Both the position numbers and the translations under genes were made by a program. Positions 1 to 33,996 of a stretch of 33,996 nucleotides of DNA are shown piece after piece. Under the pieces are notes generated by a model that saw only the letters and a list, made by a program, of their open reading frames with translations, had not been told where the DNA came from and ran no database searches. Each line of letters begins with the position of its first letter. Positions within the stretch are counted from its first letter, which is position 1. The DNA lies in NCBI GenBank assembly GCA_014879345.1, contig JACSSI010000001.1, positions 1 through 33,996 of the forward strand. Reading direction: 5' to 3'. The stretch comes from Anaerolineae bacterium. Its GTDB lineage: Bacteria; Chloroflexota; Anaerolineae; Promineifilales; Promineifilaceae.

Positions 1-15
1 TTTTATGCGAACGAC

Positions 16-330
16 ATGGCGTGTTGCCATGCTTCATGTGTGGCATCCGCATTAACAAACAAATCCGGGGCATCTGAAGATATCCCACCATCCTATGATC
101 CATTACAAGAGTTTGACACAATAAAGGAGGTTTATTTGGAAAAACAAAAACCCTTACAGCCCGTAAGCGATCCCCTGGAATTAACAGTGGCTGATTTATT
201 TAACCGGCTGGCAGAACTAGGCAGCAAAGCCCGTACACAAGAGAGCATCCAAAAGCATATAGGAGAACGAGCATCTCAGTTTACCTGGGAAACATCCTCT
301 TCAGCCAGTAATCCAACGCAGAATGTCTGA
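16..330 (+). CDS. hypothetical protein; frame is open to the window edge, so it may be 5'-truncated
   Basis: 104-aa ORF. No stop codon in frame between nt 1 and 16. No recognisable motif. Confidence 0.3.
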   Translation: MACCHASCVASALTNKSGASEDIPPSYDPLQEFDTIKEVYLEKQKPLQPVSDPLELTVADLFNRLAELGSKARTQESIQKHIGERASQFTWETSSSASNPTQNV

Positions 331-398
331 ACAGCGATTTGTTGATGTAAAGTGTCAGAAACTATGCGCCCTATACCTATCAAGAGTACAATTCTGGC

Positions 399-605
399 AT
401 GGATGCGACCTGGCTCACAGTAGAAGAAGGAGTTCGGTTAAGTGGCTATCATCCTGATCATCTTCGGAGACTTATTCGCGCTGGTGACGTTGTTGCTGTG
501 AAAAAAGGAAACGCCTGGTGGGTCCAACGTGACTCTTTGGCTGCATATCTAGATGCTGCCAGGCAATCTGATGACAAGCGACGCGGACCAAAACTGGAGG
601 ATTAG
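399..605 (+). CDS. excisionase-family / MerR-like helix-turn-helix DNA-binding protein
   Basis: 68 aa. LTVEEGVRLSGYHPDHLRRLIRAGDVVAVKKGNAWWVQRDSLAAYL fits the small Xis/AlpA-type HTH pattern. Located in the mobile element. Confidence 0.6.
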   Translation: MDATWLTVEEGVRLSGYHPDHLRRLIRAGDVVAVKKGNAWWVQRDSLAAYLDAARQSDDKRRGPKLED

Positions 606-633
606 TTAATTAGTCACTTCTTGACAGTTCTTG

Positions 634-665
634 TATAATATGTCTTATTGATAAGACATATTATA
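634..665. promoter_or_regulatory. Perfect 15-bp inverted repeat TATAATATGTCTTAT-tg-ATAAGACATATTATA (operator-like)
   Basis: Arms at 634-648 and 651-665 are exact reverse complements. TTGACA lies at 621-626 and TATAAT at 634-639 inside the left arm; that spacing is too short for a standard promoter. Confidence 0.4.
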
Positions 666-734
666 TCTAAAAGACGGACCATGTAATTGCTGGTAACAAC
701 TGCATGGTCCTCACCCAACCGCCAAACAGGTCTT

Positions 735-816
735 GGCAATGGGCTGAACCAATTCTAACATAATTGGGCGACCCAACGCATATCTGCAATGGGTTGCCCA
801 ATTTTGTTATTGGGGA
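735..816. repeat. Array of 3-4 short palindromic sites, TTGGG-N3-CCCAA type, spaced about 25 bp apart
   Basis: GGCAATGGGCTGAACCAATT (735-754), AATTGGGCGACCCAAC (762-777, perfect TTGGG-cga-CCCAA), CAATGGGTTGCCCAATT (787-803), TATTGGGGAAC (808-818). Confidence 0.35.
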
Positions 817-867
817 ACTAAACAGCCCTGCTGCCCTGTTACCTGGCGGTAGGGCTGTTTAGTTTTT
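816..867 (+). terminator. Hairpin AACTAAACAGCCCT / AGGGCTGTTTAGTT with a T-run; either a terminator or a cis-acting transfer/replication site
   Basis: 14-bp perfect arms at 816-829 and 851-864 around a 21-nt loop. Followed by TTTTT, then GGAGG (868-872) and the ATG at 877. Confidence 0.35.
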
Positions 868-876
868 GGAGGTCCC

Positions 877-1629
877 ATGAAAGAAAAGGTTCAGATAGGC
901 GTCAGCATTCTTGCTCTACTCGCCTTGCTAACTTACACGCTGGTACATACCGGTGGTTTGTTAGCCCGTTACGTTCAACCACCAGTGATTGGCTACGTGG
1001 CTGCCTTTGGCATCGAAGCAGCCGTTGTCAGTTTATCACTGCGAATTGGTGAGCTACGGCGCAGTAAGCAATCAACCGGATTTTTCTTGTTTGTTCTAAT
1101 TGCCGTCGTCATCGTGTCGGCTGTGGCCAATATCGCAGAAGGGTTTACGGCCGTTCAGGGTGAACGGCTGACCACCCAAACCATTCGTCAACTAGATCCA
1201 ATTCAAGCGTTCATCGGTTTGGCCGCTACTGGACTGGTTTCATTGATTGTGCTGGCGTTGGCCGAAATAATTGGGACGGATGTGGAAACGGCCGTTCAAC
1301 AATCTGCCCAACAGCGGAAAATCCGGGCCGTTCATGCAAAAGACAAATCCATTCCCACTGCGGAAACAAAAACCAAGCCAGTGTCCAACACAGCAGAAAC
1401 GGACAGCATCGAACGGGCACGTATCGCCAAAGCGGAAAAGGATACCAACAGCAAAACGAAAGCCGTAAACGCCTTGTTGGTTTACCTGAACGACAATCCT
1501 CAAGCCAGTTTGTCAGATATTGGACAGCAGATTAACCGTTCTAAAACGACCGTGTCCAGCTACATGCACGAACTGGAACGGAACGGCCGTTTACAACGGA
1601 ACGGTGAAGGCTGGCAAGTTTTATCATGA
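877..1629 (+). CDS. integral membrane protein with C-terminal winged-helix DNA-binding domain
   Basis: 250 aa. About 4 hydrophobic helices in the N-terminal half, then a K/E-rich linker, then LSDIGQQINRSKTTVSSYMHELERNGRL (wHTH-like). GGAGG RBS 5 nt upstream. Stop overlaps the next start (ATGA at 1626). Confidence 0.6.
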   Translation: MKEKVQIGVSILALLALLTYTLVHTGGLLARYVQPPVIGYVAAFGIEAAVVSLSLRIGELRRSKQSTGFFLFVLIAVVIVSAVANIAEGFTAVQGERLTTQTIRQLDPIQAFIGLAATGLVSLIVLALAEIIGTDVETAVQQSAQQRKIRAVHAKDKSIPTAETKTKPVSNTAETDSIERARIAKAEKDTNSKTKAVNALLVYLNDNPQASLSDIGQQINRSKTTVSSYMHELERNGRLQRNGEGWQVLS

Positions 1630-2066
1630 AATCGTTCGGCGCCGTTCTCCTGTTACTCTGCCTATTGTGTCTGTTAGTGTTCAGTCTGAGTGTAGGAAGC
1701 GTCGGAAAACACGCTGTAGACGCCTGGGCCGAACAGGCTGGACAGCCTGACAGTGTCACAGACACCGTCAGGCAAAGTCGCCAAACCCCGCCCATTGAAC
1801 CGGTCTATCGTACCAACAGAGCCTGGTTTGGCGCAGGTTTGTTGGCCCTGGTGGTGCTGGTGATTGGTGCAATGCTCTTCATGATGCATGGTGGCACTGA
1901 GTTCTTACGGCAGTGGCGATTGACCCGGAAACGGCCGTTTTCTCGCCAACAGCATACCCCTCAACAAGTACCTTACCCGATCAACTGGCCAGAGTTGCCC
2001 CACGTACCCACAGTACGCTATCTGCCGGAGGTGGACGATGAACAAGTTGTGGATTCTTGGGATTAG
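1626..2066 (+). CDS. small membrane protein (two hydrophobic segments)
   Basis: 146 aa. N-terminal signal/TM MKSFGAVLLLLCLLCLLVFSL and a second TM AWFGAGLLALVVLVIGAMLFMM. Translationally coupled on both sides. Confidence 0.5.
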   Translation: MKSFGAVLLLLCLLCLLVFSLSVGSVGKHAVDAWAEQAGQPDSVTDTVRQSRQTPPIEPVYRTNRAWFGAGLLALVVLVIGAMLFMMHGGTEFLRQWRLTRKRPFSRQQHTPQQVPYPINWPELPHVPTVRYLPEVDDEQVVDSWD

Positions 2067-3549
2067 CCTGTTTTTGCTGGCTGCCTGCAACACACCGCCT
2101 AATGGCGGGCATATCTTGACTCCTAATGCCGGGGCAACTTTATCCGCTGCCGAAATCGTCCATCAGCAAGCGGTCAACGCCGCCACGGCTCAAGCTGTTG
2201 AGTTGGTCCGGCAGTCGGCACAGGCCACCCAGCAAGCCTTAGTCGTGACGCAAGCAGCCGAGGTTATCGCTACTGGTACAGCCCAAAGCATCACCCGGGC
2301 ACAGACAGCCACGGCTGAGTCGATGGCAGTTCAGGCCACCGTGCAAGCCCTGGCTAATCAGGCAACATTATCCTCTATCGCTGCCAATGCCACCGGAACG
2401 GCCGTTGCTCAGGCTGCGATCGTTGAGCAACACCTGATAGAAGACGAAGCCCACCGCCTCGCCTTGCAGCGCCAATCCGAAATCGCCACGCTGGAATACA
2501 GGCAAGCCATGAACCGGCTAAAACCATTGTTGTGGGGCGGTCTGGTTTTCGCATTCATCATCCTCGCCGCTGGAATTGCTTACCACCTGTACCAACGATC
2601 TCGCCCGATCACCGTCGCCGATGTCAACGGCCCGCGTGTTTTGATTCCGGCCAACAGTTGGCAAGTCCTACCAGCGCAACGAACACAACGCGCTTTGCCA
2701 GAGTTATTGGGGCCAGGAGAAACGGCCGTTCGCCCCATTCCGCTCCCTTCTCTAGACCATGGACATGTCCTCATCGCTGGCGAAACCGGCAGCGGCAAAA
2801 GCACAGCCATGTTAGCCATTTTGCAGCACCGCCGGCAAGTGGTCATCCTCGACCCACACGATACCCCAGGCAATTGGGGCAGCACGCAGGTCATCGGCGG
2901 AGGACGAGACTTCGAGAGCATCGGTCTCTATTTGCAGCAGATGCGTCAATTGCTCAGCAAGCGTTACCGCCAGCGAGCACAAGGCGCCACCCAATTCGAA
3001 CCACTAACCGTAGCCACCGATGAAATGCCCGCTATCGTCGCCGCTTTAGGGCAACGAGTAGATGAAGTATGGCGCGAATGGTTAAGGGAAGGGCGTAAAG
3101 TGGGGCTGTTTTTTGTCGTGTCCACCCAAAGCACGCGCGTTAGAACCCTGGGTATACGCGGCGAAGGCGATTTACTGGAGAATTTCAACTACGTTTTGCT
3201 TCTTGGCAAGTTAGCCGTCGCTCAATACCCGGATCTGACCCAACGCATGGAATGGCCGGCCGTCTTGCGCACCAATCGGGATATCCGCCCTGTTATCATT
3301 CCAGTCGAACGTTCCTCAACTGACAGACCAACTAACACATCCCCCCTCTTTATTGCGCCAATGCCACAATCATCCGGCTATGCCGATCCCAATAACCTCA
3401 CCGAAGCTGTCCGCGAACATATCCGACAATTAGCAAAAGAACTACCCAGTCAAAGAGCAATAGAAAGAACCGTATTTGGCTATACAGGAGGTGCTGCCTA
3501 CCAGGCAGTCAAGGAAACCTTAGATGCTACTACGGACCAACACATATGA
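2038..3549 (+). CDS. FtsK/SpoIIIE (TraB-like) P-loop ATPase with lipoprotein signal, A/Q/T-rich ectodomain and one TM
   Basis: 503 aa. Lipobox LLAAC at residues 13-17. Low-complexity A/Q/T region. TM LLWGGLVFAFIILAAGIAYHLY. Walker A GETGSGKST, Walker B-like VATDEMP, and VGLFFVVSTQS (FtsK-like motif). Confidence 0.7.
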   Translation: MNKLWILGISLFLLAACNTPPNGGHILTPNAGATLSAAEIVHQQAVNAATAQAVELVRQSAQATQQALVVTQAAEVIATGTAQSITRAQTATAESMAVQATVQALANQATLSSIAANATGTAVAQAAIVEQHLIEDEAHRLALQRQSEIATLEYRQAMNRLKPLLWGGLVFAFIILAAGIAYHLYQRSRPITVADVNGPRVLIPANSWQVLPAQRTQRALPELLGPGETAVRPIPLPSLDHGHVLIAGETGSGKSTAMLAILQHRRQVVILDPHDTPGNWGSTQVIGGGRDFESIGLYLQQMRQLLSKRYRQRAQGATQFEPLTVATDEMPAIVAALGQRVDEVWREWLREGRKVGLFFVVSTQSTRVRTLGIRGEGDLLENFNYVLLLGKLAVAQYPDLTQRMEWPAVLRTNRDIRPVIIPVERSSTDRPTNTSPLFIAPMPQSSGYADPNNLTEAVREHIRQLAKELPSQRAIERTVFGYTGGAAYQAVKETLDATTDQHI

Positions 3550-3637
3550 TTTCTCGCTACGGTAGTAGCATAGTAGCGCCGCTACACACCTATAGCAGCG
3601 CAAAACTATAAGCAAAATTTCAGAAAGGAGAAATTTG

Positions 3638-5311
3638 ATGAGCAAACTTGCAGCAATTTATGTAAGAACATCTTCCGAACAACAAGGCGAAAGAGTAAGT
3701 CCAGGGGAACAAGAACGTGATTGCCGTTTGCTGGCCGAACAGCAAGGGTTAACAGTCGTAGGTGTATACCGCGACATCGAGCGGTATCGCGCCAAGAAGC
3801 GCCTAGTCGACCCTTCGGGTAAGCGCACGGATCGCCCAGGCATGAACGCTATGCTCAAAGACGCAGTTGCAGGAAAGTTTGACACCATTCTAGCCTGGAA
3901 AGAAGATCGACTTTATCGAGGCCTGCGGGCTATGTTATATGTGCTCGATGTTGTGCAAGATCAGAAAATGACGATTTTGCTAGCACGAGAAAATTTCGAT
4001 CCCAAAATGGCTCCTGTAAAAGCCTGGGTCGCCGGTATGGAATTAGATTCATTAAACGAAAGAATGACTATGGGAGTTAAAGCCCGTTTGCGAGCCGGTA
4101 AGGCCAATACCGGACAAGATCGATATGGATATCAACGTGTTGATGAAAAAATCTTCATCGTTGAGGAAGAAGCCAAATGGGTGCGCAAGATTTTCCAATG
4201 GTATAATAATCGAGTGTCCATGATGGAGATCCGCCGACGGCTTATCGAAGCGGGCGCTCCTCAAAAAGGCTCAACTAAACCGAGGAAAATTGAATGGGCC
4301 ATAACCAGCATTCAGGGTGTACTGAAAGCCGCCTACGAATATTCGCACGGTATTAAAGTGCAAACCCGCGCTGGAGAAGCCTTTGAAATCCCTGTCGAAC
4401 CAATAATCTCTATTGAAACGTATCAACGGTATTTGGAAGTCAGAGAATCAAACAAATCTTATCCGGCGCGCAATGTCAAAAACGATTATCTAGTGGGTGG
4501 ATTGATCTATTGCCAATGTCCGCGAAAATGGGGTGCCCGGGGTAGTTCATACAAACATGGAAATAAGCGACGTGATTACCCAACCGGCGTTTACTATTGT
4601 GGTCAACGTCATGCAGAGGTAAGACATGCCCATTGTCCAAAAACAATTGGCAGTAAAAAGGCAGACGACTATGTCTGGTCGAAAATTGTAGAGGTCTTAA
4701 ACAATCCTGACGTATTAATTACCAGAGCAAGACGTTACGTGGAAGAACTGTGCCAGAAAACAGAAACGGCCGTTACCGAACAAGATGCTTTGCAAACAGA
4801 ATTCGACAAACTCCTTTCGGAGCGGCAATGGATCATCACACAAGCACGGAAAGGAAGAATCACTGAAGAAGATATGGAACAGCAGTTGGCTCAATTAACG
4901 ACACAAGAACAGTACCTGAAAAACGAACTGGCTGCCTTCGGCGCTATCCACGAGATGCGATTGCTGGAGAATTGGGAAAAAATTGCCGTAGAGTACCTGG
5001 CAAACTTACATGCTGGTCTTGGGTCCCTCAATGAAACACCAACTACTGATGAAGAAAAAAAGGGGCAATTTCAACTGAAAAGGGAAATGGTTTTGATGTT
5101 AGTAGAAAAAGTGCTGATTAAAGAAGAGAGGAAGATGGAGGTGATTTTCAAGTTAGATGTGTTGTCGCTGTTGGGATTACATATCGACAACACATCTAAC
5201 GGCAATGGTGGATCAAACGTTAATTCACAACTGGCTCAAAACAAATTGGTCGGAACTTGTAACCGTAAACGATCATCCCTTCCTCGCCATCGGTTCGCAG
5301 TTTGCGCGTGA
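3638..5311 (+). CDS. large serine recombinase (integrase)
   Basis: N-terminal resolvase motif AAIYVRTSSEQQ and DRLYRG. Recombinase domain, Cys/His zinc-ribbon region (YCQCP...YYCGQRH...HCPK) and C-terminal coiled coil. AAGGAG RBS lies 7 nt before the ATG at 3638 (the ORF track starts at TTG 3635). The last ~40 aa look like read-through into flanking DNA. Confidence 0.9.
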   Translation: MSKLAAIYVRTSSEQQGERVSPGEQERDCRLLAEQQGLTVVGVYRDIERYRAKKRLVDPSGKRTDRPGMNAMLKDAVAGKFDTILAWKEDRLYRGLRAMLYVLDVVQDQKMTILLARENFDPKMAPVKAWVAGMELDSLNERMTMGVKARLRAGKANTGQDRYGYQRVDEKIFIVEEEAKWVRKIFQWYNNRVSMMEIRRRLIEAGAPQKGSTKPRKIEWAITSIQGVLKAAYEYSHGIKVQTRAGEAFEIPVEPIISIETYQRYLEVRESNKSYPARNVKNDYLVGGLIYCQCPRKWGARGSSYKHGNKRRDYPTGVYYCGQRHAEVRHAHCPKTIGSKKADDYVWSKIVEVLNNPDVLITRARRYVEELCQKTETAVTEQDALQTEFDKLLSERQWIITQARKGRITEEDMEQQLAQLTTQEQYLKNELAAFGAIHEMRLLENWEKIAVEYLANLHAGLGSLNETPTTDEEKKGQFQLKREMVLMLVEKVLIKEERKMEVIFKLDVLSLLGLHIDNTSNGNGGSNVNSQLAQNKLVGTCNRKRSSLPRHRFAVCA

Positions 5312-5630
5312 CCATTTCCACTGGCATCCCAATGTAGGCTTCATCCAGAGCCATATCCGTCAATTGTGCGGTGACAATGGGCCCTTCTTCCAATTTAATC
5401 AAGGCCACCTGATAGGGGGCATTGTGTTCAAAACCGGCTGGTGCGTCATAGATAGTGGTATAAGAGAAAACTTCACCTAAACCAGTGAAGGTATATAGTT
5501 CTTGAGCCGGTGCTTCACATTCTAAGCAAACATCACGGGGCGGAAATAATTTAACTCCACAAGAGTCACAGGTCTCCCCCACTAATTCATATCGTTGTTT
5601 TTGTAATCGCCAATGGCGTGAAACTTCCAT
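5220..5630 (-). CDS. DUF35 Zn-ribbon/OB-fold protein (thiolase/HMG-CoA synthase complex subunit type)
   Basis: 136 aa. CDSCGVKLFPPRDVCLEC rubredoxin-like C-x2-C-x10-C-x2-C followed by an OB-fold-type C-terminal half ending YGYKFRP. Adjacent to the thiolase and HMGCS genes. Confidence 0.85.
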   Translation of the reverse strand: MEVSRHWRLQKQRYELVGETCDSCGVKLFPPRDVCLECEAPAQELYTFTGLGEVFSYTTIYDAPAGFEHNAPYQVALIKLEEGPIVTAQLTDMALDEAYIGMPVEMVTRKLRTDGEEGMIVYGYKFRPICFEPVVN

Positions 5631-5833
5631 TATTATTTTCCTATCCTCCGAATAATTACGAAGATTTAAATTTTCGTTTTCCTAATGAACTAAGAGTTTC
5701 CAGTAGTGTATTATGCACACTTTTGCTTTCATTCCCTGCCAGAGTACAGGCAAAATACTGTCAAAAGCTATCATTGGTATAAAAAAGCGTTATTTGTTCA
5801 TGTTTTGTTAATAATTAGCACAACTATCGCACA

Positions 5834-6988
5834 TTAGTCGCGGATTTGCAAAATATGGGTAACGGCCGTTCCCCCACTGCCGCCTATATTCTGAGCCATG
5901 CCGATTTTTGCATCGGCAATCTGACAAGCACCCGCCTGACCGCGTAATTGACGCACCACTTCGACAATTTGGTACATGCCCGTCGCGCCACCTGGATTGC
6001 CCCGTGCTTTAAGGCCGCCAAATGTGCTGATGGGTAAACGGCCGTTTCTTGCAATCTCCCCATCCCGAGCCATCTGCCAACCCTTGCCCCGTTCCGCAAA
6101 GCCAGTCGCTTCCAGAGACAACGCCGCCATAATCGTGAACGAATCATGCAGTTCAAACAGGTCAATGTCATCATGCACCACGCCTGCCTGTGCCATCGCT
6201 TTCTGCGCACTCAACTCAGCCGCCTTCAACCACAATAAGTCGCGCCGATCATGCAGCGCAAACGCATCCGTGGCAATCGCCGAGCCAACAATTTCCACCG
6301 GCTGTGGCACCATGTCCATCGCCCGTTCCTTACTTGTCACAATAACGGCCGCTGCCCCATCAGCCAGGGGTGCCATATCAAACAGACTCACCGGATCAGC
6401 CACCAGTGGCGCAGAAATAAAACTCTCCGCCCGCAGCCGATTGCGGAACATCGCCAGCGGATTATCCGCGCCATTGGCATGAGCATTCACACTAAAACCA
6501 GCAAAATCCGCCAATTCTACGCCATGCTCATACATATAGCGCCGCATAATCAACGCTCCCATACCGGCCGTTGTTAACCCCTGCATCATTTCGTAGTCGG
6601 TATCAAGACCCGTTGCCAGGGCGCGTGTGACAGAAGCGCCTGTCTGGTCTGTCATTTTCTCCACACCTACAGCCAGCGCCGTTTTCACCATGCCGCTTTT
6701 CACAGCCAACACCGCTTGTCGCAGCGCCGCGCCACCAGACGCATCAGCCGCCTCCACCGTCACCGCTTCAATGCCGCGCATCCCGGCAAAATCTGCCACC
6801 AATGCGCCCAAATGGTTTTGCTGGCTCAGTTCACCAGCCAGCATATTGCCCACAAACAGAGCATCCACCTTACTTACGTGAGCATCATCCAGCGCCGCCT
6901 CAATCGCATACCACGACAGATGACGGATGGAGGTTTCCCACATTTCTTTCACTTCGGTTTGGCCTACGCCAATAATTGAAACATCCAT
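5834..6988 (-). CDS. thiolase-fold protein (archaeal/SCP2-type acetoacetyl-CoA thiolase homologue) with non-canonical active-site residues
   Basis: Start reassigned to MDVSIIGVGQT (ATG at 6986-6988, GAGGA RBS). Family motifs VEKMT, DGAAAVIV, GGLKA-G-P-GATG and NIGGSGGT are present. However VEAADASG has Asp where the Cys nucleophile is expected, HDSF replaces HDCF, and GNP replaces GHP. Confidence 0.85.
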   Translation of the reverse strand: MDVSIIGVGQTEVKEMWETSIRHLSWYAIEAALDDAHVSKVDALFVGNMLAGELSQQNHLGALVADFAGMRGIEAVTVEAADASGGAALRQAVLAVKSGMVKTALAVGVEKMTDQTGASVTRALATGLDTDYEMMQGLTTAGMGALIMRRYMYEHGVELADFAGFSVNAHANGADNPLAMFRNRLRAESFISAPLVADPVSLFDMAPLADGAAAVIVTSKERAMDMVPQPVEIVGSAIATDAFALHDRRDLLWLKAAELSAQKAMAQAGVVHDDIDLFELHDSFTIMAALSLEATGFAERGKGWQMARDGEIARNGRLPISTFGGLKARGNPGGATGMYQIVEVVRQLRGQAGACQIADAKIGMAQNIGGSGGTAVTHILQIRD

Positions 6989-7009
6989 ACTGACATTTCC
7001 TCGATTATC

Positions 7010-7070
7010 TAGTGCGTAGTGCGTAATGCGTAAGCCGTTTAACGCTACGCAATACGTACTACGCACTACT
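7010..7070. repeat. Intercistronic hairpin built from TAGTGCG-type heptamers and their complement
   Basis: Left arm TAGTGCGTAGTGCGTAATGCGTAAGC, right arm GCTACGCAATACGTACTACGCACTA. About 22 of 25 positions pair. It fills the HMGCS-stop to thiolase-start gap. Confidence 0.75.
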
Positions 7071-7072
7071 GT

Positions 7073-8146
7073 TTATAGTTTTAATTTATCCCGATAGCGG
7101 GTATAGGTGGCGTAATCAATTTCCGTGCGGCGGGCGATATACCCTTCCGTAGAAATGGCACGGCCGCGCACTTCTGGCAGTTTTTCGGTGACTTGCAGAT
7201 CGAAGGCGTCTGAACCGGCGCCAGAGCCATAGCTCACCATCAAAATGCGGTCGCCCGGTTTGGCAATATCCAGAATGGCCGTAAGACCAATCATCGTGGA
7301 GCCAGAGTAGGTGTTGCCAATGCGGGGACTGAGCAGCCCGGGCGCAATTTTTTCAGGCGTAAAGCCTAACGATTTGGCGGCACGCTGCGGGAATTTGGCA
7401 TTAGGCTGATGAAAGACTGCCCAGTCATAATCGGCGGCTGTGCGGCCAATAGCGTTCATCAGCATCTCAGACGCGCCCATGACGTGTTTGAAATAGGCTG
7501 GCTCACCCGTAAAACGGTCGCCATGCGAGGGATAGTCTTCATGCGCCCGTCGCCAGAAGTCGGGCGTATCGGTGACAAAGGAGTAGGAGCCGTTGATAAT
7601 GGCAACCGATTCGTCGGCTGGGCCGATGAGGGTAGCCGCGCCACCAGCCGCTGCTGTGTATTCCAGGGCATCGCCCGGACGACCTTGAGCGGTGTCCATA
7701 CCGATGCTCAAGGCATAACGCGCCATACCAGAGCCAACGAAGGCAATCGCAGCCTGCATCGCTTCGGTGCCTGCTTTACAGGCGAATTCCCAGTCAGCAG
7801 CCTGGGTATTTGGCACAGCGCCAATTGCTTCGGCAACGGTGGTACTGGTTGGTTTGACGGCGTAGGGGTGGCTTTCGCTGCCTACCCAGACGGCGCGGAT
7901 CTCTTGCGGATTGATTTGGGCGCGTAACATGGTGTTGCGTGCCGCTTCAATCGACATGGTGATCACGTCTTCGTCCAGGCCATTGACTGCTTTTTCTTTG
8001 ACAGGCGAGCCACCGGTGCCACCCGTCCACATGCGCGAGATTTCCTCGCCTCTAATACGATAGCGTGGCACATAAGCGCCATACCCGACGATGCCAACGG
8101 GTCGGTCGGGTTTCATGAGTCCATCTGAGGGGTTGTAGTTGTTCAT
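7073..8146 (-). CDS. hydroxymethylglutaryl-CoA synthase (archaeal type)
   Basis: 357 aa. [15 protein letters not shown], catalytic-Cys motif [19 protein letters not shown] and GNTYSGS. GAGGA RBS. Confidence 0.9.
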
Positions 8147-8153
8147 GTTTCCT

Positions 8154-8214
8154 CGTAGTGCGTAGTGCGTAGTGCGTATTTCGTCGGATTACGGAATACG
8201 CACTACGCACTACG
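8154..8214. repeat. Intercistronic hairpin (TAGTGCG)n / (CGCACTA)n
   Basis: Arm 8161-8184 (CGTAGTGCGTAGTGCGTATTTCGT) pairs with arm 8191-8214 at 23 of 24 positions; loop is CGGATT. It fills the HMGR-stop to HMGCS-start gap. Confidence 0.8.
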
Positions 8215-8215
8215 A

Positions 8216-9568
8216 TTATTTATTAAGTTCCGCGAGAATTTCCTGGGCGCGGACGCTGTTGATTTGTTTGTCTGCAATCATACGTTCGGTAATGACTGGT
8301 ACTTGCTCGGGGGTGGCGCCGGCAGCGGTGGCAACCTGACGGGCGTGCAAGCGCATGTGGCCTTGTTGGATGCCGACGGTTGAGAGGGCTTTGATGGCGG
8401 CCAAATTTTGAGCCAGGCCCACACAGGCCAGCACTTGGGCCAGTTCTTGGGCAGAACTGACGTTTAGGATTTTCATGGCGACTTTGGCGGTGGGATGCAC
8501 TTTAGTCGCGCCCCCGACTGTGCCAACGGCCATCGGCAAGGTGATTTCGCCATAGAGGTCGCCGTTTTCGTTGACGTGCCAGTCGGTGAGGGCGGTATAA
8601 CGGCCGTTTCTCGCCGCATAAGCATGAGCACCCGCCTCAATCGCCCGCCAGTCATTACCCGTTGCCACTACCACCGCGTCAATACCGTTCATGATGCCTT
8701 TGTTGTGGGTGGCCGCCCGATAGGGGTCTACGATGGCGAAGGCGTTGGCTTCAGCGATGCGCTGGGCCGCTTCTGCGCCAGAAATGCCGTCCACTGCCAG
8801 GGCTGCTGCGGGAATAACGCCGCGGGCGGTGGCGGTGCGCTGGTCGGCCAAATTGGAGAGAATGCGCAGTAAGGTGCGTCCGCCAGTTAATTCAGCGATG
8901 CGAGGGGCCATCAGTTCCAATGCCGTATTGACGGAGTTTGCGCCCATAGCATCACGGGTGTCGTAGAGCAGGTGGACAATCAACATGGGACCGACGGGTG
9001 AATCGGGAAACGGCCGTTGTTGAATATCCCGTGCGCCACCACCCAGCCGAAGCATCAGGGCATCACTGCTGTTCGCCAGTTCCATGAGCTCATCTTTGTG
9101 CGCTTCGAGGGTGGCAATGGCCGCCTCCATATCAGGCACGTCCAGCACCTGAATCTGCCCAATCATGACCGGATCGCTGGCTTCTGTGTGGAAACCGCCA
9201 CCGGCACGAATCAATTTGGCCGCATGGCTCAACGCAGCTACCACACTCGGCTCTTCTACCGTCATGGGAATGAGATAGTCCTTGCCGTTTATCTGAAAGT
9301 TAGTGGCAATTCCCAGGGGCAATGCATAAGTGCCCACAACATTTTCAATCATGAGGTCTGCTTGTTCTGGCTGCAAACCTTTTCCGTTCAAAACAGCTTT
9401 TTCATCAGCAGAAAGTTCTGCCCATTTAGCTATTAGATCAGCTCGATCTGTAACTGATTTTTTGTAAAACCCCGGTATACGTGATGATTGACTTGTCACA
9501 ATCCACTCCTTTTCAAAACAATCCCGCAGGTTTTGGGCTGCGGGAGACTGTTTTAGATTTAGTTTCAC
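8216..9568 (-). CDS. mvaA: HMG-CoA reductase, class II
   Basis: 450 aa, GTG start. MIENVVGTYALPLGIATNFQINGKDYLIPMTVEEPSVVAA, HNKGIMNGIDAVVVATGNDWRA and QQGHMRLHARQ match class II (Pseudomonas mevalonii type) catalytic Glu/Lys/Asp/His motifs. Confidence 0.9.
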   Translation of the reverse strand: MKLNLKQSPAAQNLRDCFEKEWIVTSQSSRIPGFYKKSVTDRADLIAKWAELSADEKAVLNGKGLQPEQADLMIENVVGTYALPLGIATNFQINGKDYLIPMTVEEPSVVAALSHAAKLIRAGGGFHTEASDPVMIGQIQVLDVPDMEAAIATLEAHKDELMELANSSDALMLRLGGGARDIQQRPFPDSPVGPMLIVHLLYDTRDAMGANSVNTALELMAPRIAELTGGRTLLRILSNLADQRTATARGVIPAAALAVDGISGAEAAQRIAEANAFAIVDPYRAATHNKGIMNGIDAVVVATGNDWRAIEAGAHAYAARNGRYTALTDWHVNENGDLYGEITLPMAVGTVGGATKVHPTAKVAMKILNVSSAQELAQVLACVGLAQNLAAIKALSTVGIQQGHMRLHARQVATAAGATPEQVPVITERMIADKQINSVRAQEILAELNK

Positions 9569-9678
9569 GTGTAAAACATCTTTCGCAAAGGAAAGGTATG
9601 TATTTATATCTTTGGTTTGCTGTCAAAAGCTATCACAACCTTTTTTCAGCAGTATTTGAAAGGGAAAATGAAGTGTGA

Positions 9679-11463
9679 ATGAACAGTACATGTTGCTTGA
9701 CCCCTGATCTATCCTCGGGTAGCATTCTGACTATGAAATCGACTTCTCAAGCTGGTCTTATCCTTGTTTTAATTATGTTTATTATCGTTTTGGCGTCGCT
9801 GTTTTGGTTTTTGTACAGTGATTATGATGCTGTGCGCGAACAGGCTGACAAGGCTAACTCCCGAGCAACTCGAGTAGCAGTGATGGAAGAGGAAGCAGGT
9901 CAACTCCGTGCTGAAGCAGACCAAATCCAGGCGACCCGGGCTGTATTGGAAGGTGAATTGGCAACGGCCGTTTACAGCCAAGAAACACTAGAACAAGAAT
10001 CAGTCAACGATCAACAAACCATTCAAGCGCTGGAAACCAGAGCCGCCGGACAAGTTTCTGGAGACAGTATTCCGGAAGTCATCATTATTTCCCCGACAAA
10101 TGGTGCCAGCGTTAACCTGGCAGACTCTGTTGAGGTCGTTGTAGCTGCTTTTGACCCAAATGGCATTCGCGCGATCAACCTCGTGTTTGACAGTAATCCG
10201 CCTCTGGAAATTCTGGTTGGTGGCGAGGTGAGCAAAATTGTACGTGAACCGTGGCCCATCTCTGATTCAGGCGAACATACGGCAGTGGTAACGGCCGTTA
10301 ACAGCAACAATATCTCCAGCCAAACCACCTCCATCACCATCACCGCTGAAAACAAACTGACCAGTCAGCAGATTATTGATGAAGTTACCAACATCATCGG
10401 CCCCTTAAGCACTGAGGAAAATGCCACCAACGAAATTCAAGTTTCAACAGAAGGGAGTGAATTTCGTGCTGAAATCACCCCCCTCCTCTTGCAAGCCTTT
10501 GACTTTGCCGCAACGCCAGACGTGGAAAATGGATTGGATTGGGGTGTTTATTGCGAGGCGGCTTCAGGTCAAAGTTTAGCCACAGCCACCTCCTCTCAAG
10601 AAGCAATCGACTCTCCAGCAAAAGAATTAGCACTGGTGCAAGCCACTATCCGTGAATGGCAAGAATCACAATACCAATTCAGCCAACAATTAGCAGAAGC
10701 ACCTCATGATGATGCCCGCGCTGCCCTTTGCGCCTTAGCCGCCGGGCATGAACGCTGGGTGATGGAAGAATATATCAAACGCGCACCAGAAGAGAGACAG
10801 GCCCTACTTACCGACAACTTAACCCCGCTGACAGGAGTGGACAACAGCACTGTTTTGGCCGCACAGCAAACGGTTGGCACCACCTATGGCCCTGCCTTTT
10901 TCAAGGCCATCGTGGATTCTACGGATACAACGGCCGTTCTCAATGCCTGGAATCGTCCACCACAATCGACTGCGCAAATCCTCAATCCCCCTGACTATAC
11001 AGCAAACAACGCCCCGCAAGATGTGCTGCTACCCGATCTCACAACCTTTCTGGGTGACGACTGGAATCCCGTGGTCACAAATGTATTGGGGGCATTCATG
11101 TTGCAGAAATATTTGGAGAATTACGGAGAAACGACTGAAATAGAAACGGCCGTTTCCGGGTGGCAGGGCGACAAATACAGTCTCTATCAACAGGGTGAAA
11201 ATGGGCCAATCCTGCTCGCCTTGCACATCAACTGGGCGGCAAACGAGGATGCGCAGGAATTTGCAGCCGCCTATGAAAGGTATGTAAACGGCCGTTTCTC
11301 AGGCACAGTCTACCCTGTAGAAAGCCCTGAAAACAGCAACTGCTGGCGCGGCACTTCCGCCGAAACAATCTGCATCTTCACCGCTGAAACCCAGACTGTC
11401 ATCGTCAGAGCGCCAGAAGATAATTTAGCTGTAACTACCTTGGCGGAAATGATAGAACCTTAA
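9679..11463 (+). CDS. membrane-anchored protein with coiled coil and Ig-like domain; function unknown
   Basis: 594 aa; an alternative start is the ATG at 9733 (MKSTSQ...). TM LILVLIMFIIVLASLFWFLY, then a coiled coil, then an Ig-like segment IIISPTNGASVNLADSVEVVVAAFDPNGIRAINLVF. The C-terminal ~300 aa are unassigned. Confidence 0.6.
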   Translation: MNSTCCLTPDLSSGSILTMKSTSQAGLILVLIMFIIVLASLFWFLYSDYDAVREQADKANSRATRVAVMEEEAGQLRAEADQIQATRAVLEGELATAVYSQETLEQESVNDQQTIQALETRAAGQVSGDSIPEVIIISPTNGASVNLADSVEVVVAAFDPNGIRAINLVFDSNPPLEILVGGEVSKIVREPWPISDSGEHTAVVTAVNSNNISSQTTSITITAENKLTSQQIIDEVTNIIGPLSTEENATNEIQVSTEGSEFRAEITPLLLQAFDFAATPDVENGLDWGVYCEAASGQSLATATSSQEAIDSPAKELALVQATIREWQESQYQFSQQLAEAPHDDARAALCALAAGHERWVMEEYIKRAPEERQALLTDNLTPLTGVDNSTVLAAQQTVGTTYGPAFFKAIVDSTDTTAVLNAWNRPPQSTAQILNPPDYTANNAPQDVLLPDLTTFLGDDWNPVVTNVLGAFMLQKYLENYGETTEIETAVSGWQGDKYSLYQQGENGPILLALHINWAANEDAQEFAAAYERYVNGRFSGTVYPVESPENSNCWRGTSAETICIFTAETQTVIVRAPEDNLAVTTLAEMIEP

Positions 11464-12590
11464 TCCCCAGAACGTTTCGCCACCCGATTATTAATCACCT
11501 CTGCCATACGATTCATCATCGTTGCTAAAGGCGATTTAGCCGAAGTCAACGTCAATGGCACCCCTTGAGACAGCGCCCTGGCTTGATTGGGATCAAAGTT
11601 AATCTTAGAGGCCACACGAGCATTTAAACCTTTCTCCACAGTAGCCTGAGGAATTTGAGAATCAACCTGCACCTGATTGAGAATATAACTCTTCTGCTTA
11701 AACTTAAGATTAGATTTTTCCAGAAGACGGTTCAACTGAACGGCCGTTTGCACAGAAATCACATCAGGTGTCAAAACATGGAGTGCAATATCCACCCGCT
11801 CCATCATAGCCATAAACGCAGGCCCAAACAGCCTGGGTACATCAATCACCATAAAAGCCGACTGCTTTTGCAACAAATCAATCACCTTTGCTGCCATTTC
11901 AGGAGACGGCTCCGTAGCTAATTGAGGCACTTGCGGCGCAGCCAACAAGCGCAGCCCAGATGGATGAAGCGTCAAATTACCCTTAAGCGCCAACCAGTCT
12001 AAATCTGCCAAAGGCGGCAAATCAAGCCAGGAATGTCGCAATTGCAAACGCAAATGCAAAGCCACCTGTCCACCAGAAGGCGAGAAATCAACAAGACATA
12101 CCTCTTGTTGAGATATTCGTCGCAAAGCACTGGCTAAATTCACCGCCAACGTCGTCTGCCCCACACCACCTCGTAAACCAAACATACCAATAATAACGCC
12201 CCTATCTGGCATCATCTTTTGGTTTGGTTGAGAGAGCAATTCATCAACCTTTTCAATTAACTCCTGTGAGGTAACTGGCTTACTCAGATAATCATTTGCC
12301 CCGCTTTTTAGCGCCGTTTCACGATCAATTTCCTGCGCACGTGCCGTCAAAATCAAAATCGGCAAATTTTCCAACCCCTTGTTGGCACGAATGTCACGAG
12401 CAATGTCATGCCCGCTCATACCAGGCATCATCACATCTAACACCAGCAGATCAGGTTTGTCTTCCTTAACCGCTTGCAGCCCTTCGACAGGATTACTTAT
12501 CAGCCTTGTGCTGTGTCCACCACGCTCCAGCATCAAGCTAACCATTCGAAGCAACTGTTCGTCATCGTCGATTATAAAAATCTTGGCCAC
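11460..12590 (-). CDS. response-regulator receiver fused to TadZ/CpaE-like (ParA/MinD-fold) domain
   Basis: 376 aa, GTG start with AAGGAG RBS. The REC domain has DDDE, the phospho-acceptor D in LLVLDVMMP, LILTA and SKP. The second domain has GLRGGVGQTTLAVNLA, a deviant Walker A with Gln at the Lys position. Confidence 0.8.
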   Translation of the reverse strand: MAKIFIIDDDEQLLRMVSLMLERGGHSTRLISNPVEGLQAVKEDKPDLLVLDVMMPGMSGHDIARDIRANKGLENLPILILTARAQEIDRETALKSGANDYLSKPVTSQELIEKVDELLSQPNQKMMPDRGVIIGMFGLRGGVGQTTLAVNLASALRRISQQEVCLVDFSPSGGQVALHLRLQLRHSWLDLPPLADLDWLALKGNLTLHPSGLRLLAAPQVPQLATEPSPEMAAKVIDLLQKQSAFMVIDVPRLFGPAFMAMMERVDIALHVLTPDVISVQTAVQLNRLLEKSNLKFKQKSYILNQVQVDSQIPQATVEKGLNARVASKINFDPNQARALSQGVPLTLTSAKSPLATMMNRMAEVINNRVAKRSGD

Positions 12591-12722
12591 ACTGGGGTCT
12601 CCTTAATATGAATGCGCTAAAACGAATCGTACTCCTCTCCCATACACTGTCTACCCATTACATCATAAGCCATTCCCGATATTTATCAAGCAGTCAAAAC
12701 AAAATATCCGTGAATTCCAACA

Positions 12723-13253
12723 TTAGCCGTCAAGACAAAAGATACCAATGCGATCCTTTTGCACCAGAATCAGGTCACCACTATATGAAATTTGTGGGTA
12801 CAAAGATGCCAATGCCTTCGCCGAAAAGACTAATTGGTAACGGCCAACGGATTGCACCAAAATCTCCCGCGGCGCAACCTTGCCATCATGCATGATTTCA
12901 CCAGATATTTCAAAGGATGGTACGGTTAAAAATACACTTAATGCCCGGCCACGTGTATAAATAGAACGGCCGTGTTGCGTTCCCACTGGAATCCCTTCAC
13001 GCCGATCTTGCAGCACGATAAAGTTAATATTGTCCTTGCTGAAAGCTGCTACTTTATAATGCGTTACAATTTCGCCAGGTTGATGAATTCGAGAAATATA
13101 GGCATCTTTCAACTCTAAAAAACTTGAGCTTGGATTTGCCAGTTCAGCATGAATACCACCAGCCCCAACCAGAACTCGCCCCGTAACCCGATAAGCATCT
13201 GTAAACATATCCATGTGGATCAATTGGTTTCGGCCAAAATGTGTAGCACCCAT
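12723..13253 (-). CDS. hypothetical protein made of two related ~75-aa beta-rich repeats
   Basis: 176 aa. The two halves share a pattern, ending ...FSKDNINFIVL and ...LVQKDRIGIFCL. No family recognised. Confidence 0.5.
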   Translation of the reverse strand: MGATHFGRNQLIHMDMFTDAYRVTGRVLVGAGGIHAELANPSSSFLELKDAYISRIHQPGEIVTHYKVAAFSKDNINFIVLQDRREGIPVGTQHGRSIYTRGRALSVFLTVPSFEISGEIMHDGKVAPREILVQSVGRYQLVFSAKALASLYPQISYSGDLILVQKDRIGIFCLDG

Positions 13254-13273
13254 GATGGTATCCTTTTTATTTT

Positions 13274-14155
13274 CTAGGTTAATCCACGCAATTTATGAAA
13301 TCTGGTCCATTCTTCCATATTCCAGGCACGTCCAATTTCTGGATTTTGTCTGATAAATGCTTGATCCACAGGCATTGTTGAATATTCGCCGCTATTTGTC
13401 AATTCCACAAGAAGTTCCTGGAATAATTCTGTTAACATAGCAGCCCGCATCTTGTAGCCCGTTTCGTCTAAACTGGGCGTATTGGCAGCGATTAACACCT
13501 TTTTCTCGAAATTGTCAGGCAGCCAGGGCAAATTTAATAGTTCTTGCATCTCTCGATTGCGCCAAATTTGCCACTGCCGGTTATAGGCAAACAATGCCTG
13601 CACCAAATAGCCATATGCCGCACTTAGCCTGTCAAATGCAATGACGGGGCCATAATTATGCCATTTCTGCAAAGGGTCTGACCATGTTAGATGCTGATCT
13701 AGCCAAATCAGGGCTTCATCGAGGCGCTGCTGTCGAATCTCATCAGGATATGCCGTTTTTTGAGCGATAAGGGCGGCTATTTCCCCCGAAGGATCATACG
13801 CTATCCAGCCCACACTCAGTTCGGCACGATTACCTTCAGGCCACGCAAAGGCAGGTGCTGACCATTCGGCTAAATGGCACCGTGCAAAATCAAGTTGAAG
13901 CCCATTGGGGATTTTTTTGTCGGTAAAGATGCTGTGAAAAGTGTTGTCGGCCGGATTCCAAATAGATTCGGCCGGCACAATAAATAAATCGTAGGGGTCT
14001 AAAAAAATAACGGCGTCAATGTCAGAATCGGGGTGCATTTGTCCAGAAGCCATGCTGCCGATACCGACAACCCCCTTTACGGCTTCTTCGGGGGCAAGAA
14101 TTTGTTCGATGAATTTTAATAATTGTTGACGTTTTTCCTCAGTCGCTGGGGTCAT
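13274..14155 (-). CDS. nucleotidyltransferase-domain protein (Pol-beta superfamily) with helical C-terminal domain
   Basis: 293 aa. GIGSMASGQMHPDSDIDAVIFLD carries the G-S...D-x-D NTase signature. Confidence 0.7.
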   Translation of the reverse strand: MTPATEEKRQQLLKFIEQILAPEEAVKGVVGIGSMASGQMHPDSDIDAVIFLDPYDLFIVPAESIWNPADNTFHSIFTDKKIPNGLQLDFARCHLAEWSAPAFAWPEGNRAELSVGWIAYDPSGEIAALIAQKTAYPDEIRQQRLDEALIWLDQHLTWSDPLQKWHNYGPVIAFDRLSAAYGYLVQALFAYNRQWQIWRNREMQELLNLPWLPDNFEKKVLIAANTPSLDETGYKMRAAMLTELFQELLVELTNSGEYSTMPVDQAFIRQNPEIGRAWNMEEWTRFHKLRGLT

Positions 14156-14275
14156 GCTTTTGGACTCGCGTCAATGAATGGTAATTCAGAGATTAATATA
14201 GTTTCTGTCTGGATATGACAGTCGGGAGTGACCTGTTTAGTCACAATAAATATGATGGCAAAACGGCCGTTTTCC

Positions 14276-14560
14276 TCAACAATCACTCCGCGTAGAAAGC
14301 CAACTCACCTGTTCATCCACTTGCATAGGAAGCCGTGCTGCCCGTCTGTTCTCCAGACTGCTTTCTAGCTCTTGCAGCAGCCGTTCAATATGAATCAAAA
14401 ATGCAGGTTCAAACTGAACATGCCCGCAAATGTCACAGGCCAAAGCGGGTGAATTTGGCATGACCAGCATCTGATCATCTACCCAATACAAATAGGGTGC
14501 CTTCACTGAGTGGCATCGCCCAATACGACAGACTTCGCAGCTTCGCAATTCGTGGATCAT
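14276..14560 (-). CDS. YgiT/MqsA-type zinc-ribbon protein
   Basis: 94 aa. CEVC...(25 aa)...CDIC arrangement with the [14 protein letters not shown] pattern. Its start overlaps the deoC stop by 4 nt. Confidence 0.5.
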
Positions 14561-15243
14561 CCGTTCGCTTCTTTCACAATAGCTACACCGGCACTGGCGC
14601 CAATGCGCGTAGCACCAGCCGCAATCATAGCCAAAGCATCTTGTAAGGTGCGCACGCCGCCGGCCGCTTTCACACCCATATCCGGGCCAACTGTTTGGCG
14701 CATTAACGCCACATCTTCTACGGTAGCGCCACCTGGGCCAAACCCGGTGGAGGTTTTTACAAAGTCAGCGCCAGCCGCTTGAGAAAGTTGGCAAGCAATG
14801 ACTTTTTCTTCATCGGTAAGTAACGCGGCTTCGATGATGACTTTTACAATGGCACCACCTTCATGCGCTGCTTCTGTAACGGCCGTTATATCATCCAGCA
14901 CCGCTCCATAATTTTTTGATTTAAGCGCCCCAATGTTGATAACCATATCAACTTCTGTAGCGCCAAGCCCCACCACATCTTGTGTCTCCAAAACTTTAGC
15001 CGTCTGCGTGGTAGCCCCAAGCGGAAAACCCACAACCGTGCAGGTATCCACACCAGAACCCTTCAGCAGTTGGGCACACAATTTAACGTGAGTCGGGTTG
15101 ATACAGACTGAAGCAAAATGATTTTCCTTTGCTTCTGCACACAGTTGGATAATTTGTGACTGGGTGGCATCGGGCTTGAGCAGCGTGTGGTCGATGGTAC
15201 TGGCTATATCTATTTCTTGAGCAGCTTTCTTTAATTTTGTCAT
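14557..15243 (-). CDS. deoC: deoxyribose-phosphate aldolase
   Basis: 228 aa. [11 protein letters not shown], Schiff-base Lys motif DFVKTSTGF, and VKAAGGVRT. Confidence 0.9.
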
Positions 15244-15255
15244 GGTTCTCGGCCG

Positions 15256-15867
15256 TTATGAACTTGTATCTCTATGAAAATGTGGCACAGTCTCCCAATC
15301 AGATGGGGGCCAATAAATCAACATCGCTTTACCAACAATATGGTCTTCCGGCAAAAAAGACCAGGAGTGAGAATCGCTTGAATTATTTCGGTTATCGCCA
15401 AGGACAAAATACTCACCTTCCGGCACTACACCATTATACGTATAACGAGGTGCTTCACGAATGTACGGCTCATCCAAGACTACCCCATTCACCATCACCA
15501 TGCCATCCCTAACCACAACCGTATCACCAGGGACACCAATCACCCGTTTTATCAAGTTCAATTCACTGGCTGGATGATGAAAGACAATCACATCACCCGC
15601 CACTGGATCATCCACATAATAACTGAAATTGTTAATGATGAGGTATTGACCATCTTGGAGCGTCGGATTCATACTACTGCCATCAATTCGATAGCGTCCC
15701 ACCAAACTGTTGACCATCCAAAAGATAAAAAACGTCAGCAGCAACGTTTCAATAATCTCCCGTACAACCACTTCTGTAGATTGACGATGCTCCCGCACCG
15801 GAGTTGCATTGCCAAGCGAATTAGTGACAGTAGAGTTAGATTGCGAACCAGATTCAGCAACAGCCAT
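15256..15867 (-). CDS. lepB: signal peptidase I
   Basis: 203 aa. N-terminal TM, GSSMNPTL (catalytic Ser), LIKRVIGVPGD (catalytic Lys) and VLGDNRNNSSDSH. Confidence 0.9.
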   Translation of the reverse strand: MAVAESGSQSNSTVTNSLGNATPVREHRQSTEVVVREIIETLLLTFFIFWMVNSLVGRYRIDGSSMNPTLQDGQYLIINNFSYYVDDPVAGDVIVFHHPASELNLIKRVIGVPGDTVVVRDGMVMVNGVVLDEPYIREAPRYTYNGVVPEGEYFVLGDNRNNSSDSHSWSFLPEDHIVGKAMLIYWPPSDWETVPHFHRDTSS

Positions 15868-16190
15868 AAAATTTACCTATTATGGAGTAAAAACCACTCC
15901 TGAATTTTCAGATTATAGTGGAGCAAAATAGCCTACGCAAACCCACCCTCAATTATGACCCTTTGATTCCAGTACAGAAGTAATATTTCCCGGTAATTTC
16001 ACAAACAAAATGAGGATAAGAAGTATCAACTACCTCCTATCCTCACTGCCCCTACTTTACATCTTCGATGCCCTTGATCAGTTTCATGAATAGTTAATCA
16101 TATTTTGCTTACAACGCATATAAAAACACAATGCTTCACCATACCTGTCCCCGCCAAAACAATAAAATCATGAAGAATCCAATTTACTGC

Positions 16191-16219
16191 TTGCACACCC
16201 ATCAGGGCAAGGCTATAAT
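16191..16219 (+). promoter_or_regulatory. sigma70-type promoter for tRNA-Lys
   Basis: TTGCAC (16191-16196), 17-nt spacer, TATAAT (16214-16219). It lies 12 nt upstream of the mature tRNA 5' end. Confidence 0.55.
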
Positions 16220-16231
16220 CCCATCCGCGTT

Positions 16232-16307
16232 GGGTCATTAGCTCAGCTGGCAGAGCACTGGACTTTTAATCCATTGGTCGCAGGTTCGAATCCTGCATGA
16301 CCCACCA
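16232..16307 (+). tRNA. tRNA-Lys (anticodon TTT), CCA encoded
   Basis: 76 nt: GGGTCATTAGCTCAGCTGGCAGAGCACTGGACTTTTAATCCATTGGTCGCAGGTTCGAATCCTGCATGACCCACCA. Cloverleaf folds by hand. Anticodon at 16265-16267. Near-identical in layout to E. coli tRNA-Lys(UUU). Confidence 0.95.
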
Positions 16308-16314
16308 CCAAAAT

Positions 16315-16360
16315 GAAAGGCAGAAGAATGAAGGGTTACACCTCCAAACTTCTGCCTTTC
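16315..16360 (+). terminator. 12-bp perfect stem hairpin downstream of tRNA-Lys
   Basis: GAAAGGCAGAAG (16315-16326) pairs with CTTCTGCCTTTC (16349-16360) around a 22-nt loop. There is no clear U-tract. Confidence 0.4.
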
Positions 16361-16369
16361 TGCTATAAC
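16361..16369 (+). promoter_or_regulatory. extended -10 element TGcTATAAC upstream of moeA
   Basis: TG at 16361-16362 and TATAAC at 16364-16369. An ATG follows 6 nt later at 16376 (mini-ORF MTIRTL, stop overlapping the moeA ATG). Confidence 0.4.
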
Positions 16370-16392
16370 CACCACATGACAATCAGAACCCT

Positions 16393-18402
16393 ATGAAGCG
16401 AAACATTTATTTAGAAGATATTCCTCTTGACGACGCGCAAGCTGTTTTACGCAATGCTCTGGCAGAGATTGGTCGCTGGCAGCCGCTGCCGGTTGAAATC
16501 ATACCGGTTTCTGAAGCAAACGGCCGTTTCACAGGAACGGCCGTTTGGGCAAAAATCTCAGCGCCTCATTACCATGCCAGCGCGATGGATGGCTACGCCC
16601 TCCGCGCTCGAGACAGTGAAGGCGCCACCGAAACCAATCCCATCCACCTGACACTAGTCGATTCACCCGAAGATGCGGAGCGCGTGAAAAAACCGGCACA
16701 AGCTGTCAATACCGGACATGCGATGCCTGCCTGGGCCAATACCGTCGTCATGATTGAGCACACCCAACCCTGGCAAGAAGGCGATATGACAGGCATCGAA
16801 ATCCGGGCATCCCTGCCACCCTGGCATCATGTGCGGCCTATGGGCGAAGACATGGTTGCCACCGAACTGGTGCTGCCTGCCAATCACAAAATTCGGCCTG
16901 TCGACCTGGGGGCTTTGGCCGGTTCTGGTCATGCGGAAGTAGTCGTTTACCGACAAGCAAAGGTTGCCATCATTCCCACTGGTTCAGAGCTTGTTTCGGT
17001 GGAAACGGCCGTTTCTGAAGGCATGTCTCCTGGGCAAATCATTGAATACAACAGCATGGTTCTCGCGGCTCAAGTTGAAAACTGGGGCGGGCTGCCCACT
17101 CGGTGGCCGCTGGTTAAAGATGAATTTGAAGCCATCAAAACGGCCGTTCAAGAAGCCGCCAAAACACACGACCTCATCCTGCTCAACGCCGGTTCCTCCG
17201 CAGGCAGTGAAGATTACACCGCCCACGTCGTCGAAACCCTCGGCACCTTGCTCGTCCACGGCGTTGCCGTCCGCCCCGGCCACCCTGTCATTATTGGCAT
17301 GGTTGATCAACAGTCAACAGTTAACAGTCAACAATCGTCTATTCCTATTATCGGGGTTCCTGGCTATCCTGTCAGTGCCGCCCTCACTGCTGAAATATTT
17401 ATTGAACCCATCCTGGCAAAATGGCAAGGGCAAGCAGCTTATGAACCAGAGCGGATAACGGCCGTTCTCACCCGCAAGCTCAACTCCCACACCGGCGACG
17501 ACGATTACGTGCGCGTGGCTGTGGGCAAAGTGGGCGAAAACATGATGGCAACTCCCATCAGCCGAGGCGCTGGCGTCATCACCTCCCTGGTCAGAGCCGA
17601 TGGCATCGTGCGCATTCCCCGTTTCAGTGAAGGCCTTGACGCCGGTTCAGAAGTAACAGTACATCTCTACCGCACCCCGCGTGAAATCGAAAAAACCATC
17701 GTTGCCATCGGCAGCCACGACCTTACCCTGGATTTACTGGCACAATTCCTGGCTGAGGCTGGCAGTGGTTACCGCCTCTCCTCTGCCAATGTGGGCAGCC
17801 TGGGCGGATTGGTGGCGCTGCGTCGCGGTGAAGCTCATTTCGGCGGCTCACACCTGCTCGACCCGGCCACCGGCAGCTACAATACCAGCTACGTGCAGCG
17901 CTATCTGCCCAATCAAGAGATCGTTCTAGTCACGCTGGTTGGACGAGAACAAGGCTGGATTGTGCCTTCCGGCAATCCCAAAAATCTCGTCGCCTGGGCC
18001 GATGCCGCCCGGCCAGATATTCAAATTGTCAACCGGCAGCGCGGGGCAGGCACTCGTGTTTTGCTCGACTATGAACTGGAACGACAAGGTATCTCCCCTG
18101 AGCAAGTGCAAGGCTATGATCGGGAGGAGTACACCCATTTGGCAGTGGCGGCGGCGGTGGCTTCTGGCACGGCCGATGCCGGTCTGGGCATTCAGGCGGC
18201 TGCCCGTGCGCTTCAACTCAGTTTTGTCCCCCTCACTCACGAACGGTACGATCTGGTCATGACCAAAGCTGTCTACGAAAGCGAGTTGATGCAGCCCCTG
18301 CTGGCTTTGCTGCACGATGATGCGTTCAAAACGGCCGTTGCCAATCTGCCCGGCTATGATACCACGCCCATGGGTGACGTTCATGTTGTAGAGGCACAGT
18401 AG
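16393..18402 (+). CDS. moeA: molybdopterin molybdenumtransferase MoeA fused to a C-terminal periplasmic-binding-protein-like domain
   Basis: 669 aa. MoeA N, core and C regions (SAMDGYA, PTGSEL, LLNAGSSAGSEDY, VRPGHP, GVPGYPVSA), then ~240 aa of PBP-like fold (GSHDLTLDLL...GGSH...NRQRGAGTR). Confidence 0.85.
   Translation: MKRNIYLEDIPLDDAQAVLRNALAEIGRWQPLPVEIIPVSEANGRFTGTAVWAKISAPHYHASAMDGYALRARDSEGATETNPIHLTLVDSPEDAERVKKPAQAVNTGHAMPAWANTVVMIEHTQPWQEGDMTGIEIRASLPPWHHVRPMGEDMVATELVLPANHKIRPVDLGALAGSGHAEVVVYRQAKVAIIPTGSELVSVETAVSEGMSPGQIIEYNSMVLAAQVENWGGLPTRWPLVKDEFEAIKTAVQEAAKTHDLILLNAGSSAGSEDYTAHVVETLGTLLVHGVAVRPGHPVIIGMVDQQSTVNSQQSSIPIIGVPGYPVSAALTAEIFIEPILAKWQGQAAYEPERITAVLTRKLNSHTGDDDYVRVAVGKVGENMMATPISRGAGVITSLVRADGIVRIPRFSEGLDAGSEVTVHLYRTPREIEKTIVAIGSHDLTLDLLAQFLAEAGSGYRLSSANVGSLGGLVALRRGEAHFGGSHLLDPATGSYNTSYVQRYLPNQEIVLVTLVGREQGWIVPSGNPKNLVAWADAARPDIQIVNRQRGAGTRVLLDYELERQGISPEQVQGYDREEYTHLAVAAAVASGTADAGLGIQAAARALQLSFVPLTHERYDLVMTKAVYESELMQPLLALLHDDAFKTAVANLPGYDTTPMGDVHVVEAQ
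17308..17335 (+). repeat. Tandem heptamer array CAACAGT CAACAGT TAACAGT CAACAAT inside the moeA CDS
   Basis: Read directly from the sequence. It encodes part of DQQSTVNSQQSS in the loop just before the GVPGYPVSA motif. Confidence 0.85.
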
Positions 18403-18480
18403 GAAAAACGGCCGTTATTTGTGTCGATAGGTTTCTGTGCTTCAATCCAAAACATCACTTAGGAGCGTAGTAAATTCACC

Positions 18481-19413
18481 ATGATTCAAACTTATGTTGC
18501 TGATTTACACAATCACACGACAGCTTCGGATGGGGAATACACACCCACAGAACTCATTCAAGAAGGCAAAAAATTAAACCTCCTTGCTATCGGCGTCGCT
18601 GACCACGACACCTTGAATGGCCTCGACGAAGCCTTAGCTGTCGGCCAGGAACTTGGTATCCAGGTTATACCCGCCGTTGAAGTTTCCCTTCGCTTCAAAC
18701 GCCCTTACTTCGTCGGCACGCTCCATTACCTGCTTTACATTCCCTATGCCTTATTAGCAGATACCGAATTCCGCCAAACGGCCGTTGCCATTTTAAAACA
18801 AGGTCGTGGTTCTGCCCTGGTTCACGCCCGCATAGCCGCCATCAATGAAGAATTTGGCCCCAACGGCAAAACGCCTTTGCTCAAAAAAGAGCTAACCTGT
18901 GAAGAAATCGAATCACTGGCTCCCAATATCACCCGTCGTCACTTCGCCCTGGCCTTAAAAGAAAATCATGGGCTGGACAGAGAGCAAATCAACCTGCTCA
19001 TCGGCAATGACAGCCGCGCCTACCTGCCCTCCGGCATCGAACCATCCCAATTAACACCGCTGCTGCACAAATACCCGCAGTTAGTGCGCGTCTTCGCCCA
19101 TCCGGCCGCTGGCTCCTTCCCAGGAGAAAGCCACTACAATGAGGTGCTGCCCCCTATCGAAACAGTGGCAATGCTCATGCCTGAGTTTTTAGACAACGCC
19201 GTTTTGGGACTAGATGGGTTGGAAGTGCAATACCCGGGTCATGCCCCCGAACACCGGGCTTTACTGGCTGAGTGGGCAGCCACCTACAACCTGATGACAA
19301 CCGGTGGTTCTGACTGCCATGATCGTGTAGAACGGCCGTTAGGCGTTGCCGGTGTCTCCCAATCAGAACTAAATGCCCTGCTTGCGCGACTCACCATCCA
19401 GGAATTTGCATAA
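18481..19413 (+). CDS. PHP-domain metal-dependent phosphoesterase
   Basis: 310 aa. ADLHNHTTASDG and GVADHDTLNG N-terminal PHP motifs, and C-terminal GGSDCHD. Confidence 0.8.
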   Translation: MIQTYVADLHNHTTASDGEYTPTELIQEGKKLNLLAIGVADHDTLNGLDEALAVGQELGIQVIPAVEVSLRFKRPYFVGTLHYLLYIPYALLADTEFRQTAVAILKQGRGSALVHARIAAINEEFGPNGKTPLLKKELTCEEIESLAPNITRRHFALALKENHGLDREQINLLIGNDSRAYLPSGIEPSQLTPLLHKYPQLVRVFAHPAAGSFPGESHYNEVLPPIETVAMLMPEFLDNAVLGLDGLEVQYPGHAPEHRALLAEWAATYNLMTTGGSDCHDRVERPLGVAGVSQSELNALLARLTIQEFA

Positions 19414-19488
19414 ATTTAGCGAATCAATTAAAGTGCTGAAAACAATGTCAAAAAGCATAATCAATTTCGCCCAACTTGAGAGGGGTTT

Positions 19489-20031
19489 ATGAACAAGCCC
19501 AAAGAAAAATCCAAATATGAGATGCTTTGCCAGACCTACAGAGCCTCGCGCAAAACATTTCTGGCCTATCAAGAAGATTGCCAGATATTCGCACGAGACG
19601 TTGTAGATGGCATGATCGAATATTTTGAGTGGCCTACATCACAAGAAATCACATACATCCCCCTGGGTGAAGAAATTGATCCCAACAACCGCTTCTACGC
19701 CATCTCCGCCGCCATGCAAATGGACGACGAATCATTTTGGCACTTTGGCCTGGAATTAAGCGTCGAAGAACCGAGCGGAGCTTACCCATTACCCTTTTTA
19801 ATGAGCTTCTTCATCAAAAAAATTGGAGATACTTTCGTTGTAAAACTTGGTCCAAATGGAAAAGAATTCAGAATTCCAGAAGAACGTCGTGGCGAATTAA
19901 GCCCCTTTTATGACATTGTATTCAAACACATTGTCCACTTCTTCACGAATAAATATCAAGATGCCGTCACCAAAGGACTGGACGAACCAGACTTTATCAT
20001 GTTGTCACCCAAAGCAGATACGAACCAGTAA
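19489..20031 (+). CDS. hypothetical protein
   Basis: 180-aa ORF in a gene-sized gap with a GAGAGGGG RBS-like tract. No motif recognised. Confidence 0.45.
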   Translation: MNKPKEKSKYEMLCQTYRASRKTFLAYQEDCQIFARDVVDGMIEYFEWPTSQEITYIPLGEEIDPNNRFYAISAAMQMDDESFWHFGLELSVEEPSGAYPLPFLMSFFIKKIGDTFVVKLGPNGKEFRIPEERRGELSPFYDIVFKHIVHFFTNKYQDAVTKGLDEPDFIMLSPKADTNQ

Positions 20032-20062
20032 CTTTGAGAACAACAATACACAGTGAAAGATA

Positions 20063-20911
20063 ATGCCCACAATAATAAGCAGTTTGGGCAACGACCATGT
20101 TAAACGGGTTGTCAAACTTAACAGTCGCCGATTTCGTAATAAACAACAGCAAACCATTGTAGAAGGGGTGCGAGAAATTAGCGCTGCTCTACAATATGGT
20201 ATCTTGCCTCAAGAGGCTTACCTGTGCCCAGCGTTAATCCAAGACCCACACGCCCAAAAAATCGCCACGCAACTACTCGAAAACGAGAACAAAACATCTA
20301 CCAAATTATTTGAAGTGACTCCTCAAGTTTTTCAGAAAATTGCGTATCGTGGTGAAAGTGGTGGCATCCTTCTCATTATCCCATGCAAACAACAACAACT
20401 AGAGGATTTACACTTGGGTGATCCACCATTTCTAGCTATCATTGAGGGCGTAGAGAAACCAGGCAATCTTGGCGGAATATTACGCACCGCCGACGCTGCG
20501 GGCGTAGACAGCGTTATTGTCTGTAATGATCAGACGCAGGACAGCACAGATATTTATAATCCCAACGTGATACGAGCCAGTTTAGGCGCATTATTTTCAG
20601 TACCAACTATTTCTGTTGATAACGGCCGTTTACACAACTGGTTACTACGCCACAATATAAAAATCATCGCCGCTACACCAGCAGCTTCAAAACCCTACAC
20701 AGACACAGACATGTCAGGCCCAACAGCCATCGTCATGGGCAGCGAAGCATATGGCTTGAGTAACACTTGGTTAGAAAACGCCCACGAACAAGTAACCATA
20801 CCCATGTTCGGCACTGTCGACAGCCTCAATTTGTCAGTATCAACAGCCTTGCTATTATACGAAGCCGTTCGACAGCGGAATAAAACTGTAAAAACTGCCA
20901 CAAAACAATAA
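20063..20911 (+). CDS. TrmH/SpoU-family RNA 2'-O-methyltransferase
   Basis: 282 aa. GNLGGILRTADAAGVD, MGSEAYGLS and IPMFGTVDSLNLSVSTALLLYE (SPOUT knot motifs). Confidence 0.85.
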   Translation: MPTIISSLGNDHVKRVVKLNSRRFRNKQQQTIVEGVREISAALQYGILPQEAYLCPALIQDPHAQKIATQLLENENKTSTKLFEVTPQVFQKIAYRGESGGILLIIPCKQQQLEDLHLGDPPFLAIIEGVEKPGNLGGILRTADAAGVDSVIVCNDQTQDSTDIYNPNVIRASLGALFSVPTISVDNGRLHNWLLRHNIKIIAATPAASKPYTDTDMSGPTAIVMGSEAYGLSNTWLENAHEQVTIPMFGTVDSLNLSVSTALLLYEAVRQRNKTVKTATKQ

Positions 20912-20925
20912 TCAGGTAAACAGAA

Positions 20926-21672
20926 ATGCGCGTCGCCTTAATCTCAGACATACATGGAAATAGCGTCTCACTGGAAGCCGTATTGGCAGATATCGAACAA
21001 GAAAATGTCGATCAACTCATTTGTTTAGGTGACCTTGCCACGTTAGGCCCTAAACCTGTTGCCGTCATGGATAGAATACGTGACCTGGGTTGCGAATGCA
21101 TCCTGGGCAATCATGACTTCTTCCTCATCAACCCATCCGTTCTGCACGAATATATGGATGCTCCCTGGTTCGCCGACTCCATAGCGTGGTGCGCCCAACA
21201 GCTTAGGCCAGAAGATTTTGAATTTCTCCACACCTTCAAACCAACACTAGAAATCCCGCTCTCAGAAACACACAACTTGCTTTGCTTCCACGGCTCCCCA
21301 AAATCAAACACAGACATCATACTCGCCATGACCCCTCCCACCACCGTAGACGAACTCCTTGACGGACGGAAAGCAACCGTCATGGCGGGTGGACACACCC
21401 ACATGCAGATGATGCGCCAACATAAAGGCATCATGCTCATAAACACAGGTAGCGTAGGCATGCCCTTTGAGCAAGCACTCTTCGTCCATTCCCCTCGTTA
21501 TTTGCCCTGGGCCGAATACGCCATCGTCAACTGTGAACAAGACGTAGTCAGCGTAGAGCTAAAGCGCGTCCCCGTTTCCGTTGATGAACTCATCGAAGCA
21601 GCTAACAACAGCGGCTTCCCCGATGCCACCGTTTGGATGAAAAATTGGATGCTGCCTGGAGACCTGCTATAA
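20926..21672 (+). CDS. metallophosphoesterase (calcineurin-like)
   Basis: 248 aa. SDIHGN, GDL, GNHD and GGHTH motifs in order. Confidence 0.85.
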   Translation: MRVALISDIHGNSVSLEAVLADIEQENVDQLICLGDLATLGPKPVAVMDRIRDLGCECILGNHDFFLINPSVLHEYMDAPWFADSIAWCAQQLRPEDFEFLHTFKPTLEIPLSETHNLLCFHGSPKSNTDIILAMTPPTTVDELLDGRKATVMAGGHTHMQMMRQHKGIMLINTGSVGMPFEQALFVHSPRYLPWAEYAIVNCEQDVVSVELKRVPVSVDELIEAANNSGFPDATVWMKNWMLPGDLL

Positions 21673-21883
21673 ATCCAAAATCTGACACAGGTATTAAAAA
21701 TCTAACTTACTCAATTTGTTTGTTAAAAATTTCACAAACAGCGTGATGAAAAATCGTTTACTTTTTCAGTTGCGGGATTATTCAGTTTGGTGATAATTGC
21801 ATAAGATAGATTAGTGTCTACTCGAATTACAACTATTCCCACTCTGGGGTATTCCCCAAAATTTAACACCAGGAGAAAATATT

Positions 21884-22867
21884 ATGTCTAGAAAATCCGT
21901 AAAAGTGGCAGTCACTGGCGCTGCCGGTCAAATTGGTTACTCATTATTACCTCGTTTAGCCTCCGGTGAAGTTTTTGGTTCTGACACCAAAATTTCCCTA
22001 CACCTTTTAGAAATCACACCAGCTTTAGGTGCTTTAGAAGGTGTTGTCATGGAACTGAATGACTGTGCCTTTCCACTGCTGGAAAACATTGTGATTACAG
22101 ACGACCCGGAAGTGGCTTTTGACGGCGTAAACTGGGCCTTATTGGTTGGTTCAAAACCACGCGGTAAAGGTATGGAACGAGGCGATCTTATCAAAGAGAA
22201 CGGCCCTATCTTCGTGGGACAAGGTAACGCTTTGCAAAAAGGAGCCGATGATTTGCGAGTCCTAGTTGTGGGCAATCCAGCCAATACCAACTGCCTCATC
22301 GCCATGAATAATGCCAAATCTGTATCTGCACAGCGCTTTAGCGCTCTGACTCGTCTGGATGAGAATCGGGCTTATGCTCAGTTGGCTGAAAAAGCAGGGG
22401 TTACGGTTAATGAAGTTAGCAATGTCACGATTTGGGGCAATCACAGTGCCACCCAATACCCAGATGGTGAAAATGCTAAAATCAACGGCAAACCAGCCAT
22501 GGAAGTGATTACCGACCATGAATGGATCAAAGGCGAGTTCATCAGCGTTGTACAAAAACGCGGTGCCGCTATTATCCAGGCGCGTGGGTTATCTTCTGCT
22601 TTTTCTGCAGCAAATGCGGCTCTGGATCATGTCAAGAGCTTTGAGCAAAAAACACCTGAAGGTCATTGGTTCTCGGCCGCCGTGGTTTCTGATGGCAGTT
22701 ATGGTATTGATGAAGGTTTGATCTTCTCCTTCCCTGTTCAGAGTGACGGTGAAGGTGGATGGTCTATTGTTCAGGGTTTGCCCTTGAGTGATTTTGCCAA
22801 AGAAAAAATTGCGGAAACATTGGCTGAACTTCGTGAAGAAAAGGCGATTGTTGCTGATTTACTGTAA
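21884..22867 (+). CDS. mdh: malate dehydrogenase (327-aa long-type MDH)
   Basis: [15 protein letters not shown] Rossmann motif, [23 protein letters not shown] and IWGNHS. AGGAGA RBS. Confidence 0.95.
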
Positions 22868-22892
22868 TATTTGCATAAATGCGATGATTTTA

Positions 22893-22922
22893 AAAAGGAG
22901 CATACTGTGTATGCTCCTTTTT
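22893..22922 (+). terminator. rho-independent terminator of mdh
   Basis: AAAAGGAGCATAC (22893-22905) and GTATGCTCCTTTT (22909-22921) form a perfect 13-bp stem with a 3-nt loop and a T-run. Confidence 0.8.
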
Positions 22923-22934
22923 GGTTTAAAACAC

Positions 22935-22962
22935 AAACAGCTCTGTGAAGACAGAGCTGTTT
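22935..22962 (+). terminator. second hairpin after mdh
   Basis: AAACAGCTCTG (22935-22945) and CAGAGCTGTTT (22952-22962) form an 11-bp stem with a 6-nt loop, followed by TTT. Confidence 0.5.
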
Positions 22963-23319
22963 GCGGGAAGAAGAAGAGGAGAAGAAGGAGGATTATTTAT
23001 TTTTATGGAGAATTGGGCGGCCTATTATTGGCCTTACTACTTTTTTCATCGAGCGGAAAAACTGATACCCGTTGACCGCAAGTATTTACTTCGTCTGGGC
23101 CGTTTTCCGACTACGAATTTCGTTTCGTTTTGGTTGGGCCGCCTCAATTCATGACAGTAGTATACGCCTGGGGCTTGTTCTTTGTTGGCTGCCTCACTAC
23201 ATTTAGGCTGTAAACCTATTTACAGATCGACCAGGTATTCATCCTGTACCCACCTGGCAGCCTTTGGATCTTCTTTAATGGGTGCATGATTAAAAATTCT
23301 AACAAGCGTTTGAAAATGG

Positions 23320-23347
23320 TTGCATTGATCCAATCTGCCATTATAAT
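23320..23347 (+). promoter_or_regulatory. sigma70-type promoter for the PRC-barrel gene
   Basis: TTGCAT (23320-23325), 16-nt spacer, TATAAT (23342-23347). Confidence 0.5.
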
Positions 23348-23418
23348 TTTGGTTAGCGGAGGCAGGGGAACGCCAACACCGCGACTTCAGACTAATCATA
23401 AGCAAAGGAAGGGAACTC

Positions 23419-23967
23419 ATGCGATTAGGTAAAGATCTCACCGGGAAACCGATCATCAGTGTCACCGACGGCCGTTTAGTAGGTTATGCTAAAGATTTAT
23501 ACGTCAACAAAGACCTCTATTGGGTCACAGGCATTTATACAGGCTCAGAAGGTCTCATTGGGCGCAAAGACAAGCTCATTCAACGGGATCACGTCGTTGT
23601 CTTTGGCATTGATGCCATTTTGGTCAAAAACGCCGAAGTCGAAACGCATAACAAAGAGCTGGATGATGTAGACGATTGGCAGCGGCTAGATAAACTGCGC
23701 GGGCGCGGCGTCGATACCCCAGGCGGCACCAAAGTCGGCGTTATCGGCGACATTATTGTGGGCGAAGAAGGTGAAGTAGACGGCTTTTCCCTCTCCCGCG
23801 TCCACATAGAAGGCCCCGTCGCCGATAATGGCACGATTCCACGCGCCGCTGTCGTCGATACAGGGCGTGTTGATGGCGTTATGACCATCGACCTGCAAAA
23901 AGTGGAGAACTTCCATCTAGCAAAAGAAGCACCCAGCGAAACCAAGGAAGAAAACGGAGACGAGTAA
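23419..23967 (+). CDS. PRC-barrel domain protein (two PRC-like repeats)
   Basis: 182 aa. LTGKPIISVTDGRLVGYAKDLYV and GVDTPGGTKVGVIGDIIVGEEGEVDGFSL resemble YlmC/YmxH-type PRC barrels. Confidence 0.7.
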   Translation: MRLGKDLTGKPIISVTDGRLVGYAKDLYVNKDLYWVTGIYTGSEGLIGRKDKLIQRDHVVVFGIDAILVKNAEVETHNKELDDVDDWQRLDKLRGRGVDTPGGTKVGVIGDIIVGEEGEVDGFSLSRVHIEGPVADNGTIPRAAVVDTGRVDGVMTIDLQKVENFHLAKEAPSETKEENGDE

Positions 23968-24106
23968 TTTCCGTCTAAACCCACGATCAAATCGTTTAAT
24001 TTCGTCCTGGAGGCAGGGAGCCACACCCACGCATCCTGCACTGCAAGGCACAAGCCGTGCTACACGCAAAGAATAACCTTGCGTGTAGCCTAGGAGAGTT
24101 AGCACA

Positions 24107-25261
24107 ATGAGTGACAATGGTGGTATTAGTTTTGGACTTACCGAAGAACAACGTGAAATCCAGTTATTAGCCCGAGAATTTGCCAAAAACGAGATGGCTC
24201 CGGTGGCTGAACATTACGACAAAACCCATGATTATCCCTGGCCTGTCATCAAAAAGGCACAAGAGATGGGGCTAACAACCATGAGCATCCCTGAGGAATA
24301 CGGGGGTCTGGGATTGAGTTTGTTGGAAGAGTGTATCGTCACCGAGGAGTTGGCCTGGGGCTGCTCTGGTATGAGTACGGCAATGGGTGTCAACGGACTG
24401 GCGATTCTGCCGATTCTTATAGCAGGCAGTGAAGCACAGAAGCAGGAATATTGCGGCCGTTTGGCTGACGGACAAATGGCGGCTTACTGCCTCACTGAAC
24501 CCGAAGCGGGTTCCGATGTGGCTGGCATTAAAACCAAAGCACGCAAAGATGGTGACCATTACATTTTGGATGGCAGCAAGACGTTTATCACCGGCGCGAC
24601 GGTTGCCAATTTCTTCACTGTTTTTGCCTATACCGACCCGGATGTGCGTTACAAAGGTATGAGCTGCTTTATTGTGGAGCGTGATTGGGAAGGCGTCAGT
24701 GTGGGCAAACCGTTCGACAAGTTGGGTCAACATGCGTCTGATACGGCCGAGGTCATTTTTGACGGCGTGAAGGTGCCAGAATCTCACCGGCTTGGCCCTG
24801 AAGGCACGGGTTTCATCACGGCCATGAAGGTCTTCGACCGCAGTCGGCCAGCCACGGCAGCGGGAGCCTTGGGCGTGGCACGGCGGGCGCTGGAAGAATC
24901 CATCAAATACGCCAAAGAGCGCACATCCATGGGACAACCCATCTGGCAATACCAAGCCATCGGTCACAAAATTGCTGATATGGCGATGGAACTGGAAGCG
25001 GCACGGCTGCTGGTGCATAAATCTGCCTGGTCTGTCGATAACGGGCAAGCAGACACGATGGTTTCTTCGTTTGGCAAGGCGTATGCGGCAGATGCAGCCA
25101 TGAAGATTACAACGGATGCGGTGCAGGTGTTTGGCGGGTATGGTTATATGTGTGAATACCCTGTCGAGAAGCTGATGCGCGACGCGAAGATTTTCCAGAT
25201 TTATGAAGGCACGAGCCAGATTCAGCGTAATATTGTGGTGCGGGAGTTGTTCCGTAAATAG
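24107..25261 (+). CDS. acyl-CoA dehydrogenase (short/medium-chain type)
   Basis: 384 aa. LTEPEAGSD, the GxKxFITG region, and catalytic-Glu motif IYEGTSQIQR near the C-terminus. Confidence 0.9.
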   Translation: MSDNGGISFGLTEEQREIQLLAREFAKNEMAPVAEHYDKTHDYPWPVIKKAQEMGLTTMSIPEEYGGLGLSLLEECIVTEELAWGCSGMSTAMGVNGLAILPILIAGSEAQKQEYCGRLADGQMAAYCLTEPEAGSDVAGIKTKARKDGDHYILDGSKTFITGATVANFFTVFAYTDPDVRYKGMSCFIVERDWEGVSVGKPFDKLGQHASDTAEVIFDGVKVPESHRLGPEGTGFITAMKVFDRSRPATAAGALGVARRALEESIKYAKERTSMGQPIWQYQAIGHKIADMAMELEAARLLVHKSAWSVDNGQADTMVSSFGKAYAADAAMKITTDAVQVFGGYGYMCEYPVEKLMRDAKIFQIYEGTSQIQRNIVVRELFRK

Positions 25262-25298
25262 TTTGGGCATGTACCGCGAAGATCGCGGAGGTTTTGAG

Positions 25299-25340
25299 AA
25301 TGGCAGCTATGCGATTGAGTTGTGTAGCTGCCATTTTTTA
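25299..25340 (+). terminator. rho-independent terminator of the acyl-CoA dehydrogenase gene
   Basis: AATGGCAGCTA (25299-25309) and TAGCTGCCATT (25325-25335) form the stem, followed by TTTTTTA. Confidence 0.75.
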
Positions 25341-25357
25341 TTTGTTCCGAAAATAGG

Positions 25358-25396
25358 TGGATTTATCCGCAGATTTCGCAGATGACGCAGATTTTT
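25358..25396 (+). repeat. Nonamer tandem repeat (CGCAGAT-NN) x3, preceded by GGATTTATC and followed by a T-run
   Basis: CGCAGAT at 25368-25374, 25377-25383 and 25386-25392, with an exact 9-nt period. Confidence 0.85.
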
Positions 25397-25445
25397 AGTC
25401 GAGTGATTTTTTGGGTCGGGCGTGAACGGACTGGCGTGAAATTCG

Positions 25446-25991
25446 CTAATTGAAAGTTAGCCATTCATCCTGCAAGATGGCGTACAGGTATTCACTACAC
25501 CAGTTGCCTTTGAACCAGATGTTGTCAATAAAATGAGCCTCACGCCTCATGCCGACCCGTTTGAGCAGCCTTGCCGACGCGATGTTTTTGACATCACAAA
25601 CGGCCGTTACCCGATGCAGTGCTAAATCTTCAAACAAGTACCTCAACAAGCGGTTGACAGCTTCACTGGCATAACCAAATCCCTGATGGCTGCGCGCAAA
25701 CGAAAATCCGATTTCTGCCTGCCGCTTATCGTGCGCCAGGGTATGAAAGGCACAATCGCCAATCATGGCTCCCGTTTCTTTCAACGCCACCGCAAACTGA
25801 TACCATCTTCCATCTGTTCCAGGAGTTGATTGCATCATTTCTTTGATAAAGGCTTCGGCTTTTTCGACGGTGTATGGCATCTCCCAGCCTTGATAGCGGG
25901 CAACTTCGGGATCAGAGCGATAGGCTAGAAATGATTCGAGGTCGGATGGCTGGAAGGGTCGTAATTTCAGGCGCTGCGTTTCAAGAATCAT
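25446..25991 (-). CDS. GNAT-family N-acetyltransferase (RimJ/RimL-like)
   Basis: 181 aa. TQRLKLRPFQPSDLESFLAYRSDPEVARY is the N-terminus typical of this subfamily. Acetyl-CoA-binding region GFGYASEAVNRLL. Confidence 0.85.
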   Translation of the reverse strand: MILETQRLKLRPFQPSDLESFLAYRSDPEVARYQGWEMPYTVEKAEAFIKEMMQSTPGTDGRWYQFAVALKETGAMIGDCAFHTLAHDKRQAEIGFSFARSHQGFGYASEAVNRLLRYLFEDLALHRVTAVCDVKNIASARLLKRVGMRREAHFIDNIWFKGNWCSEYLYAILQDEWLTFN

Positions 25992-26032
25992 GCAAAACCC
26001 TCTTTCAAATTAGACTAATCTTTACCTTTCTT

Positions 26033-27016
26033 TTAGTCGGCCGACAAGGTACTCAAAGGCAATGGTTCTAAACGTTTCTGCTTCGCCAGGCGACCCTCAT
26101 ACACACGCAAGAACACTACCCCACTCATTATCAGCAAGCTACCAGCTAATTGAGTTACCGTCAACCGCTCACCTAATAAAATGATAGCTAAAACGGCCGT
26201 GAACACCGGTTCAGTTGTCAGAATTAAGTTGACGACACTGGCTGGCAACAAACTTAAACTGACGTTGTACAATCCAAATCCAGTAACCGTCGGTCCGGCC
26301 GCCAGCAGGAGCAAAACGCCCCACCCCGCCAACGAACTGCCCAGCACAAAAAAGTCGGATGGCTGGGCAGCCGTGCCTGGAATGAGATCGCCTGGCAGCA
26401 AGTTGATGAGCAGGAGGAAAACGGTAGCAAAACTGAAGGTGTAGAGCAGTGTCGTCCACGGATTGAGGCCGCGTTGAGAAGCGGCACGTCCCATCAAACT
26501 GTAAATGGCATAGCCCAGTCCAGACAACACACCAGCCAGAATTCCCAGTAAATTTGTCTGCCAGACAGCCGGATTTAGCGCACCAGAAACCAGGACACAG
26601 CCAGCTAAACAGAGGGTGACAGCCACGATTTTGCCCCAATCGAGCCGTTCTTTGAGCAGCCACCAGCCCAGCAAGGCGGTGAACGCGGCCGAGCAGTAGA
26701 CCAACACGGTGGCAACGGCCGCCCCGTTTTGCGCCACTGACAACGTCCACAAGGAATTGAAGACAGCCAGGACTAGTCCATAAATTGCCAGGTAGCCCCA
26801 ATGGGTACGCGGCACATGCAATAGTTTGCGCTTAAACAAAGCTAATGCCACCAACAGCGTCAGCACGACAAATAAGGCACGCCAAAAGGCCAATACCAGC
26901 GGCTCGATAGCATAATTTTGGGTGAGGTAACGGATGAAAACGGCCGTTGTCGATAATAGAACAGCGCTAATCAGGGCAACGGTATAACCGCGTGTGAGGG
27001 TTGATTGTGATGACAT
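26033..27016 (-). CDS. DMT-superfamily transporter (EamA/RhaT type)
   Basis: 327 aa, about 10 hydrophobic helices in two homologous halves. Confidence 0.85.
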   Translation of the reverse strand: MSSQSTLTRGYTVALISAVLLSTTAVFIRYLTQNYAIEPLVLAFWRALFVVLTLLVALALFKRKLLHVPRTHWGYLAIYGLVLAVFNSLWTLSVAQNGAAVATVLVYCSAAFTALLGWWLLKERLDWGKIVAVTLCLAGCVLVSGALNPAVWQTNLLGILAGVLSGLGYAIYSLMGRAASQRGLNPWTTLLYTFSFATVFLLLINLLPGDLIPGTAAQPSDFFVLGSSLAGWGVLLLLAAGPTVTGFGLYNVSLSLLPASVVNLILTTEPVFTAVLAIILLGERLTVTQLAGSLLIMSGVVFLRVYEGRLAKQKRLEPLPLSTLSAD

Positions 27017-27089
27017 CCCCTTATTTTAATGCAAATTGGCATGAGGAGTAGAGCCAATAACGGCCGTTTTTCAGCATACCAATCACGGC

Positions 27090-27773
27090 TTATAACTTTC
27101 GCTGCTTGAGGGTGTAGACCTCATTCAAATGCACCAGGTTATGCCGTGTAGGCGGCATGAGCAGCAAACCAGCAAGAGTGCAGCGGCTCCAGTATTCGAG
27201 AATACTACCAGCTTCAGGCACCAGAACGCCTTCGTCCATGATTTGTTGCAGACGGTCTGCTTCTGTTTTTTGCTTGAAGTCGGTAAAGGGCAGCGTGGAG
27301 ATGATTACTTGGGTGCGTTTGCCAACGGCCGTTCTGTATTCCCGCAGCGCCACCACATCAACTTCTTCACTCAGCTTTACCACATCTGCCATCGGAATGT
27401 CGTTGCCCGAGTTGATGAAGGGGGCATTTAGCCGCTGCTGCCAGTTGTCTTCATTAAAAAGCTGAGGCTGCCCGGCTACCAGCAAGTTCATCGTAGCGTC
27501 TTCAATCCGCGCCAAAAGCCAAATATTCCAAGCAATGGAATGTTCGCCGTTTGGGGGAATTCGCCGCCATTTATCTTCTGGTAAATCGTCTAAAAGGTCA
27601 TCTTCGTAAGACCAGTCAACAGGACTGACTTTAGCAGAATGTAGAACGCTGTGCTGCTGCATAAACAGGTCAATGGCGTGCGCCTGTTGGGTTTTATCGT
27701 TTAAGGCAGCCCGTAATTCTTTTTGTTGGGCGCTCCATGCTTTCCGGAAAGTTTTGATGTCTATCATCGGCAA
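27090..27773 (-). CDS. DinB-family (DinB_2-like) helical-bundle protein
   Basis: 227 aa. HSIAWNIWLLARIED resembles the DinB-family helix-2 motif. Confidence 0.55.
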   Translation of the reverse strand: MPMIDIKTFRKAWSAQQKELRAALNDKTQQAHAIDLFMQQHSVLHSAKVSPVDWSYEDDLLDDLPEDKWRRIPPNGEHSIAWNIWLLARIEDATMNLLVAGQPQLFNEDNWQQRLNAPFINSGNDIPMADVVKLSEEVDVVALREYRTAVGKRTQVIISTLPFTDFKQKTEADRLQQIMDEGVLVPEAGSILEYWSRCTLAGLLLMPPTRHNLVHLNEVYTLKQRKL

Positions 27774-27845
27774 TTCTATGCTAGATTTTCAACCATTGTA
27801 GACATGGGTAGTTGACACCTTTTGTCAGGTAGAAATCAACAGAAA

Positions 27846-28781
27846 TTATGGTTGTAATAAGGCTTTATCAAAAAAGTTGATGACATTAGTTTCATACACT
27901 TCTGGGGCATCTCGCCAACCGCCAATATGGTCTGATTCGGCAAACACCAGCAGCTCTTTGGGGTCTGTGGCGTGGTTCAGAAAGTAGTCCATCCGATGTC
28001 GCTCAAATGAATCACCGCTGCTAATGAGCAATAACGGCCGTTCTCCCAGCATCGGCAGCACATCAATTAAAGCTAGTGGCTCGGTTACGCCTGTGTGCAT
28101 GGGCAAGAATTGATAATACATGAAGTCAACAGGTACATAGAGCCATTCATTCAAAGTTTCAGGAGGAGGCCAATCAGAAACGGCCGTTGCCCCTGGCCCA
28201 TCTGCCACGACCGCCTTCACATTTTCATCCTGTGCCGCCCCCATGATGACCACCTGCGCCCCCAACGACCAACCCAACGCCCCAATCCGTTCAGGATCTA
28301 CATCTGGTCTGGCCTGCAAATAGGCAGCCGCGGCAACCACATCCTCAGCTTCTGGTCCGCCATAGGGCACAATATCACCATCACTATCCCCATGTCCCCG
28401 TAAATCGAATAACAGCACACCATAGCCTGCCTCTGCCAGACCTTTTGCCAACCCCAACATAGACAGACGATTGCCATTTATGCCATGCAAAAGCATCACA
28501 GCCGCTTCGTTTTCTCCGGGAATGTACCAGCCATGCAGTGTTAAGCCATTAGCCGTTTCAAATGTGACTTCTTCGTAATCGAGGCCAAAATCTGCGGGCG
28601 TTTCACAACAGGGTGATTGACGACTAGGGTGAGTGTGAGCTGAGGCAGTAAGGTAGGGATAGGCAATCAATTGTAAACACAGATAGCCGATAAACAGTGC
28701 AGCTAACAAAAAGAGCAAAATATTGCGCCAATAATTTTTAGGGCTCGATTTCTTTATCATCCGACTAAAATAACTGACCAT
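27846..28781 (-). CDS. alpha/beta hydrolase with N-terminal membrane anchor
   Basis: The ATG at 28779-28781 is preferred (AGGTGA about 10 nt upstream) over the TTG at 28802. TM LLFLLAALFIGYLCLQLIAY, HG oxyanion motif LLHGINGN, nucleophile elbow GWSLGA, and a C-terminal DH. Confidence 0.8.
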   Translation of the reverse strand: MVSYFSRMIKKSSPKNYWRNILLFLLAALFIGYLCLQLIAYPYLTASAHTHPSRQSPCCETPADFGLDYEEVTFETANGLTLHGWYIPGENEAAVMLLHGINGNRLSMLGLAKGLAEAGYGVLLFDLRGHGDSDGDIVPYGGPEAEDVVAAAAYLQARPDVDPERIGALGWSLGAQVVIMGAAQDENVKAVVADGPGATAVSDWPPPETLNEWLYVPVDFMYYQFLPMHTGVTEPLALIDVLPMLGERPLLLISSGDSFERHRMDYFLNHATDPKELLVFAESDHIGGWRDAPEVYETNVINFFDKALLQP

Positions 28782-28870
28782 TATTTTATTGTCACCTGAC
28801 AAATGTCATCATTCTGTCACAACTGATTTACTACTGGTCAATTTAAGTCGCTGACTGCATAATTCCAAGC

Positions 28871-30001
28871 ATGAACTTAATCCTGCACATCACCACACGC
28901 TCAGACTGGGAAACCAGCACTTCGACAAGCTCAGTGAACACCGTTTCCCATCCTCCGTATACTGCCAAAAGCCTGCAAACTGAAGGCTTCATCCACTGCT
29001 CCACACCAGCACAAGTACTCATGCCAGCCAACGCCATGTTCAAAGGGCAAACTGACCTCCTGCTGCTCTGCATCGACGAGGATTTGGTGGCGGCAGACGT
29101 GGTTTATGAAGATTGTTATGAATCAGGCACAGCCTTTCCCCACATCTACGGCCCGATCAACCTGGATGCGGTGCTGGGTGTGGTAGATTTCCCGCCCAAC
29201 GCCGACGGCTCTTTCAACTTGCCCACGCTCATCACCCTCGCCGCCGCTCCCATTCTGAATTTCGATCCCAACCCGGTAGCCGTGCTGCAACCCGAGCATA
29301 TCCTGCAAAAGCAAGATATCAGCGAATATTGTGTGCTTTGTTTCTTCCAGGGTGTCATTACAGAACTGGTGGAAAACGGCCGTTTACACCAGGTTTATCA
29401 GCTTGGTTCAGAACGCGGCCCCAACCCAGTCTATGAAATGGAAGTCGAAGGCAAACGCATCGTCGTCATGCATCCCAACGTGGGCGCACCGATTGCCGCC
29501 GGTTTCATGGATGAGTTGATCGCGCTGGGCTGCCGCACGTTTATCGCGGCTGGCGGCTGTGGTGTGTTGAGCCAAGAGATTGGTGCCGGACATGTGATCA
29601 TCCCCACAACGGCCGTTCGGGATGAAGGCACCTCTTATCATTACCTGTTGGCTGGGGAGGAAGTGTTTGCGTCGGAAACGGCCGTTCACGCCCTCAAAAC
29701 CACCCTCGACCACCACCACGTCCCCTATGTCACCGGCAAAACCTGGACCACCGACGCTCCTTACCGCGAAACGCGCAAACTCGTCAGTCAACGCCAGGCC
29801 GAGGGCTGCCTCACCGTCGAAATGGAAACCGCCGCCTTCTTCGCTGTGGCTCAGTTCCGGGGTGTCACCTTCGGCCAAATTCTCTATGGCGGCGACGACC
29901 TCACCGGTGATGAATGGGACGGTCGCAGTTGGCAAAAGATGCGTTCCACCCGCGAAAAGCTGTTTTGGCTGGCCGTAGAGTCTTGTTTGAGACTAGCATA
30001 A
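28871..30001 (+). CDS. DUF952 domain fused to a PNP/UDP-family nucleoside phosphorylase domain
   Basis: 376 aa. The N-terminal ~115 aa (ILHITTRSDWE...LQTEGFIHCSTPAQV...FPHIYGPINLDAV) is DUF952. The rest (VVMHPNVGAPIAA, IAAGGCG, IIPTTAVRDEGTSYHY, VEMETAAFFAVAQ) is the PNP_UDP_1 fold. Confidence 0.8.
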   Translation: MNLILHITTRSDWETSTSTSSVNTVSHPPYTAKSLQTEGFIHCSTPAQVLMPANAMFKGQTDLLLLCIDEDLVAADVVYEDCYESGTAFPHIYGPINLDAVLGVVDFPPNADGSFNLPTLITLAAAPILNFDPNPVAVLQPEHILQKQDISEYCVLCFFQGVITELVENGRLHQVYQLGSERGPNPVYEMEVEGKRIVVMHPNVGAPIAAGFMDELIALGCRTFIAAGGCGVLSQEIGAGHVIIPTTAVRDEGTSYHYLLAGEEVFASETAVHALKTTLDHHHVPYVTGKTWTTDAPYRETRKLVSQRQAEGCLTVEMETAAFFAVAQFRGVTFGQILYGGDDLTGDEWDGRSWQKMRSTREKLFWLAVESCLRLA

Positions 30002-30073
30002 GAACTTTCTGCATAAACAAGCTGTTTGTGTTATGCTCACACGTTTGTATTTTTCCTTGGAGAGTAGAGAACT

Positions 30074-31711
30074 GTGTTAACCATTCAAGATGTGTCCGTG
30101 ACATTTGCTTCACGAACGTTGTTTAAAGATGTCAATCTAAAATTCTTACCTGGCAGTTGCTATGGCATGATTGGGCCAAACGGTGCCGGTAAATCCACCC
30201 TGCTCAAAGTCATCGCTGGTGAAATTGAAGCCAATAAAGGCACCATTTCTGTGGGGACTAATGAACGCATTGCCTTGCTACAACAAGATCAATTCGCCTT
30301 TGATGACCATCCCGTTTTAGAAACGGTGATCATGGGTTATCCACGCCTGCACGAGGTGCTGCAAGAACGGGAAACCATCTACAGCAAGCCAGATTTCTCT
30401 GAGGAAGATGGCATGAAAGCGGCCGAGTTGGAAATTGAACTGGCCGAGATGGATGGCTATGATGCCGAAGCAGAAGCGGCCGTTTTGCTAAACAATTTGG
30501 GCATAGACGAATCTCTGCACCACCTGTATATGCGCGAACTTGAAGCCAATCAGAAGGTACGGGTGCTGCTGGCTCAAGCCTTGTTTGGCAGTCCTGATAT
30601 TTTGCTGCTTGATGAGCCAACCAACCAACTTGACTTGACCTCGATTGCCTGGCTGGAAGATTTCTTGTTCCGCTTTCCCAACACCGTTATTGTTGTCTCC
30701 CATGACCGCCACTTTTTGAACAATGTCTGCACCCACATCGCTGATATTGATTTTGGCAAGATTCAGCTTTTTGTAGGTAATTATGATTTTTGGTATCAGG
30801 CCAGCCAGTTAACCCAGACCCAACGCCAAAATGAAGACAAGAAACGGACAGACCGCATCAAGGAGTTGGAAGAGTTTGTGCGCCGGTTTAGTGCCAACGC
30901 TTCCAAATCACGCCAGGCCACATCGCGTAAAAAGCTGATTGAAAAGCTGACGATTGAGGATTTGCCGGAATCGTCACGCCGGTTTCCCTATGTGGATTTC
31001 AAACCAGAACGGCCGTGTGGCAAAGTCATTTTGGATATAGAGCAGTTGAGTGTCACCTTAGATGAGCGCCCTTTGCTCCAAGATTTCAGCCTATCAGTGC
31101 GCCCTGGTGACAAAATCGCCTTCATCGGCCCAAATGACCTCGTCAAAACAACACTGTTTCAAATCCTGATGAATGAGCTGAAGCCAGATTCAGGTGAATT
31201 CAAGTGGGGTACGACGATTACGACCTCCTATTTTCCCAAGGAAAATTCCGCCTACTTTGACACGGGTTTGAATTTGGTTGACTGGCTGCGGCAATATTCG
31301 CTGGTGGATGACAGTGAAACGTTTGTACGCGGCTATTTAGGACGGATGTTGTTTTCTGGTGAAGAAGCGTTGAAATCGGCGCGGGTATTGTCTGGGGGCG
31401 AGAAAGTGCGCTGTATGCTGGCACGGATGATGCTGAGTGGCGCGAATGCGTTGGTTTTGGACGAGCCTACGAATCATTTAGATCTTGAGGGGATAACGGC
31501 CGTTAACGATGGCCTTATCAATTTTACCGGTGTCATACTCTTTACATCTCATGATTATCAATTCGTCGATACCATTGCCAACCGCATCGTAGAAATCGCG
31601 CCAGGTGGCGTTATCGACCGCGCCATGAGCCTTGAGCAATATATCGAAGACCCAACTGTACAAGAACTGCGTGACCAGTATTACCGGGGTCACCAAAATA
31701 TGCGCATTTAG
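30074..31711 (+). CDS. ybiT: ABC-F family ATPase, YbiT-like
   Basis: 545 aa, GTG start with GGAGAG RBS. Two ABC cassettes (GPNGAGKST and a degenerate second Walker A; LSGGEKVR). Linker RFSANASKSRQATSRKK. Collinear similarity to E. coli YbiT as I recall it. Confidence 0.85.
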   Translation: MLTIQDVSVTFASRTLFKDVNLKFLPGSCYGMIGPNGAGKSTLLKVIAGEIEANKGTISVGTNERIALLQQDQFAFDDHPVLETVIMGYPRLHEVLQERETIYSKPDFSEEDGMKAAELEIELAEMDGYDAEAEAAVLLNNLGIDESLHHLYMRELEANQKVRVLLAQALFGSPDILLLDEPTNQLDLTSIAWLEDFLFRFPNTVIVVSHDRHFLNNVCTHIADIDFGKIQLFVGNYDFWYQASQLTQTQRQNEDKKRTDRIKELEEFVRRFSANASKSRQATSRKKLIEKLTIEDLPESSRRFPYVDFKPERPCGKVILDIEQLSVTLDERPLLQDFSLSVRPGDKIAFIGPNDLVKTTLFQILMNELKPDSGEFKWGTTITTSYFPKENSAYFDTGLNLVDWLRQYSLVDDSETFVRGYLGRMLFSGEEALKSARVLSGGEKVRCMLARMMLSGANALVLDEPTNHLDLEGITAVNDGLINFTGVILFTSHDYQFVDTIANRIVEIAPGGVIDRAMSLEQYIEDPTVQELRDQYYRGHQNMRI

Positions 31712-31727
31712 CACCACAAAAAACAAT

Positions 31728-31781
31728 CAGCAGATTTCCTGGATTTTACAGATCAAACGCAATCAGAGAATCAGCGATCTA
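31728..31781 (+). repeat. Degenerate 9-nt-period array related to the CGCAGAT repeat
   Basis: CAGCAGATT TCCTGGATT TTACAGATC AAACGCAAT CAGAGAATC. Lies directly after the ABC-F stop. An inverted single unit ATCTGCA lies at 31795-31801. Confidence 0.5.
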
Positions 31782-31832
31782 TATCATTCACGAAATCTGC
31801 AAATAAAGTTCTTCCAATTTAGATAAGACAAG

Positions 31833-32120
31833 TGGGTCTAATCGCTTTGAATTTTTATCGTTAGCATCGGATAACGGCCGTTATCCTCCCAAGCCGCCGC
31901 TCAAATCATTGAAGACTTACAAGTGTGGCGTATGCACACTCCTGAGCCAAAAGATGTGTTAGCCGCTATCAAACTGCAAACACGCTACCAAACCTCTTTC
32001 TGGGACGCGATGATTATCCAAAGTGCCATCCAGTTAAAATGTGTCACCCTCTGGTCAGAAGATTTAAACGCCGGACAACTATTTCAAAGCGTTTCGGTTG
32101 AAAGTCCATTTGCAGATTAA
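31833..32120 (+). pseudogene. PIN-domain (VapC-like) toxin remnant
   Basis: The C-terminal half is intact in frame (RPLSSQAAAQIIEDLQVW...YQTSFWDAMIIQSA...LWSEDL). Upstream there is only a fragment, VGLIALNFYR, then stops, including a TAA at 31872. The N-terminal ~50 aa and the partner antitoxin are missing. Confidence 0.6.
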
Positions 32121-32131
32121 GCGTAGTGTTA

Positions 32132-32140
32132 TGTTATACT
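32132..32140 (+). promoter_or_regulatory. extended -10 TGtTATACT, 7 nt upstream of the UPF0175 ATG (leaderless configuration)
   Basis: TG at 32132-32133, TATACT at 32135-32140, ATG at 32148. No Shine-Dalgarno sequence. Confidence 0.5.
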
Positions 32141-32147
32141 TTCAAAT

Positions 32148-32420
32148 ATGAATGCGTTAACGATTGAATATTCAGAAGAATTGCTATGGGCATTGCAACA
32201 AGAACCAGACGAATTCGCCATTGAAGCACGACTGCTCTTAGCCATCAAATTATATGAAACGGGCAAACTGAGCACAGGTTTGGCCGCACAGTTTGCTGGC
32301 ATACCACGCAGTGCCTTTTTCTACGAGTTAAGCCGTCAGGGCATATCCCCCTTTGGCGAAACACCAGATGAATTAGAGGACGATCTTAAACATGCCCGCC
32401 GGGCCAGTCATTCTGAATAA
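32148..32420 (+). CDS. UPF0175-family antitoxin
   Basis: 90 aa. LLAIKLYETGKLSTGLAAQFAGIPRSAFFYELSRQGISPF matches the UPF0175 HTH pattern. Overlaps the downstream DUF3368 gene. Confidence 0.75.
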   Translation: MNALTIEYSEELLWALQQEPDEFAIEARLLLAIKLYETGKLSTGLAAQFAGIPRSAFFYELSRQGISPFGETPDELEDDLKHARRASHSE

Positions 32421-32877
32421 CACACCACTGGTGGCGTTATGGCTTCTAGACCAACTCCCCTTATTGCAACACTTATTCGGTCAAGTGCTTATTCCAACTG
32501 CGGTTCATGATGAATTTCTCGCCATCGAGCAATCTACTCGTCAACAAGCATTAGCCACATCTCCCTGGATTCAAACAACCCCTTTATCAAATCCCCAAAC
32601 AGCACAAATATATATTGGCTTGGATCGTGGAGAATCAGAGGTGTTGGCGTTGGCTTTGGAACGTTCAGCCCGACTCGTCATCATGGATGAACGCAAAGGG
32701 CGGCGATATGCAAAGCGCTTGGCATTGCCCTTAACTGGTTCATTGGGAATTCTGTTGCTGGCAAAAGAAAAGCAGTTGATCTCAGATGTTGCACCTGCTA
32801 TTGAACAATTACAGGCCAACAACCTTTACTTCGACCCTCAACTAATTGATCATGTTTTACAATTAGCGAGAGAATAA
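32392..32877 (+). CDS. DUF3368 PIN-like nuclease toxin
   Basis: 161 aa. VILNNTPLVAL...GESEVLALALE...LVIMDERKGRRYAKRL...GSLGILLLAKE is typical of DUF3368 partners of UPF0175. Confidence 0.75.
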   Translation: MPAGPVILNNTPLVALWLLDQLPLLQHLFGQVLIPTAVHDEFLAIEQSTRQQALATSPWIQTTPLSNPQTAQIYIGLDRGESEVLALALERSARLVIMDERKGRRYAKRLALPLTGSLGILLLAKEKQLISDVAPAIEQLQANNLYFDPQLIDHVLQLARE

Positions 32878-32978
32878 CAACGGCCGTTTCGATAAGCTCA
32901 AGACAAGCCGTTTCTTCCCCACCCCGTGTTATAATCTCCATACCACTCATTTCCCACCTAAATTAAGGAGTTCAGCCC

Positions 32979-33150
32979 ATGACCCAAGTCACTCCCTACC
33001 AACCGCAAAACAAAATTCGCATCGTCACTGCCGCTTCCCTGTTTGACGGCCACGATGCCGCCATCAACATCATGCGCCGCATCCTGCAACCCCTGGTGGC
33101 GAGGTCATCCACCTGGGGCATAACCGCAGTGTGGACGAAATTGTGAAAAC
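32979..33150 (+). pseudogene. 5' fragment of an icmF-like (fused isobutyryl-CoA mutase) gene, frameshifted and truncated
   Basis: [37 protein letters not shown], then a frame loss. [20 protein letters not shown] continues in another frame, consistent with a 1-nt deletion near 33087. Homology ends near 33150. It carries its own copy of the promoter and RBS (32927-32970). Confidence 0.7.
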
Positions 33151-33176
33151 GGCATCACTCAGCAACTTTATTCCTG

Positions 33177-33185
33177 TGTTATAAT
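33177..33185 (+). promoter_or_regulatory. extended -10 TGtTATAAT, 6 nt upstream of the MNT ATG (leaderless configuration)
   Basis: TG at 33177-33178, TATAAT at 33180-33185, ATG at 33192. No Shine-Dalgarno sequence. Confidence 0.5.
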
Positions 33186-33191
33186 TCCCAC

Positions 33192-33512
33192 ATGAATAAT
33201 TTACAACAAACTGAGCAATCATCCCTGGCTCTCTTTACCAATATCCTCCAGGCGTCACTGCCAGATCTGCGTCAGCGATACGGCTTAAGTGCTGTTTGGC
33301 TGTTTGGTTCTGTTGTCCGAGGCGAGGCATCTCCAGATAGCGACCTGGATGTATTAGTCACATTCGACAATCAACATTTATCCTTGCTTGAGTTTATTCA
33401 ACTAGAGCAGGAATTAAGTGACTTACTGCAAGTCAAAGTTGATTTAATTGAACGGGATACACTCAAACCTACCATCGGCCAAGAAATATTGCGTGAGGCC
33501 ATCGCAGTATGA
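33192..33512 (+). CDS. MNT-type nucleotidyltransferase (antitoxin of an MNT/HEPN pair)
   Basis: 106 aa. LFGSVVRGEASPDSDLDVLV is the minimal NTase signature. Its stop overlaps the HEPN start (ATGA at 33509-33512). Confidence 0.85.
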   Translation: MNNLQQTEQSSLALFTNILQASLPDLRQRYGLSAVWLFGSVVRGEASPDSDLDVLVTFDNQHLSLLEFIQLEQELSDLLQVKVDLIERDTLKPTIGQEILREAIAV

Positions 33513-33869
33513 CCCGCCGATACAAAGATGCCCTCCGCGACATTTTAGATGCTATCGAAAAAGCGCAAAGTTTTGTAGCAGGCATTGATTTCGATACCTT
33601 TGAAGCCAATGATGAAAAAAACTTTCGCAGTCATTCGTGCTCTAGAAATCGTCGGCGAAGCAGTTAAACAAATCCCCGAATCAGAACGCGACCTTTATCC
33701 ACAAATTCCCTGGAAAGCAGTTGCGGGTATGCGTGACAAATTGATCCACGGTTACTATGTGGTCAGCCTGACCAGAGTTTGGGAAACTGTGCAACGAGAT
33801 TTACCTCCTTTGCATGAAGTTGTTTCAGAAATACTGGCTGATCTTGAAAAATCTGCGCCATCTGCGTAA
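33509..33869 (+). pseudogene. HEPN (DUF86) toxin gene interrupted by a frameshift in an A7 run
   Basis: Frame A gives MTRRYKDALRDILDAIEKAQSFVAGIDFDTFEANDEK..., stopping at 33665. Frame B gives ...KTFAVIRALEIVGEAVKQIP...AGMRDKLIHGYYVV (the R-x4-H HEPN motif). Removing one A from 33615-33621 joins the two frames. Confidence 0.8.
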
Positions 33870-33875
33870 TCTGCG
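33851..33875 (-). repeat. Nonamer tandem repeat (ATCTGCG-NN) x3, the inverted orientation of the 25368 array
   Basis: ATCTGCG at 33851-33857, 33860-33866 and 33869-33875. The reverse complement GGATAAAAACCGCAGATTACGCAGATGGCGCAGATTTTT aligns with 25358-25396. Confidence 0.85.
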
Positions 33876-33905
33876 GTTTTTATCCAGAATAAGAAGTTCT
33901 CCCCG

Positions 33906-33914
33906 TGCTATAAT
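33906..33914 (+). promoter_or_regulatory. extended -10 TGcTATAAT of the intact icmF-like gene
   Basis: TATAAT at 33909-33914, AAGGAG at 33944-33949, ATG at 33958. A duplicate of this unit lies at 32927-32981. Confidence 0.5.
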
Positions 33915-33957
33915 CTCCATACCACTTAATTCCCACCTAAATTAAGGAGTTCAGCCC

Positions 33958-33996
33958 ATGACCCAAGTCACTCCCTACACACCACAAAACAAAATC
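33958..33996 (+). CDS. icmF-like methylmalonyl/isobutyryl-CoA mutase family gene; only the 5' end is in the window
   Basis: MTQVTPYTPQNKI... is identical in layout to the fragment at 32979, whose continuation ([24 protein letters not shown]) is the B12-binding N-terminus of IcmF-type mutases. Confidence 0.55.
   Translation, partial: MTQVTPYTPQNKI

What the first reader, a model, noticed from the sequence alone, without database searches (positions are those of the whole stretch)
1..5311. Compact integrative element with serine integrase and FtsK-like translocase (AICE-like logic)
Five co-oriented genes, three of them overlapping: Xis-like HTH, membrane+wHTH protein, small membrane protein, FtsK/SpoIIIE-like ATPase and a large serine recombinase. 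A single FtsK/TraB-type translocase plus an integrase and small membrane proteins is the design of actinomycete integrative and conjugative elements, which move double-stranded DNA without a type IV secretion system. No relaxase or VirB4 is visible in the part present in the window. The element carries the host palindrome at host-like density (6 copies in 5.3 kb). This argues for long residence or circulation among hosts that share the word.
Basis: partly seen in the sequence, partly recalled or inferred. Interest (0 to 1): 0.65.

Follow-up and report, generated by a model that had tools for sequence, protein, structure and literature searches.

The report
Chloroflexota integrative element, hybrid transfer genes

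Summary

The element is real and mobile. Its right end lies at window 5247/5248, inside the 3' end of a DUF35 gene. A relative in another species is 96% identical up to that base and only 69-75% identical beyond it. About ten related genomes carry untouched sites, and several others keep decayed integrase remnants at the same spot.

The ATPase is FtsK-like by both Pfam and fold: its best PDB matches are the FtsK motor, EssC and TcpA. It is not VirB4 or VirD4.

However, the window holds only about 30% of the element. A Logan contig identical to the window over their 6.8-kb overlap, and close relatives, add several upstream genes:
- a DUF3854 Rep-like protein with iterons;
- a NikA-like RHH protein;
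- a VirD4-family coupling-protein homologue that has lost its membrane anchor and Walker motifs;
- a new 225-aa family whose only confident fold match is the MobA relaxase, and which has an invariant HxDxxxPHxH motif.

'AICE-like' is therefore only partly right. The element is a hybrid: a relaxase/coupling-protein module joined to an FtsK-like membrane module, with no VirB4. The left end (attL), excision and transfer were not demonstrated.

The parts
16..330 (+). Conserved 104-aa ORF of unknown function, first element gene inside the window
   Evidence: ORF. It is called as a gene on L001, L002 and L003 and is 96% identical in L003. No family hit.
399..605 (+). 68-aa HTH_17 (excisionase/AlpA-like) DNA-binding protein; candidate directionality factor or regulator
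   Evidence: Pfam HTH_17 E=6e-9. TIGR01764 'excise' scores 18.7 bits, below its cut-off. PHROG excisionase families also match. It is 100% identical in L003. Its role with a serine integrase is inferred.
611..687 (.). Intergenic control region: a perfect 15+15 palindrome (634-665, TATAATATGTCTTAT-TG-ATAAGACATATTATA) flanked by divergent promoter-like hexamers; probable operator
   Evidence: Inverted repeat I24 (L001 8099-8130 = window 634-665). Promoter-like sites at 611-639 (+) and 687-660 (-). Promoter counts are not above the shuffled expectation, so the function is inferred.
816..864 (+). 20-bp hairpin (90% complementary, 9-nt loop) just upstream of the membrane-protein operon
   Evidence: Inverted repeat I9 (L001 8281-8329). 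A terminator-like site at 833-855.
877..1629 (+). 250-aa membrane protein: 4 TM segments plus a C-terminal winged HTH (membrane-tethered DNA binder)
   Evidence: TM segments at residues 5-23, 37-55, 69-87 and 111-129. HTH_24 E=4.8e-5, IclR 1.2e-4 and MarR 3e-4 at residues 199-243. Syntenic with the ATPase in L003, L005 and L088.
1626..2066 (+). 146-aa small membrane protein (N-terminal signal/TM plus one TM), translationally coupled to both neighbours
   Evidence: Hydrophobic segments at 5-23 and 68-86. ATGA overlap with the upstream gene and a 29-nt overlap with the ATPase gene. No family hit.
2038..3549 (+). 503-aa membrane-anchored FtsK/TcpA-like ATPase. It has a lipoprotein-type signal (LLAAC), a long helical region, a TM at 164-182, a RecA-like motor at about 235-420 with intact Walker A (GETGSGKST) and Walker B (TDEMP), and a C-terminal three-helix domain at 456-502
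   Evidence: 29 of 41 family members hit Pfam FtsK_SpoIIIE and 27 of 41 hit DUF87; none hit VirB4 or T4SS-DNA_transf. The AF2 model has pLDDT 75.6, with the motor above 90. Top Foldseek PDB hits are the FtsK motor 6t8g/2ius, EssC 4lya and TcpA 6o1x at E about 1e-7. Invariant G253, K254 and E329; D328 conserved in at least 90% of members.
3638..5311 (+). Large serine recombinase (557 aa). The last 21 codons (5248-5311) are read from host DNA antisense to DUF35
   Evidence: Resolvase and Recombinase domains. PHROG integrase E=1e-72. CcrC/CcrA/CcrB and XisF models match weakly. Orthologues of 95%, 71% and 68% identity sit at the same DUF35 site in L003, L009 and L019.
5152..5200 (.). Perfect 16-bp hairpin inside the integrase 3' coding region; probable element-supplied terminator for the DUF35 operon
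   Evidence: Inverted repeat I17. It is conserved with compensatory changes in relatives and remnants, and is followed by a T-run in L023 and L024. DUF35 transcripts end at 4829-5191 in four metatranscriptomes.
5220..5247 (-). Element-encoded replacement of the last 8 codons and stop of DUF35 (ICFEPVVN*); the right junction (attR) is at 5247/5248
   Evidence: Untouched sites continue ...FRP-AV.... Occupied and remnant sites mostly continue ...FRP-I(C/F/H).... DNA homology to untouched sites stops at 5248. Identity to L003 falls from 96.0% to 75.5% at this base.
5248..5630 (-). Host target gene: DUF35/ChsH2-type OB-fold protein of the archaeal-type mevalonate operon (thiolase 5834-7066, HMG-CoA synthase 7073-8146, HMG-CoA reductase 8216-9568)
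   Evidence: Pfam OB_ChsH2_C E=8.5e-18 and zf-ChsH2 E=1e-6. Operon synteny holds in 20 related Anaerolineae loci. The gene is highly expressed.

Best explanation
Window 1-5247 is the integrase-proximal third of a modular integrative element of about 18 kb. The host is a filamentous Anaerolineae (Chloroflexota) bacterium of the Ardenticatenaceae/Promineifilaceae type.

Shown:
- A large serine recombinase has placed the element in the 3' end of the DUF35 gene of the mevalonate operon.
- The element replaces the last 8 codons of DUF35 and supplies a hairpin.
- Nearly identical copies sit at the same site in a different species, so the element has moved horizontally in the recent past.

Shown by homology or fold:
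- The element carries a replication module, left of the window: a DUF3854 Toprim-plus-P-loop Rep-like protein next to two inverted arrays of 9-bp iterons.
- It carries a DNA-processing module, also left of the window: a 225-aa MobA-like relaxase candidate, a NikA-like RHH protein and a VirD4-family coupling-protein homologue. In this copy the homologue lacks its membrane anchor and its Walker A and B motifs.
- It carries a membrane module inside the window: a 4-TM protein with a winged HTH, a small membrane protein and an intact FtsK/TcpA-like ATPase.

Inferred mechanism:
1. The integrase excises the element, possibly with the HTH_17 protein as directionality factor.
2. Rep copies the circle.
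3. The relaxase nicks an oriT.
4. The inactive coupling-protein homologue acts as an adaptor. It hands the DNA to the FtsK-like motor.
5. The motor, together with the two membrane proteins, forms a minimal VirB4-less translocon between adjacent cells.

In short, the logic is TcpA-like (an FtsK-branch motor serving a relaxase) rather than purely TraB-like.
For: Boundary and mobility:
- Identity to L003 is 96.0% over window 1-5247. It is 75.5% in DUF35, 69.3% in thiolase and 72.7% in HMGCS to the right of that base.
- About ten related genomes have untouched sites and at least five carry integrase remnants.
- A 58-kb contig from a bioreactor-sludge DNA run carries a 97% copy ending 39 nt into DUF35.
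- Related elements sit at other sites with other serine integrases: L088 next to asd, and L086 next to a GAF kinase.

Extent:
- L001 is identical to the window over the 6,782 overlapping bases and adds 7.5 kb on the left.
- L091 (96%) and L087 (93%) add about 5 kb more.

ATPase.

Relaxase candidate:
- The family alignment shows invariant H118, D120, H125 and H127 and a nearly invariant Y35.
- The AF2 model has pLDDT 81.
- The only confident Foldseek hit is 2ns6, the MobA minimal relaxase (prob 0.99; the next hit has prob 0.05).

Coupling protein:
- The L005 homologue hits T4SS-DNA_transf at 1.8e-38, TraG-D_C at 6e-23 and TrwB at 1e-17.
- Alignment shows that the window element's copy has lost its TM region and Walker motifs.

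RHH protein: NikA-like, E=1e-3, below the Pfam cut-off.

Rep:
- DUF3854 E=1.7e-25. DUF3854 proteins are the CyRepA plasmid replication proteins of cyanobacteria (PMC10079941).
- The iteron arrays occur only in the 6 loci that carry this gene.

Module linkage: the membrane trio travels with the relaxase/coupling-protein module in L001, L005 and L088.
Against: - No excision, circular form or transfer was observed. The public runs available were contigs or metatranscriptomes, and they show only the integrated form.
- attL was not pinned down.
- The relaxase call rests on one modest Foldseek hit (E=3e-3, TM 0.36-0.43) plus a motif. There is no Pfam or NCBIfam hit and no PDB sequence hit.
- No oriT was identified experimentally.
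- A relaxase-plus-FtsK-branch-motor system without VirB4 has no characterised precedent. TcpA systems do have VirB4 (PMC3548315).
- L086-type relatives keep the relaxase/coupling-protein module without the ATPase trio. L019 lacks the ATPase and the small membrane protein. Homologous ATPases sit on tiny relaxase-less cyanobacterial plasmids. The two modules are therefore separable and need not work together.
- Element genes are barely expressed in four metatranscriptomes.
Confidence: 0.45

Rival explanations
1. This is the first reader's model: a pure AICE-like element. The FtsK-like ATPase alone, helped by the small membrane proteins (Spd-like), pumps the excised and replicated double-stranded circle into the neighbouring cell after recognising a clt-like repeat. 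The relaxase-like and coupling-protein-like genes are relics or serve replication.
For: - The ATPase fold is closest to the FtsK dsDNA motor.
- Its architecture (membrane anchor, motor, C-terminal helical domain) parallels FtsK and TraB.
- The coupling-protein homologue of this very element is catalytically dead and has no anchor.
- Homologous ATPases occur on 5.6-6.4-kb plasmids of filamentous cyanobacteria that have no relaxase, and in the plasmid-like L089 locus with no relaxase called within 10 kb.
- The host lineage is filamentous, like the mycelial hosts of TraB systems (PMC3429521, PMC5704250).
- Rep plus Int plus Tra is the canonical AICE set (PMC3429521).
- A membrane protein with a DNA-binding domain recalls the Spd proteins (PMC4447253).
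Against: - The relaxase-like family is strongly conserved. It has 32 invariant columns, including the metal-binding histidines, across 25 sequences. That is not what a relic looks like.
- The family always sits beside the coupling-protein homologue and near an RHH protein.
- Sister elements (L005, L096) keep a fully canonical VirD4 together with the same ATPase trio.
- No clt-like repeat is associated with the ATPase. The 9-bp arrays follow the Rep gene, and they persist in L019, which lacks the ATPase.
Confidence: 0.2
2. This is an integrative mobilizable element (IME). It supplies its own integrase, Rep, relaxase and coupling-protein-like adaptor, but depends on the mating pore of another conjugative element in the cell. 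The FtsK-like ATPase trio has another role: a substitute coupling protein of the kind IMEs of Firmicutes carry, septal segregation of the excised circle within filaments, or entry exclusion.
For: - No VirB4, VirB6, VirB8 or cell-wall hydrolase was found among the element's 19 or so genes.
- IMEs with serine integrases, and IMEs that carry their own TcpA-type coupling protein, are well documented. In those, the coupling protein is gained, lost and replaced between relatives (PMC5704250).
- The same gain and loss pattern is seen here: L086 and L019 lack the ATPase.
Against: - No helper T4SS is known or was seen in these genomes. This was not testable here.
- Carrying two coupling-protein-type genes plus two dedicated membrane proteins is more than known IMEs carry.
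- The trio is translationally coupled and conserved as a unit down to 74% protein identity in L005, and to about 69% for the ATPase in L088.
Confidence: 0.25
3. This is a virus-like or satellite element, and the FtsK/HerA-type ATPase is a genome-packaging enzyme.
For: - The PHROG family 'terminase large subunit' (phrog_2666) matches at E=1.2e-9.
- Ten IMG/VR contigs encode relatives of 33-51% identity.
- The L090 context contains phage-like genes (Gp80, M23 peptidases).
Against: - No capsid, portal or tail gene was found in the element of about 18 kb.
- No match to any of 50,697 deposited phage genomes.
- The one IMG/VR locus examined showed no head or packaging hallmark apart from the ATPase itself.
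- The protein has a lipoprotein signal and a membrane anchor.
Confidence: 0.06
4. This is a domesticated or dead remnant fixed at this locus.
For: - Several relatives are visibly decaying. L003 has an internal 4.5-kb deletion plus an IS21. L096 carries an IS21 and a group II intron. L019 lacks two genes. Five genomes keep only integrase fragments.
- Expression is very low.
Against: - In the copy that includes the window (window plus L001), all genes are intact.
- The identity step from 96% to about 70% across the junction between two species shows recent horizontal movement.
- About ten related genomes have untouched sites.
Confidence: 0.04

Closest known systems
AICEs and Streptomyces conjugative plasmids (pSAM2, SLP1, pSVH1; TraB/TraSA systems)
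   Same: Integrase, a Rep gene, a membrane-anchored FtsK-branch ATPase and small membrane proteins next to it. The element is compact and its host is filamentous. A minority of AICEs (13%) also use serine recombinases (PMC3429521). Spd membrane proteins accompany TraB (PMC4447253).
   Different: The host phylum is Chloroflexota, whereas TraB homologues were reported only in Actinobacteria (PMC3548315). The element also encodes a relaxase-like protein, an RHH accessory protein and a VirD4-family homologue. Rep is DUF3854 (CyRepA-like), not RepSA, RepAM or Prim-Pol. No clt was identified. The ATPase shows no closer sequence relation to TraB than to FtsK, EssC or TcpA.
TcpA-type coupling proteins of Firmicutes (pCW3, Tn916, ICEBs1) and IMEs that carry their own TcpA
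   Same: An FtsK-branch ATPase with an N-terminal membrane anchor sits in an element that also encodes a relaxase. TcpA (6o1x) is among the top fold matches. Relaxase, coupling protein and serine or tyrosine integrase are shuffled as modules between relatives (PMC5704250).
   Different: TcpA systems co-occur with VirB4 (MPF-FA) and lack VirD4. Their relaxases are of the MobT/RCR type (PMC3548315, PMC5704250). Here there is no VirB4, there is a VirD4 homologue, and the relaxase candidate is MobA (MOBQ)-like.
MOBQ relaxases (MobA of R1162/RSF1010)
   Same: The 225-aa protein's only confident structural match is the MobA minimal relaxase domain 2ns6. It has an HxDxxxPHxH histidine cluster and a conserved tyrosine in an N-terminal segment that resembles the MobA motif I. 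The resemblance of the motifs is from memory.
   Different: No detectable sequence similarity to Pfam, NCBIfam or PDB relaxases. The catalytic domain is only about 160 aa, followed by a low-complexity tail, with no primase domain. The family is confined to Anaerolineae metagenome-assembled genomes and metagenomes.
CyRepA-type (DUF3854) plasmid replication proteins of cyanobacteria
   Same: An N-terminal DUF3854/Toprim-like domain followed by a P-loop NTPase region (PMC10079941).
   Different: Here the protein is on an integrated element and is flanked by inverted 9-bp iteron arrays. Replication activity was not tested.
Large serine recombinases of phages and SCC/ICE elements (CcrC, XisF, TndX-type)
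   Same: Resolvase and Recombinase domains, a zinc-ribbon and coiled-coil region, and integration at one specific site.
   Different: Only weak similarity to named families; CcrC scores 60 bits against a cut-off of 900. The target is the 3' end of a DUF35 gene. The element restores the gene's end, and the integrase ORF itself runs across the junction into host DNA.

Membership tests
AICE (actinomycete integrative and conjugative element) | Encodes an FtsK-domain Tra protein | tested here: met
   29 of 41 family members hit Pfam FtsK_SpoIIIE. Top Foldseek hits are the FtsK motor, EssC and TcpA. The window protein itself is below the Pfam cut-off (19.2 against 24 bits).
AICE (actinomycete integrative and conjugative element) | Encodes an integrase and a replication initiator | tested here: met
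   Large serine recombinase. DUF3854 Rep-like protein with iterons on the identical contig L001. The Rep type differs from RepSA and RepAM.
AICE (actinomycete integrative and conjugative element) | Transfer relies on the single Tra protein, with no relaxase, coupling protein or T4SS | tested here: not met
   A MobA-like relaxase candidate, a NikA-like RHH protein and a VirD4-family homologue are in the same element. VirB4 is indeed absent.
AICE (actinomycete integrative and conjugative element) | Host is an actinomycete; dsDNA transfer was demonstrated | tested here: not met
   The host is an Anaerolineae (Chloroflexota) bacterium: the closest genomes are Ardenticatenaceae, Promineifilaceae and Leptovillus metagenome-assembled genomes. 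The strandedness of transferred DNA cannot be tested with these tools.
T4SS-type ICE (self-transmissible) | VirB4-family ATPase and mating-pore proteins | tested here: not met
   No VirB4/CagE, VirB6, VirB8 or hydrolase hit in any protein of the window, L001, L087 or L091.
T4SS-type ICE (self-transmissible) | Relaxase plus a functional VirD4 or TcpA coupling protein | tested here: inconclusive
   The relaxase is supported by fold and motif only. The VirD4 homologue of this copy lacks Walker A and B and its TM region. The FtsK-like ATPase is intact and could substitute for it.
IME (integrative mobilizable element) | Own integration/excision module plus a relaxase and/or oriT, no complete mating pore | tested here: met
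   Integrase and a sharp junction. Relaxase candidate. No mating-pore genes found. Dependence on a helper element cannot be tested here.
Large serine recombinase (integrase subfamily) | N-terminal resolvase catalytic domain with a serine, a recombinase domain, a zinc ribbon and a coiled coil; size above 400 aa | tested here: met
   Resolvase at residues 6-156, Recombinase at 177-271, 557 aa in all, N-terminal motif YVRTSSEQQ and a Cys-rich segment around 300-345. The zinc-ribbon Pfam model did not hit this copy, although L086's integrase hits it.
MOBQ relaxase | HUH-type fold with a three-histidine metal site and an N-terminal catalytic tyrosine | tested here: inconclusive
   Foldseek gives 2ns6 MobA at prob 0.99, E=3e-3, TM 0.36/0.43. 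H118, H125 and H127 are invariant and Y35 is conserved in at least 90% of sequences. No sequence-profile hit. Nicking activity is not testable here.
VirD4-type coupling protein (T4CP) | N-terminal TM anchor plus a Walker A/B NTPase and the TraG-D_C region | tested here: not met
   The protein is homologous (31% identity to L005's bona fide T4CP, which hits T4SS-DNA_transf at 1.8e-38). However, the window element's copy has no TM region and reads APPDSAWRE and LDTE in place of GPTRSGKG and VDE.

The most novel reading that the evidence does not exclude
Filamentous Chloroflexota carry a previously undescribed minimal conjugation apparatus, with related ATPases on tiny relaxase-less plasmids of filamentous cyanobacteria such as pDU1. 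In it, an FtsK-branch membrane motor and two small membrane proteins replace the VirB4-based type IV secretion system. The motor is fed either by a new MobA-like mini-relaxase through a catalytically dead VirD4 adaptor, or directly with double-stranded DNA. This would be a third lineage of FtsK-type cell-to-cell DNA transfer, outside Actinobacteria (TraB) and Firmicutes (TcpA). [quoted passage not shown]
Probability: 0.25. Interest if true: 0.8.

Novelty: new variant of a known kind. Interest (0 to 1): 0.55.

Why it matters
Almost nothing is known about how genes move between Chloroflexota, even though Anaerolineae filaments are abundant in activated sludge, sediments and bioreactors.

This element family shows three things:
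- It has moved recently between species: 96% identity inside the element against about 70% in the flanking host genes.
- It uses a defined and conserved chromosomal target, the 3' end of the DUF35 gene of the mevalonate operon. The element repairs that gene end.
- It combines parts from the two conjugation systems that textbooks keep apart: a relaxase and coupling protein on one side, and an FtsK-like motor with small membrane proteins on the other, with no VirB4.

TraB and TcpA homologues were previously reported only from Actinobacteria and Firmicutes (PMC3548315). An FtsK-branch transfer ATPase in Chloroflexota would widen that picture and give a tractable test of whether such motors can serve a relaxase.

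There are practical uses as well. The serine integrase with its attB, and the DUF3854 Rep with its iterons, are candidate genetic tools for a phylum that has very few.

Tried and rejected
1. Direct family assignment of the ATPase from the single sequence. Pfam, NCBIfam and PDB hits were sub-threshold and covered the P-loop only. This was resolved with a 41-member alignment and a fold search.

2. Defence-system reading. The only PADLOC hit was mad8 over the Walker A segment. Rejected.

3. Search for excision or empty-site evidence in reads. The four best-matching runs are metatranscriptomes, and their contigs span the integrated junction. DNA runs hold only relatives of about 97% identity, and only as contigs.

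4. attL.
   - L001, L087 and L091 all stop inside or near the left part.
   - Comparison of L091, L086 and L092 puts one homology boundary at 'AAACATCC...' (L091 about 437, L086 2887, L092 89).
   - L096 and L003 share about 1.2 kb more on the left, with a boundary at 'TATAATTTAGC' (L096 about 4905, L003 about 662).
   - Neither candidate flank shows a recognisable displaced DUF35 tail, and neither reconstructed attP has dyad symmetry.
   - The left flanks show no synteny with relatives.
   - attL therefore remains unresolved.

5. The 9-bp repeat arrays as a clt for the ATPase. Rejected in favour of Rep iterons, because they track the DUF3854 gene and persist where the ATPase is deleted.

6. 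Rfam search of L001 and L091: nothing found.

7. Phage origin. No hit among deposited phages, and no capsid or terminase in the IMG/VR locus examined.

8. Host junction at 5311 or at the hairpin. Rejected, because window 5152-5247 differs from L003 by 1 base in 89, while divergence starts at 5248.

9. Literature. No paper was found on this element type, on the palindrome, or on conjugation genes of Chloroflexota.

Full report
**1. What is in the window**

Six co-oriented ORFs occupy window 1-5311:
- 16-330 encodes a 104-aa protein with no family hit.
- 399-605 encodes a 68-aa HTH_17 protein (E=6e-9), excisionase-like in TIGR and PHROG models.
- 877-1629 encodes a 250-aa protein with four TM segments and a C-terminal winged HTH.
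- 1626-2066 encodes a 146-aa protein with two hydrophobic segments.
- 2038-3549 encodes a 503-aa P-loop ATPase.
- 3638-5311 encodes a 557-aa large serine recombinase.

The three middle genes overlap by 4 and 29 nt.

The 'host palindrome' is AACGGCCGTT. It occurs 40 times in the window, against 0.03 expected from base composition. Six copies lie in 1-5247 (1.14/kb) and 34 lie elsewhere (1.18/kb).

**2. Host and target**

Downstream, on the minus strand, lies an archaeal-type mevalonate operon: DUF35 (5220-5630), thiolase, HMG-CoA synthase and HMG-CoA reductase.

A scan of one genome per species with the thiolase returned Anaerolineae metagenome-assembled genomes. The closest are Ardenticatenaceae, Promineifilaceae, 'Ca. 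Leptovillus' and 'Ca. Leptofilum', with a maximum of 88% amino-acid identity. The palindrome is frequent in these relatives (0.9-2.4 copies of the 8-mer core per kb) and absent from the Longilinea and Anaerolineaceae loci sampled.

**3. The right end is a real, sharp junction**

The integrase ORF overlaps the convergent DUF35 gene by 92 nt.

In 21 related loci the DUF35 gene ends ...YGYKFRP followed by one of two kinds of tail:
- Untouched sites continue 'AV....*' and then have their own terminator. These are L006, L007, L010-L014, L016, L018 and L024.
- Sites that carry an integrase or integrase fragments mostly continue 'I(C/F/H).....N*' and then a hairpin.

DNA homology between the window and the untouched sites stops at window 5248.

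Full orthologous elements sit at the same place in three relatives:
- L003 and L004, with an integrase 95% identical.
- L009, 71% identical.
- L019, 68% identical.

Fragments of the integrase 3' end remain in L017, L021, L022, L025 and L027.

The decisive result is the identity profile against L003, a 680-kb contig of another species:
- 96.0% over window 1-5247.
- 75.5% in DUF35.
- 69.3% in thiolase.
- 72.7% in HMG-CoA synthase.

The step falls between the bins 5001-5250 and 5251-5500. Within 5152-5247 the two copies differ at 1 base in 89.

Three conclusions follow:
- The element ends at 5247/5248.
- It supplies the last 8 codons and the stop of DUF35, plus a 16-bp hairpin (5152-5200) that is conserved with compensatory changes.
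- The last 21 codons of the integrase are read from host DNA.

A DNA run from bioreactor sludge holds a 58-kb contig that is 97% identical over window 1-5286. The element has therefore moved between species recently, always into this site. The 'domesticated remnant' alternative is excluded for this copy.

**4. The window holds only about a third of the element**

The Logan contig L001 is identical to the window over the 6,782 overlapping bases and extends 7,465 bp to the left. Three further contigs extend it:
- L091, 96% identical to L001.
- L087, 93% identical.
- L096, the 58-kb contig.

Joining L091 to L001 gives about 17.7 kb.

The gene order from the left is:
1. a 63-aa protein;
2. a 334-aa protein;
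3. RadC (E=1.5e-41);
4. a 347-aa protein;
5. a 243-aa protein;
6. a 139-148-aa protein;
7. a 170-aa membrane protein;
8. a 178-aa protein;
9. the 225-aa protein (relaxase candidate);
10. the 525-aa protein (coupling-protein homologue);
11. a 241-aa protein;
12. a 67-aa protein, NikA-like RHH (E=1e-3, below the cut-off);
13. a 740-aa DUF3854 protein (E=1.7e-25);
14. the six window genes.

**5. The ATPase**

Alone, it gives only sub-threshold P-loop hits. Its 157 homologues are almost all unnamed metagenomic proteins. The few that are named are Chloroflexi or Chloroflexota proteins.

In a 41-member alignment, 29 members hit FtsK_SpoIIIE, 27 hit DUF87/HerA, one hits TrwB_AAD_bind and none hits a VirB4 or T4SS-DNA_transf model.

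The AlphaFold model (pLDDT 75.6, motor above 90) shows:
- a lipoprotein-type signal;
- a long helical stretch;
- one TM segment at 164-182;
- a RecA-like motor;
- a C-terminal three-helix domain.

Walker A (GETGSGKST) and Walker B (TDEMP) are intact, and an FtsK-like ...VVSTQS... segment is present.

The Foldseek ranking is: FtsK motor bound to dsDNA (6t8g, E=7e-8), then EssC, then TcpA of pCW3 (6o1x, E=5e-7), then E. coli FtsK.

The ATPase belongs to the FtsK/TraB/TcpA branch.

**6. A relaxase candidate and a coupling-protein homologue**

The 225-aa protein belongs to a family of 76 proteins. All are unannotated, and the few with organism names come from Anaerolineae or Ardenticatenaceae metagenome-assembled genomes.

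Its N-terminal 160 residues are strongly conserved. H118, D120, H125 and H127 are invariant, forming HxDxxxPHxH, and Y35 is nearly invariant in ...SATKARKLAQY(L/F)A.GRGR.

The model (pLDDT 81, pTM 0.70) places the histidines on adjacent strands. Its only confident PDB match is the minimal relaxase domain of MobA from R1162 (2ns6, prob 0.99, E=3e-3). The next hit has prob 0.05. From memory, both motifs resemble the MOBQ motifs I and III. No sequence profile detects the family.

The adjacent 525-aa protein is 31% identical to the L005 orthologue. That orthologue is a bona fide VirD4/TraG coupling protein: T4SS-DNA_transf 1.8e-38, TraG-D_C 6e-23, TrwB 1e-17.

Alignment shows two states of this gene in the family:
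- A canonical state with an N-terminal TM region, Walker A (GPTRSGKG or APTRAGK) and Walker B (DE). This occurs in L005 and L096. In L096 a group II intron splits the gene at Walker A.
- A degenerate state without the TM region, reading APPDSAWRE and LDTE. This occurs in L001 and L091 (the window's element), L086 and L088.

**7. Replication module**

DUF3854 proteins are the CyRepA replication proteins of cyanobacterial plasmids (PMC10079941).

Two inverted arrays of a 9-bp unit (GTTGGCAYR, 3.5-7 copies) lie about 290-310 bp apart and straddle the 3' end of this gene. They occur only in the six loci that carry the gene. They persist in L019, which lacks the ATPase. I read them as Rep iterons rather than as a clt.

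**8. Modularity**

- L088 has the full gene order, from the relaxase-like gene to the ATPase, but a different serine integrase (37% identity over only 89 residues). It lies next to asd.
- L005 has the same order and an L088-type integrase.
- L086 keeps the left genes, the relaxase-like gene, the degenerate coupling protein and the RHH protein. It has a DnaC-like replication pair instead of DUF3854, no FtsK-like trio and a third integrase type (22% identity). It lies between a Cas4 gene and a GAF kinase gene.
- L019 lacks the ATPase and the 146-aa protein.
- More distant ATPase relatives (about 40% identity) sit in plasmid-like or phage-like contexts with no relaxase called nearby. They also occur in ten IMG/VR contigs. 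The one IMG/VR locus examined showed no capsid or terminase.
- ATPase relatives also occur at about 30% identity on very small, relaxase-less plasmids of filamentous cyanobacteria, including pDU1 and pCC7120zeta.
- No deposited phage has a homologue.

**9. Mechanism**

Shown:
- site-specific integration by a serine recombinase into the DUF35 3' end;
- restoration of the gene end by the element;
- recent interspecies spread;
- modular exchange between relatives.

Inferred, in order of my confidence:
- Replication of the excised circle by DUF3854 Rep at the iterons.
- Nicking by the MobA-like protein, with the RHH protein as accessory factor.
- Delivery through the ATPase-dead VirD4 homologue to the FtsK-like motor. 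The motor, the wHTH membrane protein and the small membrane protein would form a VirB4-less translocon between neighbouring cells.

I put this hybrid model at about 0.45. The helper-dependent IME model is at 0.25, the pure TraB-like dsDNA model at 0.20, the virus-like model at 0.06 and the dead remnant at 0.04.

The main argument against the pure AICE model is the strong purifying conservation of the relaxase-like active-site residues, together with the co-occurrence of a canonical VirD4 and the same ATPase trio in sister elements.

The main arguments for the pure AICE model are three:
- the dead coupling protein in this very copy;
- the dsDNA-motor fold of the ATPase;
- the relaxase-less plasmids that carry homologous ATPases.

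**10. Expression**

In four metatranscriptomes the DUF35 mRNA is abundant (word depth 33-55). Its contigs run into the element, antisense to the integrase, as far as 4829-5191. Element genes are represented only by a few low-depth fragments. All contigs that cross 5247 show the integrated form.

**11. What stays open**

- attL. There are two candidate homology boundaries, and neither is convincing.
- Excision and transfer.
- The oriT. A conserved 75-nt non-coding motif at the left end is a candidate.
- The role of the HTH_17 protein with a serine integrase.
- The functions of about ten unassigned proteins.

**12. Comparison and novelty**

The element shares Int + Rep + FtsK-like Tra + small membrane proteins with AICEs (PMC3429521, PMC4447253). 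It fails the AICE criterion that a single Tra protein does the transfer, with no relaxase or coupling protein.

With TcpA systems and TcpA-bearing IMEs (PMC3548315, PMC5704250) it shares the pairing of an FtsK-branch motor with a relaxase. It differs from them in lacking VirB4, in having a VirD4 homologue and in its MOBQ-like relaxase.

It is best filed as a new variant of integrative mobilizable or conjugative elements, in a phylum where none has been characterised. I found no paper on it.

Noticed in passing
whole window (for example 1287, 1582, 1930, 2397, 2721, 4765, and 34 more sites); also L005, L010, L011, L088: The 10-mer palindrome AACGGCCGTT occurs 40 times in 34 kb, against 0.03 expected. 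Its 8-mer core occurs at 0.9-2.4 copies per kb in Ardenticatenales/Promineifilales-like loci and is absent from the Longilinea and Anaerolineaceae loci sampled. This is a HIP1-like, lineage-specific iterated palindrome. I found no publication on it.
   Followed up: partly
L001 7024-7059 and 7349-7382 (83-115 bp left of window base 1); also L003, L005, L019, L088: Two inverted arrays of a 9-bp unit GTTGGCAYR (3.5-7 copies) lie about 290-310 bp apart and straddle the 3' end of the DUF3854 gene. They are present only in the six loci that carry that gene. They are probably replication iterons.
   Followed up: yes
L091 ~437-560; L086 2887-2975; L092 89-190; L003 1705-1794; L096 6147-6237: A conserved non-coding motif of about 75 nt (TGAGCAGCACCCT.GTT..CCC..ACGGC-n3-GCCGTGGGCTTTGTGAAG) lies at or near the left end of the element family. 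It contains a small hairpin that keeps pairing through a change (ACGGC/GCCGT versus ACGGCC/GGCCGT). It is a candidate oriT or att arm. It has no Rfam match.
   Followed up: partly
window 634-665: A perfect 15+15-bp palindrome (TATAATATGTCTTAT TG ATAAGACATATTATA) lies between divergent promoter-like boxes, downstream of the HTH_17 gene. It is a likely operator.
   Followed up: no
window 5152-5200; L009, L017, L019, L021-L025, L027: A 16-bp hairpin inside the integrase 3' coding region is kept with compensatory changes. It survives in genomes that have lost the integrase, and in L023 and L024 it is followed by a T-run. The element appears to donate a terminator to the DUF35 operon.
   Followed up: partly
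L005 1869-3800; L096 16231-20611; L001 2155-3732: The VirD4-family gene exists in a canonical form and in a TM-less form with dead Walker motifs within one element family. In L096 a group II intron (RT/maturase, 606 aa) is inserted exactly at the Walker A codons.
   Followed up: yes
L003 1979-4278; L096 7626-9913: IS21-family insertions (transposase plus IstB) sit at different positions in two otherwise 96-97%-identical copies of the element. L003 also has a 4.5-kb internal deletion that removes the relaxase and coupling-protein module.
   Followed up: partly
plasmids NC_008440.1 (pDU1) 1557-2690; NC_003241.1 (pCC7120zeta) 2957-4129; NZ_CP064893.1 13323-14513: Small plasmids of filamentous cyanobacteria (5.6-20 kb, typed non-mobilizable) encode homologues of the motor and C-terminal domain of the ATPase, at about 30% identity. 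They are annotated only as 'ATP-binding protein' or 'hypothetical protein'.
   Followed up: partly
window 5220-9568 (-): An archaeal-type mevalonate-pathway operon (DUF35, thiolase, HMG-CoA synthase, HMG-CoA reductase) lies in an Anaerolineae genome. The DUF35 transcript is among the more abundant contigs in four metatranscriptomes, and it reads antisense into the integrase gene.
   Followed up: partly
window 5220-5247 compared with L021-L027: The element-encoded DUF35 tail (ICFEPVVN or ICSQQVLN) resembles the native tails of 'Ca. Leptofilum'-type genomes (AVSAQVLH, AVTQPVLH). It does not resemble the tails of the window's closest relatives (AVQEVVPA). This hints at where the element's att arm came from.
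   Followed up: no
L086 520-2501: The related element in 'Ca. Leptofilum proximum' lies directly downstream of a cas1-cas2-cas4 adaptation module.
   Followed up: no

Follow-up and report, generated by a model that had tools for sequence, protein, structure and literature searches.

A highly iterated palindrome resembling cyanobacterial HIP1 in a Chloroflexota metagenome contig

The 10-base palindrome AACGGCCGTT is repeated far beyond expectation in DNA of an uncultured Promineofilaceae/Ardenticatenales-type bacterium (Chloroflexota, Anaerolineae), and the analysis supports the view that its properties match those of the cyanobacterial highly iterated palindromes (HIP1). Every defining property that could be tested was found, namely abundance, spread by substitution without indels, use of all reading frames and spacers, conservation of position, and one-off sequences confined to the outer bases. 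The likeness to HIP1 claimed in an earlier note on this DNA is thereby upheld, and a HIP1-like word with another sequence would be present in another phylum. The literature searched gave no description of AACGGCCGTT, in keeping with that note, in which the word was not recognised as described. The sample is a complete metagenome contig of 33,996 bases, referred to here as the window. As the driver of the word we tentatively infer a methyltransferase that reads CGGCCG and is coupled to biased repair, a reading that falls a little short of probable.

Abundance of the palindrome

Recounting gave the same 40 exact copies of AACGGCCGTT as had been reported earlier, the first at 1287 and the last at 32879–32888. 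The expected number is 0.04, the mean of dinucleotide-preserving shuffles with a maximum of 1, and the claimed excess of more than 1000-fold stands at about that level. When one mismatch is allowed, 48 copies are found compared with 1.16 expected, including the 8 one-mismatch copies already claimed. Among the nested words, CGGCCG occurs 64 times, ACGGCCGT 45 times, the 12-mer AAACGGCCGTTT 8 times and the 14-mer GAAACGGCCGTTTC twice (starts at 11143 and 17002), the two longest forms again as the earlier note had it. The 12-mer is no more frequent than the product of its two flank preferences (21/40 × 17/40 × 40), which gives 8.9. The Markov comparison of orders 3 to 5 proposed in the note was run within the window. 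Window-trained models of orders 1, 2 and 3 predict 0.04, 0.09 and 0.23 copies, and those of orders 4 and 5, which are already contaminated by sub-words of the decamer itself, predict 2.0 and 11.3, compared with the 40 seen. The top 6-, 8- and 10-mers of the window are all derived from AACGGCCGTT, and among palindromic hexamers CGGCCG alone is strongly enriched, the majority of the others being depleted.

The copies were said to lie in genes on both strands, in mobile-element genes and in intergenic DNA, and this is the case: 35 of the 40 are inside ORFs on both strands, including 6 in genes of an integrative element, and 5 are intergenic. All three frames are used, the word being read as T-A-V in 24 copies, N-G-R in 7 and R-P-F or R-P-L in 4. 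On the left of the window, copies (read as T-A-V unless stated, here and below) are found in ORF 877–1629(+) of the integrative element (1287–1296; 1582–1591, N-G-R), ORF 1626–2066(+) (1930–1939, R-P-F), ORF 2038–3549(+) (2397–2406; 2721–2730), the serine recombinase gene 3635–5311(+) (4765–4774) and the thiolase gene 5834–7066(-) (5861–5870; 6037–6046, N-G-R). On the right, they are found in ORF 25446–25991(-) (25599–25608), the EamA transporter gene 26033–27016(-) (26939–26948), the DinB-like gene 27090–27773(-) (27324–27333), the hydrolase gene 27846–28802(-) (28033–28042, R-P-L; 28179–28188), the DUF952/phosphorylase gene 28871–30001(+) (29375–29384, N-G-R; 29608–29617; 29677–29686) and the ABC-F ATPase gene 30074–31711(+) (31495–31504). 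Three intergenic copies also lie here: 27059–27068, 21 nt beyond the stop of the DinB-like gene; 31873–31882, inside the 18-bp palindrome GGATAACGGCCGTTATCC; and 32879–32888, which begins 2 nt after the stop of ORF 32392–32877(+), with 1 nt between. Word density in coding DNA is as high as in non-coding DNA.

Origin and preservation of the copies

The tripeptide TAV occurs 28 times in the proteins of the window compared with 4.4 expected, and the word encodes 26 of the 28 TAV and all 7 NGR. Because a single codon triplet out of 64 possible ones encodes 26 of the 28 TAV, the word causes the tripeptide excess and not the reverse. In 26 motif-rich loci, TAV and NGR reach 6.3 and 5.4 times the expectation, whereas motif-free relatives show 0.7 and 0.9 times. 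Where the motif lineage has T-A-V or N-G-R, outgroup relatives that lack the word show xAV or xGR, x being variable, and indels are absent at word sites in orthologue alignments. These alignments show that the copies arose by point substitutions at pre-existing near-matches, some of them amino-acid-changing, and not by insertions.

Trivial causes, whether codon or dipeptide bias, a dispersed mobile repeat of MITE/REP type or an artefact of adapters or assembly, would account for raw repetition and for nothing further, and are practically inconceivable. Conservation ends at about 16 bp and the alignments contain no indels, while three frames and spacers are occupied and the tripeptide excess is an effect of the word. 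About 30 MAGs, assembled independently and drawn from differing studies and sequencing platforms, also have the word in-frame within conserved genes. The artefact named in the earlier note as a possible refutation is ruled out, as two independent Logan assemblies share the sequence. Frame spread, absent indels, independent assemblies and the single codon triplet of TAV led to the rejection of all these readings.

The note had also proposed mapping the copies onto orthologue alignments, and they proved to be mostly conserved. Decamers, intergenic copies included, are kept at 81–100% compared with 8–11% for background 10-mers, in genomes that are 75–79% nucleotide-identical. These comparisons show that a copy, once formed, is retained far better than the adjacent sequence. 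In the HMG-CoA reductase gene 8216–9568(-), the copy at 8599–8608 (N-G-R) and the octamer of that at 9009–9018 (R-P-F) are kept in the relatives L083 and L084. ORF 9679–11463(+) has copies at 9963–9972 (kept in L084), 10290–10299 (aligned with a copy in L084 and weakly in L083, where the gene is absent and gaps are nearby), 10929–10938, 11145–11154 (within the first 14-mer) and 11287–11296 (N-G-R; AACGGTCGTT in L084). Both relatives keep the copy at 11739–11748 in the response-regulator/ParA-like gene 11460–12590(-) and the intergenic copies at 14262–14271, 4 nt beyond the stop of the 94-aa ORF 14276–14560(-), and 18407–18416, 4 nt beyond the MoeA stop. A further copy lies in ORF 14557–15243(-) (14878–14887). 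In the MoeA-PBP gene 16393–18402(+), the columns at 16519–16528 (N-G-R), 17139–17148 and 18330–18339 read NCGGCCGN in 22, 24 and 23 orthologues (ACGGCCGT in 20, 22 and 22), the copy at 16536–16545 is AACGGCCATT in L083, and two more are at 17004–17013 (within the second 14-mer) and 17457–17466. In the PHP-domain gene 18481–19413(+), the copy at 18777–18786 is absent in L083 and L084 (gain here or loss there), and that at 19331–19340 (R-P-L) is kept in both, as is the copy at 20621–20630 (N-G-R) in the SpoU methylase gene 20063–20911(+).

Core, flanks and lineages

All 8 one-mismatch copies of the window deviate at base 1, 2, 9 or 10 and leave the CGGCCG core intact. The deviation is at base 1 in TACGGCCGTT (1146–1155) and GACGGCCGTT (23467–23476), at base 2 in ACCGGCCGTT (6563–6572) and AGCGGCCGTT (30475–30484), at base 9 in AACGGCCGCT (6344–6353), and at base 10 in the three copies of AACGGCCGTG (12965–12974, identical in L083 and AACGGCCATG in L084; 26192–26201; 31008–31017). 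Likewise, related DNA totalling 457 kb has an enrichment of one-offs at the outer positions only, with core one-offs at background. Between close relatives, single-step differences within the core are all C<->T transitions, and where the flanking A differs by one step, the change is A>G.

About 30 related genomes bear ACGGCCGT at 1–2.5 per kb, and the genomes rich in it form one cluster by MoeA identity. The flanks vary by lineage (AA..TT, CA..TG, TT..AA, C..G or none), which suggests that AACGGCCGTT represents a Promineofilaceae/Ardenticatenales palindrome in its local form, with the invariant core CGGCCG and flanks as a lineage-specific "dialect". Across Anaerolineae, the observed/expected ratio of CGGCCG ranges from 0 (0 vs. 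28 expected) up to 17: some lineages avoid the hexamer completely, and in others it is enriched 14–17-fold without flanks. A CGGCCG enzyme specificity is probably circulating in Anaerolineae, in some lineages as restriction.

Such dialects resemble those of DNA uptake sequences (DUS/USS). A transformation signal, in which a surface or periplasmic DNA receptor or a methylation-dependent step prefers word-bearing DNA, and own-kind DNA taken up and recombined again and again supplies a molecular drive, could also explain a density near 1 per kb, the use of all frames with skewed tripeptide content, and a graded extended consensus typical of protein recognition. USS and the HIP1 decamer share a mismatch-load pattern (Bakkali 2007, PMC1939737), and a recent proposal gives HIP1 a role in methylation-dependent transformation (bioRxiv 10.64898/2026.06.24.733823). 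However, known uptake sequences are not palindromic, and a receptor leaves unexplained why the core is a type II site avoided by sister lineages. In phage structural genes the word has a host-like density, and drive would cover this only for prophages in recombination with the host. As an explanation, an uptake signal is considered unlikely.

Mobile elements and possible mechanisms

The integrative element has 0.63 copies per kb, and phage terminase, portal, capsid and tape-measure genes contain 2–5 octamers each, a host-like density. Occupation of all three frames, spacers, the integrative element and phage structural genes shows a pressure that targets DNA as such. The presence of the word in phages and mobile elements besides the chromosome, and its lineage-specific sequences, would also suit a Chi-like recombination or anti-degradation signal for a RecBCD/AddAB-type enzyme, shielding own DNA, and phages that mimic it, from degradation. 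Chi sites are asymmetric, orientation-biased, 5–8 nt long and few-fold enriched. A 10-nt palindrome with about 1000-fold enrichment is unlike them, no data point to strand or orientation dependence of the word, and this explanation is very improbable.

Preference for particular flanking bases weakens step by step up to the 16-bp palindrome GGAAACGGCCGTTTCC, in non-coding DNA as well, a pattern that resembles a dimeric DNA-binding protein more than it does a type II methyltransferase of the usual kind. Immediately upstream of parA, mobile elements have word arrays (spacing of 26–28 bp in L223; 8+4 copies in L263/L264) that are a hint of a binding protein, and L250 has an intergenic cluster of 10 copies. 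The word could mark sites of an abundant dimeric nucleoid-organising, partition-related or self-recognition/defence protein, spread by selection over resident DNA, phages and the integrative element included; the very strong positional conservation, intergenic copies included, agrees with this. Nevertheless, chromosomal spacing is indistinguishable from random (CV 0.90 vs. 0.95), and coding density equals non-coding density at a real cost to proteins. Bare CGGCCG, enriched in other lineages, is too short to serve as a dedicated operator, iterons that took in the host's favoured word could account for the arrays, and no candidate protein was identified in the DNA examined. Such a binding site is a doubtful explanation.

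In the methyltransferase reading, the core would be recognised by a sequence-specific enzyme system, most likely a solitary cytosine methyltransferase of EagI-type specificity coupled to biased mismatch correction. The correction might be a very-short-patch-like restoration of T:G to C:G or, following Elhai's ratchet model of HIP1, a choice of strand directed by methylation. One-off sequences would become perfect sites and decayed sites would be repaired, so that the word would ratchet to about 1–2 per kb in any DNA residing in host cells. The methylated word may additionally tag "own" DNA in recombination or uptake, as now proposed for HIP1. Elhai's rule of a G before the methylated C is not directly transferable because the core is flanked by A, T or C; it leaves these flanks unexplained and could apply only with methylation at the inner C of GGCC. 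A search of the kind suggested by the earlier note did not succeed: neither the window nor 1.6 Mb of related loci yielded a methyltransferase, Vsr or MutH-like gene tied to the word. The only m5C methyltransferase in motif-rich DNA, in L209, is half of a widely mobile SdaI/PstI-type restriction-modification pair, and it was rejected as the word's enzyme since its presence does not track the word.

Comparison with known systems

Density, several in-gene frames, an effect on peptide content and dialects between related lineages are shared with the DUS of Neisseria and the USS of Pasteurellaceae, as is accumulation by gradual substitution (PMC1939737). Unlike the palindrome, DUS and USS are asymmetric and belong to a known competence system, whereas the word here also occurs in phage structural genes.

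In E. coli, very-short-patch repair is reportedly biased at Dcm sites, with an excess of CCWGG and a deficit of CTAG (Bhagwat and McClelland 1992; Merkl 1992). There, methyltransferase-linked T:G correction pushes near-matches to the methylated site, which sets a precedent for a repair-made word excess. The effect is few-fold on 4–5-mers, in contrast to about 1000-fold on a 10-mer here, and no Vsr homologue was found in the window or the related loci.

HIP1, GCGATCGC, is accompanied in cyanobacteria by alternate highly iterated palindromes (Robinson 1995; Elhai 2015, PMC4390886, also for its properties and the methyltransferase/ratchet model; Xu 2018, PMC5861425, also for its conservation). 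Its density is 300–2700 per Mb, and the Synechocystis decamer GGCGATCGCC has 5648 copies compared with 5 expected (PMC1939737). Here the core is the EagI-type CGGCCG, where HIP1 has CGATCG/GATC, it is flanked by A, T or C in place of G, the host belongs to Chloroflexota (Anaerolineae) instead of cyanobacteria, and a cognate methyltransferase was not found in the window or the 1.6 Mb of related loci. The likenesses are broad. Both are GC-rich palindromes of 8–10 nt, the top word of their length, at about 1 per kb, and both have spread by substitution without indels through coding and non-coding DNA and are conserved above background. In both, one-offs are limited to the outermost bases and spare a central 6-bp type II site, and palindromic extensions and lineage-specific derivatives have a common core.

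Abundance and Spacing of the Word

The palindromic decamer AACGGCCGTT, with its core CGGCCG, can securely be classed with the highly iterated palindromes of HIP type (after HIP1, the highly iterated palindrome of cyanobacteria), found here in Chloroflexota and written in lineage dialects, i.e., with lineage-specific flanks around the core. The window contains 40 exact copies from 1287 to 32888 (1.18 per kb), whereas 0.04 were expected, with a maximum of 1, from dinucleotide-preserving shuffles of the window. With up to one mismatch allowed, there are 48 matches, which leaves 8 variant copies. The nested counts are 64 for CGGCCG, 45 for the octamer ACGGCCGT, 40 for the decamer, 8 for AAACGGCCGTTT, and 2 for GAAACGGCCGTTTC, the last starting at 11143 and 17002. 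An earlier note on this DNA had reported the same 40 exact and 8 one-mismatch copies, together with the 8 and 2 extended ones, and the recount agrees in each case. The number of AAACGGCCGTTT copies is that predicted from two independent flank preferences, which makes the decamer the firm unit and the outer preference weaker and graded.

The excess is not a matter of composition at low orders. Markov expectations for the decamer, derived from the window, are 0.04 at order 1, 0.09 at order 2, and 0.23 at order 3. At order 5 the expectation is still only 11, with a model that already absorbs hexamers of the word itself, so that the excess claimed earlier persists from the third to the fifth order when the calculation is run on the window. 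The most frequent 6-, 8-, and 10-mers of the window are all derived from the decamer. Over stretches of 14–34 kb its spacing is Poisson-like (CV 0.90 vs. 0.95), and neither a regular spacing nor a meaningful gap was significant in them. Kilobase-scale quasi-periodic distribution is described as a HIP feature by Xu 2018 (PMC5861425).

The longest stretch free of the decamer covers 4,978 bp (20631–25598; P=0.07 for a gap that large) and spans genes for a metallophosphoesterase, malate dehydrogenase, and acyl-CoA dehydrogenase. Where these genes are present in L083 and L084, two syntenic relatives of the window, they likewise lack the octamer. The gap may mean that highly expressed genes avoid the word, a pattern reported for HIP1.

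The Word in Genes and Proteins

Thirty-five of the 40 decamers lie in ORFs, on either strand and in all three phases, and five are intergenic. The occurrence noted earlier in genes of both strands, in mobile-element genes, and in intergenic DNA was thus found again, the integrative element at the left end included. In translation, 24 copies read Thr-Ala-Val (TAV; xxA-ACG-GCC-GTT), seven read Asn-Gly-Arg (NGR; AAC-GGC-CGT-T), and four read Arg-Pro-Phe/Leu (xAA-CGG-CCG-TTx). The proteins of the window contain 28 TAV tripeptides vs. 4.4 expected from composition, and each of its five permutations occurs 2–8 times. Twenty-six of the 28 are encoded exactly by ACG-GCC-GTT, and all seven NGR are encoded by the word. 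Across 26 motif-rich related loci (134,000 codons), TAV exceeds expectation 6.3-fold and NGR 5.4-fold; the corresponding figures for motif-free relatives are 0.7 and 0.9. The word is a feature at the level of DNA and not of genes.

Four of the five intergenic copies (14262, 18407, 27059, 32879) stand 2 to about 21 nt past a stop codon, a proximity that may be due to chance, because intergenic regions are short in the window. The fifth, at 31873, lies inside the 18-bp palindrome GGATAACGGCCGTTATCC. The sole RNA gene found in the window, tRNA-Lys(UUU) at 16232–16307, does not carry the word.

Core and Flanks

The core CGGCCG, an EagI-type site, and its flanks behave differently. All eight one-mismatch copies in the window deviate at base 1, 2, 9, or 10 of the decamer. 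In 144 kb of pooled DNA of the same dialect, the outer one-mismatch forms are 6–64-fold over expectation, with the exception of ACCGGCCGTT, while every core one-mismatch form is at background, neither clearly depleted nor enriched. The octamer shows the same contrast between outer and core positions over 457 kb. Elhai (PMC4390886) described this asymmetry around the CGATCG of HIP1 and took it to favour a process centred on a methyltransferase. The preference weakens step by step away from the core (G, G/A, A, A, A before CGGCCG), which gives the 16-bp symmetric consensus GGAAACGGCCGTTTCC. [quoted passage not shown]

Origin and Retention of Copies

The history of the copies can be read from orthologues. 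In an alignment of the MoeA-PBP fusion gene, the word occupies identical columns in as many as 24 genomes, never with an indel. Word-less genomes have xAV or xGR at these columns, the first residue being variable (E, A, D, S, K, Q; A, L, V); the motif-rich ones show convergence to TAV and NGR. The lack of indels and the partial matches in word-less relatives indicate that copies arose through point substitutions where a partial match already existed. These substitutions include amino-acid replacements at tolerant positions. HIP1 copies likewise arise by substitution, according to the summary of Robinson 1997 given in bioRxiv 10.64898/2026.06.24.733823.

Once made, the copies are kept. L083 and L084 are 75–79% identical to the window over 14–15 kb, and 13 of 25 octamer positions are common to all three. 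Mapping onto orthologue alignments, a check proposed in the earlier note, gave a retention of 81–100% for decamers vs. 8–11% for all other 10-mers at about 77% identity, and the retained copies include two intergenic ones (14262 and 18407). Single-base core differences at sites shared by these three loci are all C<->T (AACGGTCGTT, AACGGCCATT/AACGGCCATG). A codon alignment of 25 genomes shows three kinds of one-step variant: four cases of A>G at the flanking A, two of C>T at the first core C, and three of C>T at the fourth. Altogether, there are about seven single-step differences in the core, all C<->T and at the first and fourth C, which is too few for the methylated base to be named from substitution spectra.

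Distribution among Anaerolineae

The word is carried by ordinary bacterial housekeeping DNA, and the window is itself a complete contig of 33,996 bases. Among the genes of the window are the MoeA-PBP fusion, malate dehydrogenase, acyl-CoA dehydrogenase, and an ABC-F ATPase. There is also an archaeal-type mevalonate operon (5220–9568, minus strand; DUF35/ChsH2-like OB protein, thiolase, HMG-CoA synthase, HMG-CoA reductase), which is syntenic in L083 and L084. A response-regulator receiver domain fused to a ParA/MinD/BcsQ-type ATPase (11460–12590, minus strand) is conserved and syntenic in the same two relatives.

The best MoeA-PBP orthologues all come from uncultured Chloroflexota labelled Ardenticatenaceae, Promineifilaceae, or Anaerolineae, with a top identity of 80% in species-representative genomes and 86–88% in metagenome assemblies, one of them labelled Promineofilaceae. 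Among 80 orthologous loci, about 30 genomes that form one cluster by MoeA identity carry ACGGCCGT at 1–2.5 per kb, and they span 47–58% GC. Other groups use other flanks around the same core. The dialect is AA..TT in the group of the window, CA..TG or none in the orthologous loci L018/L019, TT..AA with a T..A octamer in L059, and C..G in a high-GC group (L028, L051). In L072 and L080, bare CGGCCG occurs at 14–17 times expectation with no flank preference.

In other Anaerolineae CGGCCG is almost missing, with observed vs. expected counts of 0/28 in L066, 0/13 in L070, 1/20 in L044, and 1/11 in L076. The same hexamer thus stands at opposite extremes within one class. Its near-total absence in L066, L070, and L044 has the usual signature of a restriction enzyme with that specificity, which these lineages would be predicted to possess. 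Palindromic hexamers were also counted over the whole window and in seven metagenome contigs (L162, L167, L186, L197, L203, L209, and L210). CGGCCG is the sole strongly enriched one, and most others are depleted. Absent from this set are AAGCTT (9.5 expected), GGATCC (6.2), CCGCGG (29), GTGCAC, and ACGCGT, and CAGCTG (1 vs. 15.7 expected), CTGCAG (1 vs. 11.3), and GGGCCC (1 vs. 38) are rare. Such avoidance suggests heavy restriction-modification pressure in the lineage.

Mobile DNA and Arrays Upstream of parA

Mobile DNA also contains the word. The left end of the window (1–5311) is part of an integrative element that is inserted beside the mevalonate operon and encodes a wHTH protein (877–1629), an ATPase-like protein (2038–3549), and a serine recombinase (3635–5311). 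In an independent assembly, L081 (1–7465), the element runs on for 7.4 kb with a DUF3854 protein and an HTH_17 excisionase-like gene, both upstream. L081 extends the window by this part of the element only, and a look-up of the ABC-F protein gave no match. The 12.8 kb of the element in the two assemblies hold 8 decamers, a density roughly half that of the remaining DNA.

Viral contigs were scanned for two decamers within 31 bases, and 32 stretches matched. The octamer occurs at 0.9–3.7 per kb in about 20 of them; since these loci were chosen by the pattern itself, the densities are biased upward and are not comparable with those of the hosts. The stretches include genuine phage modules (large terminase, portal, protease/major head, tape measure), with 2–5 octamers per gene. 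Equivalent scans with two other dialects returned mostly loci with only the two seeded copies, the exceptions being L121, L133, and L140, so the viral result with AACGGCCGTT is specific. In metagenomes (sediment, wastewater, and other sources), the same kind of selection, with the same upward bias in density, gave at least 120 stretches, at least 72 of which were motif-rich among the matches listed.

Some small parA genes on mobile elements have arrays of the word immediately upstream. In L223, a 1.4-kb metagenome contig, a truncated small parA is preceded by at least 18 octamers with 26–28-bp spacing (620–1400; unit AACGGCCGTTTGTGGG). A parA gene 77% identical to it is found on a phage- or plasmid-like element (L263/L264), where a small gene, a candidate for a binding protein, overlaps its end and the 1.8-kb gene-free stretch upstream contains 8+4 copies of the word in a longer iteron with the unit CCACACGGCCGTTTCCCGGCCTGCCCC (L263 4597–5839, corresponding to L264 35–1227). 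Two further relatives of this parA (L265 and L266) have no array. Another cluster is found in L250 (8331–8844), where AAAACGGCCGTTTY occurs 10 times in 850 bp of intergenic DNA, with irregular spacings of 33–90 bp and at about 10 times the usual density. The parA-upstream arrays look like partition or replication iterons, which would be expected of a protein-bound site, and both they and the graded 16-bp consensus are consistent with a dedicated binding protein that maintains the word. The arrays could also be iterons that merely took in a favoured word, and maintenance by a binding protein is considered unlikely.

Mechanism and Significance

No gene for a DNA methyltransferase, Vsr, or a related enzyme was found in the window or the related loci. 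In a search of loci (1.6 Mb) and metagenome matches (0.64 Mb), regular expressions for m5C and N4/N6 motifs and tblastn with approximate sequences of M.HhaI, M.HaeIII, and E. coli Vsr returned nothing in motif-rich DNA except for one gene in the metagenome contig L209 (10143–12251). It encodes an m5C methyltransferase that aligns over its full length with M.HaeIII, beside an SdaI/PstI/BsuBI-type endonuclease. Its family has 60–70% identity across Oscillochloris, Calothrix, Blastocatellia, and Betaproteobacteria. Because it adjoins an endonuclease and its family is found across phyla, it was rejected as the driver of the word and is regarded as part of a mobile restriction-modification pair, not a lineage-specific partner. 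In the motif-rich viral contig L112 (8314–10738), genes for an MvaI/BcnI-type endonuclease, an N4/N6 methyltransferase, and an IS1595 transposase adjoin one another. This methyltransferase was also dismissed as a driver, being part of an MvaI/BcnI-type pair unrelated to the word. Genes for an M23 peptidase and an HNH endonuclease lie nearby.

The reading tentatively favoured is that a putative core-specific cytosine methyltransferase, coupled to biased mismatch correction, would build up the word. It is preferred on account of the strict asymmetry between core and flanks, a core that is a type II site avoided by sister lineages, an effect that reaches all resident DNA, and the likeness to HIP1. 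The word could also be spread by a drive for uptake and transformation, an explanation that we regard as improbable. Both this drive and a binding protein may be downstream uses of the same mark, by analogy with what is now argued for HIP1.

A wider reading, possible but rather doubtful, is that Anaerolineae would have an independent, phylum-scale counterpart of HIP1. CGGCCG-centred palindromes with flank dialects (AA..TT, CA..TG, TT..AA, C..G, or none) would be copied by the phages and the plasmid-like and integrative elements of each lineage. For a dedicated reader, which could be a methyltransferase/repair pair or a binding protein, they would serve as a barcode of own vs. foreign DNA in repair, recombination, uptake, or partition, and in the CGGCCG-avoiding sisters the same specificity would be armed with restriction.

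For about 30 years HIP1 has remained an unsolved puzzle, regarded as peculiar to cyanobacteria. A second HIP-like system, with another word in an unrelated phylum, would make the phenomenon a general one. Genes whose distribution follows the word and its dialects in the two phyla would be candidates for the machinery, e.g., methyltransferases, repair nucleases, competence proteins, or binding proteins. The forced amino-acid changes (a 5–6-fold excess of T-A-V and N-G-R) are a measurable cost that any model has to pay. In practice, the word and its dialects are a strong binning marker for Promineofilaceae contigs, including those of common filamentous bacteria in wastewater plants, and can also be used to assign phages and plasmids to Promineofilaceae hosts. 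Caution is needed in annotation: conserved TAV or NGR “motifs” in these proteomes are driven by DNA and are not functional protein motifs.

Comparison with Known Systems

The HIP phenomenon is treated as cyanobacterial in PMC4390886, PMC5861425, and bioRxiv 10.64898/2026.06.24.733823. A literature search, with most subscription journals outside it, gave no description of the decamer, the octamer, or iterated palindromes in Chloroflexota; a prior mention is possible. Within that scope, the earlier note was right not to recognise the word as a described one.

Several other classes of repeats can be compared. Chi sites are asymmetric, orientation-biased, and modestly enriched, whereas the word is palindromic and enriched about 1000-fold. 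REP and MITE repeats have longer units that are mostly intergenic and inserted, whereas 35 of the 40 copies here lie in ORFs, without indels. A Chi-like function, mobile repeats, an artefact, and codon bias are rejected or very unlikely. DNA uptake sequences (DUS/USS) are asymmetric, 9–12 nt long, present in both orientations, and often paired as inverted copies where genes end, and they are taken up preferentially by a competence system with a cognate receptor. The word is perfectly palindromic, and no paired-terminator arrangement of that kind was seen among the window copies.

The likeness is to the HIP class, as the earlier note had proposed in calling the word HIP1-like, and it extends to abundance, spread by substitution, positional conservation, and the position of mismatches. 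A member of this class is a short GC-rich palindrome and the most over-represented word of its length, at 0.3–2.7 per kb; the value here is 1.18 per kb. It spreads by substitution through coding DNA, in all frames, and non-coding DNA, as is the case here, without indels and at 1.70 per kb in coding vs. 1.21 per kb in non-coding DNA. Its orthologous copies are conserved above background, here 81–100% vs. 8–11%, and its one-mismatch copies tend to differ in the outermost bases, outside a central type II methyltransferase site, here in 8 of 8. In the HIP class, such a word is also expected to have a cognate solitary DNA methyltransferase and a methylated core. HIP1 proper is GCGATCGC in a cyanobacterium. 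With a different word, AACGGCCGTT, and a host in Chloroflexota, the palindrome described here is an analogue of HIP1 and not HIP1 itself.

Follow-up and report, generated by a model that had tools for sequence, protein, structure and literature searches.

The thiolase-fold protein encoded in the mevalonate (MVA) operon of the 33,996-nucleotide stretch analysed here (the window) has lost both the nucleophilic Cys and the His of the GHP motif. It is probably a pseudo-thiolase, derived from an archaeal-type acetoacetyl-CoA thiolase, that has given up covalent catalysis and persists as a structural part of an HMG-CoA synthase (HMGCS)/DUF35 complex, where it contributes to the CoA chamber. The operon and the residues concerned are located as follows.

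9620 to 9635, minus strand: 16-mer TGATAGCTTTTGACAG, 52 nt upstream of the HMGR open reading frame; candidate promoter or operator of the operon.
8216 to 9568, minus strand: class II (NAD-type) HMG-CoA reductase (HMGR), the operon's first gene (Pfam HMG-CoA_red, 4.4e-115; TIGR00532, 431 bits).
7073 to 8146, minus strand: archaeal-type HMGCS (6esq_I, 2.3e-131; TIGR00748, 537 bits against a cutoff of 353).
5834 to 6988, minus strand: thiolase-fold protein of 384 residues, start MDVSIIG (Pfam Thiolase_N and Thiolase_C_1); predicted pseudo-thiolase subunit.
6743 to 6745, minus strand: codon GAT, Asp82, at the nucleophilic Cys position of the CxS motif (here TVEAADASGGA).
6146 to 6148, minus strand: codon CAT, His281, the retained His of HDxF, invariant in the clade alignment.
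6140 to 6142, minus strand: codon TCG, Ser283, the 'x' of HDxF (here L-H-D-S-F).
5996 to 5998, minus strand: codon AAT, Asn331, at the GHP His position (here K-A-R-G-N-P-G-G-A).
5758 to 5773, minus strand: second exact copy of the 16-mer, within the AT-rich spacer of 203 nt that separates the thiolase-like gene from DUF35.
5220 to 5630, minus strand: DUF35 protein of 136 residues, connector subunit of the complex (Pfam zf-ChsH2 and OB_ChsH2_C; 6esq_E, 1.9e-32).

The order HMGR-HMGCS-thiolase-DUF35 is conserved in related loci. Homologue alignments to the reductase start at residues 18–27, and its true start may lie slightly downstream of the GTG at 9568. The HMGCS catalytic tetrad is intact (E91/C123/H246/N278), including the Cys and His that the original prediction had named as kept, and E-C-H-N is present in every locus examined. 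The DUF35 protein combines a rubredoxin-like Zn ribbon with an OB fold, and its translation contains CxxC...CxxC. Rfam searches of the operon gave sub-threshold chance matches only.

Homology marks the archaeal-type MVA acetoacetyl-CoA thiolase as the orthologue, by descent, of the thiolase-fold protein, which is without the nucleophilic Cys and the GHP His. Its best PDB matches by HMMER are the Pyrococcus furiosus thiolase 7yvy (2.5e-112, 51% identity) and the Methanothermococcus thermolithotrophicus MVA thiolase 6esq_A (2e-74, 40% identity). The same two structures, 7yvy and 6esq, are the top Foldseek matches (TM 0.80–0.85) of an AlphaFold2 model that was built from a shallow alignment of 40 sequences and is of moderate quality (pLDDT 69, pTM 0.79). 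The protein scores above the cutoff of the NCBIfam subfamily NF004720 (443 bits against 420), and only 375 bits against the equivalog AcCoTHIOL_METTL (NF053570), where the cutoff is 600. Of the features that mark an MVA thiolase, it has the fold, the adjacency to HMGCS and DUF35 and the HDxF His, and it lacks the CxS Cys, the GHx(GATG) His and a score at the equivalog cutoff.

In ungapped alignments to both archaeal enzymes, Asp82 lies opposite the Cys of EAACASG and Asn331 opposite the His of G-H-P/A-x-GATG. The residues and coordinates that the original prediction gave for Asp82, Ser283 and Asn331 are exact, and alignment to characterised thiolases, which it had proposed as a check, shows that the Cys and the GHP His are truly replaced. 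The same alignment shows that the HDxF His is genuine and that Ser283 sits opposite an Ala in 7yvy. This 'x' position is Ala in all 32 Cys-bearing Chloroflexota orthologues as well (HDAF), and is Cys only in 6esq and in SCP2 thiolases; the GHP position is His in 32 of 32. Ser283 therefore stands in for an Ala and not for a catalytic Cys, and the essential residue of this loop is the His that the protein retains. In the archaeal enzyme, mutation of that His (H284A) abolishes HMG-CoA formation (PMC12960953). The claim that all three catalytic residues were lost thus holds for the Cys and the GHP His and fails for the Cys of HDCF, which lies outside the canonical set in this subfamily, so that the losses number two and not three.

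These losses extend across a Chloroflexota lineage comprising the NCBI class Ardenticatenia (Ardenticatenales and Promineifilales) and deeper relatives. Among the 120 closest homologues (75–94% identity, independent assemblies), the nucleophile position is occupied by D in 110, E in six, N in two, and A and G in one each, while the GHP His position is Asn in all 120. At least 45 genome loci lack the nucleophilic Cys, in Ardenticatenaceae, Promineifilaceae, Ca. Leptofilum and Ca. Leptovillus, and all have the conserved HMGR-HMGCS-thiolase-DUF35 operon. This survey of orthologues, which the original prediction had suggested, rules out sequencing error. The residues change stepwise among loci: proteins of at most 60% identity read CHDAH, four loci read DHDAH and the others read DHDAN or DHDSN. 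Within the window clade, His281 and Asp282 of HDxF do not vary; in two divergent members, P0126 (G/S/A/N) and P0127 (G/Y/Q/N), the HDxF His is lost as well, and both adjoin an HMGCS with E-C-H-N intact. A search for a conserved Cys anywhere in the non-Cys proteins found none, and 16 of 49 are entirely free of Cys, so we rejected a catalytic Cys that had migrated to another position.

Purifying selection on the non-Cys thiolase is strong (dN/dS about 0.05–0.065). Relative to HMGCS, it evolves about twice as fast as the Cys-bearing orthologues: the dN(thiolase)/dN(HMGCS) ratio is 1.45–2.0 in the non-Cys clade versus 0.74–0.78 in the Cys clade, and the corresponding ratio of amino-acid divergence is 1.3–1.7 versus 0.55–0.8. 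The family core, taken as the positions with an identity of at least 95% across all Cys-bearing members, numbers 89. The non-Cys thiolase retains 76 of these 89 positions (85%), which bears out the earlier statement that the rest of the fold motifs are preserved. The retained core includes the HD of HDxF, VEKM, DGA and GGLK.RG.P.GATG, and one stretch conserved in the non-Cys clade spans about residues 163–211. The losses include C82, S51, A127, A283 and H331, together with F140 and N144, which are relaxed or replaced in the window protein too; two basic or near-motif positions conserved in active forms also differ here (K/R77 to T), which speaks against the pseudo-thiolase reading. Constraint has loosened at a few family-core positions in particular, and the active-site shell is relaxed.

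Asp-bearing forms also occur in Bathyarchaeia, where the same core positions are lost as in Chloroflexota. There they sit in GGR-GGGPS-G1PDH-HMGCS-thiolase-DUF35-GGPPS clusters with the E-C-H-N of HMGCS intact. In a neighbour-joining tree with the catalytic columns masked, the Chloroflexota Cys and non-Cys forms grouped together in 100 of 100 bootstrap replicates and the non-Cys clade was recovered in 94 of 100. In none of the 100 did the non-Cys forms of Chloroflexota join the Asp forms of archaea, and a single origin of all Asp forms through transfer between Archaea and Chloroflexota was therefore rejected. The D/S/N combination thus appears convergent in Bacteria and Archaea, which could also mean a selected new function as opposed to mere stabilisation.

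With Asp in place of the nucleophilic Cys and Asn in place of the GHP His, the thiolase subunit is predicted to be unable to run the first Claisen condensation. The original prediction had offered a choice between a non-catalytic scaffold and altered chemistry; that choice fits all of the computed evidence, while two of its details proved wrong or unsupported. On the sequence evidence, the scaffold option appears clearly better supported, because the losses are clade-wide and accompanied by purifying selection, the nucleophile position varies among D, E, N, G and A, no Cys is conserved in the proteins, and constraint has loosened in the active-site shell with 85% of the core still in place. 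As summarised in PMC12960953, which cites Vogeli 2018, archaeal ACAT is insoluble and archaeal HMGS inactive when each is expressed alone. The CoA chamber of archaeal-type HMGCS is formed jointly with the thiolase subunit, with DUF35 as a bridge (PMC12960953). The subunit would then be kept because archaeal-type HMGCS depends on the complex, and a dead subunit would still provide assembly, solubility and the shared CoA pocket. Asp82, Ser283 and Asn331 would best be read as a self-satisfying polar network that stabilises the emptied active site, and not as a new catalytic triad; Asp82 would be a good N-cap for the helix that normally bears the Cys and would be hydrogen-bonded to Asn and Ser.

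Under this pseudo-thiolase explanation, acetoacetyl-CoA would come from another enzyme, such as a β-oxidation or biosynthetic thiolase, and would reach HMGCS via the shared CoA pocket. We found no other thiolase, NphT7-type synthase or acetoacetate-CoA ligase in the window or in 80 flanking regions of 20 kb. A tblastn search with an approximate E. coli AtoB query likewise had no match in the window or the 80 loci, and a Pfam search of the other window open reading frames for a second thiolase found only an acyl-CoA dehydrogenase. A study of 53 MAGs of Chloroflexota from wastewater reports fadA in nearly all, Ca. Leptofilum and Ca. Leptovillus among them, and its substrate list for Ca. Leptofilum has no fatty acids (PMC10746286). 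As a hint of another acetoacetyl-CoA source, this literature is generic.

Pseudoenzymes are often allosteric regulators of their active paralogues. The dead thiolase could accordingly be a gate on HMGCS flux that senses CoA, acetyl-CoA or acetoacetyl-CoA, and not an obligatory structural part. The retention of most core positions, including the stretch at about residues 163–211, is compatible with such a role, and the clade has gained the separate 16-mer copy ahead of DUF35, which suggests an altered expression stoichiometry. We nevertheless regard this regulatory role as rather unlikely. The inactivity of archaeal HMGS on its own, as PMC12960953 summarises it, is a simpler, structural reason for retention, and the regulatory and structural roles overlap to the point that sequence cannot separate them.

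Alternatively, the Asp/Ser/Asn pocket, together with His281, could form a new active site from which HMGCS receives acetoacetyl-CoA or an equivalent with no acyl-Cys involved, for instance by malonyl-CoA decarboxylation coupled to condensation or by general-base catalysis with Asp82. The joint recurrence of D, S and N in two independent lineages, Chloroflexota and Bathyarchaeia, speaks for such chemistry, as does the invariance of the His and Asp of HDxF in the window clade. The Cys-less TbSLP, whose structures 5ab6 and 5ab7 are among the Foldseek matches of the thiolase-like model, binds malonyl-CoA and acetoacetyl-CoA and has weak malonyl-CoA decarboxylase activity (PMC12329534). However, the supposedly catalytic Asp gives way to E, N, G or A in closely related forms with identical-looking operons, the HDxF His is also lost in the deeper non-Cys members, and the pocket positions F140, N144, A127 and V333 are relaxed and not tightened. 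Moreover, a non-covalent condensation of two CoA esters needs two CoA sites, and one shared chamber has been described (PMC12960953). Altered chemistry is therefore unlikely on present evidence. That the convergent pocket is a functional alternative site supplying or gating acetoacetyl-CoA for HMGCS, for example via malonyl-CoA, is a long shot; if true, the mevalonate pathway would have an entry step that had gone unrecognised, including in archaea that need MVA for their membrane lipids.

The original prediction had likened the protein to decarboxylating ketosynthases in which Gln replaces Cys. In the KS-CLF pairs of type II polyketide synthases (KS-alpha/KS-beta, 'KSQ'), a partner from the thiolase superfamily whose active-site Cys is gone persists beside an active condensing enzyme; in this partner, the CLF, Gln replaces the Cys and the residues for malonyl decarboxylation remain. 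In contrast, the window protein has an Asp at a position that varies among D, E, N, G and A, and its partner is HMGCS instead of a paralogous KS. The analogy fails because decarboxylation at KS-type sites requires a His pair, and half of that pair, the GHP His, is missing here.

It is very improbable that genuine thiolase activity persists through non-canonical residues. The protein still has the fold, the HDxF His, the GATG loop and most of the core residues, but the thiolase mechanism needs an acyl-thioester on a nucleophilic Cys; no conserved Cys is present, a third of the clade is Cys-free and the GHP His is gone too. Only the oddity of the residues speaks for an artefact of sequencing or assembly or for a pseudogene in decay. 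Both can be dismissed, as more than 120 independent assemblies show the same substitutions, the reading frame is intact with a dN/dS of about 0.05, and the change from Cys to Asp takes two nucleotide changes.

Comparison with characterised systems places the window operon beside the dodecameric archaeal thiolase/HMGCS/DUF35 complex (6ESQ). All three window subunits are homologous to it, their genes adjoin each other in a single operon that also holds HMGR, and the E-C-H-N of HMGCS and the HDxF His are present in both. The window operon differs in its thiolase, which has Asp for Cys and Asn for the GHP His. The bacterial PhlACB, MucABC and PfACAT/HMGS-DUF35 (P. fluorescens) systems have the same tripartite architecture, in which a dead HMGS-like subunit is retained beside an active ACAT and the complex is required for solubility and activity (PMC12960953). 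There, E-C-H-N is gone from the HMGS-like subunit and the Cys remains in the ACAT-like one; in the Friedel-Crafts acyltransferases PhlACB and MucABC, the latter is also without HDxF. The window operon is their mirror image, with the HMGCS tetrad intact, the ACAT Cys lost and the HDxF His kept; those systems have left the mevalonate pathway, whereas this one is still accompanied by HMGR.

TbSLP (5AB4-7), Ltp2-ChsH2(DUF35) (6OK1) and Sal-Shy (9MYR) share with the window protein an SCP2-type thiolase fold without the nucleophilic Cys, and Ltp2 and Sal pair with a DUF35 domain, as found in the window protein's operon partner. Their motif is Y-D-[CH]-[FY], in which the Tyr is catalytic (PMC12329534), and they act on steroid CoA esters or have an unknown function. 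The window protein, in contrast, reads H-D-S-F, is 25–28% identical to them and is, by homology, an MVA thiolase orthologue. In the steroid aldolases, DUF35 forms a fusion with a MaoC-type hydratase, encoded in a cluster for the catabolism of steroids or bile acids; here it stands alone in an MVA operon.

The thiolase/HMGCS/DUF35 complex is currently explained as pulling the unfavourable thiolase condensation by channelling acetoacetyl-CoA into HMGCS. The genes of the complex have been kept with an apparently killed thiolase across a whole bacterial class and, independently, in the core lipid gene cluster of some Bathyarchaeia, which raises the question of its role besides channelling. Likewise, a dead thiolase raises the question of where these organisms obtain acetoacetyl-CoA for isoprenoid synthesis. 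Public records annotate these genes as "acetyl-CoA C-acetyltransferase", and MVA reconstructions that count them as the entry enzyme are consequently probably wrong. A limited literature search turned up no earlier account of an MVA operon whose thiolase is without its Cys. A dead ACAT with a live HMGCS is the counterpart of a recently reported case in which the HMGS is dead and the ACAT live, and the natural stepwise series CHAH, DHAH, DHAN, DHSN and forms without all three lends itself to the study of pseudoenzyme origin within a metabolic complex.

The 16-mer motif is also found upstream of HMGR in related loci. The spacer between the thiolase gene and DUF35 that holds its second copy in the window measures 150–340 nt in non-Cys loci without a 1.7-kb insertion, versus 0–115 nt in Cys loci. 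The 1.7-kb insertion itself, present between the two genes at three loci (L028, L030 and L045), was considered as a replacement enzyme and rejected; it encodes an ECF sigma/anti-sigma pair.

Four mevalonate genes lie in succession on the minus strand of the window, the third of which encodes a 384-aa thiolase-fold protein (THL). The features are:

8216-9568, minus strand, HMG-CoA reductase (HMGR), class II (TIGR00532, 431 bits)
7073-8146, minus strand, archaeal-type HMG-CoA synthase (HMGCS)
5834-6988, minus strand, THL
5220-5630, minus strand, DUF35 protein
6745-6743, minus strand, codon GAT of Asp82, at the nucleophilic Cys position
6142-6140, minus strand, codon TCG of Ser283, the x of HDxF
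5998-5996, minus strand, codon AAT of Asn331, at the GHP His position

The three codons and their coordinates are exactly those of the original prediction. An alternative GTG start for THL exists at 7066, but its homologues are all 382-389 aa long with the N-terminus MDVSIIG, and the start is therefore 6988, as had been assumed. The first ~20 residues of the HMGR reading frame are unmatched in homologues, so translation probably starts further downstream than the GTG at 9568; its best NCBIfam match, TIGR00532, is a model named 'degradative'.

We aligned THL (HMMER) to the Pyrococcus furiosus thiolase (7YVY, 51% identity) and to the thiolase of the Methanothermococcus thermolithotrophicus thiolase/HMGCS/DUF35 complex (6ESQ, 40% identity), with no gaps around any of the three motifs. 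In both cases, Asp82 occupies the Cys position of EAAC(A)SG, and the residue opposite Asn331 is the His of GH(P/A)xGATG. Three motifs, CxS, HDxF and GHx, characterize the archaeal acetyl-CoA acetyltransferase (ACAT) according to Liao et al. (2026, PMC12960953), who also found that the H284A substitution in HDxF abolished HMG-CoA formation. THL had been described as lacking all three canonical residues, including the Cys of HDCF. That motif is HDCF in 6ESQ, but HDAF in 7YVY, in all 32 Cys-bearing Chloroflexota orthologues and in most Cys-bearing archaeal relatives, while THL keeps the His and Asp of HDxF (His281 and Asp282). Consequently, on these alignments, the genuine losses are the nucleophilic Cys and the GHP His, and the third claimed loss falls away. 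A relocated nucleophile is excluded because Cys is conserved at no alignment column of the homologues without the nucleophilic Cys (the non-Cys clade); 16 of 49 proteins have no Cys at all, and the only one in the window's THL, Cys355, is present in 59% of non-Cys proteins.

Both residues are absent from every one of the 120 closest proteins (75-94% identity), taken as the best matches in a 5.8-billion-sequence collection and derived from many independent assemblies, which excludes a sequencing artefact. The D/S/N form first noticed in the window is the prevailing pattern (D-HDS-N in 99, D-HDA-N in 10 and D-HVS-N in one); position 82 is otherwise E (6), N (2), A (1) or G (1), and Asn331 is invariant. 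Searching the GTDB species genomes gave 80 loci, every one from Chloroflexota. Nearly all have HMGCS-THL-DUF35 in the same order, and HMGR lies ahead of these genes in the window-like clade and in part of the Cys-form loci. The HMGCS catalytic tetrad E-C-H-N, of which the original prediction had noted the Cys and His as kept in the window, is intact at every locus examined.

Loci with at least 67% identity to the window's THL are non-Cys, and come from Ardenticatenaceae, Promineifilaceae, Ca. Leptofilum and Ca. Leptovillus (NCBI class Ardenticatenia). Four loci at ~70% identity have lost the Cys and kept the His (D-HDA-H). At 60% identity or less, the pattern is C-HDA-H (Roseilinea, Thermoflexales, Caldilineae, Longilinea arvoryzae KOME-1 and others), with two exceptions, L065 (E-HDA-N) and L076 (G-HDG-N). 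Four distant non-Cys homologues, P0123 (D/H/A/N), P0128 (Q/H/A/N), P0126 (G/S/A/N) and P0127 (G/Y/Q/N), share the window's operon type and adjoin an HMGCS with ECHN; the last two have additionally lost the HDxF His. Separately, the Cys-bearing orthologue (CHAH) has neither HMGCS nor DUF35 within 10 kb in Longilinea-type Anaerolineae, including the cultured L. arvoryzae KOME-1 (L051, L055, L070-L073, L078 and L080), so linkage of the thiolase to the operon is not universal in Chloroflexota.

The same loss recurs in Archaea. P0130, 46% identical to the window's THL, has the pattern D/H/S/H, and it and its relatives carry the source names Candidatus Bathyarchaeota or Bathyarchaeia. Their genes are ordered GGR-PcrB(GGGPS)-Fe-ADH(G1PDH)-HMGCS-THL-DUF35-polyprenyl synthase with an intact HMGCS tetrad; on contigs L087, L089 and L091 the lipid gene cluster is GGR-GGGPS-G1PDH-HMGCS-thiolase-DUF35-GGPPS, with Asp for Cys in the thiolase (DHSH, DHCN). 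Among the best 120 homologues of P0130, 71 show CHAH, and some 30 are forms with Asp for the Cys (DHSH, DHSN, DHNH, DHCN and DHAN), many of which share the identical string VEAADASGG. We removed the four catalytic columns and built a bootstrapped neighbor-joining tree, in which support was 100/100 for all Chloroflexota sequences (Cys and non-Cys), 94/100 for the Chloroflexota non-Cys clade and 99/100 for the archaeal sequences, and 0/100 for grouping the Chloroflexota non-Cys forms with the archaeal Asp forms. In the archaeal non-Cys forms, the core positions that are lost are the same ones: C82 (to D), A127, F140, N144, A283 (to S/N) and H331 (to N). Thus, sequence comparison indicates three or more losses of the thiolase within an otherwise intact mevalonate or lipid cluster, L076 included, with convergence on Asp, Ser and Asn.

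We compared THL with HMGCS at loci carrying both genes. The ratio of their amino-acid divergences is 0.55-0.8 in the Cys clade versus 1.3-1.7 in the non-Cys clade. Many pairs are near dS saturation; for unsaturated pairs (Nei-Gojobori), non-Cys dN/dS is 0.048-0.065 for THL and 0.024-0.041 for HMGCS, and dN(THL)/dN(HMGCS) is 1.45-2.0 in the non-Cys clade versus 0.74-0.78 in the Cys clade. The THL gene is far from neutral, and about half its constraint relative to HMGCS is gone, a pattern expected if catalysis is lost while a structural role is kept. The core comprises the 89 positions whose identity reaches 95% or more among all Cys-bearing sequences of Chloroflexota and archaea, 7YVY and 6ESQ among them. 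Of these, 76 remain conserved in the non-Cys clade (90% or more), including E79, S84, VEKM (109-112), H170, N176, DGA (210-212), H281 and D282; the GGLK-R-G-P-GATG block is likewise retained. The clear losses are C82, S51, A127, F140, N144, A283 and H331, and F140, A127 and V333 have become hypervariable.

THL cannot pass through the acyl-Cys intermediate by which thiolase catalysis is defined; HMGCS and DUF35, its partners, are intact, and THL itself is conserved. In the known complex, the ACAT and HMGS subunits are bridged by DUF35 (PMC12960953), and a passage of that paper citing Vogeli 2018 describes archaeal HMGS as inactive and ACAT as insoluble when expressed alone. The original prediction offered a non-catalytic scaffold or altered chemistry; the lineage-wide losses, the variability of residue 82, the absence of any conserved Cys and the halved yet strong constraint favor the former. 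We consider it probable that THL is a pseudo-thiolase serving as a structural subunit of the HMGCS/DUF35 complex, with acetoacetyl-CoA coming from another enzyme. Ardenticatenia would keep THL because HMGCS needs it and DUF35 for assembly and a shared CoA chamber, and a paralogous thiolase elsewhere in the genome would be the likely, mundane resolution.

A mainly regulatory role, which sequence alone does not tell from a scaffold role, is unlikely. Slightly less likely still is a new catalytic site, for example malonyl-CoA-dependent: in its favor are the convergence on Asp/Ser/Asn and the finding that the Cys-less TbSLP weakly decarboxylates malonyl-CoA (PMC12329534), but residue 82 is variable, the HDxF His is lost in deeper members and the pocket positions are relaxed rather than tightened. 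Residual thiolase activity is very improbable. An artefact or pseudogene can be dismissed, given the 120 Cys- and His-free proteins and the low dN/dS.

The usual place of the nucleophilic Cys is the N-terminal end of a helix, and in a moderate-confidence AlphaFold2 model the helix begins at residue 84. The spectrum at residue 82, with D much commoner than E, N, G, A and S, would match good helix N-cap residues. The changes are ordered, D first and then N and S, and the latter may be neutral hydrogen-bond partners that compensate a buried carboxylate.

By descent, THL belongs to the MVA thiolase family, and public records name its homologues acetyl-CoA acetyltransferase. It should not carry that name, because it fails two of the three defining motifs (CxS and GHx) and falls below the NCBIfam equivalog cutoff. 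It is not of the Ltp2/Sal/TbSLP type, since it lacks their Y-D-x-F motif. The reverse arrangement, in which HMGS is inactive and ACAT active, is stably maintained in PhlACB, MucABC and PfACAT (PMC12960953). THL would act most like the dead subunits of PhlACB/MucABC-type complexes, or like the type II PKS chain-length factor, with the subunit roles swapped. Our literature search found no prior description of a Cys-less thiolase in a mevalonate operon, and Liao et al., who mined 1,030 bacterial HMGS/ACAT/DUF35 loci, discussed only inactive HMGS (PMC12960953). Specialists would not expect a channelling complex to persist without its first enzyme, Archaea included.

Several elements surround these genes:

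9620-9635, minus strand, 16-mer TGATAGCTTTTGACAG, copy 1, exact match, 52 nt upstream of the HMGR reading frame
5758-5773, minus strand, the same 16-mer, copy 2, exact match, within the expanded THL-DUF35 spacer
7010-7069 and 8154-8214, tandem heptamers arrayed in inverted orientation (TAGTGCG / CTACGCA), making up the other two operon spacers
877-5311, plus strand, serine-recombinase element: HTH protein, an unknown reading frame, FtsK/HerA-like ATPase, then recombinase
3635-5311, plus strand, large serine recombinase (Resolvase and Recombinase domains), convergent with DUF35 and overlapping its 3' end by 92 nt
L028 11146-12884, opposite strand, ECF-type sigma factor and putative anti-sigma protein, between the THL-like gene and DUF35; also in L030 and L045

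The 16-mer includes TTGACA and resembles a TGAYAG-N4-TGACAG direct repeat. Its degenerate pattern occurs in 32 of 80 related loci (at various positions in L001-L044), all of the non-Cys clade and always at one or both of the two sites, and it still precedes DUF35 where the sigma/anti-sigma pair is inserted. The THL-DUF35 spacer is 150-340 nt in the non-Cys clade versus 0-115 nt in Cys-bearing loci. We regard the 16-mer as a candidate promoter or operator, specific to the non-Cys clade, that was duplicated ahead of DUF35. A full recombinase homologue occupies the equivalent place in L013, and partial copies or remnants adjoin DUF35 in L006, L021, L017, L041 and L012; the DUF35 3' end looks like a recurrent integration site. 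The heptamer arrays fold into strong hairpins; the stem at 8164-8211 is 20 bp long, and the 69-nt spacer reaches -38 kcal/mol. The arrays are reminiscent of cyanobacterial STRR repeats and have counterparts built from other heptamers (CCGTAAG, TAATTAG, AGCTAAC and CCGATTA) at equivalent spots in related loci.
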